Assembly (NCBI GenBank): GCA_008632985.1
Contig: QPGO01000243.1
Span: 1 to 64,000, forward strand
Reading direction: 5' to 3'
DNA length: 64,000 nucleotides
Source: Psammoneis japonica
Lineage: Eukaryota
Program-made: the position numbers and the translations under genes
Notes under the pieces: generated by a model
What the model was told of the DNA's origin: nothing
The model's database searches: none
Seen by the model: only the letters and a program-made list of their open reading frames with translations
In this document: positions 1-64,000 of the stretch, piece by piece
How the letters are laid out: every line of letters starts with the position of its first letter
Position numbering within the stretch: position 1 is the stretch's first letter

Positions 1-242
1 TGCTTCAACACGCACGCACACTTGCGCGCGAGCAAGCCACGCTGTTTCTTTTTATTCAATCATGAAGGAAACTTATTTATGGTTAGTCCAATGAGTCGAC
101 AGGCTCGTTCATGACCTCACGTTTTTTTGCTCCCCTCTTTTTTTTTTCTCACAACCACAACGTGTTGATCTTGAGAACGAAGTGTTGTTAGAGTTGTTGT
201 CCTGTGATTTTGTCTTTACCACACAAGAGCATATTATAAACC

Positions 243-2243
243 ATGTCGTCATCAACAAAAAGCAGCGCTGATACTACTACTACTACTACTACTCTTCCAC
301 CATGTCGAATGTTGTTGCGTTCCAAAGATGGTGTGGAGTTGTACAATGTTCCCTCTCCACCACTACAAGAACGAAATTGGTTACTCAAGGGTTCGACAAC
401 ACTCCAAGTCATTTCACCCAATGGAAAGTATGCGTATATTCATCAAGCCGGTGTGGGTGTCATCAAGTGTGATTTGGAACAATCGACAGTCCAGAAACCC
501 TTTTTGCAAAACTCGGAAAAGGTATCCTTCATGTGTTGCAGTCCCAAGGGCACGTATTTGCTCACGTGGGAAAAGCTCAATCCAAATCAAGATTCCAATC
601 TCAAGGTTTGGAATGCCGCTACGGGTGAATTGGAATGTGGCTTTGTTCAAAAGAATATTCGCAAAGACGCATGGCCCTACATTCAATGGACTCATGACGA
701 ACGGTATGCCTTTTTGCTGGCCACCAATGAAGTACGAGTCTATGAGGGCCATGCTTTTTCGTCTTTGAAACAGGAAGTTCGGTATATTGACAAGATGCGG
801 TGTCAGGGTGTCGTGAGCATGTCGGTTCCAGAAAAGGTTGCGGATGCTACTACTACTAGCGATAGTTATTTGCTTTCCGTCTTTGTTCCCACCACCAAGG
901 ACAAGCCGGGACGTGTGTCGTTGTTGCAATATCCATGCCAAGCAGCAGCCAAAACAAGCAGCAATAACCCACAAGGTTATCCCGCACTTGTTTCCAAGAG
1001 TCTCTATCAAGTCGAAGACGTGGCCGTCCATTGGTCACCCCGTGGCGATTCGGCACTCGTATCGATGCAAACCAGTGTCGATACCACGGGAGAATCCTAT
1101 TATGGATCCGCCACACTCTACTTGTTTACCACCAAGGACGTCTTGGCCGTACCACTTCCCAACAATAGCGGTGGCGGTCCCGTCTTGAATGTAGCATGGA
1201 TGCCCAATCCATCCAAACCACCGTGTTTTGGTGTTGAGAGTGGTAAAATGCCCAGCATGGCATCCCTCCATCACGGATCAACGGCCGAACCAATCTTTTT
1301 GTTTGGCAATGCCCATCGCAACACCATCTCCTGGTCACCCCATGGACGATTTGTGTGTTTGGCGGGATTTGGGAATTTACAGGGTGGCATGACGTTTTGG
1401 GATCGAAATAAACTCAAAGTCATTCCACAATATGAAGGTAATGGAAAAACGATTGAATTGCCGCAACCCGTGGCGCATTGTACCGTGGGATATGGATGGT
1501 CTCCCGATTCGAGACTCTTTTATTCCAGCACCACGAGTCCAAGAATGAATGTGGACAATGGTGTTTGCGTGTTCAAGTACAATGGACAAGAACTATCGAC
1601 GGCAGAACTGCCGTGGAAGAATGAATGGTATCAACCCGATCGTTTGTTGCAAGCCGAATTCTTGCCAGCAACAACGTGTGTATATCCCGATCGACCACAG
1701 AGTCCACCACCCAAGGGTGTGACTGTAGGTGAGGAGAGTGCTACTGCTAGTACTGCTGTTATAGCTCCTGTTCCCAAAAAACCCGCGGGTCGTTATGTTC
1801 CTCCCGGAGCACGTGGCAAAGCCAGTAGTGGCACAAGTTTAGCGGAACGCATGAGACGAGAAAAGGAATCGTCCATGATGGGTGCCACCAAAATCACAAA
1901 GACCTCGTCTCAAAGTATTGTGGGTGGCAACAAAAAGGTCATTCCAGGCATGGCACCCGAATCATCATCCAGCAACAACAAGAGTAGCAAGAAGAATGCA
2001 GCTCGAAAAGAACGTCTCAAGGCTGCCAAGGCCAAACAACAACAACAAGAAGAAGCGGCGGCTGCTGCCGCCAAGCAACAACAACAACAACCAGTGGATC
2101 CGGAAAAACGAGCTCGAAAAATCAAAAAGACTCTCAAACAAATTGAAGAACTCAAAGGCAAGGATGATTTGAATGAGGATCAAAAGAAAAAGATTGCCAA
2201 TGAAAAGAGTCTTTTGGATGAATTGGCAAAGTTAGGACTTTAA
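243..2243 (+). CDS. eIF2A: Eukaryotic translation initiation factor 2A (WD/beta-propeller)
   Basis: 666-aa intronless ORF with eIF2A motifs VDTTGESYYG, WSPHGRFVCLAGFGNLQG, TTSPRMNVDNG, YVPPGAR and a C-terminal coiled coil (EKRARKIKKTLKQIEELK). Confidence 0.93.
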   Translation: MSSSTKSSADTTTTTTTLPPCRMLLRSKDGVELYNVPSPPLQERNWLLKGSTTLQVISPNGKYAYIHQAGVGVIKCDLEQSTVQKPFLQNSEKVSFMCCSPKGTYLLTWEKLNPNQDSNLKVWNAATGELECGFVQKNIRKDAWPYIQWTHDERYAFLLATNEVRVYEGHAFSSLKQEVRYIDKMRCQGVVSMSVPEKVADATTTSDSYLLSVFVPTTKDKPGRVSLLQYPCQAAAKTSSNNPQGYPALVSKSLYQVEDVAVHWSPRGDSALVSMQTSVDTTGESYYGSATLYLFTTKDVLAVPLPNNSGGGPVLNVAWMPNPSKPPCFGVESGKMPSMASLHHGSTAEPIFLFGNAHRNTISWSPHGRFVCLAGFGNLQGGMTFWDRNKLKVIPQYEGNGKTIELPQPVAHCTVGYGWSPDSRLFYSSTTSPRMNVDNGVCVFKYNGQELSTAELPWKNEWYQPDRLLQAEFLPATTCVYPDRPQSPPPKGVTVGEESATASTAVIAPVPKKPAGRYVPPGARGKASSGTSLAERMRREKESSMMGATKITKTSSQSIVGGNKKVIPGMAPESSSSNNKSSKKNAARKERLKAAKAKQQQQEEAAAAAAKQQQQQPVDPEKRARKIKKTLKQIEELKGKDDLNEDQKKKIANEKSLLDELAKLGL

Positions 2244-3371
2244 AAAGAAGTGTTGTGTGTGTGTGAGCTTGTGCTTTTTGGAAAGGTTGACTATTAGAGT
2301 AAGAAAAAGGAAAGAGGCTGGTTTGGTAATGTTGGAACCTTCAGAATAGATTAGGAAGATAGTTTATTGCATGTTTCGATCGCAGTCTGAGGCACAAGCG
2401 TTTGAGGGGCTCGACGTGAAATATCTTACACTAGCTAGCTCCCGCAATATGCGCTTGTCACGGATGAATTACGTTGTTTCCAACTATAGTCGTCAGAGCA
2501 CCTGAACATCATGTTCTCGGCTCTTTGAGAAAGCGGCGATGTGAACCGTAGTTCCCGAATACACTCGGGAATTCTCTAGAGTCGTTATACGTTTGGTTCC
2601 TCTCGCTATTGCGACTGCAATAGCGCAGTCCAGTCGTTGATCTCGTTGTTGCGGCTACTGTCGCACATGCAGCACGAGTACCGTAAACCATCATCTTAAA
2701 GACACTCGACTTAACTGCGTGTACTCCAATTAAAAAGATCGCTCATTGAGCAAAGCGTTCCTTACTCACTGCACAATAAAGACATCGTCATAAACGATGC
2801 TACTGATGCATACTGTTATTCCCCAACTGACTACCACGCTGTGAACACCACTCGTGACTCAAGATGGAATAGGGATGAACGGATCAGTGTGCACGGATCA
2901 GGGAGCAATGTCAAGTACACAGTACGTAGGATCGGTACGTCAGAAATGAAGAGTGAACCTGCGAGAGAGTTTCAAGATCCACAACAAGTATTTCGCAACA
3001 GCGATTGCCATCAAACCATTATGGGCGTTCAGCAGATCCTCAGATCACTTTTTGAAATTTTGGCTTCCCCTCAGACATGTTAGACGTAGAATCCTACGGG
3101 GCTTTCGAACGGTCATTCGGGCATAAATAAATGTTGGGGCAATAGGTAATAGTGTTTCGTCCATCCGGTATTGAATCCAAAACCTCCGGCTCTGAGTATC
3201 TAAATAAAGGTTGCATAAGTATCTGCTGTTGTTCACCTTGGCAGTCCACAACAACACTTGGCAATTGAAGCATAATCCGAACACGACCTAGTCTTACCGG
3301 TACCTGAACTTTGAAAAAGAACTCACACATGACACAATTTTCTAACGACCGCATCGAAAAGGGTCGATAAG

Positions 3372-6162
3372 ATGAAGATCGTTAGCAAGGGAGTTTTACT
3401 CCTTCTCTCTCTAGCTTGTTGCGAAGCTACGGGTACGAAGACCTGTTGTTTTCTTGGCATCAATGACATTTGCGTTTATGTTCTTTTCTCACATTTTCGC
3501 TTTTGTGTTCTCGTTTTACCGCAGATCTCGCGACAAAGCTAGGGCTTACTGAGGAAGCACCAGAGAACAATTCCAGGAAGCTTCAAAACCTCCCTCTAAA
3601 ATCAGGGGTAAGAATCAAACATGAAGGGACAAGTGCTTTCATACGTCGATTTATTCTAATTATTCTTGTTCATTTGTCCTGTCAAACGTCGTACAGCTCG
3701 ACAAAATCGGAGCTTGTTGCTTTCCTGATCTCGGGAACACTTGTGGCATTGCCAACAAAGCCGACTGTCTTGCGGCGAACGGAAAATTCCAGGGCGGGAA
3801 CACTGAGTGTAACGAAGACGCAACATGTCCTGAAGAGCCTTCGCCTTCCCCGAGCCCCACCGTGTCCCCAGTTGTAAGAGGTGGAGCATGCTGTCTACGC
3901 GAAACAGAAGAGTGCAGAGTTACCAGGAATGAAGGAGTTTGTAACAGGAGATTCGGAGGTGAATGGCAGGGAAACGGAGTTAAGTGTAACGATGTTTCCT
4001 GTGCTGCAGCGACACCATCTCCTACCCCATTGGATTTTGAGACGGGTGCATGCTGCTTCCCGGACGGATCTTGTGGCAGCGTTGATGAAGCTACGTGTGA
4101 TGGTGATAGAGGTACCTACCAGGGAGCTGGTTCGGAATGTACAGACGCTAGCGTTGTTTGCACTGTCAAGCCTGGAGCCTGCTGCCTCCCCGACGGATCA
4201 TGTGAGCAATTCAAAAACAGGAGGAGGTGCACTAGAGAAGCCAATGGTGATTTCCAGGGCCCCGGTACCGAGTGTGATGACCCTGACATCTCTTGTACAG
4301 CGCCAGACACTCCGTCTCCTACCCCCGGTCCTGTGCCCGACACTCCTTCTCCAACTTCTGCACCCGAGACTCCCTCTCCAACTTCAACACCCGAGACTCC
4401 CTCTCCAACTTCTGCACCCGAGACTCCTTCTCCGACCGCAACGCCTAAGACTCCTTCTCCGACCCCACCATTGGACGTGACGGACGGCAGTTGCTGTTTC
4501 CCGGACGGAAGTTGCGGTGAGAATGTCGATGAGGACACTTGCGACTTTTTCAGAGGTATCTATAACGGCAATGGAAGCACCTGCGACAACGCTCGCTGTC
4601 GGCGTTTACCGGGGGCATGTTGTCTTCCTGATGGCTCGTGTACTTCAACGAGGAACCTGAATCAGTGCAAAAGAGCTGACGGAGACTATCAGGGAGCTGG
4701 TACTGAATGCGACGACAGTGATATTACGTGTCCAACTCGTCCACCCACTCCTGCTCCCACGCCATCTCCCACTCCTGCTCCCAAGACTCCGTCGCCAACC
4801 GCCTTGGATATTGAGGAAGGAGCATGTTGCTTCGAAGACGGGACCTGTCAGGACGTCGACGAAGACACTTGCGATAACGACGGTGGAATCTATCAGGGTG
4901 ACAAGACTGACTGCAACGATGACGCAATATGCCCTGCCCCAACCCCGGAGCCAACGGCGACACCGATTACCCCGAAGCCCACTAATCCTCCCCGCCAAGG
5001 CGGTGGCTGTTGTTTTGAAGATGGTGCATGCAAGAATCTCGTCAACCCCGCTAAGTGCACATCATTGGGAGGAAAGTTCCAAGGTGCTGGTAACAGATGC
5101 AAATTCATTACTTGTCCCGTCACAACTCCAGCACCAACCGCTACACCAAAAACGCCAGAACCAACTGCTGCACCCAAAACTCCAGAACCAACTCCTACTC
5201 CACCACCAGCTCCTGATCGCGGTGCCTGCTGCTTTACGAACGGCAGATGCAAGAACTTTAGAAAGGAACAGAGGTGCATCGCTTTGGGAGGGAAGTACCA
5301 GGGATTGGGTAATCGATGCCGTGACCTAACTTGTCCGATGCCTACTCCATCACCAACTCCGTTGGATATTATTGATCCTACTCCACCACCAACTCCTGAT
5401 CGCGGTGCCTGCTGCTTTGAAAACGGAAGATGCCAGAACTTTAGGAAGGAAAAGAGGTGCATGGATGTGGGAGGCGTGTATCAGGGATTGGGCAATCTAT
5501 GCCGTGACTTAACTTGTCCGAAGCCTACTCCAGCACCGACTCCGTTGGATATTGATCCTACTCCACCACCTACTCCAAAGCCGTCACTTTTCGGTGGCTG
5601 CTGTTTCAAGAGCGGCAAATGCAGGGACCTTAAATTTGCTTCGAGCTGCAGGTTGTTGGGAGGCAGATACCAGGGTCGGGGTAATTTATGCCGTGACCTA
5701 ACGTGTCCACGTCCAACCCGGCCACCGACGCCAGGAATACTTGGTGCATGCTGCATTGCTGTCCCGGATAAAACAAGCAGGAGTAAGGGTTTCAGCAAGG
5801 GCTTCAGGAGGTCCAAGGGCGGAAGTAGCAGCAAGGGCGGAAGCAAGAGTAAGGGCGGAAGCAAGAGTAAGTCCAAGGGTGGAAGCAAGAGCCGTATGAG
5901 GGACAGGGAATTAGGCTTCATCAGCTGGTATGGCAGCGGCAGTGGAAGCTCGAGCAGAGGTGATGGTGGCAGAACTTGCATACTTACCACCGAAAGGCTT
6001 TGTAAAGGCGAATGGCAGGGTGTGAACAGCCGTTGTAGACTCAATAAATGCCCTTCAAATGGATCCCCGAGCAAGTCCAAGGGCGGCAAGGGTGGATCCA
6101 AGTCTAAGGATGGATCCAAGTCCAAAGGCAAGGGCAAGGGTGGAAAACGGCAGCGCCGGTAG
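3372..6162 (+). CDS. Secreted Cys-rich repeat protein (12 GACC-type modules, Pro/Thr linkers, Gly/Ser/Lys-rich C-terminus); probable cell-wall or extracellular matrix protein
   Basis: ATG 3372 gives signal peptide MKIVSKGVLLLLSLACCEAT. GT-AG introns 3433-3524 and 3608-3696 join it in frame to ORF 3862-6162. Repeats G[AGS]CC-x-C-x-C-x-[YFW]QG-x-C-x-C; RXL motifs SRKLQ and DREL. Confidence 0.85.
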
Positions 6163-7982
6163 AGACTCACTCTAGTCGACAAGTGGGACCAACTCTAGAA
6201 AAGAAATTGAATGTGTAATAGTGTAATTCATGACATTGATTTTGTAAAACCAATGCCAGGTAGCGCTTTTCATAAAGCATCATTGACTCACCGTTGGTGT
6301 ACATCAATTCAACTCACCCGACAAGATAGTGAAGATTTTTCAACTGCTGTACTGCACTTTCTGACAGTTCGATTGGAGGGGTGGGTGGTAGGCTTATGGG
6401 TTTACGGTAGGAGCTGGGGCTCCCCAGTTTATTTTGTCTGGCGAGGTGGGTTATGAGCCACTAGGACGTACCAAGTACCACGTACCGTACCACGCACCGC
6501 ACCACGTAGCACGGACCACGACGAGCGAGCGCATGGTGCACAGTGCAGTGCTACACACAGTGCACGCAAACGAACCGCAATGGCAGACACCATCCATTGC
6601 AAGAAGATGCCATTGAACGAATATACCATGGAGCATGATGCGCCTGCTGCAGACGAGTCTTTTCTCTCCTGAGGAACTTGTTCAATGAGAATCAAACAAG
6701 AGTTCTCAGACAAGATCACACTCTCTCTCCTTCTTGCGTGCAACAAAAGGCCTGTCCAGGTGCCCAGCTGGCAGAGCAGACTGCAGTTTAATGTGTGCAA
6801 TAGATCGCATGATGGATGGTTTAACCTGCGCTGTAGGGTGTGATCCCTCTGGGTTTAACAGGCAGCATGATGATGTGTTCCAAAAACTGGGCCCCCACTT
6901 TTTTTGTCGGGGGGATTCCACGTTTTATCGCGAAGTGCTCCCCCCCCAAACCCATGAGCCCAGTGGGTGGGTGGGTGGGTGAAAGGTGTGGTTTTTGCTT
7001 GGTGTGCGTGACCCTTCGGCCTTCGTGTCAAATTAAAAAACAACGGTCGCAGCTTCACGTTCGCACGTCAACCAGGGGGTTGCTTTCACTGGTGTGAAAT
7101 GCGTGGATGAGAAACAGACTCCTCATGAGTGGAGGGTTCTCATGGGACCAGTTGAGTTGCTGGCTTTGGGAAGCCACAAGGTGGCATGTTTGAGCAGAAT
7201 GTTCAATTGTGGCACATGTGCAGAAACTCAGCAGGACAACAATCTGTGGCATGCAGCAGATCATGGCAATCAAAAGGTGCTTTGATTTGGGGGCCTTGTT
7301 TTGCAGCAAAATGACCTTTTTCTTTTGATGAAAGATCTGCTGCAAGAGATTTTTCTGGCATTTCTGTGCAAAGCCACAAGGTGGCACAGTTGAGTGGAGT
7401 GCTCAACAACGGCATGCAAAAACTCAGTGCCAAACAAAAAGCTGCCTGCTGCTCCTCTTTTTCTTGCAGAAGCTGTCTCTCTCTGCAGGTCTGGGCTTTT
7501 TGCAAGGATGTTTTGGGCAAAATCCACACACTTGGTGGCCAGTGCAGAGCATGTCTGCAAATGGCCATGGCATCTTAAAACACATTCATTCTTTCTTGAA
7601 AGATGACATTGCTGTGGCGGCAATTGAGAACGCCACTTTGTTGCCTCTGCAGAGCTCAGAATTCAACAGATTTCTGTTTGCTGCTCTAAAAAGGCAGGCC
7701 ATGATCATGTGCACAAACAAGCAAAGAAAGTGCAATTTTGGGATGAGTGAGTGTGGCTTCTGATGCCAACTCTGGAAAGAGTGCCCTGTGTTTTTTCCCA
7801 AAGAAAAGCTTGGACAAACTCCTCTCAAAAATCTTTGGAGCCACACACCTCCTGGTGGGAAAACCTCAGAGTCAAAAATGATGATGGCAGGATTTTTGGT
7901 CAAAACATCTTCTCGCCAGCAGCCTGGTCATCATGGCTGCATTTTCATGAGTTTGTTGTAGAGTGAAAGTCACAAAACCCAA

Positions 7983-8241
7983 GGCCTGTTCCAGCTCCAG
8001 GTGCTCCGCGTGGGTGTGATTCCCATCATTCGGAAATTTGTGCATTTGGCCCAATTGACTTTTTCAAAATCCGTTTTTGCCAAATCGAAGGGTGAGCACA
8101 CACTTTGCGCGCATTTTTGGGTGTACACTCACCTTTTGATTTTCGAAACGATCAAAATTGAAGGAGTTAATTGAGCTGAACTGCGCAGAAAATCGGCCTC
8201 TCGCGTGATGAAAAGTGGATCACCTGGAGCTGGAATGGGCC
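7983..8241. mobile_element. MITE-like element (~260 bp) with ~25-bp TIRs starting GGCC and an internal hairpin
   Basis: GGCCTGTTCCAGCTCCAGGTGCTCC (7983) vs GGATCACCTGGAGCTGGAATGGGCC (8217-8241); internal inverted repeat AAATCGAAGGGTGAG...CTCACCTTTTGATTT (~8082-8141). TSD not clean. Confidence 0.65.
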
Positions 8242-8947
8242 CCAAGCAAATCAATTTGTGTCAAGCCGCCAATGCTGCTTCACTGCAAAACTGTCAATGT
8301 CCACACCTGGGAGCACATTTTCTTCACAAAGAACACCGCATTTGCAAATCATGCAATGTTGCTCAAACACAACAGGGTCTGACTCCTCATTGTCCCTGCC
8401 CCCTCTCTTTTTTTTTGCTGCTTCCTTTTTGTGCTTGCATGACCCCCACCCTTGAAGTTGTCATCAACTTGCACAGAAGGTGGCACCTTGTTCACTTCTC
8501 TGGCTCTGAAAAGAACAGCCCAACAAAACTTTTTTCACACCTGTTTCAGATCTCGACTTTCGATTTTTGTGGTCAGCAAGAAAAGCTGGGGATGAATTTG
8601 TGCTGCTCAAAATTGCTTGCACTCAAAGCCTGCTGTGTCTCAGAGAACAAGTGGCGCACTTGTGGTGTGCCTCTTTTTCAACTCCAAAACATGAGTTGTG
8701 CCCTCTTCTGCACAATGCCCAGGTTGTTTTTCATTGTGAGCACCACCGCTGAAAAGTGCACATTTGTGTTGCTTCTGTGGCGATGCCCTCCATGACTTTT
8801 TGGTGCTTGTTGTGTTGTCTTGAGGAGCTTCAGTGCAGCATGATGCCCTGCTTGTGCCTTGCCTGCCTTGATGCCATCACTGCCTTTTTGTCAGTGTCAG
8901 GCAACTCAGCATGGTTGCGCACTCCTGCTGTGTTCTTTTTCTTTCAA

Positions 8948-9175
8948 AGACCATCTGGGGGAAGTCTCCAGCCAGCTGCTGGCTGAAAAAAGTCTGCTCG
9001 TCAGTGCGTTTGGGGGTTTTGCAAGCACATTTTTTACGTGCACAGAAGAAGACGAGTCTGTCCAGCGTTCACCAAAACCCCCTGACGCACAGATTGACAG
9101 ACTCTTTCAGTGCAATTTCCACACAAAATTCTTCAGCCAGCAGCTGGCTGGAGTCTTCCCCCACATCCTTGGTCT
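8948..9175. repeat. Fold-back / MITE-like inverted repeat (~230 bp)
   Basis: GGGGGAAGTCTCCAGCCAGCTGCTGGCTGAA (~8957-8987) is the near-perfect reverse complement of TTCAGCCAGCAGCTGGCTGGAGTCTTCCCCC (~9132-9162); inner arms TGCGTTTGGGGGTTTT / AAAACCCCCTGACGCA. Confidence 0.7.
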
Positions 9176-9397
9176 GCTTTCTTCCAAAAAGGATTTCGAG
9201 AGCTTGTCAAGAGCCAACGATTTGGTGCTCTTCTTCACAAAAAAAGGATCTCTCCATCATCAGTGACTTTTTGGAAAAAGAAGTCGACCACATCGATGCA
9301 TCTGCCGGCATCTATCCGGTTCACACCCCGGCAGTCTGTCCCTCCCTCCCTCCCTGCATGCATGGGTGTGCATTTTGGATTTACGATCATCGTGTCA

Positions 9398-9962
9398 CTG
9401 TAGAGTGCGCGAAACGTCAGAATTGCGCGTTGGCGAAAACCACAACTTTTTTTCTCTCCTCCCACAGCCGCACATCCCGAGTTTTGCAATTGACGACGCT
9501 TTTGGCCTCAAACGGCGGCGAACAAGGCATCGGCAGAACCGCAATCATTGCAAGAACATGTGCATTGCTTTGTTTGTGAAAATCCGTAATGAGTTCGTCG
9601 AGAAAAGTGAATCTCGCAGTCGTTTTGCGTGCAATTTCGTGTTGGGTGTTCCCGAGAACGCGATTGCTTTTTCAATTTGGGCGTCATCCTCGTACGGAGA
9701 AACGCTGAATCACAGCTTTGTTGTAACACACATCTTGCCCACATGCTGGATCTTGGGATGCGTCTGTCTCGGCGTCACGACAAATCGTTTTATTGCTCAT
9801 TTTTTGGTCGCTGCTGTGTGTTGTGTTTGCTGGAGCTCATTGTTGTTGCTTCAAAGAGGATCCGCTCCGGGCCATCCAAGGCATGGAACGTCTCTTTGTT
9901 GTGTTTAAAAGAGATTCGTTGCTTTGAATTTTTCAAAACGGGGATCTCGGCGTCGTGAAATC
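9398..9962 (+). repeat. Left terminal inverted repeat (~565 bp)
   Basis: Reverse complement of 13951-14510 over its whole length, differing mainly by transitions. Confidence 0.93.
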
Positions 9963-10068
9963 GTTGTGTGTCGTCGGTGTTGTTGCCGCAGCATCCGTCT
10001 GTCATGGCTCCAACGGCATGTTTGCCTTTTCTCGTTCCTTGAGTGCAGGTTTTGCATCACGTGGCACC

Positions 10069-12282
10069 ATGAAGAAATCCATCTCTCAACGAACTTCATC
10101 TAGGAAGAGGCAACCAACAGCAGAAGCTAGGTTGGGTGAAGAGAACAGAAAGGACCAAGCTAGAGCCCACAAGAAACGCGGTGACAGCCGTGGAAGAAAG
10201 CACCGGTTGGATCTCCCGTTGTCACCAGACAGTGACGATGCGGGCGCATTGTTGAAAACACCAAGCATTTTCTCTAATGCCAATGGACAAAAATCGGGAA
10301 AGAAATCCTCCTCTTCTAGGTCGAGAAGCTCAAAGTCATCATCGTCATCCAAGAAGACACCCGGGTCGCGTTCAGATTCCGGCAATGCATCTGTTGATTT
10401 GGAAGAGAGAGAGCACACCATCTATGATCTGGATGCTTCACATGTCACAGTTAGGTTGTGCTTGCACGATGAACGAAAAACAAGCAGTCCCAAGTTCACC
10501 ACCCCGTTTAACTTTCGCGATGGACCCAACAGAGGGCAGGATTTGGTGTCGATTGCATCACTCGGCACTGGCTCCACCACAGAAGAAGTCGAGTCAGAAT
10601 TGGACGCACTCCTTTCTGCCGAAGGAAAGAAACTGATGCCGCACAAGACTTCAAACTCGAAGCCATGCTGCAGAACTGACCCCCAGATGGCGGATCCTCC
10701 AGGCAAGTGCGGTTCAAGCCGTGTGACGCCCACAGTTGCAGAGGCGCATTGGATGCATGCTCTGACTCATGTGTCGCACAAGAATTATGACGACGAAGGA
10801 GACATGGCTGATGATGAGAGTCAGTCTGACCCTTCTAGTGTCACTCTAGACCTGATCTGTGTTGTTGGGAACATTCAAGACGGAACAAGCACGGGGCAAG
10901 TGTCCAGGAAAAGAGGAACACAAGACGAAGAGCTGTCATTGGCCTTGCACCTTTTGCCTCCCGCAACGAACAAGGATGGAACGCATGTTGTTGCAGACAA
11001 GAAAGACGCGCAGCATGTTGCCACTCTAGAACCATCGGCTGATGGTGGCAGGGTTCAATGGAGTCTCGTGTGCAGCACTGTGTTGCGCGCGGCTGTCGAG
11101 GATCAACGGCACAAGGACAAAGATGGGAACTCGCACGTGGGAAAGAAGTCGTCATTGTTGCTCATGGAGGATTTTTCAAAAGCTCAAGTGAAGCTTCTCA
11201 ACTCTGCTGAGCATTTGTTTTCGGAAGCTCACAGGCGTGTCAAGGCAAAAAGCAAACCGCCTGAGGCACGGGATCCAAAATGCGCCTTCCTTCGTCTGTC
11301 TGTTGGAAAGAAGAAGAAAACCGATGAGCCGTGGGATGATGATGAGGAACCATCCATTCCCAGCTCCCAGGATGACAGAGTTGCAGCACTGCTCTCTCCC
11401 GAGAAAGCAGTGAAACCCCGCACTGCAAGAGAAACGCGAGAATTCGACGCAGAGGCTCCTGGAGAAGTCATCAAATTCATGAAAAAGTTGGTCAGCACCG
11501 ACATTGATTGCAACCCTTTTTATCATGCTCTCACACTGGAACACTGGAAAGCATGTAGACGGCATTGGAGCAACAGGACATCCATCGACGGCGAACGGCA
11601 GTTGCACATTTTTGAGGCGCATGAGCTGGACCCTGAAAAGCCAGATGCATGGCCGAACATTGATCTCGTGGCTCCAGAGGTTCATCCTTCTATGACCGAA
11701 GATGATGGCAGGTGTGGCGGATCAATCCAAAGAGGTGCGCATGAGGTGCAAGGAAACGGGTTGCCCAAATCATGCCGCGAGGATCCGGACATGGCAAATG
11801 AAGCGGGAAGGAACAAAGCAATGGAACGGATGGCGGAAGGCCAAGTCGATGCAGCTGCAGCTGTCCTGGCCCTGGCTAAAGCAAAAAGTGGACATTTTTT
11901 GGCTCCGGATGAAATGTTTGTCCATGTGATCAACACGGAATCAGAATGCACCGTGGGCATTTCGGTTCCATTCTCAGCAACCAAAACTGTTTGCACCGAG
12001 ATCTGCGACAACAGGAGACTGACAGATGCAAATGTTCGCAGTTGGTCAAAGGAAATTGTGAGGTCTGTTCGCAGCAAAGAAAAGGTGGTGCAGATTCACC
12101 TTTGGAACTCTTTGACCAACACAAGCGTCCTTTCATGGTTGGTGGAAGAGCTGGGGACACTTGCAATTGCGGAGTTGTTTCGCGCGGCGCCAAAAGATGA
12201 AAACAACAAACCAAAAGAACCAATCATTCTACACTTGGTGGTGGAAGATGTGGGTGCACTGTCCGATGCTTCTGCACTCTAG
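10069..12282 (+). CDS. Transposon-borne ORF of unknown function (~737 aa from ATG 10069)
   Basis: Open frame 9955-12282; basic/Ser-rich N-terminus with NLS-like SRKR, GRKHR and internal GKKKK; only 3 Tyr in 775 aa; no domain recognised. Confidence 0.75.
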   Translation: MKKSISQRTSSRKRQPTAEARLGEENRKDQARAHKKRGDSRGRKHRLDLPLSPDSDDAGALLKTPSIFSNANGQKSGKKSSSSRSRSSKSSSSSKKTPGSRSDSGNASVDLEEREHTIYDLDASHVTVRLCLHDERKTSSPKFTTPFNFRDGPNRGQDLVSIASLGTGSTTEEVESELDALLSAEGKKLMPHKTSNSKPCCRTDPQMADPPGKCGSSRVTPTVAEAHWMHALTHVSHKNYDDEGDMADDESQSDPSSVTLDLICVVGNIQDGTSTGQVSRKRGTQDEELSLALHLLPPATNKDGTHVVADKKDAQHVATLEPSADGGRVQWSLVCSTVLRAAVEDQRHKDKDGNSHVGKKSSLLLMEDFSKAQVKLLNSAEHLFSEAHRRVKAKSKPPEARDPKCAFLRLSVGKKKKTDEPWDDDEEPSIPSSQDDRVAALLSPEKAVKPRTARETREFDAEAPGEVIKFMKKLVSTDIDCNPFYHALTLEHWKACRRHWSNRTSIDGERQLHIFEAHELDPEKPDAWPNIDLVAPEVHPSMTEDDGRCGGSIQRGAHEVQGNGLPKSCREDPDMANEAGRNKAMERMAEGQVDAAAAVLALAKAKSGHFLAPDEMFVHVINTESECTVGISVPFSATKTVCTEICDNRRLTDANVRSWSKEIVRSVRSKEKVVQIHLWNSLTNTSVLSWLVEELGTLAIAELFRAAPKDENNKPKEPIILHLVVEDVGALSDASAL

Positions 12283-12318
12283 CAGATGAAGCGTAGATGG
12301 GGCATTTCAAAACTTTGG

Positions 12319-13857
12319 TCATGACTGTTTGCACACTGCAAACAGATTGGTCATCGACCAGACGGACCATCCGATGCCTCCGTGCTCTGCCAGCAGACAA
12401 ACCACACATGGTGGCATTTTAAAACTGCAGTCATGGCTGCTTGCACACGCTCTAGATGGATTGGCCAGACGGAGTGCAACTGTGTGTTTTAGTCTAGTCC
12501 AACACAACACAGCTGCTCGAATGGCTGTGTTGAATCCTCCAACACAGCTGAGGAAGAATTCTTCCTCAGCATCCCCCATCTTCCTTTCCTGATTGTCATT
12601 GCACCCTGGCACCCCACACTTGCGAAAACAGTTCCTGGCTTTTCGTGGCGTCATCTCTTCCAATGCCAGCTCGTGCGCCATTGACCAATTCATGCCTTCT
12701 TCATAAGAAAAACGCTTCAGGCCGGACTTGCAAACAGAGAAGCAGCACTCAATTGGATTCAAATCAGGGCTGCAAGCTGCTGCACAAACCAGCTTGGCTC
12801 CAGCATCTTCAATCAGTTGTCGAACGCAGTCGGAGATGTGTGTCGATGCGTTGTCCATCAGCACCACAGACCGCGGCTCGCAAAGATGACACCTCCCTAG
12901 AACCGGCACCAAATCATTCTCAACGTGTCTCTCAAACCTTTCCATGTCCACAGTCCCACGTTCCGGGTCATTGTCATGAGGGCCACATTCACGTTCTGCC
13001 AGCGTGCACGCTTCGATCACAAAACCGTTCATGTCTGCAGCACCAATCACAGTGCACCTCTTGCGAAAATCTTCCTCAAAATGTGCATCAACTGCGGGTG
13101 GTTTGCCAAATTTTCCCCAGCCACGCAAACGCCTGGATGCATTGGCACTCTTTGCCGTCTCATCAACAAAGACAGCCATCTCTGGTTTTTCTGCGAACAA
13201 CTCCAGCCGTTGAAAGCACCTCTCCCGCTCGGCCTTGCATCTTTGTCTTGAACGAAAAACCATTTTTTGAAGAGAGCAGCCCAGTCGGTGCAATTGACGC
13301 CATGTGGCAGAGGGGTGCCATGTTGTGCCCCGGCGTCGTCTCATTGAAAGCTGCATTTCATCGAGATGGAGATGCGGCTTCTCTCTCACGATGTCAAGCA
13401 GCACTTCATCACCCACCTCTGAAAATGATGCAGCTCTTGTTGTCACTCCGCGACGCCTTTTCCAGCTGTTCATTCTACGGCGAGCAGCAGCTTTTGTCTC
13501 ACCATGCTGAAGGCAGTGGTGAAACCAGTCATAAAATGTCTTGTGCTTGATCCTCCGGCCAAACATCTGATCAACTTCTTCCCAAACAGATTTGAGAAGA
13601 CGGATTTTCCCACCATCCTTCTGTGCATGCTGCCACGCATTGTCCCCCAGTTTTTCCATTGCAGTCTCAACACACTCCTTCTGCAGTTTCTTGTCGTCGT
13701 GCGCCATGCCACCATGCCGTCTAGGTGCATTCGGCCTGTTGCACGTGCAACGCCGAACTCCGGGAGCAACCCAAACCCCATGTGTCATGTCCCATCTTTG
13801 TGCCTCTCCAAAATTGTTACCCTCCCCCACAGCAAACAACTCAGCCACTGTTGCCAT
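12319..13857 (-). CDS. IS630/Tc1-like DD34E transposase (hypermutated, frame still open)
   Basis: HTH-like region (PHLHLDEMQ...WRQLHRLG), catalytic VFVDET, VVLMDNASTH, CSPDLNPIE with 34 residues between second D and E. Likely start MATVAELF at 13857. Confidence 0.92.
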   Translation of the reverse strand: MATVAELFAVGEGNNFGEAQRWDMTHGVWVAPGVRRCTCNRPNAPRRHGGMAHDDKKLQKECVETAMEKLGDNAWQHAQKDGGKIRLLKSVWEEVDQMFGRRIKHKTFYDWFHHCLQHGETKAAARRRMNSWKRRRGVTTRAASFSEVGDEVLLDIVREKPHLHLDEMQLSMRRRRGTTWHPSATWRQLHRLGCSLQKMVFRSRQRCKAERERCFQRLELFAEKPEMAVFVDETAKSANASRRLRGWGKFGKPPAVDAHFEEDFRKRCTVIGAADMNGFVIEACTLAERECGPHDNDPERGTVDMERFERHVENDLVPVLGRCHLCEPRSVVLMDNASTHISDCVRQLIEDAGAKLVCAAACSPDLNPIECCFSVCKSGLKRFSYEEGMNWSMAHELALEEMTPRKARNCFRKCGVPGCNDNQERKMGDAEEEFFLSCVGGFNTAIRAAVLCWTRLKHTVALRLANPSRACASSHDCSFKMPPCVVCLLAEHGGIGWSVWSMTNLFAVCKQS

Positions 13858-13950
13858 GAGACATGGAAAGGTCATGACCACAATCAACACTCGACAAAGC
13901 CTGCACTTCAAGCAACGAGAAAAAGGCAAACATGCCGTTAGATTGGCGAT

Positions 13951-14510
13951 GATTTCACGACGCCGAGATCCCCGTTTTGAAAAATTCAAAGCAACGAATC
14001 TCTTTTAAACACAATAAAGAGACGTTCCGTGCCTTGGATAGCCCGGAGCGGATCCTCTTTGAAGCAACAACAATGAGCTCTAGCAACACAACACACAGCA
14101 GCACCAAAAATGAGCAATAAAACGATTTGTCGTGACGCCGAGACAGACGCATCCCAAGATCCAGCATGTGGGCAAGATGCAATTACAATAAAGCTGCGAT
14201 TCAGCGTTTCTCCGTACAAGGATGACGCTAAATCGAAAAAGCAATCGCGTTCTCGGGAACACCCAACGCGAAATTGCACGCAAAACGACTACGAGATTCA
14301 CTTTTCTCGACGAATTCATTACGGATTTTCACAAACAAAGCAATGCACATGTTCTTACAATGATTGCGGTTCCACCGATGCCTTGTTCGCCGCCGTTTGA
14401 GGCCAAAAGCGTCGTCAATTGCAAAACTCGGGATGTGCGGCTGCGGGAGGAGAGAAAAAAAGTTGTGGTTTTCGCCAACGCGCAATTCTGACGTTTCGCG
14501 CATTCTACAG
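13951..14510 (-). repeat. Right terminal inverted repeat (~560 bp)
   Basis: Reverse complement of 9398-9962. Confidence 0.93.
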
Positions 14511-15269
14511 CACCAAAAGCACAACTTGAGCACGAGCATTCATTTCGCAAGTGCATGAAAGAGCTCGCATCGTACATGCATGAAAAAAAACGTGCCGTCT
14601 GTCATGGTCTGCATCCCGGAAGCATGTGGGATTTGAATTTTGGAACATTGCGATTGTTGTGAGCGATGTCACGAATTTTTTACTTTCCAAAACCTCAAAA
14701 CCACCATGACGACCAAAGAAAGCAGCCATGACAATCTGTGGCTCACCCAGATCAAGCAAGGCATCCACAACAAGGTCGGAAGAGACAGCGTGCGGGGCGA
14801 AGACATCTGGGGGGGAACTTGCAGAGGGAGTGCAGTGCGCACCATTGCGTGGGATGAAATGCTTGTGTTCACAATCACACATTGCTGCATGTGCAAATCA
14901 GGTCACAGTTGTGGATGTGTGCAAAAGGACAGATCAACCAGCACACAGATTTGGTTGGATGTCTCGAAAACTGCAAATGCGATCGACCGACGATGTCGAC
15001 ACATGAGGTGTCAGCGCTGATCACATCCGGACAATCTGCTGTCACAATCAGATGCTCCAAATGACCTTTGGTTTGCAAACATGGTGCAAATGCTTTGGAC
15101 CATTGAGAGCTCCTTCAGAGAAACTCCAAATGGCAGAACAAAGTCCAATCTCGCAATTTTTGTTTTTCGTGAGATTCGCTCTGTTTTGCCTGCACTTGTT
15201 CTTTGAGCACAGTGCATTGTGCACACACACCACAGAAAGCAAAGAGACAAAAGTGAAGCTTTTGTCTCA

Positions 15270-17870
15270 TGCAACCAATGGCAAGTCTTCTGTCAAGCAG
15301 GAGACAATCACACCTGCACCGCTGGAGCCGATCTCCGAGCCAAATGTGCTCAAACCAAGCCAGCAGCACCTCAAGATGGTGCAGTGTTTTCACCCTGGAG
15401 ACAAGAAGAGCCACACCCACACAATCAATGTTGAGCACTGCAACAAGCAGGGAGTTCCCATGTGCATCAAATTCCTCAACAGTCAGACAGAGTGTCCAAC
15501 AGGAGCAGGCTGATGAGTTTCTTGCAGCGTGATGCTTGCGTTGTTGCGTGGAGATGCTCTCCAAGTTTTTGAGAATGAGGTGGCAAATGTTGGCTCCAAA
15601 CAGGACAAAGGAGCCTTCAGAAAATGTGAGCATCACCTCGCCAATCATGCATTCCCAAAGAATGCACTCCAAAATCAGAGGCAGTGTCTGCAACGTGAAG
15701 CCAGACTCTGTGAAGATTCGAGAAATCACTGTGTGGACCCAACAAGTGAACAAAGACTTCAAGTGCCACCCTCTCTTTGAGACAAACCAGAATCTGGATG
15801 ACAATGAGCTCAAAGACATCATTTGCAACCTTGCGCCTTGCTGCCAGCACAGCCAGTCCACTCTTCAAGGTTTCAATGTTCTCAACCACACTTTTGATGA
15901 GTTGGCGGAGCTTTTGGAGCATCTGGAGGTCACAGAGGGCACATTTGACCAGATCCATGTCAAGGGTGACACTGACAAAGCCAACAATTGATGAAGCCAT
16001 TGTAAAAGCACTGTCCATGATTCATCAAAAGACTGGCAAAGGAATGCAGCAAGACTGGCAACATTCAAATGGCGCACAGTTGCACAGGGTCTTGTTGCAA
16101 CACAAACAATGCCTCTAAAAAAGAAGAGTTGAACACCATGGTTGCTCAAGCAACTCACAAAACCCTCAATGCAAGTTCCCTGACAAAAGACAAGAGAAAT
16201 GCAAAGCCAAAGATTCAGGCTCTTGACACCCTCAGTCAGGGCAGAAACTGTCAATTTGAAATGATGACTCACAGTGATTCTGAGGAATGGCTGGCACCCA
16301 TCAAGGAATCATGTGCATCGCTGGCTGGAAAAGGCTGGAGTGATTCATGCTGGTGCAGCAGTCATTGCTCACATGAACACTTCCTTGGGGAAAGAGAAAA
16401 ATGAGCCTCTGCAAGTTGTTCTTTGCAGCGAAACATTGTCAAGCACAATTTTGCACAAATTCACATGGAAATTGAGAACCACAGAGAATGTGCCACCAAA
16501 ACTTATAAAAGCAAGGGAGGGTTTTTTACAATTGACAGCAAATGCAAAATGCAGCTCTCCTTGCCTGAATTTGACAAGCACAAGCTGATCAAGAAAGATG
16601 GCATGCATGGAGAGCACCCCTTCTTTTTCTTGTGGATGAGACATGATCATGGGGCATGACTTCCTGAGCAGTCTTTGAATTGTGCTCAACTTTGCAAATG
16701 AGGAAATTAAATGGGAAGATGCAACCGCACCAACAAAAAATGTTGGTGCATTTTTTGATGCCGAGGTCCTCAGGCTGGCTGACTGCCAATCACATTGAGG
16801 AATCTTGCGCCACAAATGGTCTCAATGACAGGGTCAACAGCATCCTTGATGCTGACTGTCATGCTGCTGAACTGCCTCCTGATGAGATTTGAAAACATTT
16901 TCAATGGCAACCCAGGTGTGTGGACAGCGAAGCCAATCAATCTTGCATTGAAGTTGGGTGCAGTCCTGCACCAGAAACCAGTTCCTGTTCCACAGGCCTT
17001 GAAGGCAACTGCTTGAAAGGAAGCCAGAAGACTCCGCAAGACAGAAGTCTTGAGAAGAACAAATCACTCTGAATGTGCAGCTCCAACCTTTGTCCAAATT
17101 GGAAACTGGCGCATGCTCTGCCCAACATTCAAGACATGCTTCAGAAGCCCAAGGGCTTCATGCATGCAACGTCACTTGATTTGAACATGGGACATTGTTG
17201 CATTGAGTGGACATCATGTGCACATTGTGTGTGTTGCATGACTGTGATGCTGCGGGGCAAGTGTGAGTGCTGCAGACATCCAGTGGGAATCGGCGGAGCT
17301 CCAGATGTTTTCCAAGAGCACACAAGCAAATGCACATTGACAACATGCCATGCCTGACAAAAGGTGACTTCAAAGATCACCTCCATCAGCTCAAAACAGC
17401 ACTCACATGGCTCAAACAAGCCAGTTTAAAGGTCAATGCCAAACAGCCCTTTTTTGCAAAGTCTGAAGTGGGCTCTCTGGGATTCCACATTTTAAAGGTG
17501 CTCAACCAACTCTCAAGAAAGTGGAGGCAATTAAATTGACCACAGCTCCTGGGACTCATGAGGGGAATTGCAGTGTTTCATTGGTGTGGTTGACTGCTGT
17601 CAAGACATGTGGCCTCCATGGTCTCACTTGCTTGCTCCTTTGGCCAAACTTTCCTCATGTGAGGTCAAGTGGCAATGGGTGAGCACAGAACAAAAAGCCT
17701 TCCAAAATGCAAAGCAAGCAATGTTGACAGATGTGTTGTTGTCACACCCAAATTTCAATGAACCCTTTGAGATGTGTGCAGATGCAAGCAGTTCTCAATT
17801 GGGTGTGGTTGTCTCACAGCACAACTGACCTGTTGCCTTCTGCAGAGCCGAGAGCCAAATGAAGCACAGA
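15270..17870 (+). mobile_element. Degenerate Ty3/gypsy LTR retrotransposon (gag, protease, RT, start of RNase H; no integrase seen)
   Basis: Gag-like LLRGDALQVFE and AFPKNALQNQR; RT ALPNIQDMLQK.KGFMHATSLDLNMGHC and HIDN at the YxDD position; RNase H FNEPFEMCADASSSQLGVVVSQ. Frameshifted. LTRs not identified. Confidence 0.85.
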
Positions 17871-18399
17871 TGCCACATGGCAAGCCGTGTGCAGAAACCC
17901 TTGACCACAGGCAGACTCAGCACTTTTAAAAATTGGCTCACTTTTTTGCAGTCTGTGACATTGGCATGACGTGGCAAAACATTCACCACTGCAACAAAAA
18001 AACAGAAGGCATTTGCAGCTTCTGCGATGATGTTCAGAGTCGATTGGAGTGGGTTGGTGTGGTGCTTTTGCTGCTGCCAATGGTTCACAACCATGCTGTC
18101 AGTTGGCAAGTGCAAAACCTTCTTGTTTCACCTTCTTCTCCTCTTTTTTGACACGTGTGTTTTTTTCTGCCTTTTGTGTTTGATCAGTGGGCAAGAATCA
18201 CCAACAGCAAACATGATGACAGTGTGGGAAGTTGACTGTCAATCCACAATGGCATTGTGGCCTTGAGTCTCTCAGTGAGGGTGTGCCAAACATCTTCCAC
18301 CAAAAAGTGGAAACACATGCACATGCAGACAAATGCAAAAAAAAGAACTTCACTGCAACACTCAACACCTCCAAATTAAATTCAATTCAATCTTAAATT

Positions 18400-20780
18400 T
18401 TACACAGCCCTTGCCAACTGCTGCCCATGCTGAGCTTTTGACAATGCCTGACATGCCGTTCAATCCACAACTGTGGACAGGGTCAGAGCGTGTGTGCAAT
18501 GCAAAACAAGTGCAACAATTCTGCATTTGCAGTTGCAGGCGGAAACACTGCACAGCCGACAGTCCCCAAGAATTCTCCATCAGTCTAGCAAACCATCTTG
18601 CTGCATGGTGGTTGGAAGTGGGATGGCTGCAATGTTGCCCGAACTCTTCTTCGATGCAACCATCCAAGATGCCATGAGTTTGCAGTGAGTTCTCCACCAA
18701 ATTGTTGACACACATGCGGTGTCTCCACATGTCCCATGCTGCATTCCACAGCTGGGCTGTCAAGCCGGAGACCCATCGCAGTCCAGTGTTGCGGCAGTCC
18801 AAATGCTTGCAGTGTTGCTCTTGGGCATGCACCCACTCAATCACCAGGATTCCTTGAGCAAATGAACTTTCTCCCACTGTCTGTTGTGCAGTGAAGGCTG
18901 CTGCCATGTGGCTGCATTCTGTCCTGGGTGGCACCTGGGGAGCATTGTCATGCCATGATGTCAACATGCTTGCGATTCCCACTTTTGTGTGAGGATGAGC
19001 AAATTGCTTGGTGAGCCATTCTTTGACACTGTCAAGTTTTTTGGTTTGCAACTCCTGGGCCCCAAAGGATCTGCATCTCAGTGCATGATCTGTGCCCGTC
19101 TCAGGTTCTTGGCATCGTGGACACACCTGGCCCTCAATTTGCCCCAGCAGTGCAGATTTTTTAGATGGAACAAAGCCGGTGGACCACTTGGATTGCCACA
19201 AGCGGCAGAAGGCAGGGCATTGTTGCACGGCATTGCCCAGTGCAGTCCAGTTGATTTCTGCATGTGTGGGCTCAGACCGCAGTTTCTTGGCCCAATGTTT
19301 GGCAGCTGGTGGTCCGCACATGTGGTGAAGTGGTGTTGATTTGTCCCACTGTGTCATGGGCTTGCCTGACAAAGTGATGCACCACATCTCACATGCCACG
19401 TCAAAGTGAGCAAAGGATGGCAAACCAGCTCATGCTTCCCAGTGCACTTTTGCCAGGAGATCCATTTCAACATTAAAAACTTCCAGGTGACTCAGCTGAC
19501 TGAGGTCCACTTTGTGGTCTTGTTGACCCTCTTTGTGCCTGAACGATGACAATTGGAATGTCCTGGATCATCCTTCTGATGGGGTGCATCAGGTCACAAT
19601 TGGTCTGAGTTGGGTTGTTGCAGTTGTTGTAAAAACAGGTGCAAAGCACGAGATCACAATCACACCTGAGAATTGTTTGTCCACAAGTGACACTGTGTTT
19701 CAGGCACAGTTGGGAGAGTTTTCAGAGCATTCTGCACATTCCTTCCAACTCTCCTCTGCAAGCACTCTGATTGCTCTCTCTTCCCCAAGTGTGGCTCACT
19801 CCAGGGCATTGGTGTGAGTCGCCTTCTGATGGCACCAGAGTGTCATTGCTGCTGTTGCAGTTGTTCCTTTGAACGATCCGTTGGTGATGCTCATGGTCGT
19901 TCCTGACAAGATTCCTGTGACCAACAGTGCATCCTCAAGTTGTCATTTGTGTGGCAGGTGGGGCCATTCAGCTGGAGGGTTCCTTGTCTCAATGTCAACT
20001 GGGGCGCATCCTGCGGTGGCAATTTTTGGTCCATGTTGCATCACCTTGGTTGGCATGGAATCTGGGCGACAGTTGCTTTCATGACCATTGAAATGACAGA
20101 GTTGTGAGCAGACCTCTGTCTGCTCTTTTGTCTTCCTGTGGATCCTTTCATCCTCCTTTGAGCAACACCATGGTGATGGTGGGTGCTGCTGCCACACGCC
20201 CAGCTTCCTTCGCAGCAGCAAGTGTTGGTTCCAGCCGGGTGACAGACAGCACATGGTTGGTGCCTCTTGTCAAAGCCTTCAGCATGAGGCAGAGGGGCAC
20301 CCTGCGTCTGGCCACTCAAAGTCCGTGCCGCATGGCTGTTCCCCACTCCAATGTTGTGGCAATGTGCTTGTTCTGTCGCCACTTGAGATGTTGGAGACAA
20401 GTGCTGTGTTGAGCCACATCCTGCACAGATTGATCTTGCGCAATCTTTTGCCTTTGCATCTAAAGTCGACAAACATGTTCATCAAGAAAGTGTCGCTCAT
20501 TCTGTTTTGTTGCGGAGTGAGGTGGGCAATTGCAAATCAACATTGCATCCCCAGCAAAAACTCCACAGGGACTTAATCCATGTTTTTGTCACCAGGATGC
20601 CAAATTTGTTGCAGTCAACCATGAAGAGCTGTTTCTGTGAGCCGGCCTCCAAAGTTGTCATCTCTCAAACAAGAAGCATTTCCTTCTCTGTCATGGAGGC
20701 AGAGTCAATCTGTTGAAGGAAGGTTTCCAATTTCAAGATGCCTTGCAAGACATGTGGCTTGGTGATGCCTGGCAGTGTTC
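18400..20780 (-). mobile_element. Degenerate non-LTR retrotransposon, 3' half (RNase H and CCHC knuckle; resembles diatom Ambal-type LINEs)
   Basis: LRKINLCRMWL, RNase H-like ITNGSFK, CPRCQEPETGTDHALRC, LRWVSGLTAQLWNAAWDMWRHR. Confidence 0.8.
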
Positions 20781-20900
20781 TCCATGAAATTGATGATGCC
20801 TTTGCAACTTTGGAAATTCACTCCTTTTCACACATGAACAAACAAAGACACTCTCAATTCCTCTGCGTTTGACCACATGCAAGGCATTTGTGGTGTGCAG

Positions 20901-21024
20901 CCCCCAGGCATGCAAAAAAAGGAACTGAAAGGGGCTTCAAGAAAGCTCGCCAACTTGCCAGGCCCCCGGGCATGCAAAAAAAGAAACTGAAAGGGGCTTC
21001 AAGAAAGCTTGCCAACTTGCCAGG
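20901..21024. repeat. 62-bp tandem duplication (2 copies)
   Basis: CCCCCAGGCATGCAAAAAAAGGAACTGAAAGGGGCTTCAAGAAAGCTCGCCAACTTGCCAGG repeated with three transitions. Confidence 0.85.
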
Positions 21025-24000
21025 GGCTGAGGCAGCCAACCTGACAGGAGCCTCTGAAAAATTCATTGTTGGCAAGTCTTGTCCTGGCAAAAGGTGGCAC
21101 AGCTGGAAGAGAAGCTGGAAAAGACACAACGATGCCATTCTGGCATGTCTGCTGGTGCTGTGGCACCCAATGTGAAGTCTCTGTTTGGTGCTGCCATCCT
21201 GTCCTTTGTGCGCCAATTGCAGAATCACAAAGATGAATCCAAGAAATGCATTGGGGCAGTGTTGGAGAAACTGCCATCTGCCACAACACCAATTCTCTGG
21301 TGTCTTGCACAAACTGAGTGGTTTTTTGTTGTTGTTTTGTCAACCAGCAAGAGAGCTTGCGCATGTGCTTTGCAAGAAATTGCGCGCAGCAGTGTGGGCA
21401 GTCTTGATGTGCATTTGGGCAGTCTCAAAAGGGGTTTGTGTGATGTTCTGGAAGAGATTGAGAAAATTGCTGGCAGGGGGAGTTTGCACAAAATTCTGGA
21501 ACAGACCAAGAAAATTGCAGGAAAAGAAAGCACAGAAAGTGCGGAGGAGGGGGGCATTGAAGAAGAGCACAAACACCAAGCATGGCAAATGACCCTGCTG
21601 CTGCCTTGGTTGGTTGATCCACAGGCTCAAATTCAAGAAAGGGTCACCTGGGGTTTGATTTGCATCGCACCTTTGTTTGTGCGTGTGTTCACCAGAAGAG
21701 CTGCTGCATGTGGTGATCTTGCACTGTTGCTCTGCATGAAACTCAACAACCATTGGAAGAATGGCTTTGAGAGGTTGACATTTGGTTTGTCATTTTCATG
21801 TGTTGATTTTGTCTGGCTGCACGAATTTTTTGTCTGGACAAACTGGAGCTGTGTTTCGAGATCCAAGTTGACTGGGTCACCATGCCATTCACAGGTTTGT
21901 GCACACAACAACTTCAAGGTTGTAAATCCCTGCCAAAGTGACACCACAGTCATCAAAAGTGCAGCTGCAATGTTGATTCAGTGGCAAGTTTGTGTTCAAA
22001 ATTTTTTTCACAAAAGCTCGCATCGCACCCCCACTTTGTGCATGCGGTGTGGGGCTGGTGAAAATCCCTAGAAAAAAAAAGAGTGTGATTGATGCATGCT
22101 CTGGTGCACACCATGAGACTCCTCACTGCAACCTGCATCTGCTGCAGAGATTAAAAATTGAGGCGTGCAAATGTGGCATTGTCTGCCTTGATCCATCTCC
22201 CAACAATGGACAGATGGGGAGCAAACCTTGTCACGTCATGTTCTGGTGCACCCGACAAAAGAGGGGCTGAAGGCAGATTGGCATTGGCTCCACTTCATTC
22301 TCCCAACCTGACCCTCTTGGGTGACAACCATGACAAATGCACAACAGCAACACAATGAATGACAAAAAATGAGCACAATGAAAAATGTGCACAATTCATT
22401 GGCAAATGAGGCTTTTTTTTTTGTTGCAATCATTGCACACAACCTTTTGTGCATGATCACAAAACTGAGTTCCCAATGATTTGAAAGTTTCACCTTCTTT
22501 GACACCAAGATGTTTGAAAACACACCACCTGTTTTTAAAACAATTTTTGTTTCATGAGCTGGCTGCAAAAGATGGTTGTGTGACATTGACAGTGTTGGGC
22601 TCAATCTTGAGCTCTCCAGCTTGCATTCTGGAGTCTGCCCTTTGGCTTCCTGCACACTCAGATTTGCAAAGTGCTTGCTCCTCAGCACTGCTGTTGCAGG
22701 AGAGGATTTCAGCGGGGGTGCAGAGGGAGCCATTGGCGCGTGCGCAACAGGATGTTGATGGGACAAGGTCACACCATGACATGCCAAGCCAGACAAGGAT
22801 GCTGCACAAAGCCTCAAATGTGGCCATGGTGCACTCTCACAACTGGCTGACAGTCAACTCAATCATTCCTTTTCTTTTGCCAGCAAAGGGGGAAAGAGTG
22901 AGAGCTGGGGAGAGGGCAGTGTGGCTGTTGGCTGTGCACAAAGAGTGCTCTGTGATGAGTGGCACATTTTTTTGCACTTGGAGTGGCTCTTCAATGAGGG
23001 TGGTCTCTGTGAAAAGAGACTGAGTTTTGTTGGTTGGTTTGTGCCAATCTGGGTTTTGCAGATGCATGCCAAAAAAAGCTGGTTGTTGCTCCCTTGAAGT
23101 TGGAGCAGCAAGAGCTGACCTCCAGCTGGGCACAAATGTGTGCAGATGAGGAGAGCTTGGTTTCTGGTGCCACCAGGGCTGACGTTTGTGGCAGATGGGT
23201 CCATGGCAGGCAGACAGATGTCAGTGTCAAGCATGTTGTTGCATGAGTGCAGCTTTGTCAAAGAAGCTGCTGCTGGTGCATCATGCATGTGCCTGCTGCC
23301 ATGCTCCTGGCCAGTGCAGCATTGTTTGTGCCCTTGCTGTTTTGGCCAACATGCACAACAAGAGTGGTGCAATGCTGGGGGCAAGCCAGCAGCAACAAGT
23401 CAAGTGCAGCAATTTCTGAGTTTTGCTTGTGCCATGATGGCTGGTGTGGGTCCATGCATTGGTTGCCAACAAGCTGTGATGCTTGGCTTGCAAGGTGCTT
23501 GTGCTGTCATCATGAGCGGCACAAAATGGGCAGCTCATCAAGGTGCTTTTGACCTTTGGGAGTCTTTTGGTCTGCTGTTGGCATTGGAGGCAATGTGGCA
23601 AGCCTTCCAGCTGCCCCCTGTTTCTTGTTGCAGGGTTGTTGAAGCTGGGGCATGCGTTGACCACACTGGCCTTTGCTTGTCTTTTTGTGTGTGCTCTCAG
23701 GCTGGCCAACATGTGGCGAGTGGTGCCCTCTCTGTCCATGACAACCAAGTTGAGTGGGAGGGCTCCACTTTGAGTGAAACAGAGAGAGCAAGCAGTGTCA
23801 GCTGTCATCACAAGAGAGGCCATGGAGAGCTTTGATCTCAGCAAGATGTGCCTTGGGCACATGCTGAGAAATGAGAGCAGGTGTTGTCCAGGCAGTGTGG
23901 GCAGCAGACAAGACCCAAGCTGTTGAGAACACAGCCTGCACACACCATTGGCTCATGTGTGCAGCCAGCATTTGCAGCACCAATGGGCACCGTCTTGTTG

Positions 24001-24139
24001 CAGCAAGCTCTCTTCCTCAGCACAAACAAAAACATGCAAGTGCATCTCTTTGTGGCACACAGGTGCACAGAAACAACAACAACAACACCAACATCAGCAC
24101 ATTGGCAAGAAATCACAAAAAAGATGTGCTCTCTCTGTG

Positions 24140-25380
24140 TGTGGTGGCAGCTGCTGCATGCCTTGCCAAGAGCCCTGCATGGTTGGCCTGCTTCCTCTGT
24201 GTGTGAAGACAGAGTGGCAAAATGTGCTCTTGGGTCCTCTTGGAAAAGCCTCAATTGAGGGGGGTCATTTGCTGCTTTTTCAGCTCAAATTTGACCAAAC
24301 AGCTTGTGACTTGCATGACTTTTCCTGAGTTTCACTGCGCTTTGCTGTGGTGCAAAACATCAAGCCACATTCTGTGTTGGAGGTGGCTGTTCACCAACTC
24401 TCCATTGCTTTGTGCTTGTTCTTGTGCATGTCAAAGGTTAAAAAACACCAAATGTCTGTGGCGCCATGGGCCACCACTGCATTGATGATTGCTGTCATTT
24501 TGTCGTGCTTCAATCATGGTGCATGATGCCCTCATTTTAGTGCATGGCCTAAAATTCCTTCCAAGATGATGATGTTGTGAGCTTGAGCTGATGAAACCCC
24601 CTTCCCTTTGATGCACCCCTCCTCAGTTTGCACCTGATGTTTCCCTTTTTGTGCTTGTAACTTGTGACGAACACTGTTGGCTTTAAAAGAGAGTGACAAA
24701 ACTTTGGAGTCTTTGAATTTTGTTGAACATTCAGGGATGTTTGAGACAAAGATCCAGGCATCACGTTGCATTGTTGTTCTTTGCTGGCTTGCACTGAAAT
24801 GCCCAGACATCCACACAATCTGGCAAGGGTCATGCTTCCCATCTTCAACTTGCACTTTTGACTCTTTTTTGATCAAAAATCAACACAAAAAACCAAAACA
24901 ATTCATCACTGGCATGAGACAATGAAGTTTTGCAAGAACCTCCAGCGGGTGGTTGATGCATCAGATCCAGAATGGGTGCTGCATTGGACCAACTGCAAGA
25001 TGCTCAAGGCGAGTGGATTGATTGTTAAATCAACATGAAACAACGATGCTTTCAACTTGGCTGCAACTTCACATCATTCTCTTCATCCGCGCTCCCACGC
25101 CAAGACTTGTTTTGATTTTCACTCCAGAGTTTTCTGGATTCCCTTTCATTGTTTAAAGTTGTGATGCATTTGTTTCCATTGACATTGAGTGATGTCATTG
25201 TCCTGTTCAAGATCTTGATTTTGATTGGCTCAAAGATGTTTTTGAATGAAACGATGTGTGAATCTTGCGTCATTGTGTCATCAAATGAGCTGGAATTCAG
25301 AATCTTTGTTTTTGTCAATTTGTTTTGCTTCCCCAAAAAATGACGTGTGCGCATCTTGAACTTGCTCAATGACACCCTCT
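24140..25380 (+). pseudogene. Mutated duplicate of the SPX 5' region (upstream, exon 1 at 24922-25008, most of intron 1)
   Basis: Colinear with ~38425-39790. Exon reads MKFCKNLQRVVDASDPEWVLHWTNCKMLK; donor GTAAGT changed to GCGAGT; copy ends before exon 2. Confidence 0.92.
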
Positions 25381-26478
25381 GGTGCCTTCAGATTTGTGAC
25401 AAACAATGCCGACTTTGTTGAGTGGAGAGTCAAAAAGCCCAATGAGCAAGCAAAGGAGAGGCAGCGGGAGGAGGCACAGAAAGAGCTGCAGGGGTGGGAG
25501 CAAAGAAAGGGCGCGCATGCAAGAAAGTGCACAGGGCATTTTAGAGAAGGGACAGGAGATGCATCAGTGCAAAGTTTGGAAAGAAAGTGGAGAGCATGGG
25601 CAGAAAGATGATGAACAACATTGCAGCCGAGAGCTTGGGTGGCCCATTGAGAAGGAGCAGACTGGCACAAGAGGAGCAAGAATGGTCAGCACTGATTTGA
25701 TGCCAGCCAGAAGTGAGCAGAGGATGAGAGCATGGATGGCAAAGTGAGAGTGCAAGAGAAGGCAATGCAAAAAGGATCAGAGCCTTGGAAAGCACAGGAG
25801 TTGGAGCAACCAGGGGGGAGACAGAAGGGCAGACAGAGCAGTTCGCACATCTGAAGGAGCACCAGCAAGAGTGGGGTCAATCACGATGCGCTGCTGACAC
25901 AAGCATGACAGAGCCGATGTGCCAACCCAGGGAGCACGGTGGACTTGACAAGAGCAGGCAAAGAAAGCACAGCAGAGTCAGAGAAAGCCAGAGAGTCAGA
26001 GATGAGGACAGAAGCATGGCAGCAGGATGCAACAAATGAAGCAGTGCGCGCACCAGTTGAAAGTGGGGAACAATGACCTGTGATTCACGCAGCTTTTTCG
26101 CCTCTCTGGTGCTCCTTGAGCCATTGAATGGCCTCAAATGCTCTCACCCAAGAATGCCGGATGATCACAAAGCAAGTCAATTGAAGTGGGAAAGCATCCT
26201 TTTCCCCTTTGCATGGTTGGCTGCAGCTTGAAAAAATGCAACATCGCTGTCGTCGACCCAACAATCACGACCCCGGGGTGAAAGCAACAAAAGTCATAAT
26301 AACATGCTGTGAATTGCCGGCACTGCAGCACCGGGCAAGCTTTTTTCACACTCTATTACAGCACACCAAGAGCACCGGTGTACATTCATTTAAAAAAAAA
26401 ATTCCATGAAAGAAGACCGTTAGTTAGACTAGTCTGATGAGTCGTCTTCGTCCGACGATTCTTCACACCGGTACCTTG

Positions 26479-29400
26479 TCATGGCTGCTGCGCGCGCTGA
26501 AAACTAATGAAAACGTTGTTCTGTTTGCCTCTGCCTCCTCTTCTTTTAATTTGGATCGCATCCTCGCCGACGACCGGATCGCCATTCCGCAAATAGGCTC
26601 GGACAATCATCTTGAAAACACTTTTGTGTTCTACCTCGCTCAAAATTGTCATCACATCTTCCATACGAAGCTTGAAAGTGAGATCATCTATCCCATCACG
26701 ACCGAGCTGGTTGCGTGCAAAGGTAGCCACCAAGGGGTTGCCGGATCGAGGATCGGATGGAGCTCCAACATCTCGGATTCTAAATCGTCGGGGAATAATG
26801 CATGTCTCGTCTTGCCCATCTTTGCATACCCGAATGGTACTCGTGTCAATGTCAGAGACGTCAAGATCACTGCTTCCGAGGATCACTGCTAGTAAACAAC
26901 CACGTGCCTTCAGAATCACTTTGTTGCAGCGCCAGCGGCGCCGATTGCGCCAACAAGTGAACGCACGGCAGGATTTGATGTCAAAGGCAACGACACGTGG
27001 CTGCAGTGGTGCGCTGCTCGGTGAAGCACTCGGTTGGCTGCTCGCGCTTGGTGCAATGCTCGGCGGAGCACTCGGTTGGCTGCTAACAGAGGGGGTGTTA
27101 CTGGACTGTTCTGATGGTTCAGATGAAAGGGAAGTCATTAGACTAGGACCTATGGACGGTTTGGAGCTCATGCTTGGCTCAGTAGACGGAGCAGACGAGG
27201 GCTGGAAGCTGATACTCGGTGAGATCGAAGGAGAAGATGAAGGTTTGGAGCTCACGCTTGGTTCCTCCGATGGTACCAACGACGGCTCCCAGCTCATACT
27301 TGGCAATGAGCTCGGACTGGTGGATGGCCACTTGGTAGAAGCCACCGTTGGTCCTGACGGTTCAATACAGACGTTTCGACTATCACTCGGACATGGATCA
27401 AAATCCTCGGCTTTCATTAGACCAGTCTCGAAAGCGCTCCCAGGGATAACAACTGAATAGAAACCACCGCCGTCAAGGATGAGCTCCGCCACAGAAAAAG
27501 GTCCGTCAAGTCCATTTTCTGCAATCAGAGTCCCATTGAATTCGAACGTTATTGGATTAGTGCCGCTCTTGAGGCTAGTAAGGTCAGAAATATAGTTGTC
27601 GATTTCTGTTCCATTGGTGTCCTGCAGCGTCGCAGACCAATGATACTCGCCCTCTTGTTCGATATAAATACTCATCTCCACGCGGAGATCGTTGTACAAA
27701 TCATCATCATCGGTATCGATGCCATACGTTTCTACCATGGACGTCCAAAGATGAATAGGTTTGTGCTGGAAGTCACGAAAAGAATACGCGGCCGTCTTAT
27801 AGGTCTCGCTCATTTCTGCGAGTATAGCAATGGAAAGGTCGCGCTCTTCAGCAAGGCGAAGAGCGGTAAGTAGTATGGCCCGTCTACTTGGTTCTGGAAG
27901 ATGGATCTTCCGTCAAAGGCGACGTCCACGCTGTTGATACCGCTCTGTAGTTCGGCATCAAACCCGGTAGTTTGCTTGTTTGCCGCGGAATCCGTCAACT
28001 CACCGAAGATTCGGTGAACGCCGGCAGCGGTTGCATCTACGCTCACCTTGACTACCAGTCGATCGTAATAACCATCTGAGTTATCATCGGCTCCCTCATC
28101 AGAGAAGTTGTCGTCGAGGATCAAACTGCCTGCGGTGACGATGCCAAGGACGTACTTGCTACGAGAAAATGATACTGGAACTTCGCCGTCTGCTCTAATA
28201 CTTGTACGGTAGTTTCCTGGCACGTTGGTGTCGAAGAATTGGCCGGTGTAAATGCCGTCATCCGCAACTTCATCTGGGGAAACTCCATCATCTCGCAAGG
28301 AGATTACTTCCAGTTCTTCTTCAGGTGTCGCTACAACAGCAGAAACATTTGCACCTGTAAGTGGCGTCTCGCCATCTTGAGTCAAAGTCCCAAAGTATGT
28401 CAAGGGAGTGCCGACTGCAACAGAAGCTTTGTCCAAAGACACTTCAAGGGTGATAGAGGAGCCACTCAAGAGCACCATAACAACATATTCTACACTGGCC
28501 TGATCAACGACATCGCCACTGACCGAAGCAACCAAGCTCTCATTTTTGACATCAAAAAGCCTGTAGATTACCGTTTTGTTCCCTTCATACTTAAATTGTT
28601 CAAAGGCTATGTTGGGCACCTGAGAATGTGTAAGGTTGAAGCTAATCTGGCCTGATGTGTAGGTGAACAGTACATGCGCGTCAGACGCTGTATCCAATGT
28701 GAGGGGAAATTTGAAGACTTCGCCCTGTGCAACTACACCTGCAACGGTGAAGCACTCAACATTGTTAGACGCTGCTATCAGCTGACGGTTTGGAGGGTCT
28801 GCTCTGAGCAAACGACGAGACAGAGGCTTGTGCTCATATCTGGTATCTTCTATATACCCGATAAGCTTGTTCAAGACATATCCTGATTGAGCAGTCCATC
28901 TGGTCCTCCATGCGCTGCATCAGCGGTCGCCCGGAGTAGAGAATTTCATCGCTGGTATAATCCAATGCAAAGGCAGACGTGACAGGAACAACTCCGTCAC
29001 CAGCACCAATCAATAGGTTCAAAATGAAGTTCAATGGGAATTCGAAAAAATCAGCGATGACACTGCCAGCGAGGACAGTGTACCTACGCCAGGAATCAAA
29101 AGTGAGGAGAGAACGCCATGAGAGCTGGCTTTTATTCCGCCGAAGGTCAAAGATACTGGCCGCACAAACAGACAATTTATGTCCTTACCTGACGTTTGGA
29201 TTGTATCCATGCAGTAGATTGTACACTTTCATGTGCGTCGTGGATAGCTGATAAAATGCTGGTCCCGTACCCCCCAACACTAATTCTTGAAAAAATCCCA
29301 AAATTAAAACAGTAGCGAGTGCTACGTCAAAAAGATTTACATCTTCTTCTGGTTTTAGCACTTTTTCCAAATGAGTCCCAATTCCAGAGATGATCCAATG

Positions 29401-31086
29401 GCCAACTCAACAAGGGTAGTTCCTTCGTTGGGTGTGGCAATCTGAATCAGCTGAGCTATATCATCATGATTCTCAACGTAGTGCCGGGAATCAAGACCCC
29501 CTTTGCTGTGTGCAACAATGTTGAGTTTGTCCACACCCCAGCGTCTCTTTGCGTCAGCGATTGCTAATTTAAGGTCATGAGCATTGTTTGCAATAGAATC
29601 ATAACCTCCCAGGGAGATATGTCCGTCAAAGGGAATGCCGAGACTGGTCAAATGATTCGCCCATGTGCGCCCGATCCACATACTTGCACCTGCTCTATAT
29701 CCGTGAACCAGCAGGACGGGACGAGGTGCCTCATCAATTGTTAGTTCAACCTTGTCTACTTGGATGCACTGGACCAGCCCAGCACCGGTGACTTCGATAC
29801 GAACTCTGTTCATTTCTGGCTCCAGGGTTCCATCTTTTCCTGGGTCATCTGGAAAGTTGACTACCTCGAGTGGAATACTGAATCTGTTCATTTTCCATTT
29901 CCCAGGGTCGCCGGTGAGAACGCCAACTTCATCATCATTGAAGTAGACATGAAAGCGCATTCCATTTGATGGATATGGCCTGGTCGGATTGTACTCGATG
30001 TCGTAGGCCGCGATACGTAGGACTGCCACCTCAGGAATGAGACCATTTTCCAACAGTTTTGTAATATCTCCATAGTAAGGGACTACTGAGTCAATTTCCA
30101 ATGGGATGTTTGGACCATATGCACAGTTGTCCTCGAGCCTGGCTCCTGAGTACTGATCAAAGGCCAGCGCATCGATTCTAGGAATTCTGGTACTAATGAA
30201 CCAAGGAAGAACGGTCTTTCCATATCCACAATCTGAATCATGTTCTGGAATCCGCCGTATCCCCCTGGGGCATACATTAGCTGACTACGAGGCCGAAGGT
30301 CACCACTCCCTGTTAAGAAATGTGGAGGCCTATACTCGTTTCCTTGAGACTGCTGCGGAATGAGAACACCGTTGACCGTGTCGACTATATGGTGGTCAAA
30401 AAATGAATATGAAACACCCTTTAAGCTGTATTGATGCAACACATCATTTCATCAAAGCCGAGGCTAAGGCCAGCCCAGACACGTGGACAGCAAATTGGAG
30501 GTCGGTAACGATCTCCAATTATCGAGGTCACTCCGTTTGTGGTATCAACATTTAAGATATACCACACCCCTCCTATGTCGGTCTTCACAATGTAGATTCT
30601 ACCGGACTTATCGATTGCCAGTGTTCCGCTGTAGTCTGATGATCTCTGGTACGTCTTGAAGACTCGACCGGTTCTGTCATCAATGAAGACCAATTCCGAA
30701 ATACCAAAAGAACAAGAAATTCTGCCACAGTATGGATGGCTGACCAGTCCAACTAAATGGCCACGGTAGCTGTCGTAGGCTAGGGAATGGAAACGCCTGC
30801 GACCACTGTAATATGTGGTCCCATCGTTGGTAATCTCGTGGATGTAGCTCACAATATTGCTTTCTCCGGTTACCTCATCCACCTTGTAGAGTGTGGCTCG
30901 GGACGTGTCGTCTGTTCCCACAACGTACAGAGTACTGGCCGCTTCGCCGACCAACAGAGCCAACAGAGCGAGGACCTTTCCAATTGCTGATCAGACAAGA
31001 AGCAAGAAAGCGGTGAGCAGGATGGGAGGGGTTAAAAGAAACAAGTTTGCTCTCTGTGGTTCACCCTTACCTCCAGAAAACTTCAT
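26479..31086 (-). CDS. Large secreted multidomain protein: propeller-like N-terminus, alpha/beta-hydrolase (lipase-like), choice-of-anchor-X-like Ig domains, Pro/Ser stalk, C-terminal domain
   Basis: ATG 31086 plus a short intron gives MKFSGAIGKVLALLALLVGEAAS; PVLLVHG and NIVAHSKGGLDSR; LRDDGVSPDEVADDGIYTGQF; two DxDxDxxY repeats; PSxxPS repeats. One more intron near 29085-29190; about five other breaks look like frameshifts. Confidence 0.75.
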
Positions 31087-31352
31087 CTTCTATCCGATAA
31101 AGATGGCAGGTATGATAATGTAACGATGATGTATTGAAAAAGGTATCATTGCTTGAATTGTGGGATGAGTTCGCATCAAAGATACGAGTTCGCATTGAGA
31201 CAACGAACTGTGGCTACAGTACAGTAGGGCCCTACCGGTACGTACCGCATTGCCGAGTTAGGATCCACGAGATAGAGTGGATGGGTGCGCCCGCCCTCCG
31301 AAGCTAAGAGTGGGGTGCGCCATCCAAGGCTGTCCAAGGTGCGAGCAAATCG

Positions 31353-34300
31353 TGGCATGTGTCCGGTCACGTAGGTAGCTCCGAGTTTATGAAAAAAGAA
31401 GGGGCAAAGGAGGAGGAGGAGGAGGAGCGAGAGAGGGAGAGATGCATTCACAGTGTTCAGTGTGTGCAATGCGTTCAACGTGCGTGCACGACGCACAGAC
31501 GACCAGCGCTTCCGACACAGTCGCAGCTCCCCACTTTAGAGAGCAAACACTCTAAAGAACAGCAACGTGCCATGATCTGTCTGAGTCATTGCTCACGGAA
31601 AATTTGCACGCCCACTGATGATGCCACCGTTGAGATGCAACCGCACACCAAGCCAAAACTCCATCACTTTTTGCAGCCGGCTCCACCTCATTTTGTCCAT
31701 TTCCTCTCCAGACCCGACTGCATGCGGAAAGTTCCAGTGTCCAATTTCCCACATCAACAAAGAACATCAAAAGACTCAAGTCATTGAGAGCATTGGCATG
31801 GAAAGGCAGCTGCAAGCCCTTGCAGTCAAAAACATCTGTGCTGAAAAATGGCGGGCAAAATGAAAATGTGAGTGGAACCACGCACACAACAACAACCCAC
31901 TGAGGCCACATGTCACAGCGCACTCACTGTGTCAGCTTCCAGAGGTGGCACTGAGATGCCCCACCCAGTTTTAAGGCCCCAAGTGCTGCCAGTGGTTCGT
32001 GGCATCCGAGCATCCAAGAGGAGGTGAGGAGGCCGTCTGGGCAAGCCTTCGCCTCTCCATTTTGTCCGGCACAAAGCCTGGACTCGTTGGCACACTGCCA
32101 AGATCTCCCTGCATGATGTGGACAAAATTGTGTCTTGGACAATGAAGATTTGATTGCAGAGCCAGAAGAAAGGCTCGTCACAGACCAGACACCTGCACAC
32201 ATGAACGAGACACACAAAAAAGGCTCGTGAGGTGCGCGGCTTTCGTCAAAACGACTCTAAAACTCAATCAATCACAACGCACTCACAGGATTGTCTTTTT
32301 TGGAGCATGTGAAATCTGTCTTACAAACGTCATTGTTGCAAGTGTCTCCAAGGCTCCATCATGTTGTTTTGTTTCCACGGCATGCATTTTTGAGAAGTTG
32401 ACATTCTAAAAAATGACGTGCCATTGTTGTGCACTGACCAAGCCCCCAAGAAGGACATCAAGCAAGTCACAAATCCACCCCAATGTAAATGACAGGTGCG
32501 CCAAAGGATGCAGAGTGGGGTGCAGCACAAGGCTTCCAAATGGATGCACTGTGGTGGTGCAAATGCCGTGAAAAAGTTGCCAACTTTGCCAGAGCTTCAG
32601 TCAACCACGCGAGACAATCAATCGACCTTGCAAGCTGTGACAAAATGCAAAACAACAATCTTCAGCAAGCATTCAAATGGCATAAAATGAGAAAACATGG
32701 AAAGACCTCATCTCGGCAATGTTGTCGACCACTCAGATGTTGCCCGCACCGTGCCTCATTTGAGTTGCGAGTCAAGGCACGCAACCGTTTGCAGCATGTG
32801 CAGCAACCAAAGCACCCCAGGAGACCAAACCAATGCATCAACCTCTTTGTGACAATGACAGAAAGAGATCACCCATGAAAAATGCTTCTGCCCCACGATG
32901 TTTGCCATGCTGAGATGCATCAAAGTGCAGTGTGCATGGCCATTTCTTGTGGCGCGGCATGCCAAATCGGGAGCATTTGAGTGGAATGAAGAAAATGAAG
33001 AGGATTCCCTCTTTTGTGTCATTGCACAACTTGTGCCAGATTGGACTGTTCATTTCTGCTTGTCATCACAGAAATGGAATTTTGTCATTGTGGGATTCTG
33101 CACAAGTTCCAGCACATTTCCCACACAGTTTGTGAAGAGCCACACCTGCACAGCTGGATGATTGCCTGTTCTGGCACATGTCTGGTCATGCAGGTGGCTC
33201 CAAGTTTGTGGAAAAAAAGAAGAGGCAAATGAGGAGGAGGAGCCAGAGAGGGAGAGACGCATTTGCAGTGTTCAGTGTGTGCGCAATGCGTTCAATGTGC
33301 AATGTGCATGCACGATGCACAGACGGCCAGGGCTTCTGATGCAGTCGCAGCTCTCTGCTCTAGAGAGCAAACACTCCAAAGAACAGCAACATGCCATGAT
33401 CCATCCAAATGCATTGTCTGCTGCTTCATTGCTCACGAAAAATTTACATGCCCACTGATGACACCACCGCTGAGATGCAACCACACGTCAAGCCAAAACT
33501 CCATCACTTTTTGCAGAGCCGGCTCTACCTCATTTCATCCATTTTGTCTCTAGACCCAACTGGATGCAGAAAGTTCCAGCATCTAATTTCCCACATCAAC
33601 AAAGAACATCAAAAGACTCAAGTCATGGAGAGCATTGGTGTGGAAAGGCAACTGTGAGCCCTTGCAGTCAAAAACATCCATGCTGAAAAATGACAGGCAA
33701 AATGAAAATGTGAGTGGAACCACACACACACAACAACCATCCACTGAGGCCATGTGTCACAGTGTGCTTCCTGCGACAGCTTCCAGAGGCAGCTCTGAGA
33801 CGCCCCACCCAGTTTTAAGGCCCCAAGTGCCGCCAGCAGTTTGTGGCATCAGAGCATCCAAGAGGAGGCAAGGAGGCTGTCAGGGCAAGCCTCCACCTCT
33901 CCATTTTATCCGGTGCAAAGCCTGGACTTGTGGGCACACTGCCAAGATCTCCCCATGTAACGTGGATAAAATTCTGTCTCAGACAATGAAGCAAATCGAT
34001 TGCAGAGCCAGAAGAAAGGCTTGTCACAGACCAGACACCTGCATGCATGAACGAGACACACAAAAAATGGCTTGTGAGGCACACGACTTTCGTCAAAACG
34101 ACTCTAAAACTCAGTCAATCACAGTGCACTCAAAAGATTGTCTTCTTTGGAGCATGTGAAGTCTGTCTGACAAATGCCACTGTTGCAAGCATCTCCAAGG
34201 CTCCATCACATCATTTTGTTTCCATGGCGTGCACTTTTGAGAAATTGACATTCCAAAAAATGACATGCCATCGTTGTGCGCTGACCAAGCCCCCAAGAAG

Positions 34301-34987
34301 GACATCAAGCAAGTCACAAATCCACAATGTAGATGACAGGTGCACCAAGGGATGCAGAGTGGGGTGAAGCACAAGGCTTCCAAATGGATGCACTGTGGTG
34401 GTGCAAATGCCGTGACAAAGTTGCCAATGTTGCTGAAGCTGCAATCGACCGTACAAGATGATCAATCAACCTTGCAAGCTGTGACAAAATGCAACAACAA
34501 TCTTTGGCAATTGTTCAAATGGCACAAAACAAGAAAATGTAGAAAGAACTTGCCACGGCAATGTTGTCAACCATTCAGATGTCACCCGCATGGCCCCACA
34601 TTTGAGTTGTGAGTCAAGGCACGCAACCGTTTGCAGCATGTGCAGCAACCAAAGCACCCCAGGAGACCAAACCCATGCATCAACCTCTTTGTGACAATGA
34701 CAGAAAGAGATCACCCATGAAAAATGCACCTGCCCCACGATGTTTGCCATGCCCAGATGCATCAAAGTGCAATGTGCATGGCCGTTTCTCATGGCGCAGC
34801 ATGCCAAATCGGGAGCATTTGAGTGGAATGAAGGAAATGAAGAGGATTCCCACTTGTGCCAGATTGGACAGCTCATTTCTGCTTGTCATTGCAGAAATGG
34901 AATTGTGCTGTCACAGGATTCTACACAAGTTCCAGTGCATTTGCTGCGCAGTTTGTGAAAAGCCACCTGTGCAGCTGGACGATTGCC
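31353..34987. repeat. Direct tandem duplication, unit ~1.82 kb (31353-33166 and 33172-34987)
   Basis: Colinear landmarks offset by ~1.8 kb, e.g. AAAGAACATCAAAAGACTCAAGTCAT, CCCCAAGAAGGACATCAAGCAAGTCACAAATCCAC, CAGCTGGAYGATTGCC. Confidence 0.9.
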
Positions 34988-35167
34988 CAAATTGTTGTGG
35001 ACAAAGTTCTGTGGGCCGCACGTTGCATTGCAGTCACCGATGACCAGAGACTGCACAAATTGAATGATGGAAATGTCCAGCAATGTTGGCGTGACCAGAG
35101 GGTTGATCATTGTTGACAAATCATTTGCTTGCGCACACTCAGAGGCACAGTTTGACAACAAAGTTTG

Positions 35168-35206
35168 NNNNNNNNNNNNNNNNNNNNNNNNNNNNNNNNN
35201 NNNNNN
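35168..35206. other. Assembly gap (39 N)
   Basis: Run of N. Confidence 1.
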
Positions 35207-36099
35207 GGTTGTGGGTGAGTCAACCACAACAGTTGCATCATTGTTTGTGTCTTTGCTCTAAGTTTTTTGCCATGAGCAGTGTGAAGAGGTCCAGCTGAAA
35301 CTGGTGAGCAGCTGACAAAAAGTTGACAACCACAGTTGCTGGTGCAGCAGTGCCTCCTTGCAAAACGCAGTGCCGGAGCAGGATGTCGTCAGATTTCAGC
35401 ACCTTTTTGCAACATGGAGTGGGGGTTTTTCCCTGTGTGTTGCAACCTCAAGTGCTGGTTGACTTCTTGGTGGCAGGTTTGGCCACGCTGTTGCTGACAA
35501 GAGCACTGCATCTCAGCTGCCACCTGTTGTCATGCTGCACTGTGCTTCTGTGCATGCTCCAATTTTTGCAGCTGGTGTGGGTGCCAGATCTGCTGTCAGT
35601 TTCCACTCAAACATTGAAAAGCTGTGAAACCAGAAACAGCACAAAGAGAAGCTGCAAAAGGGGGGGGTGGCAGCACAAAGCTGTTTTCAAGGAGAGCAGG
35701 AAGCAGAGTAAATCAAAGAAACTGAAGCCAGCAAAAATGGAGAGGTCAAGAGCATTGGCTCAGATTTGAAGGCTTGAAAAGTCACTGGGTTCTACAATGA
35801 GTCTGTCTGTTGAAGTCTTTCTTGGTTGAGAGCTGTTTTTGGTCTCAGAGGTCATGAGAAAATGACTGCAACTGCACTGTGCTCCATTTCTGACAGATGC
35901 ACATGATGTTTCAGATTTCATTCAACAGGTCATCTGAGGTGAACAAGCATGCATTGCAGACACATGTGCCAGTGGAGAGACTGGTGTGATCTTAAAGTGA
36001 CTCTTCTTTGCAAAGGGAGCAAGCACCACAACATTCCCTCAATTTTGTGGTGGTGGAATTGGAGGGAGGCAAAGGAGTCATCTTGGGTGAGAACAGCAA

Positions 36100-38380
36100 T
36101 TGTTTGAAAAGGTGGAGCTGTGCGCATCTCCGGCAACATTGGCGCAGCACTTTGTGTCCTCAACACTGACAGCCAGAAGTGGTGGATTGGTCAACCAAGG
36201 TGCCACTTTAGCTGGGCAATCACACATGATGGTGTCCCATTCGTGGATTGTGCAGGACCAGCATTTGGAAAACAGCCATCATCCTGCCAAGCAGAAGCTC
36301 ATGGCATGCTGTTGATTGTTTGTTTCGCGTGTCATTTTGTGGAATTTTGCAGGGTCAAATCAACAAACAGAGTTGACAAAGCTTTGGTGTTTTGCTTGGA
36401 TTGCTTGACCCTCACGCCCCCCACCCCAACTCTCGCAGAAGATTCCAACAATGACTGAGATTTCCACTTGCAACATCACAGCGCCAACAACACTCTTGCT
36501 TCCAACTGGGGGGGCACAGTTGACAAAATTCTCCACATGCACATCATCCCCATCCAGTCTCACAATTCAATGGGTGAAAGGCCACCAAGAAAGACATGCT
36601 TCTGTCCACACTCTTCCCTTTCAGGCTTGAGTGAAAATCTGGGTGGATGAGTCAGCCGGTGCTTGCCAACGTCATTGTCCAGGGGATGCTGTGCAAGTGA
36701 TGCCATTTCCCAATTGCTGCACACATTTGTCAGTGGTGTAAGAAGGCACAGTGACTTTGACTTGCAATGCGGTGCTTGTCAAATGACACTCCAAGCAACA
36801 TGTCAATGCAGCCAAGCTTGTTCACAATCTTCTCCCTGCAAACAAGATCCCTCATCAGCATGATCTGGTCCAACCACATCATTGTTTGACCTGCAAACAC
36901 CCAATGAAAGACAGAGATCATGCACTGAGGTGCCCAGACAACAAAGAATGGCAAAAAAAGTTTTTGTGCAAGGTGGCACAAAAGCCACATGTTGTGGGGT
37001 TACAAACAAATGTTCAAATGCAAATTTGAACACATCCAATGACAAATTCACATGGAGCGCATGTCTGAACAAAAATGTCTTTTGGAGTCGCCACTTTCCA
37101 ACATTCTAAACATGCCATGACTCGTGATTCTCCACATGATGATTTCTCCCAAAAACCATCACTGTTTCACATCATCCCCATCCAGTCTCACAATTCTTTT
37201 CCCTTGCAGGCTTGAGTGAATGTCTGAGCAGATGAGTCAGTTGGTGCTTGCCAAGGTCATTGTCCAAGGCATGCTGTGCAAGTGATGCCATTTCCCAATT
37301 GCCACACACATTTGTCAATGGAAGAAGGCACAGTGACTTTGAGTTGCAAGAAACAGATCTGGCATGCAGCTGCTGCTCTCCAGCTGCTGGAGTGCATTGT
37401 CAAGTGCAGTCAGTGGTGCCCTGATGTTGCAGAACTGATGGACTGAAAAGCTCATGCAGTGCTTGTCAAACAGCACTCCAAGCAACATGTCAATTGCAGT
37501 CAAGCTTGTTCACAATCTTCTCCCTGCAAACAAGATCACTCATTGGCGTGATTTGGTCCAACCACATCCTCATTGTTTGCCCTGAAAATGCCCAATGGAA
37601 GACAGAGATCACACACTGAGGTGCCAGGACAATGAAGCATGGCAAAGAAAGTTTTTGCAAGGTGGCACAAAAGCCGTGAGTTGCAGGGTTACAAAAATGT
37701 TCAAATGCCAATTTGAGCACATCCAATGACAAATTCACATGGAATGCATGTCTGAACAAAAATGTCTTTTGGAGTCACCACCATCCAACCTTCCAAACAT
37801 GCCACAACTCATGATTCTCCACATGATGATTTCTCCCAAAAACCATCACCATTTCACATCGTCCCCATCCAGTCTCATAATTCTTTTCCCTTGCAGGCTT
37901 GAGTGAATGTCTGGGCAGATGAGTCAGTCAGTGCTTGCCAAGGTCATTGTCCAAGGCATGCTGTGCAAGTGATGCACCATTTCCCAATTGCCGCGCACAT
38001 TTGTCAGCGGAACAAGGCACAGTGACTTTGAGTTGCAAGAGAAACAGATCTGGCATGCAGCTGCCATTCTCCAGCTGCTGGAGTGCATTGTTGAGCGCTG
38101 TCAGTGGTGCCCCAATGTTGCAGAACTGATCGACTGAAAAGCTCGTGCAGTGCTTGTCAAACAGCACTCCAAGCAACCTGTCAATTGCGGTCAAGCTTGT
38201 TCACAAGCTTTTCCCCCTGCAAACAAGATCACTCATCAGCGTGATTTGGTCCAACCACATCCTCATTGTTTGCCCTGAAAATGCCCAATGGAAGACAGAG
38301 ATCACACACTGAGGTGCCCGGACAATGAAGCACGGCAAAGAAAGTTTTTGCAAGGCGGCACAAAAGCCACGAGTTGTGGG
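36100..38380 (+). mobile_element. Degenerate non-LTR retrotransposon fragment with its RNase H end / Zn-knuckle segment tandemly triplicated (~630-690 bp unit)
   Basis: CAGPAFGKQPSSCQAEAHGML, QWVKGHQE, CPMEDRDHTLRC; anchor CCCCATCCAGTCTCA at ~36548, ~37176 and ~37863. Confidence 0.8.
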
Positions 38381-39107
38381 GTTGCATTGGCGAGAAGGAA
38401 CGAAATTGATGTGCTTTGTGTGTGAGTGGTGGCTGCTGTGTGCCTTGCCAAGAGCCCTGCATGGTTGACCTGCTTCCTCCATGTGAGTGCAGAGTGGCAA
38501 AATGTGCTCTTGGGTCTTCTGGGAAAAGCCTCAGCTGGGGGGTCATTTGCTGCTTTTTCAGCTTGAATTTGGCCAAACAGCTTGTGACTTGCACAATTTT
38601 TCCACTTCTCCATGGTGAAAGGCATCAGGCCACAGTCTGTGTTGGAGGTGGCCTGTCCACCCACTGTCCTTTGTTTTGTGCTCGTTCTTGTTGTGTGCGT
38701 CAAGCCCAAATGTCACACACGCACAAACACACACACACATGCCACCAAATGTTTGTGTGGACCATGGGCACTCCTGCTGCATTTTAGAGAAACATTTGTG
38801 ATTGCCAGCATTGTCATGGTGCCTCGGTCATGGCATCATCAGGCCCAGGTGTGAGCATTTTTTGCACTAAAAAACAAACACCACAGACAACCTCGTTAGG
38901 GTGCAGAGGCGCAGCTCCAGGACAAGCTCGGACTCGGGGTCCCCAGAAAAAAAAATCATTCCAAGATGATGATGTTGTGAGTTTGAGCTGATGGAACCAT
39001 TCCCTTTGATGCCGTTCCTCCTCAGTTTGTGCCGAAAATGTTTCACTTCTCGCGCTTGTGACTTGTGACAAACTACGGTGCACAACATGATGGGTCGACT
39101 TTGAAAG

Positions 39108-39172
39108 AGAATCATGAATCTTTGGAATCTTTGAATTTTATCGAATATTCAGGAATATTCGACAAAGATTCA
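39108..39172. promoter_or_regulatory. Cluster of candidate phosphate-starvation TF sites upstream of SPX
   Basis: GAATATTC twice (39143-39150, 39153-39160; fits GNATATNC) and TGAATCTT on both strands (39115-39122; 39165-39172 reverse). Confidence 0.6.
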
Positions 39173-39337
39173 GGGCACGCGTCACTTTTTTGTTCTTTGC
39201 TCGTTCGTACTGAAACGTGTAGAAATCCACGTAATCTGGCGCGGGTCATACTTCCGCTCTTCAACTTGCGCTTTTGACTCGTTTTCGATCGAAAAAATCA
39301 ACACAAAAACCGAACGATTCATCATCGGCATGAGACA

Positions 39338-40901
39338 ATGAAGTTCTGTAAGAACCTCCAGCGGGTGGTCGACATATCAGATCCAGAATGGGCACCGTAT
39401 TGGACCAACTACAAGATGCTCAAGGTAAGTGGATCGTTTGTTCAATCTCAACACGAATGAATGATGCTTTCGCACTTGGCTCCGTCGACTTCATGTCATT
39501 CTTCATCACGCCCACAAGACTGTTTCGATTTTCAATCTAAGTTTTCTGGATTCCTTTTGATTATTTAACGTCATGACGTACTTATTTCTGAATATGTTAA
39601 GTGATGTCATTGTCGCACTTAATATCTTGATTTTGATTGGCTCAAAGATGTTTTTGAATGAAAGTTTGGATGAATCTTGCGTCATTTGACGTTAAATAAA
39701 TTGGAATCTAGAATCTTTGTTTTGTAAATTTGTTTTCCTTCCACGAAAAATGACTTGTAAGAATTGAACTTACATACTCAATGACACCCTCTTCCGTCGT
39801 TGTTTTTTTTGCCATTGCAACAGAAATTAATCAAAGAATTACCATCGCTGGTGCCTTCCGATGATGGGACAAAGGCACAGAGAGCACGTGCTGCGTCGAT
39901 GGAAGGAACTCGGGCCGCCTCACCGTCCTTGTCGGTGGATTCGGCTTTGTCTGCTGGACGACAACAACAACAACAACAACACGGCGACAAAACTACAGAG
40001 ACTGCGGTGGTTGTAAATCCTGAAGGAGGAGAATCAAATGAAGCAGATGGGGTTGCTAGGCTAGAAACAAATGAGAACGCAGCTAGTTATATTGGAAAGA
40101 GCCCGGGGGAAGTTGCGTTTTTCAAATTATTGCATACCGAATTCAACAAGGCAACGCACTTTTTCGCACGAGCAGAGCAGGAATTTGTTATTCGAGAAGA
40201 GCGAGTCCGAGAGGGTATGAGGATTATGAAGCAACCGAATTCAATCATGGTTAGCGAAAAGTGGTCGCTCCTGGCGAAGAGTCTGTATCGATTGTATAAG
40301 GATTTGTTGTTGCTCGAGACCTTTGCCATTATGACTTATTGCTCTTTTTCAAAAATTCTGAAGAAACACGACAAGGTTACTGGTTATAATACCCGTGCCA
40401 AATTCATGGCAAATGTGGTGAGCAAGGCGAACTTTACAAATTATCCTTTGGTTCTGGAAATGATTAGTAGGTGCGAGCAGCTATACGAGGAGGTTTCAGC
40501 AAAGTTGATTCAAGAAGGAAAGCAGGGGCTTTTTGATTGATGAAAGACTTTTCATCAACATGATCCACAGACTCAATGAGCAGTGCATGGATACCGCCGA
40601 TGGAGAGGGTGCGGAACGCAAGGAAGTAAAGAGGTCAATCGGGAATGACGTCGCGTCGCTACCGGGAAATAGGCGTGAAAGCGAAGCAACGTCTTCTTTA
40701 CGATCTCTGGTGGAGGAAAACGACAAAAAGAATATGCTAGCGCAAGTATCCGAAGGCGCAACAGGAGTTGACTACGATGATTGCTGTGATGACTGCTCAA
40801 CATCGGTTGCTGAGGGTAGTCAGAAAAGACCAGCATCAGACATGAGTTATTATGAGACCGGGGAGAAAGAACAAAAGAGACCCAGATCACATGAGTCGTG
40901 A
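39338..40901 (+). CDS. SPX: Stand-alone SPX-domain protein (phosphate sensing)
   Basis: Exon 1 MKFCKNL...PEWAPYWTNYKMLK (39338-39424), intron 39425-39823, exon 2 KLIK...FFKLLHTEFNKATHFF...FSKILKKHDK. Apparent frameshift near 40535. Confidence 0.9.
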
Positions 40902-41464
40902 AAACAAAGTAAGAAGAGAGCTCTTCGAGGAAATTTTTCGTTAAGACTTTAATATTTATAGCTATGATTCATGAGGAACTTGCGGGTAGTTCTGATTGTG
41001 ACGATATTCAGCATCAAAGCACAGGCTCGACGAAAACATGCTTCGAGAACACTATCGTTGTGGCTTGACTAAAAATGATGATTCGTTGGCAAATAATAAG
41101 CCCACCGCGCGCACTGCGATTTAGAGAAGTGCTGACCCCACCAATAATCACCGTAAAACAATAGCTTTTAGGGCCCTAAGTCACAGCATATGGCCCTATG
41201 ATAGACAAGGCGTACGCTACCCGTTGCGGGTAGCTCTCTCAAGGAAGAATTCACATGTTTCCACAGTCTATGACCTCTACTACTACTAGCTAGCTCATCC
41301 CTAGCTCTAGCTCGAGAGTATCCGTGCTTTGTACGTAACGTACGTTTACATTGAGACTTGACCCTGCAAACTGCAAACTTAGTTTGAGCTACGAGCTATA
41401 GAAAAACTGGTGATTACCGGTGTCAAAAAAAAATGACAGAACCGCTTCAGCAACAGAGAGCGCA

Positions 41465-42546
41465 ATGACAGAGCAGAACAACAGCCCTGTTGATGCCGAG
41501 AAGGGCCGACCGACAATCTCTAGGCTCGGCCCGCCACCATCAAAGCTAAACGCATTCATAATCAACACAACCGGTGCTCTCGAAAACTGTGATGTGGAGG
41601 ATGCCGTCTCGAAGCGTGACAAGGGCTCTTATTGGATTGACGCATCCGTTTACAGTGGTCGCGATGCTTTAGAGCTACAAAACCTTCTCGACGATTTGAA
41701 TTTGTCGCCGTTTTTGCGGCAACACCTTGCTCAACCAAAACAGCTTCAGACGAGTCAAGTGTTGACTCTGAGCTCTGCAGCGCTAATTGTGTTGCGAGTC
41801 TTGTCGTTGGAGGACGATTCAAAAGAAATACAATATGTTGTTGCCTTGTGTCGAGAGGATTTATTGCTCACCATAACCGTGTGTCAAGAATGTGCCGAGA
41901 TGGTTGCTGCCGGAAAGATCATGTCGCAGAGAGCTCTCAAATACATGCAAGCCATGGAACTCCCTCAGCCTCGACGTCTGGAGCATTAGCCACGTGGATG
42001 ATGTTTCATCTAGAAAGAGTGTCTCGCGCTCTGGGTAGGCTAAGAAGTCATATTTTCGATCTGGATGAAATGCAGGAGAAAAATGTCAAGTCCGTCAGTC
42101 TTGCGGATATCTCAGGTGTTAAGGACGAGCTCTTGCGATTGACGGCTGTGGCAGAAGAACAATCTGAATGTGTTCAGTCGGTGGCCGAGAGAGAATCCAT
42201 TACGTCCTCAATTGATTTCTCGCAACTACGTGGTACCCTTGGATTTATACGCCACACGGCTGAATACGCGGAACGCATGGCTATTCGCCTAGAGAAGCGA
42301 GTTTCCCATCTCCGAGAAGCTTACGACGCACATCAGCAGGAGAAGATGAACCGTCGCCTATCGGTTCTGACTATATTTTCTGCTATCTTTTTACCAATCT
42401 CTCTCATGGCGGGTATTTGGGGAATGAATTTTGCAAACATGCCGGGATTGGATGCCGAGAATGGGTACTACTTTGCTCTCGGATCGATGCTGCTGGTTGC
42501 AGTTGTTATGATCTTGTCCTTTTACTATTTTGGATGGTTCAGCTAA
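41465..42546 (+). CDS. CorA-family Mg2+/divalent cation transporter
   Basis: MNRRLSVLTIFSAIFLPISLMAGIWGMNFANMPGL with the GMN motif and two C-terminal TM helices; frameshift near 41970. Confidence 0.88.
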
Positions 42547-42962
42547 TGATGGGTTACCTATAAATCTTAATATAACAGTTTCATATTTCACATGTACTAA
42601 AGACCGAATTGTCCCACCTTCCCCGTCGTTCAGGCATCGCTTCCGGCGAAGAATGCCATCTCCGCCATTGCATCTCTTGCATCGCACATGAGGGAGTTTT
42701 TGACACACGCAAAGGTGTCTGCAGAACCAGGGTGCGCAACCAGCGCCAAAAACACGCATCTTGCGTTTCTGCTGTCGACGCCTTCGCCTTAACTCTTACT
42801 GTTCCTTTTCTCTCTAGCCGGAGTTTTGAATCATGCGGTCCTTCTTCTTTCATGTGCTTTGTTTTTCATTTCGCATTCGTGATTGCTGCAATGACTACGC
42901 TATCTGTGGGCAGACCCGTCGTTACCTTTTGGTAGTATGCTGTCGTCCTTAGATTCTTGTTT

Positions 42963-44101
42963 TTACGTAAAAGGAAATGGCATGACAATCGACGGGTTTT
43001 CTCGCAACAAGCAAAATATGGTGTTGACGTCTCTGTTTCGGTTGTTGGCGGCGTCTGTTTTGGTACCAGAATGGGCACCAGCAAGCATAAACGGGTACAA
43101 CTTTGTGCAGCAGTCTTGCATGCAGAGCGCCTGGGGCTCTGCATCCAACAAGAGCTTGACACCTTCTTCCCACCTTTTGCCGGATTCAACCGCAAGGTGC
43201 AATGGCATCCTCCCTCGGCCATCGCGAATGCCGGCGGATTGCGGATACCTCCGGAGCAGCTCCTCCAACTTGTCTCTGGCACTGATGCCATTGGTCAACT
43301 TGGATGAGGCGACAAGGTGCAAAGGCAGGTTGCCAAACTCATCGTACTTCACTACATCTTGGGCGCAAACATTCAACACGAATTGAAAGACGGGTAGGTT
43401 GCACGGACATGCTGCAATCGCATGGAGAGGCAGAAACTTGGCGTTCTTCGGGGCAGACACAAGATCAAAGTAAAAAGATCGAACGAAGAGCATCATTTGT
43501 TTCCATGGGAAAGTAGACATGACTTTCTTGGAACCACCACTACGAAAGCCTCATTCAGGGACGTTTCGTTGCGATCATACAAAAGAGCCAACGGCGTTTG
43601 TCCTTTGCTGTCAAACTCAAAAGGGCTCTTGGGATTGGCGTCCATCATTAGATTTAATACTTCTTTGGATGCCGGTAGTCGAACTGCCCAGTGAAGCGCA
43701 AGCTCATTATCGTCGTTCTTTGTGGTTGCCGAGTCGGGGGAGGCGTACAAGATGGCTTCAATTACGGTTGCGGGAGCGCGAAACAAGCAGCAGTAATGAA
43801 GCGCCGTTTGACCATGTGTATCTACAAATTGGGACACTTCCTCAGGTTGGAATGTGATCCAAGACAGCACTGACTTCCACTCGCGTAGGAAAATGCGATT
43901 CAAGTGTTCCTGTTTCAGCGCACCGCGAATCAACTCGGGGTGATTTGTTTGAGAATCTTGTAATGTCTCCTGTGATGTTGTCACTTGTTGCTGTAGCTCC
44001 TTTTCGCTCCAGTCCACAAAGGATGGGCTTGAGAACAAAGCAGAAAGAGATATGGACTCGTCCTCTGAAGCTAGAAAATCAAGGAATGGTGGGGGCGTCA
44101 T
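42963..44101 (-). CDS. Ankyrin-repeat protein (diatom LPLH type)
   Basis: GQTALHYCC, LALHWAV, GQTPL, LPLHAIAA, GNLPLHLVAS, GRMPLHLAVESG, LYPFMLA; two ORFs joined by a frameshift near 43510. Confidence 0.8.
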
Positions 44102-44414
44102 GGTTCGTTCGTCGTTGACTATGATGTTCTTTTCTCGGTTCTCCCTCCCTGCCTCTCGTGCGTCGTGTGTCGTGTGCTCCTGCGTTGCTCGTTGCTCGTT
44201 GTGCGTGCGAGTTGAAGATCGTGTCACGTTTCAGTCGTGCCTTGCTGGCTTCGCGGGACCCACCGTAGGGTTGACCCACGTGGAACCTACAGCACAAAAG
44301 ATCGCGACTTTACGAGATGATTCGACTTCGCGTTTTGGATTTGCTTTTGCCCATTCACCCCCTCCTCACCGCACCACTTCGTCGCGATCAACATGCGAAG
44401 CATAGTACGCCACA

Positions 44415-45953
44415 ATGAGGCTGCTTTCTACTATCACTTTATTCCTGATCGCTGAATGGATTATAAGCGTTTACTCGTTCCACAATAATGGCTCGAGAAT
44501 AAGACCAAAAGGACGGATTTCTTCTTTGTCGTTTCCAACCCTCACCTCGTTTTCGCATGAGGAGAACCAACAAGACGACCCAGACCTTGTCGGTGTACAT
44601 GTGGACGGATTTCCCCTACCACCACTTCCAGCATTTGAAAACGATGACAAGCTTCTTGCTTCGTTGAATCGGGTTCCCATGACGACGCTCCATCAGCCCT
44701 TGACACCCGGAGAAATCAACCAGGATCGGCCGTTGCGTGTCGTTATTGCGGGTGGCGGTTTGGGTGGCTTGTCACTGGCATCGACTCTTGTTCAATTGGG
44801 AGTTGACGTGCACATTTACGAGCAAGCGAGACAATACAAGCCATTTGGTGGTCCGATTCAAATTCAAAGCAACGCCTTGTGGGCGTTGCAACAAATCAAC
44901 CCCGCCTTGTACAAGGCCGTGGCTCAGTGCGGTGTACAAACGGGCGATCGCTTGTCGGGTATCAAGGACGGGCTGCGATACAATGAGGGTTGGTTGGTCA
45001 AGTTTGATGCAGCGACTCCAGCAATCAAAAAAGGTTTGCCACTGACGTTGGCCATTAATCGAGTCGTGTTGCAAGAGATCTTTCTCAAGTATGGAGTGCC
45101 TGCGGAACGGGTGCACACGGCTTGTCGAGTACAGTCCTATCGCAAAAATGAAAACGAGGGAGTAGCCGTTGAATTGGAAAATGGAGAAACTGTTTATACT
45201 GATATTCTAGTCGGTGCAGATGGTATTTGGTCTCGGGTCCGGCATGACATGTTTGGTTTGCCTCTTGATGAAGTCGGTCCGTCTTTTGCAAACAAACACG
45301 CACGTTATTCTGGATACACGTGCTATACGGGCACCTGCAAGCACGTCCCTGATGATATTGATGAGGTGGCATACAAAGTTTTTCTTGGACAAGAGCAATA
45401 TCTTGGCTGCACAGACGCTGGAGGAGGCTGGCAGCATTGGTGGGCCTTTTTGCCGGAAACGCCCGGTCAGATTGATAAGGACGAGAAGGAACCCTTGGAA
45501 AAGCTTCAATTAGCATTCAAAGGCTGGAGTCCCGAGATTCACGACTTGTTCGAGGCGACCAAGCCTAATGTTGTCAAGCGACGAGACTTGTTTGATCGTC
45601 CGCCGTTGCCTACATGGCTCGACGGCAATGTAGCGCTGCTCGGCGATGCCGCTCATCCCACCATGCCCAACCTCGGACAGGGTGGTGCAATGGCCATTGA
45701 AGATGCCTATGCATTTGGAAAAGAATTTGAAGGAATAAAACATACTGATGAAATACCGATACGCCTCAAAGCCTATGAAAAGCGACGATATGTGCGTGCT
45801 TCGATTGCGCAATTTCTTTCGAGAAACGGAAGCGACCTGCTGGTGGACTGGGACAAGCTACGAAACACACCCATTATTGGTCCCATTGCCATGAAATGCG
45901 TCAATATCATGCAACCATTGACCATGAACTACCTCTACAGTGCCGACATTTGA
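44415..45953 (+). CDS. ZEP: Zeaxanthin epoxidase-like FAD monooxygenase, plastid-targeted
   Basis: Signal peptide ending SVYS-F; IAGGGLGGL, GGPIQIQSNAL, LVGADGIWS, YSGYTCY, LLGDAAHPTMPNLGQGGAMAIEDA. Confidence 0.88.
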   Translation: MRLLSTITLFLIAEWIISVYSFHNNGSRIRPKGRISSLSFPTLTSFSHEENQQDDPDLVGVHVDGFPLPPLPAFENDDKLLASLNRVPMTTLHQPLTPGEINQDRPLRVVIAGGGLGGLSLASTLVQLGVDVHIYEQARQYKPFGGPIQIQSNALWALQQINPALYKAVAQCGVQTGDRLSGIKDGLRYNEGWLVKFDAATPAIKKGLPLTLAINRVVLQEIFLKYGVPAERVHTACRVQSYRKNENEGVAVELENGETVYTDILVGADGIWSRVRHDMFGLPLDEVGPSFANKHARYSGYTCYTGTCKHVPDDIDEVAYKVFLGQEQYLGCTDAGGGWQHWWAFLPETPGQIDKDEKEPLEKLQLAFKGWSPEIHDLFEATKPNVVKRRDLFDRPPLPTWLDGNVALLGDAAHPTMPNLGQGGAMAIEDAYAFGKEFEGIKHTDEIPIRLKAYEKRRYVRASIAQFLSRNGSDLLVDWDKLRNTPIIGPIAMKCVNIMQPLTMNYLYSADI

Positions 45954-46059
45954 GTTGTCTCCATGCAACCTCACTTGTGGAGTAGCTAGCTAGCTATTTA
46001 GAGAGACTAAAGTAGGCTCTATCAATAGCACCGGTAGCTAAGCTTGAAAAGAAGTAGTT

Positions 46060-47134
46060 TTACAGTCGGCTTGTATCCGAGAAACGAGTTACCATTGTGA
46101 TTCCTAACGGACTTCCCCGGTCCATAGCTTCAATAGCTTTGGCGCCTTCTTCCAGTGTGACTTGTTTTTCTATTAGACGACTCGGGTCTAGTTTCTTGTC
46201 CACAATCAGCTGCAACAACTGCGGCAAGTCATCCGCCGCAAAGCCGTGTGATCCAACAAGTTCTAGCTCACGAGCTGCAACTAGGCCCATTGGGACGACA
46301 GGGTCTCGGCCACCAATCGGAAGTCCAACTTGGACCATTCGACCGGCTCGTCGAGTGCACCAAATAGCATTCTCACATGAAGCAGGAAATCCAGCCGCAT
46401 CTACAGTCAAATCTGCTCCATCTTGTTGTGTAAGATCCAAAACTTGTTGTCGTACGTGGTCGTCATCTTTAGCGATAATGGTATGAGAAGCTCCAAGCTC
46501 TCTTGCCTTTTCCAAGGCTGTGACAGACACATCGATTGCTATTATGTTCCTAACTCCCTGCGAAGCCGCAATCATGATGCACGAGAGACCAAGTCCACCA
46601 CAACCAAACACTGCAATTGTATCGTTCTGTTTGATTCGACCTTGTTGGACTACCGCACGATATGCGGTTGTAAATCGACAGCCAAGTGCTGCAGCTTGTA
46701 AAAATGAAACTCCTTCTGGAATCTTTCTCAAGTTTCGATCCGCTCGTGGCAGAGCACGTACTCGGCAAAGGATCCCCACTGGGTAAAGCCCGGTTGCTCT
46801 TGATTGTGGCAGACGGTCGGTCGTTGCGCCTGGCAGGACCGACAAGATCCACAGCTCAAAATAAACGGCACTGCCACAGCGTCTCCAATTTGTACAGAAC
46901 GAGTCCCCCTTCCAACTTGCACGACAATTCCACTGACTTCGTGTCCAGGACAAAACGGCAATCCGTGCTGCCTCACATCGTTGTCATGTCCCTTCCAACC
47001 GTGCCAATCCGAGCGGCAAACTCCCGTCGCCATGACTTGCACCACCACACCTCCTGAGGTGCGACGGGCATGGGCACATTTTCAATTCGAATGGGACCGC
47101 CAAAGGTTCGATAGCAAGCCGCCTTCATCATCAT
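46060..47134 (-). CDS. Zinc-dependent alcohol dehydrogenase (MDR family)
   Basis: GVCRSDWHGW, PGHE, CGSCRSC-x7-C, ALGCRFTTAYRA, GCGGLG; frameshifts near 47055 and 46745. Confidence 0.88.
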
Positions 47135-47440
47135 GGTGTCTTCCTAATAAAAGTGCCGCTTATGCCGTCGTTTCTGATTTTTATTTTTGACATCGTAAAA
47201 AAGAGCTCGAACTAATGTATTGCGCGCACAGTGTCCGTCCGTCGTGTCGTGCGTCGAGTTGTGAGCGTGACGTCCGTACGCCATACGTTGACGATACCTA
47301 CGACTAAATGAGACCGACCATCAGCCATCACATTCAGACATCGGCATGCAAGCAATCGGCAATCAACAGCCGTTCTTGCTGTAATAAGAGAGCAGCTAAG
47401 AGAGGCCCTTATAAAAAGCTATTGGCTAATTGAGTTCGTC

Positions 47441-49889
47441 ATGGTCTTTTACACGTTCTCGTTGTTTGTTTTTTCAATTTGTGTGGTGGTTGTTCAGGCG
47501 AGATCCATGCCGCCGCAAGTACGACCTGCTTTCATCGGGCAACACCGCTGCGTGCCAAATCACCGAAATCCACAGACATTTGTTGGGAAAACACGTTTGA
47601 GAGTCCAATCGGAAAAAGCAGAGAACATTGCTGAAATGACAAACGTAGTTTCTCCTGTCGGATATTTCGATGAAGAAATATGGCAAGAGTATGAAGCAGC
47701 GTTGCAAGGGGTTGTTCAAAGCACGAGAGTGATTCGCAACGAAAAGGAACACGACATTGATTCCGTGATTTCCTGTCTGTCGACAAATAAAGCAATTCTA
47801 CCAATCAGTGTTTCACCTGCAGAGTTCAATAGTGGAAGTAGTAGCTTCAAAGATCACGTGGCGACCCAGCGACAAGATTTTGTCGCTCAAACCAATCTGA
47901 CAAAGAAGCAGTACGACTTTGCTGTCAAGACTCTCACATACTTGGGAGACTACTCTGCGAAACGCCAACTATTCAACGCAATTTACGTAGCATGGCATAA
48001 ACTGTTGGAGAGTGGAATGATTCCGAGAGAAAATTGCATAAGTACATATCTCTACGTGGCTGGCTTGGACGAAACCGCGAATTTGACGGGCCAGATTGCG
48101 GCCTTTCACGATCTCTTGTACCAGCCGAACGAAAAGACGGTAACTTTAAGAATCAAGTCTATGGTTGCCAAGCAAGATGCGCATGGTGCAATGCAAATAC
48201 TCAATACTCTCCCGGTGAGCCGTATTTGGATGTGTAAAAGTAGCCCAATTATTTCTTGCGTAACTCACCCTTTGTCATTCTCTTCTCGAAACAAAGGACG
48301 ACGGTCTAAGACGGCTCCGAACATTTATACCGATATTAGAACTATACTGTTCCTTTGGCGATATGACTTCTGCATTATCTTTGTACCGCGAAATGCAAGC
48401 AGAACCGGGTGTTGTTTTTGAACCTGATACATATGCACTCCTAATTGGCAGCTTGGCTGAGAACGGTTACTTTCGAAGGGACTCTCAACCAATAAAAGGG
48501 ATTGACAACTTGGGTTTTTCAGCTTCTCACGGCCCAGCGCTTTTGATCAGTTGTGTCAAGAAATGGCGGATGATGTGCTGGACTTGAACGAACGCTCTGT
48601 AGAAATGCTGTACAATGGTTTTCTCACAGGCTTTGGTGACATGGACGAAACGAAGGATCTCCCTCCGTTTGAGGAACTCAAGGTCTGCAACGATCTGGCT
48701 CAAGACGGGGAGCTTGTTGTGGGAAGAGTTAGTGTCGATGAAAAGAATGCGATTTGTCCACGGACAAACGTAAAGTTGAGACTCTTGAGACTTGAAGAGA
48801 GACAGAGACAACAGGTACATGATACTTTGGTTGTAATGGCGGGAAAGGAGTACGAGGAATATGCTGTCAAGCTTCAGAATCGACAAAAGAACAAGAACGG
48901 AAAGGCGCAAACAGAAGAAGACAAGGGCAGCAAGTTTGCTGTAGAGAAAATAAGCCAATTCTCTCAATGGCTAGAGTAAGTCATTTCAAGCGTTGATTTG
49001 TTTGCTTTTGCTGTTACTCTTCGTCTCAATAACGTTGGATTTGTTGGACTTGTAGCGAAAGGGAGGGAAATCCATTTACCGCAATTGTTGGTACGGCGAA
49101 AAAATGAGAATCTTTGCCTTCGTCTCCTCTTGTTGATTCTCATCCGTCTTGTTGTTGATTCTCCCTCCTCGTTGTCAGATGGTCCAAACGTCGCGTATTT
49201 CGGTCGCGGAATATTCGATTATCGCTTAATTGAAATGGTTGTCGAGTATCTTGAAAACATGGGCGAGCGACCCCTAGTCATTGTCGGCGAAAAATACATG
49301 GAGAATACCTTTCATACAAGTAAGAGGAGAACACAGACATTAACCGAAGAGGCGATAGGTATACGCGACAGGTATGTAGGTTCTTTGTTGCTTCTGTTCA
49401 AGCGCTCTTGTTACGTGTCTGACTGGAAGTTGCTTTCGATTGGACTTGTTAATGTCCAGGCTCATTGATGAAGGAAAGATGTATGCTGTGGCAAAGAAGT
49501 GCCTCGATGATTACTACTGGATGCTGGCAAGCGTTTCGGATCAAACAAAGTCACGTAACGGTACTAGCATTCGAGTATCGACAAGAGATGACAGTGGACG
49601 ATTCCCCGGCTTGAGACCAATGCTTATTACCAATGACAAAATGCGTGACCACAGATTGCAGCTGCTTGAACAGAGACTCTTTCGACGTTGGACAAGCTGC
49701 CATATCGTAAACTACAACCTCACCTTCTTCGAAAACGATGAGGAAGGGCCGTTTAAAGACGTCGATCTGTACGCCGCAGACTTTTTCAGTCGCGAGATGC
49801 AAGGAAATCCCGCGGGCGACGCAACCGTTTGGCACTTTCCGGTTAGCCATTGGGACGAGCATGACAGATTATGCATTCGAATACCATAA
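47441..49889 (+). CDS. PRORP: Protein-only RNase P (PPR + NYN), signal-peptide bearing, probably plastid
   Basis: PPR-like LRTFIPILELYC...ALSLYREM; CPRT; NYN motifs DGPNVAY, LDDYYW, TNDKMRDH, WHFP; introns flank a 35-nt exon at 49056-49090. Confidence 0.88.
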
Positions 49890-49967
49890 CCGGCTAACTT
49901 AAAAACTGCTTAAACTACTCTTAACGGTGTCAAACTCATCCTGTCCAACTGCTCTCGCACGTTTTAT

Positions 49968-52900
49968 CTATTTCGGTTTTGGTATTCTCACGCAGAAACG
50001 CTCATTCAACTCCCAGTCACTAACGGGAAAGTGCCATGCAGTGCCTCCTTCGGGATCCGCGCCATTGGACAAAGACGGATTTCCTTGGATTTCTCTGCTG
50101 AAAAAGTCCGCTGGACTGAACGCAATCTCATCGTCCACGCATTCATCGTCCACAAAGGCTGTGAAGTTGTAGTTCACAATGTGACAACTGTGCCACCGAC
50201 GGAACAAGCGGGGCTCAAGCAGGGACAGCCTATGATCTCTCATCTGATCGTTCGAGACTAACATTGGTCGGGTTCCAGCCCACCTGCCCTCTTCATTACC
50301 GGATTCAACGCTCAAGTCCGCACCATTTCTTGAATTGGTCTGATCAGACACGCTTGCTAGCATCCAGTAGAAGTCGTCGAGACACTTTCTGGGAACAACA
50401 TACAGCTTTCCACTGTTGATAAGCCTAGCAAGGACAACGAACGTACAACCATGAGATACGATACAACATGCGTAGGCAGGTTTCCGTTATCCGCTTGGCT
50501 ACTTACTCCTCCCGGATAAATTTCTCCTTGTCGTCAAGCACCTGCTTGGTGTAGCCGCTTCCTCGCGCCACGTGGAAATAGTTCTGGTCATATTTGTATG
50601 GAAGTATTACAAGTGGATCTTCACCCTTCTTTTCTAAAGCATCTACCATGAACTGAATCTGATGAAAGTTAAACTTGCCTTGGTCAAAGTTCTGCATATA
50701 AAATCCCACGTTGGCTCCGTCTATTTCGAAGAAAAAAAGGTGAAATAGACAAAGGTAAGAATGGCTCATTCTTAAAATTTGTGAGAATGATGAATCCTAA
50801 AGCACTTACCGATAATTGCAGTGAAGGGAACGCCGTCTCGGTTACTAAACATAATAGAAAGAGTGCGAGATCAAATCAGAACCGCGGTAAACTTCAACAT
50901 GAGAATCAATGAACGAATGAGCATGCGACTTACTCCAACCACGAATCGAACTTTTGCAGTTCTTTCGCTGCGTGGTCATCATCTTTCTCCTCGGTCTTCT
51001 TCCACTTTTGAGTGAATTCCCCATACGCATCCTTGGAGAGTTCCAATAGACTATCATGTAGCTGCTTTTTCTCGTGCTCGGCTAGATTGATCAGCCGAAG
51101 TTTCACGCCAGAACGCGGACAAACGCCAGTGTCAGCATCAACAGTGACACGGCTCGCTACAAGTTCACCAGGTTTCGCAGCCTCGTTTGAAAACTGCAAC
51201 GGGACTAGAGGATGCAATTCTACCAGATTTGCCCCAACATCATGATCCTTGAAAGCTTTCCAAAACGCAGTATACAATCTTCTAGCTGACGCGGACGAGA
51301 TTTCAAGAACATCTTGAGCCATTTCGGCAGCAAGCTGATCAAAGAGCAGAGGTCCGGAGGCGGGATTGTATCCTAAGCTATCGGCTCCTTCGATTGGCTC
51401 TGAATCAGGACTAGAGACATATTCCAGAGAAAATTTTAGGACGTTTCAGTAAAAGACAAAGAGAAGAGCCAGAGCTACGTACCTCAAGAATCCCTGTTCC
51501 ACGACACCTGAGATCAGCTGCACATATGTTTCAGCTTCAAGAAAGACGGTCGACGTACTTCTCATGCAATGAAATACGTTTAACGCTGATGCAATGTCTC
51601 CTTGTTCGAGATAAAGTCTCAGTACAGGGAGATATGTCCGATGTCGGAGAACACCATGTTCCGCCTGGAGCGAGTTGTCCGGGGATGTAATTAGAGAAAA
51701 TCTTGCTGACATGATTCCGAAATCAAAACGAGCAAATGAGAAACGTACCGAGAAATCATTCAATAATTGTTCCGCCTCATGTGGCTCTCCTTTTGCAACG
51801 AGCGCGCGAACCCGAATACTCAGGCTTTGCTCTGTGGTTCATGGAGAATATCGTGAAAGGTTGCAACCTCTTCTGGAAGGTTTGTACCGGTCTCCGCCAT
51901 TTCATCCTCCATGATTTCATCTTTTGTTTCCGAATCGCCGAGAATGTCAAGAATGGAACTTTCCGAGGGACTGCCCAACGCTCCAAGCAACCCGCCACTG
52001 CCTCTCAGTCCTCCATATGTCGTACAGGCATAAAGGTACGCGTTTAACGAGGGTCCGTCCAGTATCATGCCACTCTCCTTGATCTTTTCCCAACTGACAT
52101 CCAAGGGCTTGGATTGAGCAAGTTTCGAACAGCGAAATCCCACTTTCACTAAAGCAAACGAGGCTGCATCATACTGATCTCCGTTCCAATCCATGTGCTC
52201 CATAAAGGCTTCTCGTTGCTTGTGCAGTTCTTTTCGAAAGATCTCACGCTTGTCGGATAGTGCATCACCATCCTTGAGAGACTTCGTCGTCAGGGTGGGC
52301 AAGTTGTACTCGATTGCCTTTTCCTCCTTTTTCAGCCATGTAATGACAGGCTCTAGCAAATCTTGACTGAGTCCCTTTTTGGTGTGCCTCCTTCCAAATT
52401 TGTCTTCCTCCACAATCTCGTTCATCATGGACAGGTAGTCCTTGTAAGCTTCCAGCTCAAATGCATCGAGGCTGCGTGGAGGAGGCGGTTCCGGTGCAGG
52501 AAAGGCATCAAAGATGGATCTTGTTTTTGTGTCGAAGAACCAGACAAGGATCCGCCATCATCACTGGAGCGGAGAGTGGAATCGACAGATGATGAAACAA
52601 GGGGTTTTGTCTCCTTTTTCGTTTTCTCGCCTCCATCGACACCATTATTATTATTGGACTGAGACAGTGAATCAAATCTTGATTGGTTGATGATTGTTCT
52701 CAGTTTTTGTCTTTGTCTCTCCACTGGTTGTCCCGAAATGGCTTCCAGCTCCAAAATGGGATCACTGCTTGTCGGTTTCTCTTTCTCAGTATTTGCGGCC
52801 ATTGAAGAGTCTTCCCATGACTCTAAAAGATATTTTAAATCATTGGTAATTGTTGTGTGTGACGGTGTGGTTGTTGTAGTTCTTGTGCTTGCCAGTTGTG

Positions 52901-53267
52901 TAGTAGTCCACGGTTTGTTTTTCCTTTTTCTTCGGCTGGCCATTTTCGCGTCGACCTGTTCAAAAAAGGGAACAAACGGTCGCTTTATTTTTTGTTTTGC
53001 TTCTTCTTTTCCCCACATTTCTTGTACACTTGTCTTTTCTTCTCCATCATCCACACCGTCGTCGTCGTCTTGATGATTCATCCATTTGACTCGCGTTTTT
53101 TGCCGTCGTCGGAGCTCACGAAGGCGAGCTGCATTTTCTGCCTCTCGTTGTTTGTCGTCTGTGGACGAAAATGAAACTGCTTGTAAACAATTCCATACCT
53201 TGTACGACGATCGGAAACGGTATCTTCTAGAAGCATACGTTTTCAACAGAGTACTACTTTGCCTCAT
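49968..53267 (-). CDS. PRORP: Protein-only RNase P paralogue, Arg/Ser-rich presequence, probably mitochondrial
   Basis: RHRTYLPVLRLYLE, CPRSG, DGANVGFY, LDDFYW, SNDQMRDH, WHFP; 35-nt exon at 50810-50844; several introns and apparent frameshifts. Confidence 0.86.
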
Positions 53268-53495
53268 CTTTGTCGTCTCGTGTCAAACGACGGTCGTCAT
53301 GTCATGGTGTGGGCGTTGATGGAGCGGTCGGAGGGAGAAAATCGCGCGCGGCACGATCGCGCAAACAAGTTTTAGTCAGATGGGTCAAAGATCCGGTCGG
53401 CGGCAAGTTTCTAGTCGGTTGAGTCAAATGACGAGGCGCGCCAAAAAACACAAACGAGAAACAAGCGCGAGCGATGGAGGGACGAAAACAAGAAC

Positions 53496-53528
53496 GATCG
53501 TCGATCGATCCGATCGATCCGATCGATC
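53496..53528. repeat. GATC/CGAT microrepeat in the PRORP-RAD52 divergent intergenic region
   Basis: GATCGTCGATCGATCCGATCGATCCGATCGATC. Confidence 0.7.
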
Positions 53529-53596
53529 AAGAAAAAAGAAAAGAGAAACGACACAACATATTCGATCGCATCGCGAACCATTCAGGACTTGCCACA

Positions 53597-54956
53597 ATGT
53601 CTTGTCATCACGGTGATAAGGATAATCATGGACAAGAGGAAGATACCAAGGTCGGCGGCATTCCCATGCGCAATCACGACGGGTCGGTGATGTTCAACAA
53701 CAACAACGGACGACCCGTATACCGCAGTCAATACCTTTCGACGCACCCCTTAAAAAGCGATTGCAAGGAACGCATCGCACCAGGCAATGTGAAACTCACC
53801 TATGTCACTGGAGAGGGTGTGATTCGAACCATGAATGAGGTGTTTGGACACGAAGGGTGGAGTACAGAAATTACAATGGAGCGTGTTGTGGTGAGTTTGT
53901 AGGAAAGGGCCGAAAAACGAGAACTCGACATGTTGATGTTGTACATCAGAGTATAAGCGTGTTCTGACTTTTTGTTTTGATGCCGCCATAAAGCAATGTG
54001 AACGCGACGATAAGGGACGTTGGGTGGTGGGATATCTCGCAACAGTACGTGTCACCCTGCTGAACGGCACGTCTCACGAGGATTGCGGGTGTGGAGAGGA
54101 AACAAACGAAAGCAAGATCAAGGCACACGACAAGGCATTCAAATCGGCAGTCACGGATGCCATGAAGCGTGCAGCTCGTCACTTTGGAGAACGGCTTGGA
54201 AACGGTATGTTCAATAATGAACAAGACACGTGTAAGATGATTTCATAGAGAACCGAAACCTCACTTCTTTTCATTTTACTTCTTCATGTGTTAAAGCTCT
54301 GTACGTGAAGGGTAGCGGCATTCGTTCAGCTCCAGTCAGCAACGCGCAAGCACTATCAGAGTTAGAACAGAAAGAGTCACGATACTTTTTCGGAGATCAG
54401 ACAAATCTCGCAAGACGCGTCCCAAGAAGAGGAGACGAATGCAGGCTCGCCATTATCCAGCACGAACCAAAACAGAGCACCCAGTCATGACCAACAAGAA
54501 AACATTCCACCTCGAGTGCCACTGGGCCACAATCGTAATTCGAGCGTCTCGCCGAGTACTGGTCAGCCAAGTACCCACGCCAACAGTCCGCAACAAGAAG
54601 GCATCCCACCTCGTGTTTCCTTGGGACCTTCCGATGCGCCACGTGATTCGAGAATTCCATCAAGTGCTGGTCAAATGGCACCACCATATGCGGACACGAG
54701 GACCGATCCGACTGGCGTTTCTGCCAACATTGTAACTCCATCGGCACGTAGCAACCCAAACCAATTCATTTTTGCTTCCCAAGCGTATGGCTTGCCTGGA
54801 GCCCAACAGCAGCAGCAGCAGCACAGCTCTTCTCCTTCTCGTCGGGCACTTGGTGGTGGAACAAGTAGGGGGGCGTTGACAAGGAATAGTCCGACGCACT
54901 ACGGCGGCACTAGCCCATCAAAGCGACCCCGAACCCAAGTCAACCCATACAAGTAA
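53597..54956 (+). CDS. RAD52: DNA repair/annealing protein RAD52
   Basis: KLTYVTGEGVIRTMNEVFGHEGWSTEI, VRVTLLNGTSHEDCGCG, KAFKSAVTDAMKRAARHFGERLGN; two introns; disordered C-terminus. Confidence 0.9.
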
Positions 54957-55268
54957 CTCGAACAATTCTTAAAAGAACCAGAATCCACAAGTTTTAGACA
55001 CTGTAATATCTTCTGAAGCTAGCTTGCTTTCAATACCAAGTCTCTATACTATTATTTTTAGTTTGTAGGCGCTAACCGCATTCTCTACACAACACACCCT
55101 CTCTCAATTGAAGCCTCTGCTCTTCAAATAGGACGTATATAAAAGACACTCTCTAGTAGATTTATATATCAAAAGCGGCCTCGCTTCGAATACCCAGTCT
55201 ATCTCTTATTCTTTACTGCGCTCTAAAGGTATTCTCCAACCACACAGACGACCATTGACAGAAATGCC

Positions 55269-56794
55269 TCACGCCTCTGATTTTATGACTTCACCACCAC
55301 CCAAAGAACTCCCCTCTGCTGCCGCAAAGAACTCTTCCCAACCCTCGATGATTTCTCTTTGCTTTTCATCTTGACAACGCCTCAAGTTTAGACACTCTCG
55401 CAACAGATTCCCACTCACATGAGGAGGAACCCGCGTGCAGCTCTGACACCACCCCGTCTTGGTGCAAATCTCCATTCCACACTGAACACTCGGAACCATG
55501 AGGCCGCATCGGACACACTCTTCACCGTCGGTGGGTTTATGAAAGGGCCCAAAGCGAGTCGCATTTCGGGCAATCCCCCCTCCCAGCACACTCTGTGCGG
55601 CCAAATGCCAATGCCCTGACGCATGTCCCACAACTCGTCGCTGCGGCCCTGCATTTTGGTTGGGAATTCGCGCAAACGATCCAAACGAATCTCACCGGGA
55701 AAGTCCTTGGCCTTGCTCAGTCGCATGCGATGCTCGTCTTCTCGTTCGAGCTGTCGACGCAAGTTGTGGAATCGGTTCTTGATGCCATTGTCGGTCCGTC
55801 CCGGAATCATCTTTGACATTTTGGCCCAGTGACTGCCAGTGGTGTTGTAGAGATGAAAAATCGTAGCGTCCTCTACAGGACTCCAGTCGGAAACCTTGAG
55901 CCGCGGATTCAAATGGTTGACATAACGCTCACGACATTGCTTTCCGGTGCGTTCCGGCATGGATTGAGCAACAATGGACCACTTCATGGGCATGCGCATG
56001 TTCTTGACGAGGCTCAGAAGAAGGGCGTCTTCTTCCTTGGTCCATGCTTTGGGTCCAGATTTGCGTTTCGCGGAAGCGCCAGAGCCTGGAGAACTTCCAC
56101 GTTTGGTACCGGTAGCACTGGATACCGATCCACCAGGAACACCACTCATAACTTGAGGATAGCCATAAGGAGGATGGTACGGGCCACCAGACGGCCCGTG
56201 ATAGGGCGGGTATGTAGTCGGTGGCATGCCATATCCCGGCGGAGGTGCAGAATACATTGGTCCACCTGAAGATCCGGGTGCAGTTGGACCACCTCCATAG
56301 GGAGGAGGATAGGGCTGTTGAGCCATACCCATGCCCCTTGGACGACCACCCATGGCCGGAGGCATACCCTGCCACTGCTTTTGATCCGGCGGGGATCCTC
56401 CCTGCTGCTGCGGCGGCGGCGGTTCATTTGTAAAGGGCGGAAGTCTTGAAGGCGGGTGACCAGGGGAATGGCGGTCTTGAGGAACCATTCTCTGTTCCAT
56501 GGCCGATGGTGACGGTGGTGCTTCCTGCTGCGGAGGGTCTTGGGGAGGAGGCTGTCGGCCCGGTGCGGTTTCGCCACTCTCACCAATCTTGACCCATTCG
56601 GTATCGTTGTCATCGTACTTGAGCAAGTGTTCCCCGGTGGCAGGATCGTATTGTTGAACCGTGCCCGCGTACCAGCTGTTGTCGACGGGCCAAAAGACAC
56701 GAACCTTTTTTCCAATCATGCAATCCGCACAGAAACTGATGAAAAACAGAGCAAAAGTTGAGTTTGTTATGAGATACTGCCGAACAGAGTCCAT
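55269..56794 (-). CDS. R2R3-MYB transcription factor with N-terminal Tudor-like domain and C-terminal Cys cluster
   Basis: IGKKVRVFWPVDNSWYAGTVQQYD...HLLKYDDND; WTKEED...RTGKQCRERYVNHL...WSPVED...PGRTDNGIKNRF. Start uncertain; frameshift near 55600. Confidence 0.85.
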
Positions 56795-57353
56795 TACTTC
56801 TCAGCAAAGGAAGCGACATCATGAGCAGCATTTTTAATCATAAGAAGGATGCCAACACAACATGATTTGTGTTGGATCGGCGAAGGTTACATGCTCGCGG
56901 CGGCACAACGGAAATCAATCACGTACAATTTCCACATACGACGTACCGTGGTTTCACGCCGGGTGGCAGTCCAGGGATATGCACGTCCGGATCGTCGCAT
57001 GCAAGCAAGGTGAGGCCTCTATTTTGACATCCTGCACATGCATCAAGTGCCTGAGGAGGCACAGCGCTCTGACCAGCGGCGTCGCTCGCCATGGTGACGG
57101 TCTCGAAGGCAATGTTGCCGCTGAATGTGAATTTGGTGGGTGCTGTACCACGTTTCCGTTGAATTGAAGTTGAAAAACCGCATTCACGTTGAAATTTTCG
57201 TTGAAACTTTAGATACGAATAAAAATAATAAACATATGTGACATTAAGATCTAAAGTATCTTTTTCACCCGTTGCATCGGGAAGTGCACACAAAAATCGG
57301 CAAGCAACGCAAACATGCCGATGATTATCCCGCTGATGCCGATGTCACCAAGA

Positions 57354-59763
57354 TTAATGCCTCTGATACCTCAGTCCGAGTAAGCGCCTGCTTGTGTCAC
57401 CCTCAAAAGGCTTTCCATCCTGTCGCTCTAATTGGAACAAATAGCCGGCTTCCTGAATGCACACATACAGCTTGGTCCCGTCGGGACTAAACGCAACACC
57501 AGTGGTTTCGTCGTTTTTAAAGCGATCATGAAACGCCTCAATCACTGTATAGAATCGGGTTCCATCGTACACGTACAGTCCAGGCGTTGCTCCTCCATCC
57601 TCGGTAAAGTAAATCAAATTGGAATGGCGAACGAGGTGGTCCGGGCCTGCTGTAAAACTACCCCCGCCCTCCAAAGCACCGAGACGAGTGCTTTGCACCG
57701 CATACGTTTGACGGTCCAGGTCCAAATGGAAAAGCTGCTTTGACTTTTTCGTGACAAACAAAAGCATCCCGTCGTCCGTCGTTATAATGCCTTCTGAAAA
57801 CTGGTAATTTTCAAAGGCCGACCGATTTCCCAAATGACGAGACGGCGTCCAGCGAAAGGTATAGTTCTCGGGAAAGAGCTCCAAGTAGTCAATATCGCCA
57901 TCTCCGTGCAGCATGGACCACGAAAAATTGGTAGCACTGCTTGGACTGAAACGACGGAGTGCTCCATACGCATGGTCCTCCGTAACAAAGAACCGTGGAC
58001 GATCCGGGTCGCGCAAGTCGTAGGCAAACGCTTCAAAACTACCACCACGCGCTTCCACAAGGTTGGTTTTTGCCGGTTTTCGCTGACCGGTAGGGTCCAC
58101 CTGCCAACATTGACCACGAGTGTACTCTTCACAAGATATCCACGTGTCCCAGGGTGTTGCTCCGCCATTGCAATTGCGTGTCGTGCCAGTCAATCTTGCT
58201 GAATAGTTTCGAATGCGTCCTTGTGCGTCAAATTCCAACGCATACACTCCACCATTGCGATTGGGCTTTTCGGAATTGCTGACATAGGTCCATCCACCAT
58301 CGTCCAGTTCAAACACGGCGGCGCCGTCGGGTTCGGCGTGAAAGTTGATGGACGACTGGGATTGAGTTGCGTCGGGGCTTGTGAATTTTACCCGTTGTCC
58401 GGACCGTGCGAGAACCTTGACGGTGAGACCCGAAGAGACCAAGAGGCCTTCTTGCCGTGCCGTCAAGTTGCCAAGATCGTACGGTTTAGGAATCGCGGAA
58501 TCAAACTCGGCGCATGTACTCGTTGACCAATCGTAGACGCCGCTGCAAGGATAGTTGCTGTACCCGCTGTTTGTGCCATCAGCCATCCAATTCGTTGGTC
58601 CTACCGATACGAGAGAGAATCAGATAAAGATGAGATTAGAAAATCGTTTCTGCGACTGAACAAAAACCAAGAGATAATCAAGCGTACCATTGACCCTGAT
58701 TGCTCCTCCCGCGTCTCGTGTCGCTACATTCATGGAAAAGCTTGAATCCGTAATCGTAAGGTGTGCCAACGATGATGGTTCACTGTTGATTGCACCGCCC
58801 TACGTGAAGCAAGAATGATCAAATGAGGATCAAAAGCAAGAAAGCGCAAATACAATGCAAAAGTTGTGACTTACAAACTGCAGAGAATATCGTAGGCAAG
58901 TTACAAGAGCAAGATCAAAAGGTGAGGAGCATGAAAAAGGAGGATACGAGTACCCAAAAGACATGTGAGTTCTCTCTTTACCTTTGCTGTGTTTTTCGTA
59001 AAGGTCGAGCCATAGAGTTTCAGATTTCCTCGACTGTAGATTGCGCCACCTCCACCCTGGACGGCTTCGTTACCATCAAAGAGGCAATTTGAAACAATCA
59101 AACTAGTACCTACTTCCGTTTTGATTGCGGCTCCTCTCCAACCAACGGTCGACGCAACATTTCTGGTCAAGAGGTAGTGTTAGTTTCTTCTGATCGCAAT
59201 ACAACATAAAGACCCCACAAGCAAACTTACCCTACAAATTCACAATTGCGCAAGAATTGCGTCTTGTACACTGACGGGGCAATCCGAACAGCAGACGCCG
59301 TTGCCTTTTCAAAGCGCATGCCGTCCATCACAACTTCGGCGTTTGCTCCCATGATTCGAACGTGGTTTCCCTCGCCTTCCAATATGCACTTATCCGTTGA
59401 CTTGACCTTTTCGCATGAAATAACAATCTGCTTCTTTATCATGAGAGTCGCATCTGGTGGCTTTATGACGTGAAAAGGACATAGAGTCAAGCTTTCTTGG
59501 GCTTGCCCAACCGCATTTACGAGTGCCGTCCACGATGAGTTAATCTGGGTACACGTGTCGTGCAAGGTTCGTTCGAGAAAGTCTCTCTTGGTTTTCTCTA
59601 TTGCCTCTGCGAGTGGACGATTCCATTCTGTTACCATATCAAGGAATGGGTTGGAAGCTTGAGAAGAAACAATCAGCCTCATCATTGCTAGAAGCACGCC
59701 GTAGCAACTGGCACGGTGTCGGTGTCGACTAGTGATTGCATCGCCGCCTTTGTTTTGCGTCAC
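57354..59763 (-). CDS. PhoX/DUF839-like alkaline phosphatase with N-terminal GGAI-repeat beta-helix region
   Basis: PDGAAVF, YVSNSE, NCNGGATPWDTWISCEE, YFTEDG, ETTGVAFSPDGTKLYVCIQ; upstream exons with FDGNEA..GGGAI, GGAIN, GGAIR linked by GT-AG introns. Start uncertain. Confidence 0.8.
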
Positions 59764-60156
59764 GACTCTTACTCTTCAACAACAAATGCGAATGCAAAAG
59801 GCCTCCCTTTTGGACAAGGATAGCATAAGGTCTCTTCGATTCCAAACGAGTATCGAACGAAACCACTCCGAATCCTTTCGTGACGACCAATTTTGATCCC
59901 GTGCCAAAAATCAATGAAACACGACTGAAAAACGTTAGCACATGCAACATGCATGCATGTCTGACCTGGTTTGGGTTGCCGCGATCTTTTTCCACAACCA
60001 CAACCCGGCCACCGTTTTATGCCAACGAGCGTTGGGAAATATGCAAGCTCGTTGAGTCCAATGCATTATCGCTTTGTTGCCATCGGTTCATTGATTTTTA
60101 TTCTATATTCTCGTGTCGATTGCTTTTTGCATTATCGAAGTCACACGCGTGCGAAA

Positions 60157-60878
60157 ATGTCGGCAAATCATTCCGAAGCCAAGATACCGACAAACACTGC
60201 ACCCAAGAACGACAAAATTACCATCCTTGGGTTTGGAAGTCTCTTGTCCGAAAAGAGCTCAAGGCTTACCTTTCCAGATTATCCAACTTTCGATTGGGTC
60301 GAATCCCACACTATCGACGTGTGTTTGGGCATCCTGCCGAGATCTTTTTCCAGCGTGGCATTGCAAACCTTGAAACTTTGGAAATCTCGTCGCTATCGGC
60401 TGAATACGATGAAGGAAACAAGGGTTTCGTTTGCTCTGTTTTCGAGGTTGAAAATGATGGCATGATGGAGGGAGGCATTCCAAGTATGGCTTTTTTGAAA
60501 CGAGAAGAAGAATTCGACATTGCAACAGTTCCCTTTGTTGACAACGGTACGCCATCAGAAGGAATATTGTGCAGGCGATCATCTGATGAAGCTTATATAG
60601 AGAGATGGGGGCAGGAGCATTTCAATAAACAGTATGGCCAATATGGCGTATCTACTATTTGGGGCTGGGAACGTAATTCAGGATTACGCCCTTGTGCCGT
60701 TTACTTGAGACACTGCGTTCTCGCAGCGAAATCTATGGGCACCGAATGCTACCAGTCCTTCCTCGACGAAACATTCTTGGTCGATCGAAAAACAACGATT
60801 CGTGACTATCTGGATCAGTTTCCCGACATTATGAATACCCAACCACCTCCTGATCTGACAGATCGATACGGAGGGTAA
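60157..60878 (+). CDS. Gamma-glutamylcyclotransferase (GGCT)-fold-like protein
   Basis: ITILGFGSLLSEKS then YRRVFGH and LKREEEF; frameshift near 60275. Confidence 0.6.
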
Positions 60879-61602
60879 CGAGTCATAAGCTCCTGTGATT
60901 GACACTACAAAAGCCAGTTGAAAAGGGTTCGATCGGGAGCTTTGGAATAGAGATTGCTTGTATTCATTATGTAACCTCTCCTCCTTGATCGTCTCTGACC
61001 AGTTGATCCCAAAACATTAGCTCTAGTCTGCGTATTTATGCGAACCTCTTTGCTGTAGGTGTCACTCTCTAGATGCTGTTTGAACGCGTCCATTGAAAAT
61101 AGGCAGAGTCAATGTCAGGCCAGGAGATTTCTTTTGAAGATTCGAGTTTATGGCAATGGGCAACTTGCCGCGAGAACCAGAATCTCGTTTCTGCCTTTCC
61201 TGTTCCACGAAGATCGGCGGCTCCAGACTTGGAGACGGTGTTCCATAGTCGACGAGTTTTCTTTTGCTTTTGATGCCTGCTGCGTGTTCCTCCAGTCAAT
61301 GGATAATACACTAGACCTAGAGTAGGGCCCTACCTGTAGAGGCCCTCTCTCTAGAGAAAGTAGTAGCTCTACTCTCTCTTGCTCTTACGGGGAGTAGCTA
61401 CAGTAGTAGAGAGTGCTGTAGTTGCTTCAGTCCCGCGCCATCTGTCGCACGACTGAATGACAGTCCACAATAAACGTTAAATAGTGGTTAAAGTATTTAT
61501 TCAGATTCCCAATCCGATCCGCGACCTTGATCCTCCGCCATCAGCCATCACAAATTCTCTTTTTCATTTTTTTTCACCCGATGAGACACATTACATCGAG
61601 AA

Positions 61603-63093
61603 GTGACACGAATCTATAATGAAAGGCTGTCTCCATCATTTGGTCTTGCTCCGGTCTTGCTCCTTATAACAGCCTCAGCCACGCACGCTGCAAAGAAGGT
61701 CTTCACTGTACCGTTCAAAGCTAGAGCACTGGATTTTACCTATGGAAAGGACAAGGATGCGAAAACTGGCAACTGTGGCGAAGGCATCGTCGATGCTGTC
61801 TACATTAATGATAATCCTACCTGCTCTGCTGAGTGCGCTATTGCATACACAACACGTGGGGAGTGGGTTGAGTACATATTTGAATCCAACAATGATGTGC
61901 ATGTCAATGTTGAGTTCTACTTTCCAGCACCTCGAGGGGCCGCAAAATTCTTCTCAAGCTCAACGGCAGTGACCTGGAGTATTGAAAGGTCCTGGACAAG
62001 GCTTAGAAAAGTTCAAAAAACGAAAAACTCAAACTCCAGTTTTGTTCAAGCTGGAGTCAAGCACAAGCTTCTCGTAAAATTCCTCGACGATGATGTCCGT
62101 CTCTGCTCTATCGACGTGTCGTTGGCAAGAAGGGTGTTTGAGGTACCATTTGTTGCCGAACGAAACGACTTTTCCTATCGCAATGGTACAAAGGATGCAG
62201 GAGAATGGGTTGCGTATAGGTTCAAGTCCAGCGTCGATCAGACCATCGACATCTCTGCGCGCCTTTCAAGTGACAACTACCCTCCTCCCCGCCTCCCCAT
62301 CAGGGTGAAGCTTGACGGCAAGAATGTGGGTGCATTCGAGGGACCAGACGGGGATCCTTGGGAGTATCAGAAACAAACGATATCCGGCATTGCCGTGAAG
62401 GGAGGAAAATGGCACACGCTTAAATTGAAATTCATTACGGGTGGCGTTAACGTTGCTTCCGTCAGCGTGTTCCCGAAAAGAAGCCAAGATGAACTGACGT
62501 TGTTTGCCAAGTACGACTGGCAGAATGGAGCCAAAGATGTTAGCAACTCATTTTTAAAACACGACGGAGTTCTAGATAGTGACGACGTAACAGCCAAAGA
62601 CGGAACACTCACTGTCGTTGGGTGTAAAGGCGTGGACCTTGGTTATATGGAAGAGCTTGACGAAGCATCTCTTTTCTTGTTGAGGTTCGAAGACGTCATT
62701 ATTCAGAGTGAAGGAGAATACAGTGTCTTCGCAGGTGGAGGCGAGGATTGGTGGTGGGTGGGACTAGATAGCCGTAAATTGGCGTTTAGTGTTGGAGGTT
62801 TTGGTGGCCCTGAACTCTTGGTTGAGGTAGAAGGGCTTAAAAGCGGAGCCTCTGAAAGAGTTCAGTACAGCTTCGACAGCATTGAGTACCGCTTCAATGG
62901 AACAGCCGTTCCAAGGAAACGCCTTGCTATCCGTTACAATGATGGTGAATGGGTGGAAGGTGGGTGGAAGCAGCCCGATTTGATGCGCACGCTCAGTTCC
63001 AGAGAGACAGTTCGAATCAACGACAGTTGTCGTGCTGATTGGGATGTGTTCAACGGGAGTGTTGGTACAGTTTACTTTTATGCTAACCTTTAA
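61603..63093 (+). CDS. Secreted protein with two CBM6-like beta-sandwich modules
   Basis: Hydrophobic N-terminus (LAPVLLLITASATHA); IAYTTRGEWVEY and AGEWVAY...HTLKLKFITGGVNV. Confidence 0.6.
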   Translation: MTRIYNERLSPSFGLAPVLLLITASATHAAKKVFTVPFKARALDFTYGKDKDAKTGNCGEGIVDAVYINDNPTCSAECAIAYTTRGEWVEYIFESNNDVHVNVEFYFPAPRGAAKFFSSSTAVTWSIERSWTRLRKVQKTKNSNSSFVQAGVKHKLLVKFLDDDVRLCSIDVSLARRVFEVPFVAERNDFSYRNGTKDAGEWVAYRFKSSVDQTIDISARLSSDNYPPPRLPIRVKLDGKNVGAFEGPDGDPWEYQKQTISGIAVKGGKWHTLKLKFITGGVNVASVSVFPKRSQDELTLFAKYDWQNGAKDVSNSFLKHDGVLDSDDVTAKDGTLTVVGCKGVDLGYMEELDEASLFLLRFEDVIIQSEGEYSVFAGGGEDWWWVGLDSRKLAFSVGGFGGPELLVEVEGLKSGASERVQYSFDSIEYRFNGTAVPRKRLAIRYNDGEWVEGGWKQPDLMRTLSSRETVRINDSCRADWDVFNGSVGTVYFYANL

Positions 63094-63285
63094 TATCATA
63101 GCCTTCGTTATATTCAGCTGTCCTTGCCTAGTCTTCTAGTAGATACTTAGATAATCAAAGAAGAGGGTCAAAGCAATTGCATAATGGGACGAATGAGGTT
63201 GTACGTGTTCGTGGAATGGGATTTGAAGCACATCCACGACTGAACTCGCGACTCAACCCAAAGCGCGACGACAGACGACAGAAGA

Positions 63286-64000
63286 TGATGGTGTGCGCCG
63301 CAGTGTTCCATGTTGTGGTGCTTGCGACGGCAACTGTATTCTGAATGGGTCATAGCAGCAGCCGCCGTCGTCTTCGTGATAGTTCGCTGAAGACGAAACA
63401 CCCCGAAGAGCTTTGGCGGGACGCATTGACCAGAGAGTTGGGAAATGGGGCGACAATTCAGATTGTTGGTATTTCTTCCGCAACACACACTGCTTTTGCA
63501 CGTTCTGTTGCTGACGAGGGATCTGAGGTATCACTTTACCAGATTGTTGAGAGTATCGTTGAAGAAAGAGGGTCTTTTATCCGTTCTGGTGGAGGAGCTT
63601 ACTGTAACAATGAGATCTCAGACTTGACAGTCGACAGTGCAACTACTCACGGACATTTACCATCGGCAATTGAGCTCTTCGAGCTGGGCTCTGTATGGGT
63701 ATTGACACAAATCGAAGGAAGGAATTGTCCTAGACGAGCTTCACTGAGTGATCAGTACGTGGTCCCAGATTGGGGTAGTACTACTATCAGGGTGCACTAC
63801 AAACCGAAACGTTTTCCGGCTGCCTGCCAAGTTGAATGGGGCAAGTATTGTTCAGGGGTTAGTTTTTGCACAATCAGCGAATCTGATTATGTACAGTCAG
63901 AAAAGCGCAATACCGACATGCCATCCTCATTTGGAGCTATTGTTTATGAGGTAAGAAGCCATTTACTTTGCGGTACGGTTTCTCGTACCTTCTCTTCGGA
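63286..64000 (+). CDS. 5' part of a probable RluA-family RNA pseudouridine synthase (runs off the window)
   Basis: Open frame not in the ORF track: ...ELFELGSVW...IRVHYKPKRFP...GAIVYE followed by a GTAAGA donor near 63951. Catalytic motif not in window. Confidence 0.45.

What the first reader, a model, noticed from the sequence alone, without database searches (positions are those of the whole stretch)
6500..39050. Repeat-domain hypermutation that removes TpA (TA->TG/CA) as well as CpG: a reverse-RIP-like process in a diatom
Seen: across ~6.5-26.3 kb and ~31.4-39.0 kb TA is almost absent while AA, TT, AT and long A/T runs persist; flanking genes and intergenics are TA-rich (CTAG, GTAC). Three unrelated TE classes are affected alike: Tyr is replaced by Cys/His in conserved motifs (YSPDLNPIE -> CSPDLNPIE, YATSLDL -> HATSLDL, RT YxDD position -> HIDN), with 2 Tyr in the 556-aa transposase ORF and 3 in the 775-aa partner ORF. 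Known: 5mC deamination explains CG->TG/CA, and fungal RIP creates TpA (CpA->TpA). Neither removes TpA, and GC-biased conversion would not spare AA/TT/AT. Inference: a context-specific A:T->G:C mutagenic process acts on silenced repeat domains (candidates: DNA adenine deamination, modified adenine, or repair that mis-resolves T:G at YpR). I do not know of a description of this in diatoms.
Basis: partly seen in the sequence, partly recalled or inferred. Interest (0 to 1): 0.95.

Follow-up and report, generated by a model that had tools for sequence, protein, structure and literature searches.

The report
TpA-erasing hypermutation in diatom transposon islands
Two transposon-filled islands in a diatom chromosome have had nearly every TA step rewritten to TG or CA, on top of ordinary CpG decay, which points to an undescribed DNA-level mutation process that targets adenine:thymine pairs in one sequence context.

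Summary
Two sharply bounded blocks (about 6510-26296 and 31389-39073) hold 134 TA in 27,250 bp. The flanks hold 1403 in 36,300 bp. One TA-free run is 1903 bp long.

The TA steps were lost by mutation; the low TA is not native composition:
- A mutated duplicate of the SPX gene's promoter, exon 1 and intron has TG or CA at 24 places where the working gene has TA.
- All 10 conserved tyrosines of a transposase are now His or Cys.
- In-place tandem copies differ by 42 and 15 CA|TG doublets.

K-mer contigs of a DNA run reproduce the sequence at normal depth and bridge the block edges. This excludes a modified-base read artefact.

New here:
- Loss depends on the 3' neighbour, per strand: T-A-T > T-A-C > T-A-G > T-A-A. 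TTAA largely survives.
- The process is separable from CpG decay.
- Duplication does not trigger it.
- It shows no strand-coordinated runs.

The chemistry is inferred, not shown: adenine deamination or modification, or thymine modification. Ten literature searches found no description.

The parts
6510..26296 (.). TpA-erased block 1. Its first ~500 bp (6510-7034) are only partly depleted (TA o/e 0.30).
31389..39073 (.). TpA-erased block 2. It begins at the start of the tandem repeat (31353) and ends 220-400 bp upstream of SPX exon 1.
26297..31352 (.). Unaffected, transcribed gene island between the blocks (TA o/e 0.66, CG o/e 0.89). It serves as an internal control.
   Evidence: cDNA-like contigs of X2 with one intron (29080-29186).
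9398..14510 (.). Tc1/mariner-like DNA transposon with 565-bp inverted ends (9398-9962 and 13951-14510, 538/560 identical). TA o/e is 0.16 but CG o/e is 0.84. The flanking dinucleotides CA and CA are probably a mutated TA target duplication.
12319..14004 (-). DDE_3 transposase frame (P0001). Tyr is 0.4% and Cys 5.9%. All 10 conserved Tyr columns are His or Cys.
9928..12282 (+). Partner frame (P0002), with 3 Tyr in 784 residues. Where homologues have Tyr, His is its commonest residue.
17073..17825 (+). LTR-retroelement pol remnant. RT-like strings at 17163 and 17333 have His where Tyr is expected (that expectation is recalled from memory). RT_RNaseH_2 lies at 17562-17825.
24100..25380 (+). Mutated DNA-level duplicate of 38385-39792. 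It carries the upstream repeat plus the SPX promoter, exon 1 and part of intron 1. In the part 24551-25380 it has TA 4 and CG 12.
38951..39792 (+). Original SPX 5' region (exon 1 at 39294-39422, intron to 39821), essentially unmutated (TA 29, CG 40). It is used as the ancestral proxy.
31353..34987 (+). Two tandem ~1815-bp repeat units (31353-33166 and 33172-34987), 87% identical, with 42 CA|TG doublets between them. The family is multi-copy in the genome (word depth 390-940 against about 60).
36767..38386 (+). Second tandem repeat (period about 690 bp), with 15 CA|TG doublets.

Best explanation
The two transposon islands of this diatom chromosome have undergone a DNA-level, domain-restricted hypermutation. 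It converts TpA to TpG or CpA, that is, A:T to G:C at the self-complementary TA step. Ordinary CpG to TpG/CpA decay is superimposed.

Shown:
- The changes are mutations made in place.
- They hit every kind of sequence inside the domain: a DNA transposon, a retroelement remnant, unclassified repeats and a copied host promoter/exon/intron.
- They stop within a few hundred bases of neighbouring transcription units.
- They follow a per-strand trinucleotide rule, 5'-T-A-N-3' with N = T > C > G > A (relative rates about 9:7:3:1). RTAY sites are erased and TTAA mostly survives.
- The product follows the rule: YTAY gives YTGY.

Inferred:
- TpA is lost about 1.5 to 10 times faster than CpG and tens of times faster than other sites.
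- Sites are hit one by one, not in strand-coordinated tracts.
- The trigger is position or chromatin, not sequence duplication.

Inferred with lower odds (about 0.4 of the total): the lesion is on adenine. Either enzymatic deamination to hypoxanthine or a modified adenine at TA is read as G. The rule matches the YAY > YAR preference reported for TadA-derived DNA adenine deaminases.

Consequences, which follow from the genetic code:
- The process cannot create stop codons and destroys TAA and TAG. Long false reading frames persist, while Tyr codons and the TA-ending Leu, Ile and Val codons are rewritten.
- G+C stays at 0.48, because TA loss and CG loss cancel.

The confidence given (0.8) is for the real, in-place, TpA-specific, domain-restricted mutation process. 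It is not for the chemistry.
For: Mutation, not native composition:
- Copy 24551-25380 against the intact SPX 5' region 38951-39792 shows TA->TG 12, TA->CA 12, CG->TG 15 and CG->CA 13.
- Per-strand A>G at TpA is 24/57, against 10/181 (ApA), 13/115 (CpA) and 7/131 (GpA).
- Transposase: 10 of 10 columns where at least 8 of 11 homologues have Tyr are His (4) or Cys (6). Phe is kept in 8/9, Trp in 6/6 and Leu in 14/15.
- All 50 homologues have Tyr at 1.9-6.5%, against 0.4% here.

Made in place:
- CA|TG doublets are 42 of 62 adjacent double differences in tandem pair 1 and 15 of 24 in pair 2. In a flank repeat they are 1 of 22.
- The transposon's two ends differ by 15 YR-type events and only 5 other substitutions.

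Context rule:
- Residual TA density relative to the flanks is 0.65 for TTAA and 0.24-0.36 for CTAG, CTAA and TTAG.
- It is 0.00-0.013 for GTAT, ATAC and ATAT.
- A strand-additive 4-parameter model fits all 16 contexts (X2 9.3, 12 df, p 0.67). It beats a flat rate (LRT 127, p 2e-27).
- Product direction: YTAY gives TG 16 and CA 3; RTAR gives TG 6 and CA 9 (Fisher p 0.012).

Sufficiency: applying the two processes to flank DNA reproduces the direction of all dinucleotide shifts and the unchanged G+C.

Separate from CpG decay: transposon TA o/e is 0.16 with CG o/e 0.84. CG events show no context bias in product.

Real DNA:
- Contigs of DNA run X1 cover 20001-24439 with 14 differing letters, at depth 64.
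- Depth in the gene island is 58-62.
- Single contigs bridge 25598-27484 and 38562-39653.

Not homology-triggered: the original of the duplicated segment keeps TA 29 and CG 40.

No strand runs: 15 runs in 22 TA events, against a permutation mean of 11.9.

TadA-derived editors with YA and YAY > YAR preference: PMC12528748 (abstract and passages read).
Against: - Only one 64-kb window was available and no genome is held. Genome-wide generality, the age structure of TE families and the enzymes could not be examined.
- The context model uses flank DNA as a stand-in for the ancestral TE composition.
- Polarised events are few: 47, plus 10 Tyr codons.
- RTAR sites give only a weak bias (6:9). YTAR sites, for which the rule predicts little, still gave 3 TG and 8 CA.
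- The trinucleotide gain TGC exceeds the TAC loss, so composition differences or further changes contribute.
- Run X1 comes from one sample and may be the data the window was assembled from, so it is not independent of the assembly.
- The transposon interior is far more TA-depleted than its ends lost since insertion (about 21-34% of TA sites). Part of its TA loss therefore predates this insertion. The 'rate' may be a mixture of episodes.
- None of 37 metagenome loci encoding relatives of the transposase is TA-depleted (TA o/e 0.41-0.93). None of the 50 protein relatives is Tyr-poor. The process is therefore not general among diatom-like carriers of this element.
- Nothing in the data distinguishes a lesion on A from a lesion on the paired T.
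Confidence: 0.8

Rival explanations
1. The lesion is on thymine, not adenine. A TET/JBP-type or similar enzyme modifies T in 5'-R-T-A-3' within repeat chromatin (5-hydroxymethyl- or 5-formyl-uracil, or a J-like base). The modified base mispairs with G, giving T->C. This is the same mutation seen from the other strand. It is a rival only for the chemistry, not for the process.
For: - The rule T-A-Y on one strand is identical to R-T-A on the other, so fit equally well.
- TA is self-complementary, as expected for a symmetric, maintainable mark.
- Recalled, not from a call: dinoflagellate 5-hydroxymethyluracil is enriched at TpA and TpC; base J sits at T-A steps of telomere repeats; 5-formyluracil mispairs with G.
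Against: - No thymine modification was found reported for diatoms. Search one search listed 12 of 15 papers, all about dinoflagellates by title.
- No enzyme could be searched for.
- The gains are much more skewed by 3' base in the TGN products (Y 15.0 against R 2.1 per kb) than in the CAN products (11.7 against 5.5). This is most simply read as recognition on the A-bearing strand, but it does not exclude the T reading.
Confidence: 0.25
2. No dedicated enzyme is involved. Heterochromatin-specific replication or repair (a polymerase error bias, or glycosylase plus translesion synthesis at TA steps, left uncorrected in compact chromatin) slowly drives TA to TG/CA.
For: - Events look independent site by site, without strand runs.
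- The rate is of the same order as CpG decay in most units.
- The edges lie close to transcription units, where repair is expected to differ.
Against: - The specificity is extreme: a 50-fold difference between TTAA and ATAT. A>G is 4-8 times higher at TpA than in other contexts. AT, AA and TT are untouched.
- The young transposon lost most TA while its ends differ at only 5 of 560 non-YR positions.
- I know of no repair or polymerase signature confined to TpA (from my own knowledge). The E. coli VSP-repair effect depletes CTAG, which is among the least depleted contexts here (0.34).
Confidence: 0.1
3. RNA-level A-to-I editing (ADAR-like) of element transcripts, fixed by reverse transcription.
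For: A-to-G hypermutation of retroelements by RNA editing is known in animals (recalled; PMC4866542 and PMC4652623 were seen only in the search listing).
Against: - A DNA transposon is equally affected, and so is a copy of a promoter plus exon plus intron.
- The changes arose between copies in place.
- The domains have common sharp edges that span many elements.
- The 3' preference is pyrimidine, whereas ADAR prefers 3' G (recalled).
Confidence: 0.02
4. Sequencing or assembly artefact: a modified base at TA in repeat DNA is misread as G or C.
For: - The window has one 39-N gap.
- The only DNA run found may be the source of the assembly.
- Some assembly-versus-contig differences are CA<->TG doublets: 3 pairs among the 40 of 129 differences shown.
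Against: - A base misread on one or both strands would give mixed TG, CA and TA reads at every site and would shatter k-mer contigs every few tens of bases.
- Instead a 4.7-kb contig spans 20001-24439 with 14 differing letters, at the same depth as the genes. Contigs also cross both checked edges.
- The changes obey the coding logic of real mutation: 10/10 Tyr to His or Cys.
Confidence: 0.03
5. Native composition: the elements came from, or evolved with, a TA-avoiding sequence style, with no mutation in this genome.
For: Part of the transposon's TA loss seems to predate its insertion.
Against: - A host gene fragment copied into the block lost its TA.
- A transposase cannot function with all 10 conserved Tyr replaced.
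- All 50 relatives have normal Tyr content.
- The 37 related loci have normal TA.
- Doublets separate in-place copies.
Confidence: 0.02

Closest known systems
Repeat-induced point mutation (RIP) of Neurospora and other ascomycetes
   Same: A hypermutation that inactivates transposon DNA in place. It is restricted to blocks with sharp edges and some leakage at one edge (6510-7034), and it leaves a strong dinucleotide signature.
   Different: - The direction is opposite. RIP makes TpA from CpA and lowers G+C. Here TpA is destroyed and G+C is unchanged.
- The mutated base pair is A:T, not C:G.
- Duplication is not the trigger: the original of a duplicated 842 bp is spared.
- There are no strand-coordinated tracts.
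- No stop codons are produced.
Methyl-CpG deamination decay in methylated repeats
   Same: The target is a self-complementary YpR dinucleotide, the products are TG/CA, accumulation is site by site, and the same domains are affected. The CpG component is itself present here.
   Different: 5mC deamination cannot remove TpA. TA loss occurs with CpG almost intact in the transposon. TA loss has a strong 3'-neighbour rule, whereas the products of the CG events show no context bias.
TadA/ADAT adenosine deaminases and TadA-derived DNA adenine base editors
   Same: A->G through deamination. The reported motif preference is YA, with YAC and YAY > YAR (PMC12528748, abstract and passages). This resembles T-A-Y > T-A-R here.
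   Different: Those are tRNA enzymes, or laboratory-evolved ones guided by Cas9 to single-stranded DNA. No natural chromatin-directed DNA adenine deaminase is known to me. C-A is not depleted here. No enzyme was identified.
VSP-repair-driven CTAG loss in E. coli
   Same: T:A to C:G change at a TA-containing word, giving CCAG/CTGG. It shows that repair tuned to 5mC damage can erase TA words.
   Different: That effect is limited to CTAG in a Dcm-like context. Here CTAG is one of the best-surviving contexts (0.34), while ATAT, GTAT and ATAC are erased.
5-hydroxymethyluracil and base J (dinoflagellates, kinetoplastids)
   Same: Thymine modification enriched at T-A steps in repetitive DNA (recalled). 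This could give the same signature read from the other strand.
   Different: It is not known to cause TpA loss. It is not reported for diatoms in the papers listed (12 of 15 listed; titles and abstract starts only).

Membership tests
RIP (repeat-induced point mutation) | C:G to T:A transitions, mostly at CpA, creating TpA and AT-rich DNA | tested here: not met
   TpA is removed (o/e 0.02-0.16 in the units inside the blocks; 0.30 at the left edge). TG and CA are in excess. G+C is 0.48 inside and outside the blocks.
RIP (repeat-induced point mutation) | Triggered by duplication, with both copies mutated | tested here: not met
   The duplicated segment 38951-39792 keeps TA 29 and CG 40, while its copy 24551-25380 has TA 4 and CG 12. 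Selection on the promoter and exon could protect some sites but not the intron.
RIP (repeat-induced point mutation) | Dependence on a RID or DIM-2 type methyltransferase and on a sexual stage | not testable with these tools
   No genome is held.
Methyl-CpG decay | CG to TG/CA, without need for other contexts | tested here: met
   This holds for the CpG component only: C>T at CpG is 25/71, against 1/44 to 12/114 elsewhere. Across four repeat pairs there are 96 CG events with balanced products. It does not account for the TA loss.
ADAR-type RNA hypermutation of retroelements | An RNA intermediate is required; 3' G and 5' U/A preference (recalled) | tested here: not met
   A DNA transposon and a promoter plus intron copy are affected. 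The changes arose between in-place copies. The 3' preference is T > C > G > A.
GC-biased gene conversion | All A/T to G/C changes are favoured, regardless of neighbour | tested here: not met
   A>G is 42% at TpA against 5-11% elsewhere. AA, TT and AT are unchanged.
TadA/ADAT-like adenine deaminase acting on DNA | A->G with a pyrimidine 5' of A and a YAY > YAR hierarchy | tested here: inconclusive
   T-A-Y > T-A-R is met. C-A is not visibly targeted. The same pattern fits a thymine lesion at R-T-A.
TadA/ADAT-like adenine deaminase acting on DNA | A deaminase-fold enzyme encoded by the organism and recruited to repeat chromatin | not testable with these tools
   No genome or proteome is held.
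Tc1/mariner-type DDE transposon (the element at 9398-14510) | DDE_3 transposase, terminal inverted repeats, TA target duplication | tested here: met
   DDE_3 E 2.3e-15. Inverted ends of 565 bp, 538/560 identical. The flanking dinucleotides are CA and CA, consistent with a mutated TA but not proof.

The most novel reading that the evidence does not exclude
This diatom has a natural, chromatin-targeted system that chemically alters the A:T pair at TA steps of transposon DNA. It could be a DNA adenine deaminase. It could instead be a symmetric, heritable TpA base modification that mutates as methyl-CpG does. Its recognition rule is 5'-T-A-Y-3'. It would be a second, independent genome-defence and epigenetic layer beside cytosine methylation. 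If it is a deaminase, it would be the first natural double-stranded-DNA A-to-G mutator.
Probability: 0.35. Interest if true: 0.95.

Novelty: new variant of a known kind. Interest (0 to 1): 0.86.

Why it matters
Every transposon-directed hypermutation described so far, as far as I know, acts on cytosine: RIP, methyl-CpG decay and APOBEC editing. A process that erases TpA through A:T to G:C changes would be a new mutational chemistry in eukaryotic genome defence.

- It inactivates elements by removing Tyr codons and other TA-containing signals rather than by making stops.
- It hides from G+C-based repeat detection, because G+C is unchanged.
- It produces long false reading frames that gene predictors may call.
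- Its tight trinucleotide rule implies a specific protein. That protein, a natural DNA adenine deaminase or a TpA-modifying enzyme, would interest epigenetics and base-editing work.
- It also gives a simple genome-wide marker (TA o/e) for mapping diatom heterochromatin.

Tried and rejected
- Whole genome: none is held. No genome-wide scan, TE consensus or enzyme search was possible.
- Earlier notes of this scan: nothing on this genome or on look-alikes. The TpA word search returned only unrelated entries, mostly about phages.
- Pfam on 141 stop-free frames of the blocks gave one significant hit, RT_RNaseH_2. A further 44 short frames around the pol remnant gave nothing credible. The RT core and a third TE class are therefore not confirmed.
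- Metagenome search with the mutated transposase found no relative. With the alignment it found 37 loci, none TA-depleted.
- RNA: no RNA holder was listed for the stretch. X2 behaves like cDNA (it skips introns) but is recorded as 'DNA?'. It covers genes, and inside block 2 only three short stretches (68, 35 and 35 bases) at 31626-31693, 31990-32024 and 34554-34588. No conclusion on the expression of the blocks is drawn.
- Strand-coordinated tracts (a processive single-strand deaminase) were tested and not seen.
- Partner frame P0002: 27 distant relatives. Tyr positions are mostly His, Ala or Cys, but the alignments are weak.
- Literature: ten searches found no description of TpA loss in diatom or other eukaryotic repeats. 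Two further queries failed on term format. The library lacks most subscription journals, and no genome paper for this organism could be identified or read.

Full report
**1. The observation**

A 1-kb dinucleotide scan shows TpA observed/expected at 0.00-0.23 in all 19 bins from 7001 to 26000. It is 0.03-0.14 in all 7 bins from 32001 to 39000, and 0.36-0.80 in the other 38 bins. TG and CA rise to 1.4-2.3 in the same bins.

Counts per 250 bp and the TA positions place the edges at 6508-6622, 25543-26296, 31389-31536 and 38898-39073. The blocks hold 134 TA in 27,250 bp and the flanks 1403 in 36,300 bp. One run of 1903 bp (22536-24439) has no TA. In the flanks the mean gap is 26 bp and the longest is 310 bp.

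The books balance. Per 250 bp, TG+CA gains about 21, TA loses about 10 and CG loses about 10. G+C is 0.48 inside and outside.

**2. What lies in the blocks**

Pfam finds two element types:
- A DDE_3 transposase at 12319-14004(-). It sits inside an element with 565-bp inverted ends at 9398-9962 and 13951-14510.
- An RT_RNaseH_2 fragment at 17562-17825(+).

Nothing else in 141+44 stop-free frames matched credibly.

A self-comparison adds three more features:
- Two tandem ~1815-bp units at 31353-34987.
- A second tandem array at 36767-38386.
- A duplicate (24100-25380) of 38385-39792.

The second half of that duplicate's source (38951-39792) lies outside block 2. It is the promoter, exon 1 and first intron of an SPX-domain gene. 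The intron at 39422-39822 is skipped by a cDNA-like contig.

The flanks carry ordinary eukaryotic genes. Of the best 120 eIF2A hits listed, those that carry an organism name are all diatoms, at 47-51% identity. The host is therefore a diatom, not close to any named one.

**3. The TA was lost by mutation**

(a) The SPX 5' region serves as an ancestral proxy.
- Its copy inside block 1 has TG at 12 and CA at 12 of the proxy's TA sites.
- It has TG at 15 and CA at 13 of the proxy's CG sites.
- The copy has TA 4 and CG 12; the original has TA 29 and CG 40.
- Per strand, A>G is 24/57 at TpA, against 10/181, 13/115 and 7/131 after A, C and G.
- C>T is 25/71 at CpG, against 1/44 to 12/114 elsewhere.

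(b) The transposase has 50 relatives at 27-59% identity.
- All have Tyr at 1.9-6.5%, against 0.4% here.
- In an alignment with the 11 closest, all 10 columns where at least 8 of 11 have Tyr are His (4) or Cys (6) here.
- Phe is kept in 8/9 such columns, Trp in 6/6 and Leu in 14/15.

(c) The changes arose in place.
- The tandem units differ by 42 CA|TG doublets out of 62 adjacent double differences, and the second array by 15 of 24.
- A repeat in the flank gives 1 of 22.
- A doublet is what two independent hits on one ancestral TA or CG leave.
- The transposon's two ends differ by 15 YR-type events and 5 other substitutions in 560 positions.

**4. The sequence is real DNA**

One DNA run (X1) holds 87% of the sampled words of a 10-kb stretch. 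When its contigs are laid on the window:
- They cover 20001-24439 in one 4.7-kb piece with 14 differing letters, at word depth 64.
- The depth in the gene island is 58-62.
- Single contigs cross two edges (25598-27484 and 38562-39653).

If a modified base were misread, reads from the two strands would disagree at every former TA, and k-mer contigs would break every few tens of bases. They do not.

The run may be the assembly's own data, so this excludes a chemistry artefact rather than giving independent replication. Among the 40 of 129 differences shown, three are CA<->TG doublets and nine are CG<->TG/CA. This suggests that the processes were still active after the compared haplotypes or copies diverged.

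**5. A trinucleotide rule (new here)**

Residual TA density relative to the flanks depends strongly on the neighbours:

| Context | Residual density |
|---|---|
| TTAA | 0.65 |
| CTAA | 0.36 |
| CTAG | 0.34 |
| TTAG | 0.24 |
| TTAC | 0.19 |
| GTAA | 0.14 |
| ATAA | 0.13 |
| GTAG | 0.09 |
| CTAC | 0.085 |
| TTAT | 0.08 |
| CTAT and GTAC | 0.05 |
| ATAG | 0.04 |
| ATAT | 0.013 |
| ATAC | 0.012 |
| GTAT | 0.00 |

In the fitted model each strand contributes a rate set only by the base 3' of its own T-A. The rates are A 0.24, C 1.62, G 0.71 and T 2.23. The model fits all 16 contexts (X2 9.3, 12 df, p 0.67) and beats a flat rate (LRT 127, 3 df, p 2e-27).

The products agree with the rule. In 47 polarised events plus the 10 Tyr codons, YTAY gave TG 16 times and CA 3 times. 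RTAR gave TG 6 and CA 9 (Fisher p 0.012). Strand-symmetrised trinucleotide gains point the same way: TGC +11.1 and TGT +3.9, against TGG +1.5 and TGA +0.6 per kb in the CpG-normal element.

CG events show no such bias. Applying the two processes to flank DNA reproduces the direction of all dinucleotide shifts. These include the rise of GC and the fall of AC, AT, GA and TC.

There are two caveats. The flanks stand in for ancestral TE composition. YTAR events (3 TG, 8 CA) are not predicted by the rule.

**6. Relation to CpG decay, rate and trigger**

- Separate from CpG decay. The transposon has TA o/e 0.16 with CG o/e 0.84. All other units inside the blocks have TA 0.02-0.12 with CG 0.18-0.52. 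TA loss therefore does not need CpG loss, and it runs ahead of it.
- Rate. From the transposon ends, 6-10 TA events occurred among about 29 TA site-copies. There were 7 CG events among about 92 CG site-copies, and 5 other changes in 1120 bases. By my arithmetic TpA is lost about 3-4 times faster than CpG and tens of times faster than background. In the older SPX copy the ratio to CpG is about 1.6.
- Earlier episodes. The transposon interior is more depleted than its ends lost since insertion. Part of its loss therefore predates this insertion.
- No strand runs. TA events along the SPX copy form 15 runs among 22 events, against a permutation mean of 11.9.
- Not homology-triggered. The original of the duplicated segment is spared.
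- Edges. They lie about 180 bp from a transcript's 3' end and 220-400 bp upstream of SPX exon 1. One edge has a 500-bp partly depleted zone.

I infer targeting by position or chromatin. Chromatin state itself was not testable.

**7. Mechanism**

Shown: a DNA-level, domain-restricted A:T to G:C change at TA with a per-strand 3'-neighbour rule.

Inferred: a protein reads the trinucleotide, because a 50-fold context range is hard to obtain from passive chemistry.

My ranking:
- A lesion on adenine, either deamination to hypoxanthine or a modified adenine read as G, about 0.4. TadA-derived DNA adenine deaminases show YA, YAC and YAY > YAR preferences (PMC12528748, abstract and passages).
- A lesion on the paired thymine at R-T-A, about 0.25. 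It cannot be separated from the first with sequence alone.
- Repair or polymerase bias in compact chromatin, about 0.1.
- RNA editing, artefact and native composition, together under 0.1, for the reasons given under the rival explanations.

**8. Consequences**

By the genetic code, TA to TG or CA never makes a stop codon, and it removes TAA and TAG.
- In the blocks, 86% of stop triplets are TGA.
- Stop-free frames of 70 residues or more are 79 per 10 kb, against 56 in the flanks.
- The long frames in the blocks are therefore no evidence of function.
- Elements are killed by missense at Tyr and at TA-ending codons.

**9. Comparison and novelty**

The process works like RIP and methyl-CpG decay in that it is in-place, repeat-domain hypermutation. 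It fails the defining tests of RIP (direction, duplication trigger). It also fails those of ADAR editing, biased gene conversion and VSP-type CTAG loss (see the membership table).

Ten full-text searches found no description. The library omits most subscription journals. None of 37 related metagenome loci and none of 50 related proteins shows the signature, so it is not a general property of carriers of this transposon family.

I rate it a new variant of a known kind, repeat-directed hypermutation. There is a substantial chance that the underlying chemistry is categorically new.

Noticed in passing
CpG-depleted parts of the blocks (6600-9250, 14750-26250, 31400-39000): Surviving CpG is strongly context-dependent. 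GCGC keeps 0.89 of the flank density, and GCGT and GCGG keep 0.47 and 0.40. Most other NCGN contexts keep 0.12-0.29. This may reflect the sequence preference of the CpG methylation system.
   Followed up: no
window 31990-32024 and 34554-34588: The cDNA-like run X2 has very deep (about 1500-1900) short contigs that match only 35 bases here. They continue into TA- and CG-containing sequence unlike the window (tables 7 and 8). This may be an unmutated, highly expressed relative of the tandem-repeat family, or a chance match.
   Followed up: no
window 31340-35341: Word depth in DNA run X1 is 390-940, against about 60 elsewhere, so the ~1815-bp tandem unit belongs to a multi-copy family. Contigs also join the two units in alternative registers (tables 2 and 5).
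   Followed up: partly
window 9396-9397 and 14511-14512: The dinucleotides flanking the transposon's inverted ends are both CA on the + strand. This is what a Tc1/mariner TA target duplication would become after the TA-erasing process.
   Followed up: partly
window 9928-12282 (+), residues 660-782 of P0002: The C-terminal ~120 residues of the transposon's partner frame recur up to 10 times in very long proteins of unknown kind, for example P0173 with 3765 residues. No Pfam family matches.
   Followed up: no
window 23839-23840, 24043-24044, 37163-37164: The assembly and the DNA-run contigs differ by whole CA<->TG doublets at these sites. If these are allelic, both strands of a former TA or CG may have been hit close together in time.
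   Followed up: partly
window 35168-35206: A 39-N assembly gap lies inside block 2.
   Followed up: no
window 3625-6162, 26479-28919, 47312-48421, 59829-60878: Long open frames in the TA-normal flanks have no Pfam match. cDNA-like contigs cover the stretch that holds the two overlapping frames 26479-27912 and 27810-28919.
   Followed up: no

Follow-up and report, generated by a model that had tools for sequence, protein, structure and literature searches.

A TpA-hypermutated copy of a probable two-gene IS630/Tc1 element with a predicted beta-grasp protein encoded opposite its transposase

The 64,000-nt stretch of Psammoneis japonica contig QPGO01000243.1 analysed here (hereafter, the window) contains a 5.1-kb segment (positions 9398-14510) that is bracketed by long terminal inverted repeats (TIRs) and in which a transposase gene faces a second long open reading frame, termed ORF1. 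A transposase paired with a facing conserved protein has so far been described mainly in ciliates, and multi-gene, long-TIR IS630/Tc1 elements are treated as a peculiarity of that group, tied to its germline/soma biology, in the portion of the literature source available (PMC7325037). The locus raises the questions of whether ORF1 is a genuine gene of the element, what it might contribute to transposition, and in what state this copy survives. We consider it reasonably probable that the segment is an inactivated copy of a several-copy, two-gene IS630/Tc1 element of 5.1 kb, that ORF1 has an accessory role, and that TpA hypermutation struck the copy after its insertion.

An initial annotation of the locus had described TIRs of ~560 bp, and this proved accurate. 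The left TIR (9398-9962, plus strand, 565 nt, with terminus CTGTAGAG...) and the right TIR (13951-14510, minus strand, 560 nt) are 95.6% identical over a joined blastn alignment of 565 nt. A repeat search of the window returned the same structure as collinear inverted arm pairs at 9398-9678/14230-14510 (281 nt, 97%), 9681-9726/14183-14228, 9731-9804/14106-14179 (100%) and 9827-9962/13951-14086 (97%). Aligning the two TIRs leaves 5 gap columns and 22 mismatch columns; 17 of the mismatches, amounting to 15 events, are TA/CG versus CA/TG differences. The window contains the terminal 32-mer two times, once at each end of the element (0.00 occurrences expected from 100 shuffles); the window holds a single copy of the element, and a search of it for TIRs standing as independent solo elements found none. 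Farther inward, after ~38 nt of extra sequence in the left arm, positions 10009-10054 mirror 13895-13942 in a weaker, TIR-like extension (46-48 nt, 89.6%, blastn). The stretches that carry this extension, 9963-10068 on the plus strand and 13895-13950 on the minus strand, are presumed to act as the 5' leaders or promoters of ORF1 and the transposase gene, respectively, and a mirrored, nearly identical sequence of ~650 nt lies upstream of both ATGs.

Directly outside the termini, the flanking dinucleotide is CA on both the left (9396-9397) and the right (14511-14512), meaning that at most 2 bp are duplicated. This pattern fits a TA target-site duplication mutated at TpA, or chance (1 in 16); the TpA mutation that pervades the surrounding island yields CA and TG. 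Neither internal IR/DR-type repeats nor palindromes were found in the TIRs, which also lack telomere repeats, and no third long ORF with relatives was found inside the element. Among the DNA-run contigs, none bridged both flanks across the element.

The two genes are placed symmetrically behind the TIRs, and here too the positions given by the initial annotation (ATGs ~107 and ~94 bp inside the TIRs, stops ~36 bp apart) agree with ours. ORF1 (10018-12282, plus strand) comprises 754 aa and ends in TAG; its second ATG (10069), 107 nt inward of the TIR edge at 9962, agrees with the N-termini of its relatives and gives 737 aa, as originally annotated. The transposase gene (12319-13875, minus strand) encodes 518 aa and ends in TGA, with a second ATG at 13857, 94 nt inside the TIR edge at 13951. 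A spacer of 36 nt (12283-12318) separates the convergent stop codons.

The assignment of the minus-strand gene to the DD34E IS630/Tc1 transposases was borne out by profile searches and by alignment. Pfam DDE_3 (PF13358) matches it at 57.5 bits (cut-off 28.6; E 1.8e-15), and no match to a MULE family was found in Pfam. The catalytic residues, read from the invariant columns of a 17-sequence alignment, are D238, D341 and E376; 34 residues separate the second D from the E. The NCBIfam IS630 model NF033545 aligns over positions 24-277 of 299 and scores 91.5 bits, below its cut-off of 100; this score is lowered because the copy is hypermutated. Among the relatives, P0001 (111.5) and P0002 (122.5) score above this cut-off, and P0010 (98.8) and L004 (83.2) score below it. 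Similarly, the N-terminal helix-turn-helix scores in the window copy (HTH_33, 14.9 bits; HTH_32, 15.2 bits) stay under both cut-offs, while for HTH_33 the relative P0008 passes (29.3 bits, cut-off 25) and P0002 reaches 24.2. Sequence similarity to the catalytic domains of Mos1 and SB100X is weak (E 5.7e-5 and 6e-3).

We found 59 relatives of the transposase, the best at 57% identity, from sources that include MMETSP transcriptomes and a diatom. In a 64-row tree composed only of database relatives and bacterial-type IS630 rows, 46 rows form a eukaryote-type clade (SH-aLRT 98), and the window's own clade comprises 16 rows (SH-aLRT 99). A profile search of metagenome contigs yielded four loci, of which two lack the length for a second gene; the same search found no match in viral contigs or prokaryote genome contigs. 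About 40 C-terminal residues extend past the ends of the relatives and probably represent read-through after loss of the original stop.

Is ORF1 a gene? Long frames come easily in DNA of this composition. Stop codons in the six frames of the element are mostly TGA (195, compared to 42 TAG and 28 TAA), and many overlapping ORFs of 80-330 aa lie in its other frames, such as one of 332 aa at 12552-13550 (plus strand), antisense to the transposase. ORF1 could on these grounds be an artefact of TAA/TAG loss in TpA-depleted DNA. However, an exhaustive HMMER search recovered 27 relatives elsewhere, four of them full length (P0067, 743 aa; P0075, 751 aa; P0070, 805 aa; P0079, 699 aa), which share its domain order and are 21-26% identical to it along nearly the whole length; fragments reach 30-36%. 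These relatives have a normal tyrosine content, and folded domains are confidently predicted in ORF1 itself. An artefact is ruled out in practice by the relatives and the predicted fold, and we give that reading next to no credence; the comparisons instead support ORF1 as a real, conserved gene of the element family. The relatives surfaced only in the exhaustive search, as a word-indexed protein search with ORF1 returned no match. ORF1-family clusters are multi-copy in their sources and include truncated members (the P0070 cluster has 9 members), and of 404 pattern matches to P0070 in metagenome contigs, none was confirmed.

With respect to function, Pfam searches assigned ORF1 to no family at E up to 0.1; tyrosine recombinase, zinc-finger and kinase families were not found, nor was any enzymatic or DNA-binding domain. 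Its predicted layout consists of a basic, Ser-rich N-terminal tail, beta-grasp regions at residues ~137-285, 300-445 and 625-750, and a helical region at ~470-625. The AlphaFold model, which places 236 residues at pLDDT >=90 and is confident over residues ~140-285, 300-445 and 630-745, one stretch in each beta-grasp region, shows ORF1 as a protein with three predicted PB1/ubiquitin-like domains. In a structure search independent of Foldseek, the best 50 rows were all beta-grasp folds: residues 140-284 matched PB1 2o2v_B (Z 7.7, rmsd 2.4, 81 aligned), residues 302-432 matched PB1 4mjs_A (Z 5.9), and residues 622-752 matched ATG5, PI3K-ABD and UBL folds (Z 6.5-7.1), all of these matches falling below Z 8, the range that the search grades as common. 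Foldseek against the PDB returned nothing at E up to 0.001 (best 0.022), and the ESM Atlas held no usable match for ORF1 or for the second ORF of L004, one of the more distant elements described below.

Giant hybrid histidine kinases, for example P0060 (3765 aa, with HNOBA, HisKA, HATPase_c and three receiver domains), contain as many as 10 copies of the C-terminal beta-grasp domain of ORF1, which makes a host origin of that domain plausible. This observation bears on whether ORF1 could be a passenger, that is, a host-derived gene captured between the TIRs long ago that plays no part in transposition and occupies a slot for lineage-variable cargo; the lack of enzymatic or DNA-binding domains among the Pfam results would suit such a gene. 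A more distant lineage points the same way. The transposases of L002 and L004 are 36-37% identical to that of the window, and each is accompanied by a convergent second ORF of ~700 aa (in L004, 75 nt from the transposase ORF; the L002 element is bounded by ~80-nt TIRs and flanked by TA on either side). These second ORFs show no similarity to ORF1 by hmmsearch or phmmer, and hhalign gives a probability of 3.6%. Between L002 and L004, dN/dS is 0.95-1.55 for the second ORF, about 1, compared to 0.12 for the transposase. For the second ORF of L004, AlphaFold gave a model with a mean pLDDT of 31.7, which is useless for comparison with the ORF1 fold. These data suggest that the position opposite the transposase may be a slot filled by unrelated or weakly constrained genes across lineages.

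Against a passenger stand the conservation of ORF1 over its full length in at least four lineages, its multi-copy clusters with truncated members, and the apparent linkage between it and transposases from the clade of the window copy. Three pairs of ORF1 and transposase relatives share both their source and an identical contig size (P0082/P0001, 2235 nt; P0063/P0008, 7388 nt; P0079/P0010, 3720 nt), where 0.10 would be expected, and only 2 of 20,000 randomisations reached three such pairs; the pairings rest solely on equal contig size and shared source. All three transposases (P0001, P0008 and P0010) fall inside the window's 16-row clade. Linkage on three independent contigs would imply long co-inheritance under selection, which is rare for cargo, and we regard a passenger as unlikely. 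Diverged contigs of one DNA run (X1) also cover both the ORF1 region (10055-12211) and the transposase region, and family members lacking the second ORF were sought and not found among those on long enough contigs. Both gene families thereby appear to occur together in other marine-protist data. The original proposal of a two-component family stands insofar as it rests on a conserved ORF1, the convergent layout and the pairs matched by size and source; its open reading frames are no sign of activity in this copy.

That last point follows from the composition of the element. TpA occurs 49 times in it, compared to 316 expected (observed/expected 0.15), and TG and CA are enriched (1.43 and 1.42). 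The element lies within an island at 6-26 kb in which TA is depleted to 0.02-0.31 and TG/CA rise to 1.46-2.02, compared to TA values of 0.5-0.66 in the host-gene blocks of the window; the parts at 16-26 kb, as well as 32-38 kb, are also CpG-depleted. Transitions account for 37 of the 40 best-supported differences between copies, and 7 paired CA/TG swaps are among them. The ORFs remain open because this mutation spectrum destroys TAA and TAG and makes no stops.

The proteins carry the corresponding mark. Tyrosine makes up 0.39% of the transposase, compared to 3.3-5.0% in nine relatives, and cysteine 5.6%, compared to 0.5-2.4%. Of 103 transposase columns conserved in at least 85% of 13 relatives, 15 are altered in the window copy; the same count is 1-7 in its closest relatives and 12 and 21 in the most divergent rows (P0012 and P0013, respectively). 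Eight of the 15 changes are Tyr to His or Cys (TAY to CAY or TGY), and others include Ile to Met, Ile to Thr and Val to Ala. Beside the catalytic E, the motif PYSPDLNPIE of the relatives reads ACSPDLNPIE. ORF1 has six columns in which half or more of the relatives carry Tyr; there the window copy keeps Tyr at one and has His at three, Cys at one and Thr at one.

It could be argued that the copy is intact and currently active as a two-component element, as it has two uninterrupted ORFs, TIRs that have diverged little, and all 43 invariant columns of a 14-row alignment, the DDE residues among them, although these columns are kept in the window copy by construction. The open frames carry no weight here, because TpA-to-CpA/TpG mutation is unable to create stop codons. 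The altered conserved columns (including that of the PYSPDLNPIE motif), the near elimination of tyrosine from both proteins, the read-through tail of the transposase and the position of the element within a 20-kb island whose TA observed/expected is 0.02-0.14 all argue against activity, which we consider very improbable. Judged from its sequence, the window copy is most likely dead rather than functionally intact.

Under the preferred reading of an inactivated two-gene element, the transposase would bind the TIR ends, excise the element and reinsert it, probably at TA. Each gene would be read inward from the ~650 nt of TIR-supplied upstream sequence, giving co-expression as in maize MuDR. ORF1 would serve as a non-catalytic accessory or adaptor that aids the transposase through oligomerisation, nuclear targeting or recruitment of host factors, a role proposed by comparison with the second protein that MuDR and Harbinger each encode. 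After insertion, host TpA-to-CpA/TpG hypermutation and some CpG decay would have struck the copy, depleting its TpA by ~85% and erasing almost all conserved tyrosine codons. A more far-reaching version holds that this is the first non-ciliate multi-gene IS630/Tc1 lineage, widespread in marine protists, in which ORF1 is required for transposition and the facing genes, with their closely spaced stops, give overlapping antisense transcripts whose dsRNA attracts a TpA-specific DNA-editing defence of the host (ADAR-like and RNA-guided). We think this combination improbable; if its dsRNA component were true, the element's own architecture would explain its place among the most heavily edited sequences of the genome.

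If further marine protists do carry such a two-gene lineage, the accessory genes of this superfamily would be older and more widespread than the ciliate-bound view implies, and ORF1, which belongs to no named family and has ubiquitin/PB1-like modules, would represent a novel type of transposon accessory protein. In addition, the copy is a natural and clean record of how TpA-specific hypermutation affects a transposon, with tyrosine loss as its protein-level readout. Where a genome shows this TpA mutation spectrum, a long open reading frame is no evidence that a gene is intact.

Among known systems, the window element shares DD34E spacing and a TIR-bounded, cut-and-paste design with Tc1, Minos and Sleeping Beauty. 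Typical Tc1 elements are ~1.3 kb long and have one ORF between TIRs of ~30 bp, although in some, such as Minos, the TIRs reach several hundred bp (PMC7325037, portion available); the window element, in contrast, spans 5.1 kb, has a second gene of 2.2 kb, and encodes a transposase whose match to the bacterial IS630 model covers almost its full length. The closest multi-gene counterparts are ciliate elements, namely Tec1/Tec2 of Euplotes, TBE of Oxytricha and Sardine, Thon and Anchois of Paramecium, which combine a DD34E/DD35E IS630-Tc1 transposase with further ORFs. Sardine is 6.7 kb long with 425-bp TIRs and up to four ORFs, Thon has TIRs of ~700 bp, and ciliate accessory ORFs, such as the TBE 57-kD ORF, evolve faster than the transposase (PMC7325037, PMC3464196, PMC4724952, portions available). 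The window element differs in having two genes rather than three or four, and TIRs that are not internally palindromic and are without telomere repeats. Its second protein consists of predicted beta-grasp domains, and the tyrosine recombinase ORF of Tec, Sardine and Thon was not found in it. Its host is not read with the ciliate code, and its relatives come from MMETSP- and diatom-type sources. In the literature outside Repbase and most subscription journals, we found no two-gene IS630/Tc1 element outside ciliates.

Maize MuDR likewise has two convergent genes, one for a transposase and one for a protein of unknown function, and its promoters and start sites lie in ~215-bp TIRs; antisense RNA arises there from failed termination between the genes (PMC3440606, portion available). 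Only the convergent layout is common to both: the window transposase is of the DDE_3/IS630 type, whereas MURA of MuDR belongs to MULE, target duplication is at most 2 bp rather than 9 bp, and promoters in the window TIRs are conjectural.

For the mutational signature, the nearest parallel is Bigelowiella natans, as described in the available text of a preprint (10.64898/2026.01.13.699255). The regions reported there are integrated giant-virus and virophage sequences, and a transposon like that of the window is not described; 'transposase', 'Tc1' and 'mariner' each occur 0 times in that text. The genome of B. natans has clusters depleted of TpA and enriched in CpA and TpG, its depleted coding sequences are enriched in 'DDE superfamily endonuclease', and its hypermutation takes TpA to CpA or TpG only. 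The window island, although partly CpG-depleted as well, resembles this system, as far as that text describes it, both in clusters of 3 kb or more that are poor in TpA and rich in CpA and TpG, and in the T/A-to-C/G direction of change at TpA, which the element itself displays.

The element lies at positions 9398-14510 of the window, and the long TIRs ascribed to it in the initial annotation were recovered as collinear inverted arms (9398-9962 and 13951-14510) that align as one 565-nt match at 95.6% identity (blastn). Beyond the TIRs, the mirroring continues more weakly (89.6% over 46-48 nt) as far as 10054 and 13895, and the terminal 32-mer is present at the two element ends only (shuffled expectation 0.00). 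The dinucleotides flanking the element are CA and CA. Between the TIRs are the two convergent ORFs that had been proposed, their stops separated by 36 nt: ORF1 on the plus strand at 10018-12282 (754 aa, or 737 aa if begun at ATG 10069, which lies 107 nt in from the TIR edge) and the transposase ORF on the minus strand at 12319-13875 (518 aa; a further ATG, at 13857, lies 94 nt in from its TIR edge). No second copy of ORF1, the transposase or the TIR was found within the 64-kb window, in which the remaining long ORFs are eukaryotic genes (e.g. eIF2A, CorA, Myb and PhoX). Just left of the transposon, at 8953-9166, is a small palindromic repeat (arms 8953-8990/9129-9166, 92%, and 8987-9021/9073-9107), where summed contig depth in DNA sequencing run X1 was ~9380 and ~3545 (two bins), compared to roughly 70-200 nearby, and at whose edges contigs of this run break; the repeat is probably MITE-like and present in very many copies.

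The minus-strand ORF encodes a DD34E transposase, as initially annotated, with a match to DDE_3 (E 1.8e-15) and the catalytic residues D238, D341 and E376. Its 59 database relatives (closest, 57% identity) include MMETSP transcriptome proteins and one diatom protein, the weakest being bacterial IS630 transposases. The NCBIfam IS630 model aligned nearly end to end, scoring 91.5 bits for the window transposase against a cut-off of 100 and 111.5 and 122.5 bits for its relatives P0001 and P0002, respectively; the mariner and Sleeping Beauty catalytic domains (solved structures) matched weakly. In a quickly built tree of 64 rows, where we assigned the label 'bacterial' from a few source names, the eukaryote-type rows formed a 46-row clade (SH-aLRT 98), one row (P0053) falling across the label divide, and the window transposase was placed in a 16-row sub-clade (SH-aLRT 99).

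No Pfam family was found for ORF1, and a word-indexed protein search with it returned no match; an exhaustive HMMER search against 1.84 billion representatives recovered 27 proteins at E <= 0.001. Four of these are near full-length relatives at 21-26% identity (P0067, 743 aa; P0075, 751 aa; P0070, 805 aa; P0079, 699 aa), and fragmentary relatives reach 30-36%. The aligned proteins are all built in the same order: a basic Ser-rich tail comes first, followed by a pair of conserved modules, then by a helical region containing FYHALTKEHW-like and DTWP-like motifs, and finally by a C-terminal module. Judged by this alignment, ORF1 is a real conserved protein.

An AlphaFold model of ORF1, made from the alignment of its relatives (mean pLDDT 71), has confident domains at ~140-285, 300-445 and 630-745. 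Comparison of this model to the PDB using Foldseek gave weak matches only (best E 0.022), all to ubiquitin-like folds, and a Foldseek-independent search of 48,161 chains had beta-grasp domains in all of the best 50 matches listed. Residues 140-284 matched PB1 (2o2v_B, Z 7.7, rmsd 2.4, 81 aligned), as did residues 302-432 (Z 5.9), while residues 622-752 matched ATG5, PI3K adaptor-binding and UBL domains (Z 6.5-7.1) and residues 305-750 the tandem UBLs of USP7 (Z 6.4). As every Z lies below 8, a range that can reflect merely a common arrangement, the beta-grasp class is likely but not proven for the predicted domains, and it says nothing on function. Very large hybrid histidine kinases carry repeats of the C-terminal module; one of them, P0060 (3765 aa), contains ten stretches matching it together with HNOBA, HisKA, HATPase_c and three receiver domains. 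Overall, 2-10 copies of this module (residues ~630-752) were observed in seven very large proteins, of which P0060, P0071, P0073, P0074 and P0076 have HNOBA and/or histidine-kinase domains, and P0068 and P0085 match no Pfam family. This beta-grasp module seems to lie outside any named family, and it is common to a protein of a transposon and signalling proteins of the host.

Diverged copies of both ORF regions were found in run X1, from which 443 contigs fall on 8900-15000 (169 at 99% identity or above, 115 at 95-99%, 98 at 90-95% and 61 below 90%); many represent an unrelated high-copy left-flank repeat, and no copy number can be read from contigs. Diverged contigs cover the ORF1 region (e.g. 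10055-10689, 10864-11378 and 11869-12211) and the transposase as well (13063-13441), and therefore the whole element is repeated, not the transposase alone. Contigs in X1 and in a second sequencing run, X2, fuse the ORF1 3' end (from 12139) with the 5' portion of the transposase gene (13544-13828) on opposite strands; these derive from a variant copy that was either rearranged or lost internal sequence.

The two genes also appear to travel together among database relatives. When the longest contig per protein cluster was compared between ORF1 relatives and transposase relatives, three pairs agreed in source and exact contig size: P0082 and P0001 (2235 nt, ENA), P0063 and P0008 (7388 nt, ENA), and P0079 and P0010 (3720 nt, Logan), with the ORF1 relative named first. 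With lengths randomised by ±15% (1353 pairs), chance pairing averaged 0.10, and three pairs were reached in 2 of 20,000 trials. All three transposases fall within the window's 16-row clade. The 2235-nt contig would hold a whole transposase and just the C-terminal end of the ORF1 relative, a geometry, deduced from equal size and source, that fits convergent genes.

Scanning metagenome contigs with the transposase alignment identified four loci, two of which are too short for a second gene. In one of the others (L004, 3412 nt), the transposase is followed after 75 nt by a convergent 703-aa ORF. The other (L002, 6085 nt) encodes a transposase 98% identical to that of L004 and the second ORF of L004 as well, here broken in two by ~405 extra nt; ~80-nt inverted repeats lie just beyond the two genes, and each end carries TA, giving an element of ~4.4 kb. 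The extra nucleotides (L002 4134-4540) are AT-rich, absent from L004 (~1924-1927) and split the second-ORF frame; they could represent either an intron or inserted DNA. Both transposases are 36-37% identical to that of the window and belong to a different sub-clade of the tree. Complicating the picture, their second ORF gave no match to the ORF1 family by hmmsearch or phmmer (hhalign probability, 3.6%), and its predicted model was uninformative (pLDDT 31.7). Between L002 and L004, dN/dS was 0.95 (469 codons) and 1.55 (213 codons) for the second ORF and 0.12 for the transposase. Either the accessory gene has diverged past recognition or different genes occupy the slot. Divergence fits the trend by which ORF1 identity drops along with that of the transposase, to ~30% and then 21% as the latter falls to 54% and then 45%. 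Chance cannot account for an open frame of 703 codons at 36% G+C, and therefore something maintains it.

The window copy is hypermutated. The element contains 49 TA dinucleotides vs 316 expected (observed/expected 0.15), with TG at 1.43, CA at 1.42 and CG at 0.84. Dinucleotide make-up is bimodal along the window: host-gene blocks have TA at 0.5-0.66 and CG at 0.9-1.1, and TA falls to 0.02-0.31, with TG/CA at 1.46-2.02, in two islands, one at 6-26 kb (which includes the element) and one at 32-39 kb. CG is also depleted (0.12-0.41) at 16-26 kb and 32-38 kb, where TpA and CpG both seem to have been turned into TpG/CpA, whereas the element has lost TpA and kept most CpG. One frame in the first island, 18362-19429 on the minus strand (355 aa stop to stop; no Pfam family), has no Tyr, 5.9% Cys, 5.9% His and a TA observed/expected of 0.08; it represents either a further relic gene that was hypermutated or a frame kept open through loss of TAA/TAG stops.

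The proteins reveal which way the changes ran. Tyr makes up 0.39% of the transposase vs 3.3-5.0% in nine relatives, and Cys 5.6% vs 0.5-2.4%. Of 103 columns with 85% or higher conservation among 13 relatives, the window transposase differs at 15, compared to 1-7 in the closest relatives and 12 and 21 in the two most divergent rows. In eight of the 15 changes, Tyr has been replaced by His (TAY to CAY) or by Cys (TAY to TGY); replacements of Ile by Met or Thr and of Val by Ala are among the others. ORF1 has 0.4% Tyr vs 1.1-4.2% in its relatives, and at the six columns with Tyr in at least half of these it has Tyr once, His three times, and Cys and Thr once each. Copy-to-copy differences fit this process as well. 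Against X1 contigs, 37 of the 40 best-supported differences are transitions (368 transitions and 102 transversions among all differences listed), and in seven cases a single dinucleotide shows a paired CA/TG swap, the expected outcome when an ancestral TA (or CG) has mutated separately in different copies. Of the 22 columns differing between the TIRs, 17 (15 events) are of the TA/CG vs CA/TG kind, and the arms may therefore well have been identical at insertion.

Changing TpA to CpA/TpG destroys TAA and TAG and cannot make a stop codon, which explains why six-frame stops in the element are rich in TGA (195, vs 42 TAG and 28 TAA), why numerous spurious long ORFs overlap its genes, and why the transposase extends ~40 residues beyond its relatives' ends, to a TGA. 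For the same reason, the two open frames are no evidence that the window copy works. This hypermutation context is not new, the same TpA process having been reported in a preprint on Bigelowiella natans (10.64898/2026.01.13.699255). According to that preprint, mutations in mutation-accumulation lines were confined to TpA and struck DNA integrated from giant viruses and virophages; 124 TpA-depleted clusters are present in the genome; TpA-depleted CDS are enriched for 'DDE superfamily endonuclease'; and the proposed agent is an A-deaminase, perhaps RNA-guided. The words 'transposase', 'Tc1' and 'mariner' do not occur in its text.

We propose that the element would move by cut-and-paste, with the TIR ends as putative transposase binding sites. 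The target would be TA: the CA/CA flanks fit a mutated TA, a match also expected by chance 1 time in 16, and TA is seen at L002. By analogy with MuDR, transcription of both genes would proceed inward from the ~650 nt of mirrored sequence that precede each ATG, and ORF1 would be a putative non-catalytic helper. We moderately favor this package as a whole; the helper role, taken alone, is doubtful. Its chief rival is that ORF1 represents cargo carried for a long time.

A typical Tc1 element has one ORF and spans ~1.3 kb (PMC7325037). We found no published description of such a two-gene element outside ciliates, in a search that lay outside Repbase and most subscription journals, where a prior entry is possible. 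The TIRs of MuDR contain promoters and start sites, and antisense RNA results from failed termination between its two genes (PMC3440606); layout is the sole feature MuDR has in common with our element. The general multi-ORF, long-TIR IS630/Tc1 design is that of ciliate elements, described in PMC7325037, PMC4724952 and PMC3464196: Tec (~700-bp TIRs, three ORFs, DD34E), TBE (three ORFs, ~80-bp TIRs), Sardine (6.7 kb, palindromic 425-bp TIRs, up to four ORFs), Thon and Anchois. Unlike these, the element described here has two genes, no tyrosine recombinase and a non-ciliate host; its TIRs, in contrast to those of Sardine, are not palindromic, and its accessory protein, ORF1, is composed of predicted beta-grasp domains.

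Follow-up and report, generated by a model that had tools for sequence, protein, structure and literature searches.

What process rewrote a stray copy of the first exon of a diatom SPX gene almost entirely at YpR steps (TA, CA, TG and CG), and why was its source spared? Both sequences lie in the window analysed here, a single stretch of 64,000 nucleotides from Psammoneis japonica (contig QPGO01000243.1, forward strand), to which all coordinates refer. The native exon 1 comprises 29 codons (39338..39424, + strand) and is identical across its length in two orthologues; it is followed by intron 1 (39425-39823, + strand, GTAAGT...ACAG) and by exon 2 from 39824, with a Pfam SPX match on 39785-40540 (E = 6.8e-18). 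In the PDB, the 29 aa of this exon found the SPX structure 5ijj_A, which aligned as a weak match (E = 1) with both Tyr residues conserved. The dead copy occupies 24922..25008 (+ strand) and carries the replacements I13A, A19V, P20L, Y21H and Y25C, its GT donor having become GC.

We aligned the copied exon and donor (24922-25014) to the native ones (39338-39430) without gaps and found 13 of 93 positions different. All 13 differences were transitions and 12 fell in a native YpR step, the sole exception being C39346 in a CT context; the first-pass annotation had reached identical counts. As 45 of the 93 native sites lie in a YpR step, the probability of at least 12 of 13 falling there by chance was 0.0012. 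The five native TA had dropped to zero in the copy, two of the three native CG were lost, one new CG had appeared from the donor TA (GTAAG to GCGAG), and two native CA read TG, so that the gap-free alignment confirmed the losses and the two CA to TG changes originally described.

The direction of change was established from orthologues. Using SPX exon 2 as a query, we retrieved 38 longer homologues, 23 of which had a readable MKF[CG] N-terminus and were used for polarity; those named by organism were all diatoms (Trieres, Ditylum, Nitzschia, Cyclotella, Seminavis and Thalassiosira). The native residue was shared by 21 of 23 orthologues at codon 13 (native I, copy A), 21 at codon 19 (native A, copy V), 22 at codon 20 (native P, copy L), 20 at codon 21 (native Y, copy H; the remaining three have F) and 22 at codon 25 (native Y, copy C). 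Because diatom orthologues agree with the native gene at each of the five codons altered in the copy, the native SPX state is, as judged from these sequences, ancestral. The earlier proposal that the intact gene polarises the changes thus passed its outgroup check.

Two TA-free tracts between genes

Dinucleotide observed/expected ratios computed in 1-kb windows placed the copy inside one of two anomalous tracts. Tract 1 (7035..26296) has TA ratios of 0.00-0.23, TG/CA ratios of about 1.5-2.3 and, outside a transposon described below, CG ratios of 0.07-0.39. Tract 2 (31389..39073) has the same composition and is built mostly from tandem duplications; its end lies 265 bp upstream of the SPX start codon. 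TG and CA together stand near 1.8 times expectation in both tracts; in the remainder of the window, TA ratios are 0.38-0.80 and CG ratios about 0.6-1.45. Position lists of individual dinucleotides showed that the TA edges are sharp (7034/7035, 26296/26297, 31388/31389 and 39073/39074) and that the edges of CG depletion lie within about 50-350 bp of them. One common cause would account for the shared edges too.

The tracts occupy the space between the flanking genes. Of their 127 open reading frames (ORFs) of at least 90 aa, 11 lie in the part holding the transposase and the right terminal inverted repeat (TIR) (12322-14601); the Pfam scan covered the other 116 and found a domain in none, leaving the one transposon as recognisable content. 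Tract ORFs are long only because DNA devoid of TA cannot contain TAA or TAG stops. The hypermutated material comprises the transposon and a host SPX fragment, the rest of the tracts being of no recognisable origin. That the host is a diatom is also reflected in the zeaxanthin epoxidase of the window, whose named relatives are mostly diatoms (for example Amphora at 69%, Thalassiosira exigua at 67% and Seminavis at 63%) and whose closest relatives are all diatoms, with Nannochloropsis at 41%. Two proteins of the window looked up by exact sequence had no counterpart in the collection searched.

Repeats within tract 2 carry the same bias. A 1.8-kb tandem duplication (31353..34987, + strand; copies 31353-33166 and 33172-34987, 84.7% identity) has 178 transitions among 213 mismatches, with transitions at 145 of 915 YpR sites and 33 of 863 other sites, and 38 adjacent CA/TG disagreements between the copies. 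A second set of tandem repeats, whose period is about 690 bp (36611..38386, + strand), ends exactly at the start of the SPX-segment duplication and shows transitions at 52 of 477 YpR sites and 12 of 444 elsewhere. The adjacent CA/TG disagreements between copies would be the product of independent resolution of ancestral TA and CG.

The absence of TA is confirmed by an independent sequencing run. Contigs from the public run X1 cover 14600-31300, with a single-copy depth of about 60 across most of the stretch, and match more than 99% of tract positions (for example, 15 other letters in a contig of 4694 bases); X1 possibly comes from the assembly's own sample and so offers independent chemistry at best, not a second strain. 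A further run, X3, yielded no contig matching the window. These data bear on whether base-calling errors at modified bases in the assembly could have produced the pattern. X1 does have six single-base insertions relative to the window in clean coding DNA, which suggests an error-prone long-read assembly, but its contigs agree with the tract itself, none of the 37 listed tract substitutions restores a TA, and the Tyr to His or Cys pattern with its polarised changes amounts to a coherent set of substitutions. We therefore consider a sequencing artefact extremely improbable.

Fates of TA and CG in the SPX duplicate and the transposon

The exon is part of a longer duplicate. The hypermutated copy (24100..25380, + strand, inside tract 1) aligns to 38385..39793 (+ strand) at the native SPX gene, no alignment extends past either border, and the copied segment comprises about 950 bp of sequence upstream of the gene, together with exon 1 and intron 1 minus its final 30 bp. 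As promoter and intron are present, the copy arose as DNA and not via a spliced RNA. The source segment is itself divided by the tract 2 edge: 38385-39073 lies in tract 2 and is TA-free, and 39074-39793 is unmutated. The first-pass annotation had treated the duplicate as a direct before/after readout of a mutation spectrum; the duplication and its polarity stand, but only 39074-39793 represents a true "before", since 38385-39073 already belongs to tract 2. Likewise, its YpR-centred, all-transition spectrum was borne out, although as a property of two sharply bounded tracts and not of the genome in general.

For the clean half (native 39061-39792, 703 aligned columns), we counted 124 mismatches, comprising 81 transitions and 43 transversions. 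Transitions occurred at 67 of 319 YpR sites (21%) and 14 of 382 other sites (3.7%; Fisher p = 5.6e-13), so that the YpR enrichment first seen in the exon extends across the clean half of the alignment. Transversions were equally frequent in the two classes (22/319 vs 21/382, p = 0.53). From the divergence outside YpR steps, the background is about 9%, and YpR-specific transitions have been added on top of it, to saturation in the case of TA. The native clean half retains 27 TA over about 730 bp, which matches the density of clean DNA (38.6 per kb). In the copy, one of these was kept, 12 became CA, 10 TG, one CG and three something else, a loss of 26 of 27 (96%). Of 31 native CG, three were kept, eight became CA, 11 TG and nine something else (28 lost). 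Native CA and TG were largely stable, with 79 of 100 unchanged.

The half that lies in tract 2 behaves differently. Copy and native disagree there as CA versus TG at seven sites and agree at 28 CA and 63 TG, when arithmetic from clean densities predicts about 25 disagreements had some 50 former TA and CG sites resolved independently after copying. The small number of disagreements implies that this half was mutated before being copied. In the clean half, selection could shield the exon (87 bp) but neither the 5' region nor the intron, which means that the native sequence there was untargeted.

These observations weigh on a process like repeat-induced point mutation (RIP), whereby duplicated DNA would be mutated anywhere in response to homology. 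Like RIP in Neurospora and other Ascomycota, the decay seen here leaves a strong signature, restricted to transitions, specific for dinucleotides and affecting both strands of repeats and transposons; duplications are present in the tracts, and many diatoms have DNMT4 enzymes related to fungal RID, as described in PMC9998398. RIP, however, runs in the opposite direction, making TpA from CpA according to PMC2621366, so that TA rises, whereas the diatom tracts lose TA and none of 44 native CA became TA. RIP also mutates both copies of a duplicate, unlike the case of SPX, where native 39074-39793 is untouched and its paralogue saturated. Finally, most of 18.5-24 kb is at single-copy depth in X1 and yet TA-free. 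Targeting follows position, not homology, and we regard a RIP-like explanation as very improbable.

A second witness to the process is a DNA transposon of the DDE_3 (Tc1/IS630) type inside tract 1 (9398..14510), bounded by 565-bp TIRs (9398-9962 and 13951-14510) of 95.6% identity. Its transposase frame (P0001, 12319..14004, - strand) matches Pfam DDE_3 with E = 2.3e-15 and has had its Tyr codons turned into His and Cys codons. Aligned with eight homologues, the window transposase has Y in one, H in four, C in nine and R in one of 15 Tyr-consensus columns, and keeps the consensus at 6/6 Trp, 14/14 Gly and 11/14 Phe columns; its Tyr content is 0.4%, compared with 3.9-5.3% in the homologues. This outcome is expected because both Tyr codons contain TA, TAY to CAY giving His and TAY to TGY giving Cys. 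Among 149 representatives related to the transposase in a profile search, the median Tyr content was 4.0%. Two of them, P0240 and P0256 (38% and 41% identity to the window transposase), have H or C at most aligned Tyr-consensus columns (7/8 and 4/5, respectively); a search of viral contigs with P0240 gave no match.

The transposon separates the two losses in time. It retains 271 CG (53 per kb, about 95% of the clean baseline of 55.6) and only 49 TA (9.6 per kb, against a clean baseline of 38.6). With CG at baseline and TA mostly gone, TA loss must run far ahead of CG loss. None of 25 metagenomic relatives of the transposon is TA-depleted (TA observed/expected 0.59-0.91), so a low TA content is not native to the family; nor do these relatives speak for a broader occurrence of the signature. 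Between the two inverted repeats there are 20 differences, 19 of them transitions and 16 of these in YpR steps; at six sites one arm has TA and the other CA or TG, which indicates that the process continued in place.

The destruction of coding content also speaks to whether selection or biased gene conversion on composition, such as structural avoidance of TA, could be responsible. TA to CA or TG does replace weak with strong base pairs, the direction expected under GC-biased gene conversion, but CG to TG or CA runs in the reverse direction and the changes are strictly context-bound. Moreover, the changes have destroyed a splice donor as well as a reading frame and a transposase, in tracts where the scanned ORFs hold no Pfam domain. 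We find this explanation highly improbable.

Double hits, strands and flanking bases

In the clean half, the copy has the opposite dinucleotide at nine of 100 native CA or TG. If each such double hit came from two independent background transitions, 0.14 would be expected. A two-step route, in which a background transition makes a TA or CG that is then rapidly resolved, half of the time to the opposite side, would yield 3.7 (p = 0.014 for at least nine), so the flips lie somewhat above its prediction. Comparing the window with X1 and X2, we found at least 37 substitutions in 11.65 kb of tract, compared with three listed in 5 kb of clean DNA. The 37 listed tract differences between the window and X1 comprise four adjacent CA to TG doubles (eight entries), 10 differences that pair CG with CA or TG, 12 transitions not located in YpR steps and seven transversions or parts of a complex change. 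All four listed doubles run in the same direction, from CA in the window to TG in X1, and at two of them (17335/6 and 21735/6) X1 has both forms, as expected of alleles. Hypermutation is apparently still active. For this comparison, the two-step route predicts by arithmetic about 2.6 flips, with four seen, and TA intermediates too short-lived to be observed, with none seen.

The first-pass annotation had drawn these observations together as a cycle of YpR sites among TA, CA, TG and CG, with TG and CA as the sink. TG and CA are indeed the end state, and the double hits are present, but the transposon shows that TA and CG run on different clocks, and neither a single cycle nor an enzyme acting on CA is needed, the flips being roughly as frequent as under the two-step route. 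In our reading, the CA/TG flips are a by-product of TpA hypermutation and CpG decay.

The strongest competitor, which corresponds to that YpR cycle, would be one dual-specificity deaminase acting on all YpR steps in the tracts. It would turn C into U at CpR and A into I at YpA, so that TA, CG and CA on the strand it acts on would all drain to TG, with TG and CA flipping endlessly. Such an enzyme would fit the near-coincidence of TA and CG depletion edges, the excess of adjacent CA to TG doubles over the two-step expectation and the four doubles among the 37 listed allele-level differences, and ADAT2 editing of both A and C in DNA is cited in bioRxiv 10.64898/2026.01.13.699255. Several results run against it. 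The transposon has shed most of its TA with CG at baseline density, and the 79 of 100 native CA and TG left unchanged would make CA at best a very poor substrate. In the chlorarachniophyte Bigelowiella natans, the same preprint places 230 of 231 hypermutations at TpA and reports none at CpG. Arithmetic on the clean-half fates puts CpG decay at about 13-25 times background per base, which is the usual range for methylated CpG and counts against a dual deaminase. We judge a dual deaminase unlikely. The data on the transposon and the SPX copy are fitted equally well by two separate processes and by a single one with a fixed ratio, TA changing about 30-50 times faster than CG.

Neither strand is favoured. 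There were 21 TG and 20 CA outcomes, and they do not cluster by strand: we counted 29 runs, compared with 21.5 ± 3.2 expected, an alternation above chance. Processive action on a single strand thus appears to have left no sign. The TG/CA skew is over-dispersed in tract 1b (p = 0.0025) and also in clean DNA at 39-64 kb (p = 7e-6); as clean DNA shows this too, no tract-specific strand domains can be claimed.

Flanking bases, in turn, appear to matter. Besides the 49 TA in the transposon, 73 are left in the rest of the tracts. Survival of TA in the tracts was expressed relative to clean DNA and symmetrised by strand, and the resulting preferences are a first estimate in which some surviving TA may be newly made. 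Survival was 62% for TTAA (21 sites), 30% for CTAA/TTAG, 14% for GTAA/TTAC and 10% for CTAG. It fell to 5% for ATAA/TTAT, 5% for CTAC/GTAG and 3% for GTAC, and to 0% for ATAT, ATAC/GTAT and ATAG/CTAT (100, 207 and 147 baseline sites, respectively). CG survived best in GCGC, at 86%.

Proposed mechanism and known systems

TpA is changed to TpG or CpA by transitions at the DNA level, on both strands, in sharply bounded domains, independently of homology and at a pace that outstrips CpG decay. We think it probable that TpA hypermutation restricted to such domains and dependent on position, together with slower and ordinary CpG decay, explains the SPX copy. Under this explanation, TpA in two repeat-filled intergenic domains would give way on either strand to TpG or CpA, nearly none being left in the end, and CpG in the same domains would decay more slowly to TpG or CpA, most likely by deamination of 5-methylcytosine in silenced DNA. 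In the simplest history, a 1.4-kb segment spanning the tract 2 edge and the SPX promoter would have been copied into tract 1, where its clean half was rewritten, the native half outside the domain being spared. New TA and CG arising by ordinary mutation in a tract would be quickly resolved, half of them to the opposite dinucleotide, giving apparent double hits.

The domains are presumably silenced chromatin, and the CpG decay in them would be methylation-driven, through deamination of 5-methylcytosine. The loss of TA is likely to be enzymatic, with adenine deamination at TpA, as put forward in the work on B. natans, the leading candidate. Because TpA is self-complementary, attack on the thymine and attack on the adenine leave the same sequence.

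The closest known system is that of B. natans, in which Mettrop et al. (bioRxiv 10.64898/2026.01.13.699255) describe TpA hypermutation of integrated viral DNA in mutation-accumulation lines. There, A to G and T to C changes, all at TpA, made up 230 of the 231 mutations found in two integrated viral regions; in silent integrated DNA, TpA changes to TpG or CpA at about 1000 times background. TpA-poor genes of B. natans are enriched for DDE endonucleases and reverse transcriptases, and an ADAT2-like deaminase is proposed as the enzyme (10.64898/2026.01.13.699255). The diatom tracts share the conversion, on either strand, of TpA into TpG or CpA (here at 22 of 27 native TA and 13 of 15 Tyr codons), the presence of DDE transposases among the victims and the fact that a single-copy region can be a target. 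They also share clusters of low-TpA 1-kb windows: by the thresholds of the preprint (at least three consecutive 1-kb windows with Rho(TpA) no higher than 0.43 alongside Rho(CpA+TpG) no lower than 1.52), 21 of the 64 1-kb windows qualify, including runs of 11 (15001-25001) and seven (32001-38001).

The two systems also differ. The host here is a diatom, a stramenopile, whereas B. natans, a chlorarachniophyte, is a rhizarian; we rejected a B. natans origin of the window itself, as every named SPX relative and the closest epoxidase relatives are diatoms. The diatom tracts are near saturation, with TA observed/expected ratios of 0.00-0.1, compared with 0.45 in the viral region of B. natans. Unlike what is reported for B. 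natans, the diatom tracts are depleted of CpG as well, a host gene fragment is among the victims, and there are sharp edges beside genes and a dependence on flanking bases; the words "CpG", "flank", "context" and "diatom" are absent from the main text of the preprint (10.64898/2026.01.13.699255). The rate was measured directly in B. natans, and the diatom case is read from sequence alone.

Other mutational systems match in part. Decay of CpG through 5-methylcytosine in methylated transposons gives the same CG to TG or CA change in repeat DNA, and diatom transposons are CG-methylated via DNMT5a (PMC9998398), but this process would account only for the CG half of the diatom pattern. In the SPX copy, 19 of 31 native CG went to TG or CA, and CG sites supply 10 of the 37 substitutions listed against X1. 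Adenosine deamination by ADAR and ADAT enzymes, with its preference for a 5' U or T (10.64898/2026.01.13.699255), resembles the A to G change after a 5' T seen here. These enzymes are known to act on RNA and rarely on DNA in vitro, whereas in the diatom the DNA acted on includes a transposon of the DNA class, promoter sequence and an intron, which makes an RNA intermediate unlikely. APOBEC enzymes change C to T in TC or CC contexts in strand-coordinated clusters, unlike the changes of C in CG context and the even division of TG and CA outcomes found here.

A search of the full-text literature, covering journals open outside subscription, returned no report of a TA to TG/CA signature in diatoms, and the TA-erasing pattern had until now been described only in B. 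natans. TpA hypermutation thus previously rested on a single 2026 preprint on one rhizarian alga. The SPX locus adds to it a polarised before/after pair that lies beyond the reach of a rate measurement, and it shows that position decides what is targeted, rather than homology or foreign origin. It also gives a preference for flanking bases, which must be shown by any enzyme put forward as a candidate. A practical consequence is that gene callers will report the false long ORFs of such tracts as proteins, for example as Tyr-less "transposases".

Diatoms are ecologically dominant, and their model species are genetically tractable. We tentatively entertain, as a serious possibility still short of an even prospect, that TpA erasure is a chromatin-domain-directed defence common to diatoms and chlorarachniophytes. 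Such a defence would rewrite any DNA in its domain, host genes included, would follow a flank rule by which ATAT, ATAC and ATAG are erased and TTAA largely escapes, would be independent of cytosine methylation, and would be either old in the SAR supergroup or spread within it. A saturated signature in a diatom suggests that this is possibly a widespread eukaryotic genome defence and not the curiosity of one species.

Flanks, relatives and second frame of the transposon

The DDE_3 (Tc1/IS630-type) transposon at 9398-14510 is adjoined at both ends by a CA dinucleotide (9396-9397 and 14511-14512), the left junction reading tgt[ca]CTGTAGAG... and the right ...CTCTACAG[ca]cca. Since Tc1/IS630-type elements duplicate a TA target on insertion, these flanking CAs may represent the TA target-site duplication, itself hypermutated. 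Two public transposase representatives retrieved by profile search, P0240 and P0256, share 38-41% identity with the window transposase (12319-14004, reverse strand); they too carry His or Cys at the columns where the family consensus is Tyr, with a Tyr content of 0-0.8%. The transposon contains a second long frame on the forward strand (9928-12282, 784 aa) with a Ser/Lys-rich start and no Pfam hits, which may be a second gene of the element or a mere artefact of stop-codon loss.

Surviving dinucleotides and repeats within the tracts

We tallied the contexts of surviving TA and CG over three parts of the TA-depleted, CG-poor tracts (7000-9250, 14750-26250 and 31500-39050). TTAA was the main context of the remaining TA (21 of 73), and none of these 73 lay in an ATAT, ATAC or ATAG context. 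Among the remaining CG, GCGC was the best retained, at 86% of baseline. The survivor contexts may reflect flank preferences of the process converting TA to TG/CA and of the accompanying CG decay.

Within tract 1, positions 14600-18500 appear to be built from repeats whose families occur in multiple copies across the genome: the summed depth of contigs from sequencing run X1 reached 190-1630 there, compared with approximately 60 elsewhere, and skipping joints were numerous. Tract 2 contains an assembly gap of 39 N at 35168-35206.

Assembly indels and other genes of the window

Relative to the window, X1 contigs carry single-base insertions at 27869, 28890, 28929, 29368, 30216 and 30446, all in clean, apparently coding DNA outside the tracts; a second run, X2, shares the first four. 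These differences are probably indel errors in the assembly, and may have split one reverse-strand gene into the neighbouring ORFs 26479-27912, 27810-28919 and 29355-30284.

Downstream of the SPX gene (39338-40540) lies a CorA-like ORF (41641-42546, Pfam CorA E = 5.7e-31). Because diatom SPX orthologues span 420-480 aa with SPX as their sole recorded Pfam domain, this ORF is probably a separate gene and not part of a fusion. Elsewhere, an 845-aa ORF (3625-6162) without a Pfam domain contains tandem repeats of about 180 bp at 5193-5708, with 70-78% identity.

Open reading frames in TA-free DNA

With a 90-aa minimum, 127 ORFs occur in the approximately 27 kb of tract DNA, the longest reaching 784 aa, an abundance explained by the absence of TAA and TAG stops from TA-free DNA. 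None of the 116 tract ORFs scanned contained a Pfam domain. Such ORFs of TA-free DNA are a pitfall for gene callers.

Follow-up and report, generated by a model that had tools for sequence, protein, structure and literature searches.

A segment of host DNA from the SPX locus occurs twice in the 64,000-nt stretch of Psammoneis japonica DNA analysed here (the window): the same host sequence has been erased of TA and CG dinucleotides within a depleted island and is intact at its expressed home, which makes the pair a natural experiment on targeting. The window is nuclear DNA of a diatom: among the 120 relatives listed for its eIF2A protein, the 13 that bear an organism name are all diatoms, and the best match has 61% identity. 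The data support a mutation process that is limited by position and is not RIP-like. What is observed directly is the signature with its polarity, how it is confined to domains, the difference between the copies, and where the boundaries lie; the explanation as a whole, a position-limited process that mutates TpA and CpG in place within islands, is in our judgement likely.

Three depleted domains were segmented with an HMM on TA only, and boundaries were also placed by change-point analysis on TA together with CG (Table 1). Outside the three domains TA O/E is 0.55-0.65; within them TG/CA O/E is 1.5-1.9. Support intervals are 30-200 nt wide for the HMM segments and the change-points, and the sharp confinement to discrete regions that characterises hypermutation of the Bigelowiella natans type is also seen here. 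On the SPX side the HMM places the boundary at 39138 and the change-point at 38894 (support 38852-39051), or 200-490 bp ahead of the ATG according to which criterion is used (range 38852 to 39138). A limit about 280 bp before the ATG had been proposed from the sequence alone; the mutation does stop upstream of the ATG, although the distance is less exact than that figure. A domain boundary also lies ~180-230 bp beyond the end of an X2 contig at 26473. At a boundary, CG loss fades gradually over 1-1.5 kb and TA loss is abrupt. Among surviving TA, the context TTAA is enriched 6.7-fold, and no ATAT, ATAC, GTAT or ATAG is left. No strand-coordinated tracts were found when TG and CA were compared for strand asymmetry in 500-nt bins. 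The recognised contents of the domains are one DDE_3 transposon, one apparently multi-copy repeat and one mutated host gene fragment, and a Pfam search with 90 ORFs of at least 100 residues from the depleted domains matched no family. X2 cover is absent over most of the depleted domains, which does not show them to be silent. As a proxy for ongoing activity, the window was compared with the X1 contigs; among the 40 of 142 differences listed there are at least 12 in 3.4 kb at 21001-24439, at least 3 in 5.8 kb at 25598-31389 and at least 14 in 1.25 kb of the normal stretch at 39634-40891, so that the domains are not clearly denser. Oddly composed foreign DNA was ruled out as the cause of the domains, since the changes in conserved Tyr codons and in a fragment of a host gene occurred in place.

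Table 1 Coordinates of the features discussed, in window positions
Feature	Position	Strand	Details
TA-depleted domain, mild CG loss	6868-14005		TA O/E 0.10, CG 0.65
DNA transposon with 565/560-nt inverted repeats	9398-14510		arms 9398-9962 and 13951-14510; two convergent ORFs
Transposon ORF	9928-12279	+	convergent with the transposase ORF
DDE_3 transposase ORF	12322-14004	-	within the transposon
TA/CG-depleted domain with the ectopic copy	14361-26294		TA O/E 0.04, CG 0.26
Ectopic copy of native 38385-39792	24100-25380	+	upstream region, promoter, exon 1, most of the intron
1.8-kb repeat, two tandem copies	31353-34987	+	31353-33166 and 33172-34987
TA/CG-depleted domain adjoining the SPX promoter	31568-39138		TA O/E 0.07, CG 0.31, TG/CA ~1.8
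Tandem array, unit ~690 nt	36611-38386	+	its end is the start of the duplicated SPX block
Upstream part of the duplicated block, native site	38385-39058	+	inside the depleted domain
Native proximal promoter, exon 1 and 399-nt intron of SPX	39060-39823	+	unmutated: TA 29, CG 38
Two adjacent GAATATTC motifs (GNATATNC, P1BS-type)	39143-39160	+	first TA-bearing positions of the SPX promoter
SPX exon 1	39338-39424	+	29 codons; ATG at 39338
SPX intron	39425-39823	+	399 nt, GT..AG; TA 17, CG 15
SPX exon 2	39824-40540	+	Pfam SPX match, E 6.8e-18

The native SPX gene is expressed: a contig of run X2 begins at 39294 and, by jumping from 39422 to 39822 (399 nt, GT..AG), leaves out exactly the intron. Near 40527-40537 the frame of exon 2 breaks relative to the homologue P0131. 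A scan of 38800-39500 for bacterial promoters and terminators was set aside, the host being eukaryotic. The ectopic copy lies ~14.4 kb upstream of native SPX in direct orientation and stops 31 nt before the 3' splice site. The sequence-only reading had placed a homologous copy about 14 kb away, and the alignment locates it, with native 38385-38691 matching 24100-24425 at 80.2% identity and native 38951-39792 matching 24551-25380 at 77.6%. That reading had also described the native promoter and intron as rich in TA and CG, quoting three strings that are all intronic (TTATTTAACG at 39561, GACGTACTTATT at 39575 and AATATGTTAA at 39591), and the native sequence further upstream as already depleted of TA; the counts agree on both points. 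Native 39060-39823 (764 nt) has TA O/E 0.41 and CG O/E 1.32, against 3 TA (O/E 0.05) and 12 CG (O/E 0.40) in the copy at 24660-25380 (721 nt) and 3 TA (O/E 0.08) and 10 CG (O/E 0.26) in the native upstream part at 38425-39050 (626 nt). Fisher tests separate the native segment both from the copy (TA p = 2.6e-6, CG p = 4.4e-4) and from its own upstream part (TA 1.6e-5, CG 5.6e-4). Its TA O/E is within the normal range but, at the 9th percentile of 327 undepleted 764-nt windows, low enough that slight leakage of mutation into the native SPX promoter may have occurred. None of 244 windows from the depleted parts has a TA O/E above 0.20.

The differences between the two copies have a narrow signature. 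Of the 29 aligned native TA, 28 are lost in the copy and 22 read TG (10) or CA (12) there; 33 of the 36 aligned native CG are lost, and 24 read TG (14) or CA (10). Changes from TA or CG in the native sequence to TG or CA in the copy amount to 46 sites, compared with five of the opposite kind. The copy keeps 3% of the TA (1/29) and 8% of the CG (3/36), whereas each of the other 14 dinucleotides is kept at 50-90%, and A>G from native to copy affects 11 of 29 sites after T against 3-7 of 44-70 after other bases. Both P1BS-type motifs of the promoter are destroyed in the copy. Exon 1 of the copy (24922-25008) has the substitutions Y21H and Y25C and is followed by the splice donor GCGAGT. The 29-residue exon-1 peptides were too short to give an SPX match in a Pfam search, so polarity was taken from the N-termini of homologues, using the 20 of 120 listed SPX homologues that begin with the MKF exon and omitting the other 100. 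At all 29 positions native exon 1 has the residue of the homologue majority; the copy has a different one at five, including TAT->CAT and TAC->TGC. Judged by these homologues, the native SPX state is ancestral and the exon-1 changes are polarised towards the copy, which, with the count of 46 sites to five, bears out the earlier claim that only the copy is mutated. When the 46 TA/CG-site changes are left out, the proximal part is ~84.6% identical; the upstream parts, which are TA-free in both copies, have the same background divergence, at 84.5% and 85.6% identity.

That mutation depends on position and not on pairing, as the sequence-only reading had proposed, is supported by the SPX pair and also by the edge of the 1.8-kb repeat and the comparison of the transposon interior with its inverted repeats. 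The boundary at 31568 falls inside the 1.8-kb repeat, so that the first 215 nt of copy 1 (31353-31567) lie outside the domain; over this stretch 12 TA/CG survive in the outer copy and one in the inner. The tandem copies have diverged from each other by 49 TG|CA discordances, which indicates that the process acts in place. The unique interior of the transposon (TA O/E 0.13, CG O/E 0.70) is more mutated than either inverted-repeat arm. The arms are 96% identical and retain 6 and 13 TA, the left having lost 11 TA/CG relative to the right and the right having lost two. The transposon ORFs, of 784 and 561 codons, are still open, and in the unique interior Tyr codons have been rewritten to Cys or His at 13 of 14 homologue-conserved Tyr columns (9/10 and 4/4). 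Dating of the transposon by inverted-repeat divergence was rejected: the inverted repeats of DNA transposons are not made identical at transposition, and their asymmetry can therefore not be dated to this site. Nor does low TA characterise the family, since none of 25 related transposase loci in metagenome contigs is TA-poor (TA O/E 0.60-0.95).

A comparable process has been described in B. natans (Mettrop et al., bioRxiv 2026, doi 10.64898/2026.01.13.699255). According to the accessible part of this preprint, mutation-accumulation lines show ~1000-fold hypermutation of TpA to TpG or CpA, which affects integrated viral DNA present as a single copy and is switched on in some of the lines only. 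As far as that part extends, B. natans and the diatom are alike in that T/A->C/G transitions fall only at TpA, giving TpG or CpA, that they are confined to regions in huge contrast to the remaining genome, and that DDE-transposase genes are among the TpA-depleted sequences. Copy number is irrelevant in B. natans by the same account, and independence of copy number and homology is likewise found within the window, where the native SPX partner is spared and the unique transposon interior carries more mutation than the inverted repeats. The lineages differ, a diatom being a stramenopile and B. natans a rhizarian chlorarachniophyte. Depletion is near saturation in the diatom (TA O/E 0.04-0.10), in contrast to 0.45 in the single-copy NCLDV (giant-virus) region reported in the preprint (doi 10.64898/2026.01.13.699255). 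The diatom targets comprise a transposon, repeats and a fragment of a host gene, and no virus was recognised among them, whereas those given for B. natans are integrated viral and other foreign DNA. CpG loss accompanies TpA loss in the diatom, and CpG is not mentioned in the accessible part of the preprint. A literature search for TpA hypermutation in diatoms returned none, and only the B. natans preprint. The kind of system is known, and the diatom lineage is new.

RIP converts C to T at CpA, so that TpA becomes over-represented and CpA/TpG is depleted; it mutates both partners of a duplication, creates stop codons, needs a cytosine methyltransferase of the RID/DIM-2 type and acts before meiosis. 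The diatom process resembles it in making dense, context-specific transitions that inactivate transposons and duplicated DNA, but it erases the TpA that RIP enriches, it has changed only the in-island partner (46 against 5 at SPX, 12:1 at the repeat edge), and its TA->TG/CA changes cannot make stops except through TAA->TGA, the two long transposon ORFs having stayed open. The comparison is with RIP of Neurospora and other ascomycetes (PMC7296669, accessible part, beside these general features). A RIP-type process induced by pairing or repeats could still have struck both SPX copies at duplication, if selection kept lineages in which native SPX had escaped and later decay saturated the copy. 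The ectopic copy and the 1.8-kb repeat are indeed duplicated DNA, the latter apparently in many copies (summed X1 contig depth 400-800 against ~60 elsewhere), and selection surely acts on the native exon and the promoter motifs. Selection on linked sites would not, however, have preserved singly the 17 TA and 15 CG of the intron, so that selection alone is unlikely to explain the sparing, as had been argued from the sequence. This history also sits badly with the spared first 215 nt of a repeated element at the domain edge and with a unique transposon interior more mutated than its near-identical arms. In the shared upstream part there are only 6 TG|CA discordances in 406 aligned nt, where a rough estimate gives ~19 if the two had been depleted independently after duplication, and the main B. 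natans target, in the accessible part of the preprint, is single-copy (doi 10.64898/2026.01.13.699255). We regard such a history as highly improbable.

ADAR and APOBEC editing are, like the diatom process, deamination-based hypermutation directed against selfish nucleic acids (retroelements, viruses), and ADAR enzymes show a preference for a 5' U. Mutation of the copy might have preceded its landing, through an RNA or extrachromosomal intermediate (for example a read-through transcript edited in ADAR-like fashion and reverse-transcribed) or a mobile element, in which case history would explain the asymmetry; it does sit in a transposon-rich island. Yet, unlike a retro-copy, it has its intron unspliced together with the promoter and ~1 kb of DNA from further upstream, and its TG and CA outcomes alternate randomly (15 runs in 22 sites against 11.9 expected), which leaves no single-strand tracts. 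RNA adenosine editing cannot account for CG->TG/CA, the whole 12-kb domain round the copy has the same composition, and tandem copies have diverged in place with the same signature. Unlike ADAR or APOBEC editing, the diatom process has chromosomal DNA in place as its target, including DNA that does not look transcribed, and hits the strands equally without strand-coordinated runs; nor do the residual TA contexts, enriched in TTAA, fit the 3' neighbours that ADAR prefers. Mutation before landing is scarcely credible on this evidence. Position could also act passively, with TpA and CpG lesions arising everywhere and being repaired well only in transcribed open DNA, so that the islands would reflect missing repair or late replication rather than a defence enzyme directed at them. 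The absence of strand bias and the closeness of boundaries to transcription units, at the SPX ATG and at the X2 contig end, are compatible with this, but TA loss is nearly total while other dinucleotides are mostly kept. We know of no spontaneous TpA-specific lesion that gives A->G. The ~1000-fold contrast in B. natans, present in some lines only according to the accessible part of the preprint, also speaks against passive loss and indicates regulated activity (doi 10.64898/2026.01.13.699255). Purely passive position-dependence is thus unlikely.

Methylation-driven CpG decay resembles the observed CG loss, which is symmetric (14:10 of 36 sites) and confined to transposon-rich, presumably silent regions; in two of the domains, CG O/E is 0.26-0.31. 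Transposons of Phaeodactylum tricornutum are CG-methylated and carry H3K9me and H3K27me3 marks (PMC4504042, accessible part). Such decay covers only the CpG half of the diatom signature, and this half is slower than the TpA half, as the transposon interior illustrates.

In the position-limited explanation that we favour, silent islands rich in repeats and transposons would undergo two context-specific transitions that run nearly to completion: A->G at TpA on either strand, giving TG or CA, and a slower C->T at CpG, again giving TG or CA. The process would work in place on any DNA in an island, whether repeated, foreign or host-derived, and would come to a halt no more than a few hundred bases from active transcription units. 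A segment of 1.4 kb across an old boundary upstream of SPX would have been duplicated into an island 14 kb away, where the promoter, exon 1 and intron, protected until then, would have lost their TA and CG while the native expressed locus kept them. The islands are presumably heterochromatin-like and methylated, and the limit of mutation may coincide with the edge of a chromatin domain, with active promoters probably serving as the barrier. By analogy with what has been proposed for B. natans, the TpA step would be an enzymatic deamination of DNA adenine; the CpG step would presumably be deamination of 5-methylcytosine.

TpA-directed hypermutation has so far been described in one 2026 preprint and in one rhizarian alga only. 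The same signature in a diatom, in a far more advanced state, points to either a wide distribution in the SAR supergroup or convergence. The asymmetry of the SPX pair excludes homology, foreign origin and intrinsic sequence immunity each as a sufficient explanation, and the boundary a few hundred bases upstream of the promoter appears to have held during the ~15% divergence of the pair. More tentatively, and with some doubt, diatoms and chlorarachniophytes might share an enzymatic, chromatin-guided DNA adenine-editing defence that needs neither homology nor foreign origin and whose reach is set by active-promoter barriers. Such a defence would erase all Tyr codons, TATA- and P1BS-type motifs and two of the three stop codons, and its erasure of TpA would never make a premature stop. 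Host sequence entering an island would be destroyed with its parent safe, and the system would be a second eukaryotic form of 'mutational silencing' beside RIP, with opposite chemistry and a different targeting logic. The window supplies concrete coordinates for the mapping of methylation, chromatin and inosine. The hypermutated transposon genes persist as long ORFs without tyrosine, and gene finders will therefore call them as genes.

The window is eukaryotic nuclear DNA. Organism names are given for 13 of the 120 listed relatives of its intron-free eIF2A ORF (240-2240), and all 13 are diatoms (Cylindrotheca, Fragilaria, Nitzschia, Seminavis, Pseudo-nitzschia and others), the best match among the relatives listed having 61% identity. 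Dinucleotide profiles revealed two compositional states, and a two-state segmentation (HMM) on TpA called three depleted segments, in which the observed/expected ratio (O/E) of TG and CA is 1.5-1.9 and ApT is unaltered (0.82-0.90). Outside them TA O/E is 0.55-0.65 and CG O/E 0.82-1.04. Independently built contigs of the public sequencing run X1, possibly the same sample that the window was assembled from, recover the depleted sequence, one spanning 21001-24439 with 12 letters different; the assembly process therefore did not create the depletion. At three places (23839/40, 24043/44 and 37163/64) the window and these contigs differ at two neighbouring letters, one reading CA and the other TG. 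Such double changes are to be expected if TA and CG exist only briefly on the way from one of the two stable states to the other, and they may reflect allelic or strain variation that arose via a TA or CG intermediate. A gap of 39 N lies within a depleted domain at 35168-35206. The TA-only HMM also marks a 561-nt TA-poor stretch in a Myb gene (55286-55846; CG O/E 0.90, GC 54.5%), which probably reflects coding composition rather than a hypermutated island. An 845-codon Cys-rich ORF (3625-6159, 8.8% Cys, internal direct repeats at 5193-5708) has no match in Pfam.

Features of the window and their coordinates
Feature	Position	Remarks
Depleted segment	6868-14005	TA O/E 0.10, CG O/E 0.65
Depleted segment	14361-26294	TA O/E 0.04, CG O/E 0.26
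Depleted segment	31568-39138	TA O/E 0.07, CG O/E 0.31
Boundary	7069 (7064-7115)	change-point
Boundary	26245 (26224-26251)	change-point
Boundary	31568 (31516-31616)	change-point
SPX-side boundary	38894 (support 38852-39051)	TA+CG change-point
SPX-side boundary	39138	TA-only HMM
DNA transposon	9398-14510	inverted repeats 565/560 nt, 96% identity
DDE_3 transposase ORF	12322-14004	minus strand
Second transposon ORF	9928-12279	27 relatives, no known family
Ectopic copy of native 38385-39792	24100-25380	direct orientation
1.8-kb repeat, two tandem copies	31353-33166 and 33172-34987
SPX ATG	39338
SPX exon 1	39338-39424
SPX intron	39425-39823	399 nt, GT..AG
SPX exon 2	after intron	Pfam SPX domain

The ectopic copy of the SPX 5' region comprises upstream DNA, promoter, exon 1 and the intron minus its last 31 nt. 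The proximal part of the native region (39060-39823) contains 29 TA and 38 CG, its aligned counterpart in the copy 3 and 12, and the native upstream part (38425-39050) 3 and 10 (Fisher p 2.6e-6 to 5.6e-4 for native versus copy and native versus upstream). This is the asymmetry described in the sequence-only reading, and the strings quoted there are present at 39561, 39575 and 39591. The proximal part aligns over 720 positions. Of its 29 native TA, 10 read TG in the copy, 12 read CA and 1 is still TA; of 36 native CG, 14 read TG, 10 read CA and 3 are still CG, the remaining 14 dinucleotides being 50-90% unaltered. Only one of the 29 TA became CG, which fits a requirement for TpA context on the edited strand. 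Once the 46 changes at TA/CG sites are excluded, the proximal part is ~84.6% identical; the upstream parts, TA-free in both copies, are 84.5% and 85.6% identical. As background identity is equal in the two parts, the copy's extra divergence is exactly the context-specific component. The MKF exon starts 20 of the 120 listed SPX homologues, and the native exon-1 peptide equals the majority of those 20 at 29/29 positions; the copy differs at five (I13A, A19V, P20L, Y21H, Y25C), with Y21H via TAT->CAT and Y25C via TAC->TGC. Judged by these homologous sequences, the native state is ancestral. The splice donor is GTAAGT in the native gene and GCGAGT in the copy.

TG and CA arise about equally often and in random alternation (15 runs over 22 TA sites versus 11.9 expected), and no blocks of TG/CA skew were found; both strands have been struck, in many separate events. 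Among 76 TA surviving in old domains, TTAA is enriched 6.7-fold (21/76) and CTAA 3.7-fold, TTAG is also favoured, and none lies in ATAT, ATAC, GTAT or ATAG. The sole native TA surviving in the copy (39566) is likewise in TTAA. A 5' T or 3' A beside TA therefore seems protective, which suggests that the mutagenic activity prefers roughly V-T-A-B neighbours. TpA is lost faster than CpG, as the transposon interior shows, and its loss has sharper edges: CG O/E climbs back only slowly, over 1-1.5 kb from a boundary. We regard the two losses as separate processes, or else as a single process whose two efficiencies differ greatly.

A process driven by pairing should strike inverted repeats at least as strongly as the sequence between them, and both SPX partners. 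The ectopic SPX copy has lost 46 sites, against 5 differences of the reverse kind. The first 215 nt of the 1.8-kb repeat lie outside the domain in the outer copy, which retains 8 CG and 4 TA lost in the inner one, against a single site in the opposite direction. Past 31568 both copies are mutated, and the 49 TG|CA discordances between them are the mark of independent in-place changes. The transposon arms differ at 22 positions, 21 of them transitions; at 6 TA and 5 CG of the right arm the left arm reads TG/CA, and the reverse holds for 2 CG. These arms keep 6 and 13 TA with CG O/E of 1.33 and 1.50, versus a TA O/E of 0.13 and a CG O/E of 0.70 in the unique 4-kb interior. All three within-window comparisons are concordant and support a process that follows location, not homology, as the sequence-only reading had proposed. 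The expressed SPX gene is spared, beginning a few hundred bases before its start. RIP was rejected: it works in the opposite context and with the opposite chemistry, and in this window only one partner is mutated and no stop codons are made.

Summed X1 contig depth, which is not copy number, is 400-800 over the 1.8-kb repeat versus ~60 in flanking bins; several X1 contigs split just before 31360, and many contig joints in 31353-34987 skip ~1.83-1.87 kb. Depth and diverging contigs suggest further copies elsewhere, and the element is probably either multi-copy or tandem in variable number. Ten of its ORFs were scanned against Pfam, all without a match.

The DDE_3 transposase ORF has 0.4% Tyr versus 3.9-5.3% in eight homologues. 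At 10 majority-Tyr columns it carries Cys at six, His at three and Tyr at one; columns of Phe, Trp, Leu, Val and Lys are mostly retained. The second ORF has His or Cys in 4/4 Tyr columns. None of 25 related metagenome transposase loci is TA-poor (O/E 0.60-0.95). The transposon gives independent proof of the TA->TG/CA signature. Such changes eliminate TAA and TAG and make no stop except through TAA->TGA; therefore both ORFs are still open (784 and 561 codons) despite many substitutions. The inverted repeats are CpG-rich, and the ORFs are convergent, each starting at a repeat's inner end. CA flanks the transposon on either side and may be a TA target-site duplication that has since mutated.

By change-point analysis the right inverted repeat is an island of normal composition (bounds 13936 and 14508). 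The domain had been proposed to stop ~280 bp before the SPX ATG; a stop a few hundred bp upstream holds, but the single figure gives way to 200-490 bp, depending on the criterion. Upstream alignments show 6 TG|CA discordances over 406 positions, not above the 8/720 of the proximal part, where the native partner is unmutated, and compared with ~19 expected (a rough estimate from domain densities) had both copies been independently depleted from normal density. The duplicated segment thus appears to have straddled an existing boundary, its upstream part depleted already before duplication. At the new site only the formerly protected part would have changed, and the native-site boundary would have held while ~15% divergence built up. 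A tandem array (36611-38386, unit ~690 nt, copies 84-92% identical) ends exactly where the duplicated block starts (38385); no such array is found at the copy locus.

A system of this kind is already known from one recent preprint. In Bigelowiella natans, two integrated viral regions received 231 of the 302 new single-nucleotide mutations of the nuclear genome, at rates ~1000-fold over background; 230 of the 231 were A->G or T->C, all at TpA (Mettrop et al., bioRxiv 2026, doi 10.64898/2026.01.13.699255). The same work describes 124 TpA-depleted clusters, with DDE endonuclease among the enriched domains, and a main target that is single-copy. The TpA signature and regional confinement are common to both; CpG is unmentioned in the preprint, whereas here CpG loss accompanies TpA loss. 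The CpG component is consistent with ordinary methylation-driven decay. In the diatom Phaeodactylum tricornutum, transposons are known to bear DNA methylation together with repressive histone marks (PMC4504042). We infer that the domains are of chromatin nature, with adenine deamination in DNA the leading candidate for the enzyme step. No published report of TpA hypermutation in diatoms was found in the literature searched; new here are the lineage, how far saturation has gone, the coupling to CpG decay and a natural experiment on targeting.

A contig of the public run X2, typed as DNA by the tool's guess only, begins at 39294 and lacks exactly the 399-nt SPX intron; the run also jumps a 105-nt CT..AC interval (29080-29186). 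The simplest reading of these contigs is spliced transcripts, so that SPX would be expressed, with transcription starting at or before 39294. The SPX frame is broken at 40527-40540 relative to the homologue P0131, which goes on in a different frame (…GLYEDERLFINMIH…), and both X1 and X2 contigs have gaps in the gene; the frameshift could be real, allelic or an indel introduced in assembly. The P1BS motif is in use in diatoms. Two adjoining GAATATTC motifs (39143-39160), ~180 bp upstream of the ATG at the promoter's first TA-bearing positions, fit the plant P1BS consensus GNATATNC (PMC13044247) and also form a palindromic GAAnnTTC pair; both are lost in the ectopic copy. Matches number 10 over the whole window versus 5.3 expected. 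The SPX intron holds three TGACGT/ACGTCA motifs (39568, 39574 and 39687, within 39568-39692), and may thus be regulatory in part; in the copy a single TGACGT is left, at 25341.
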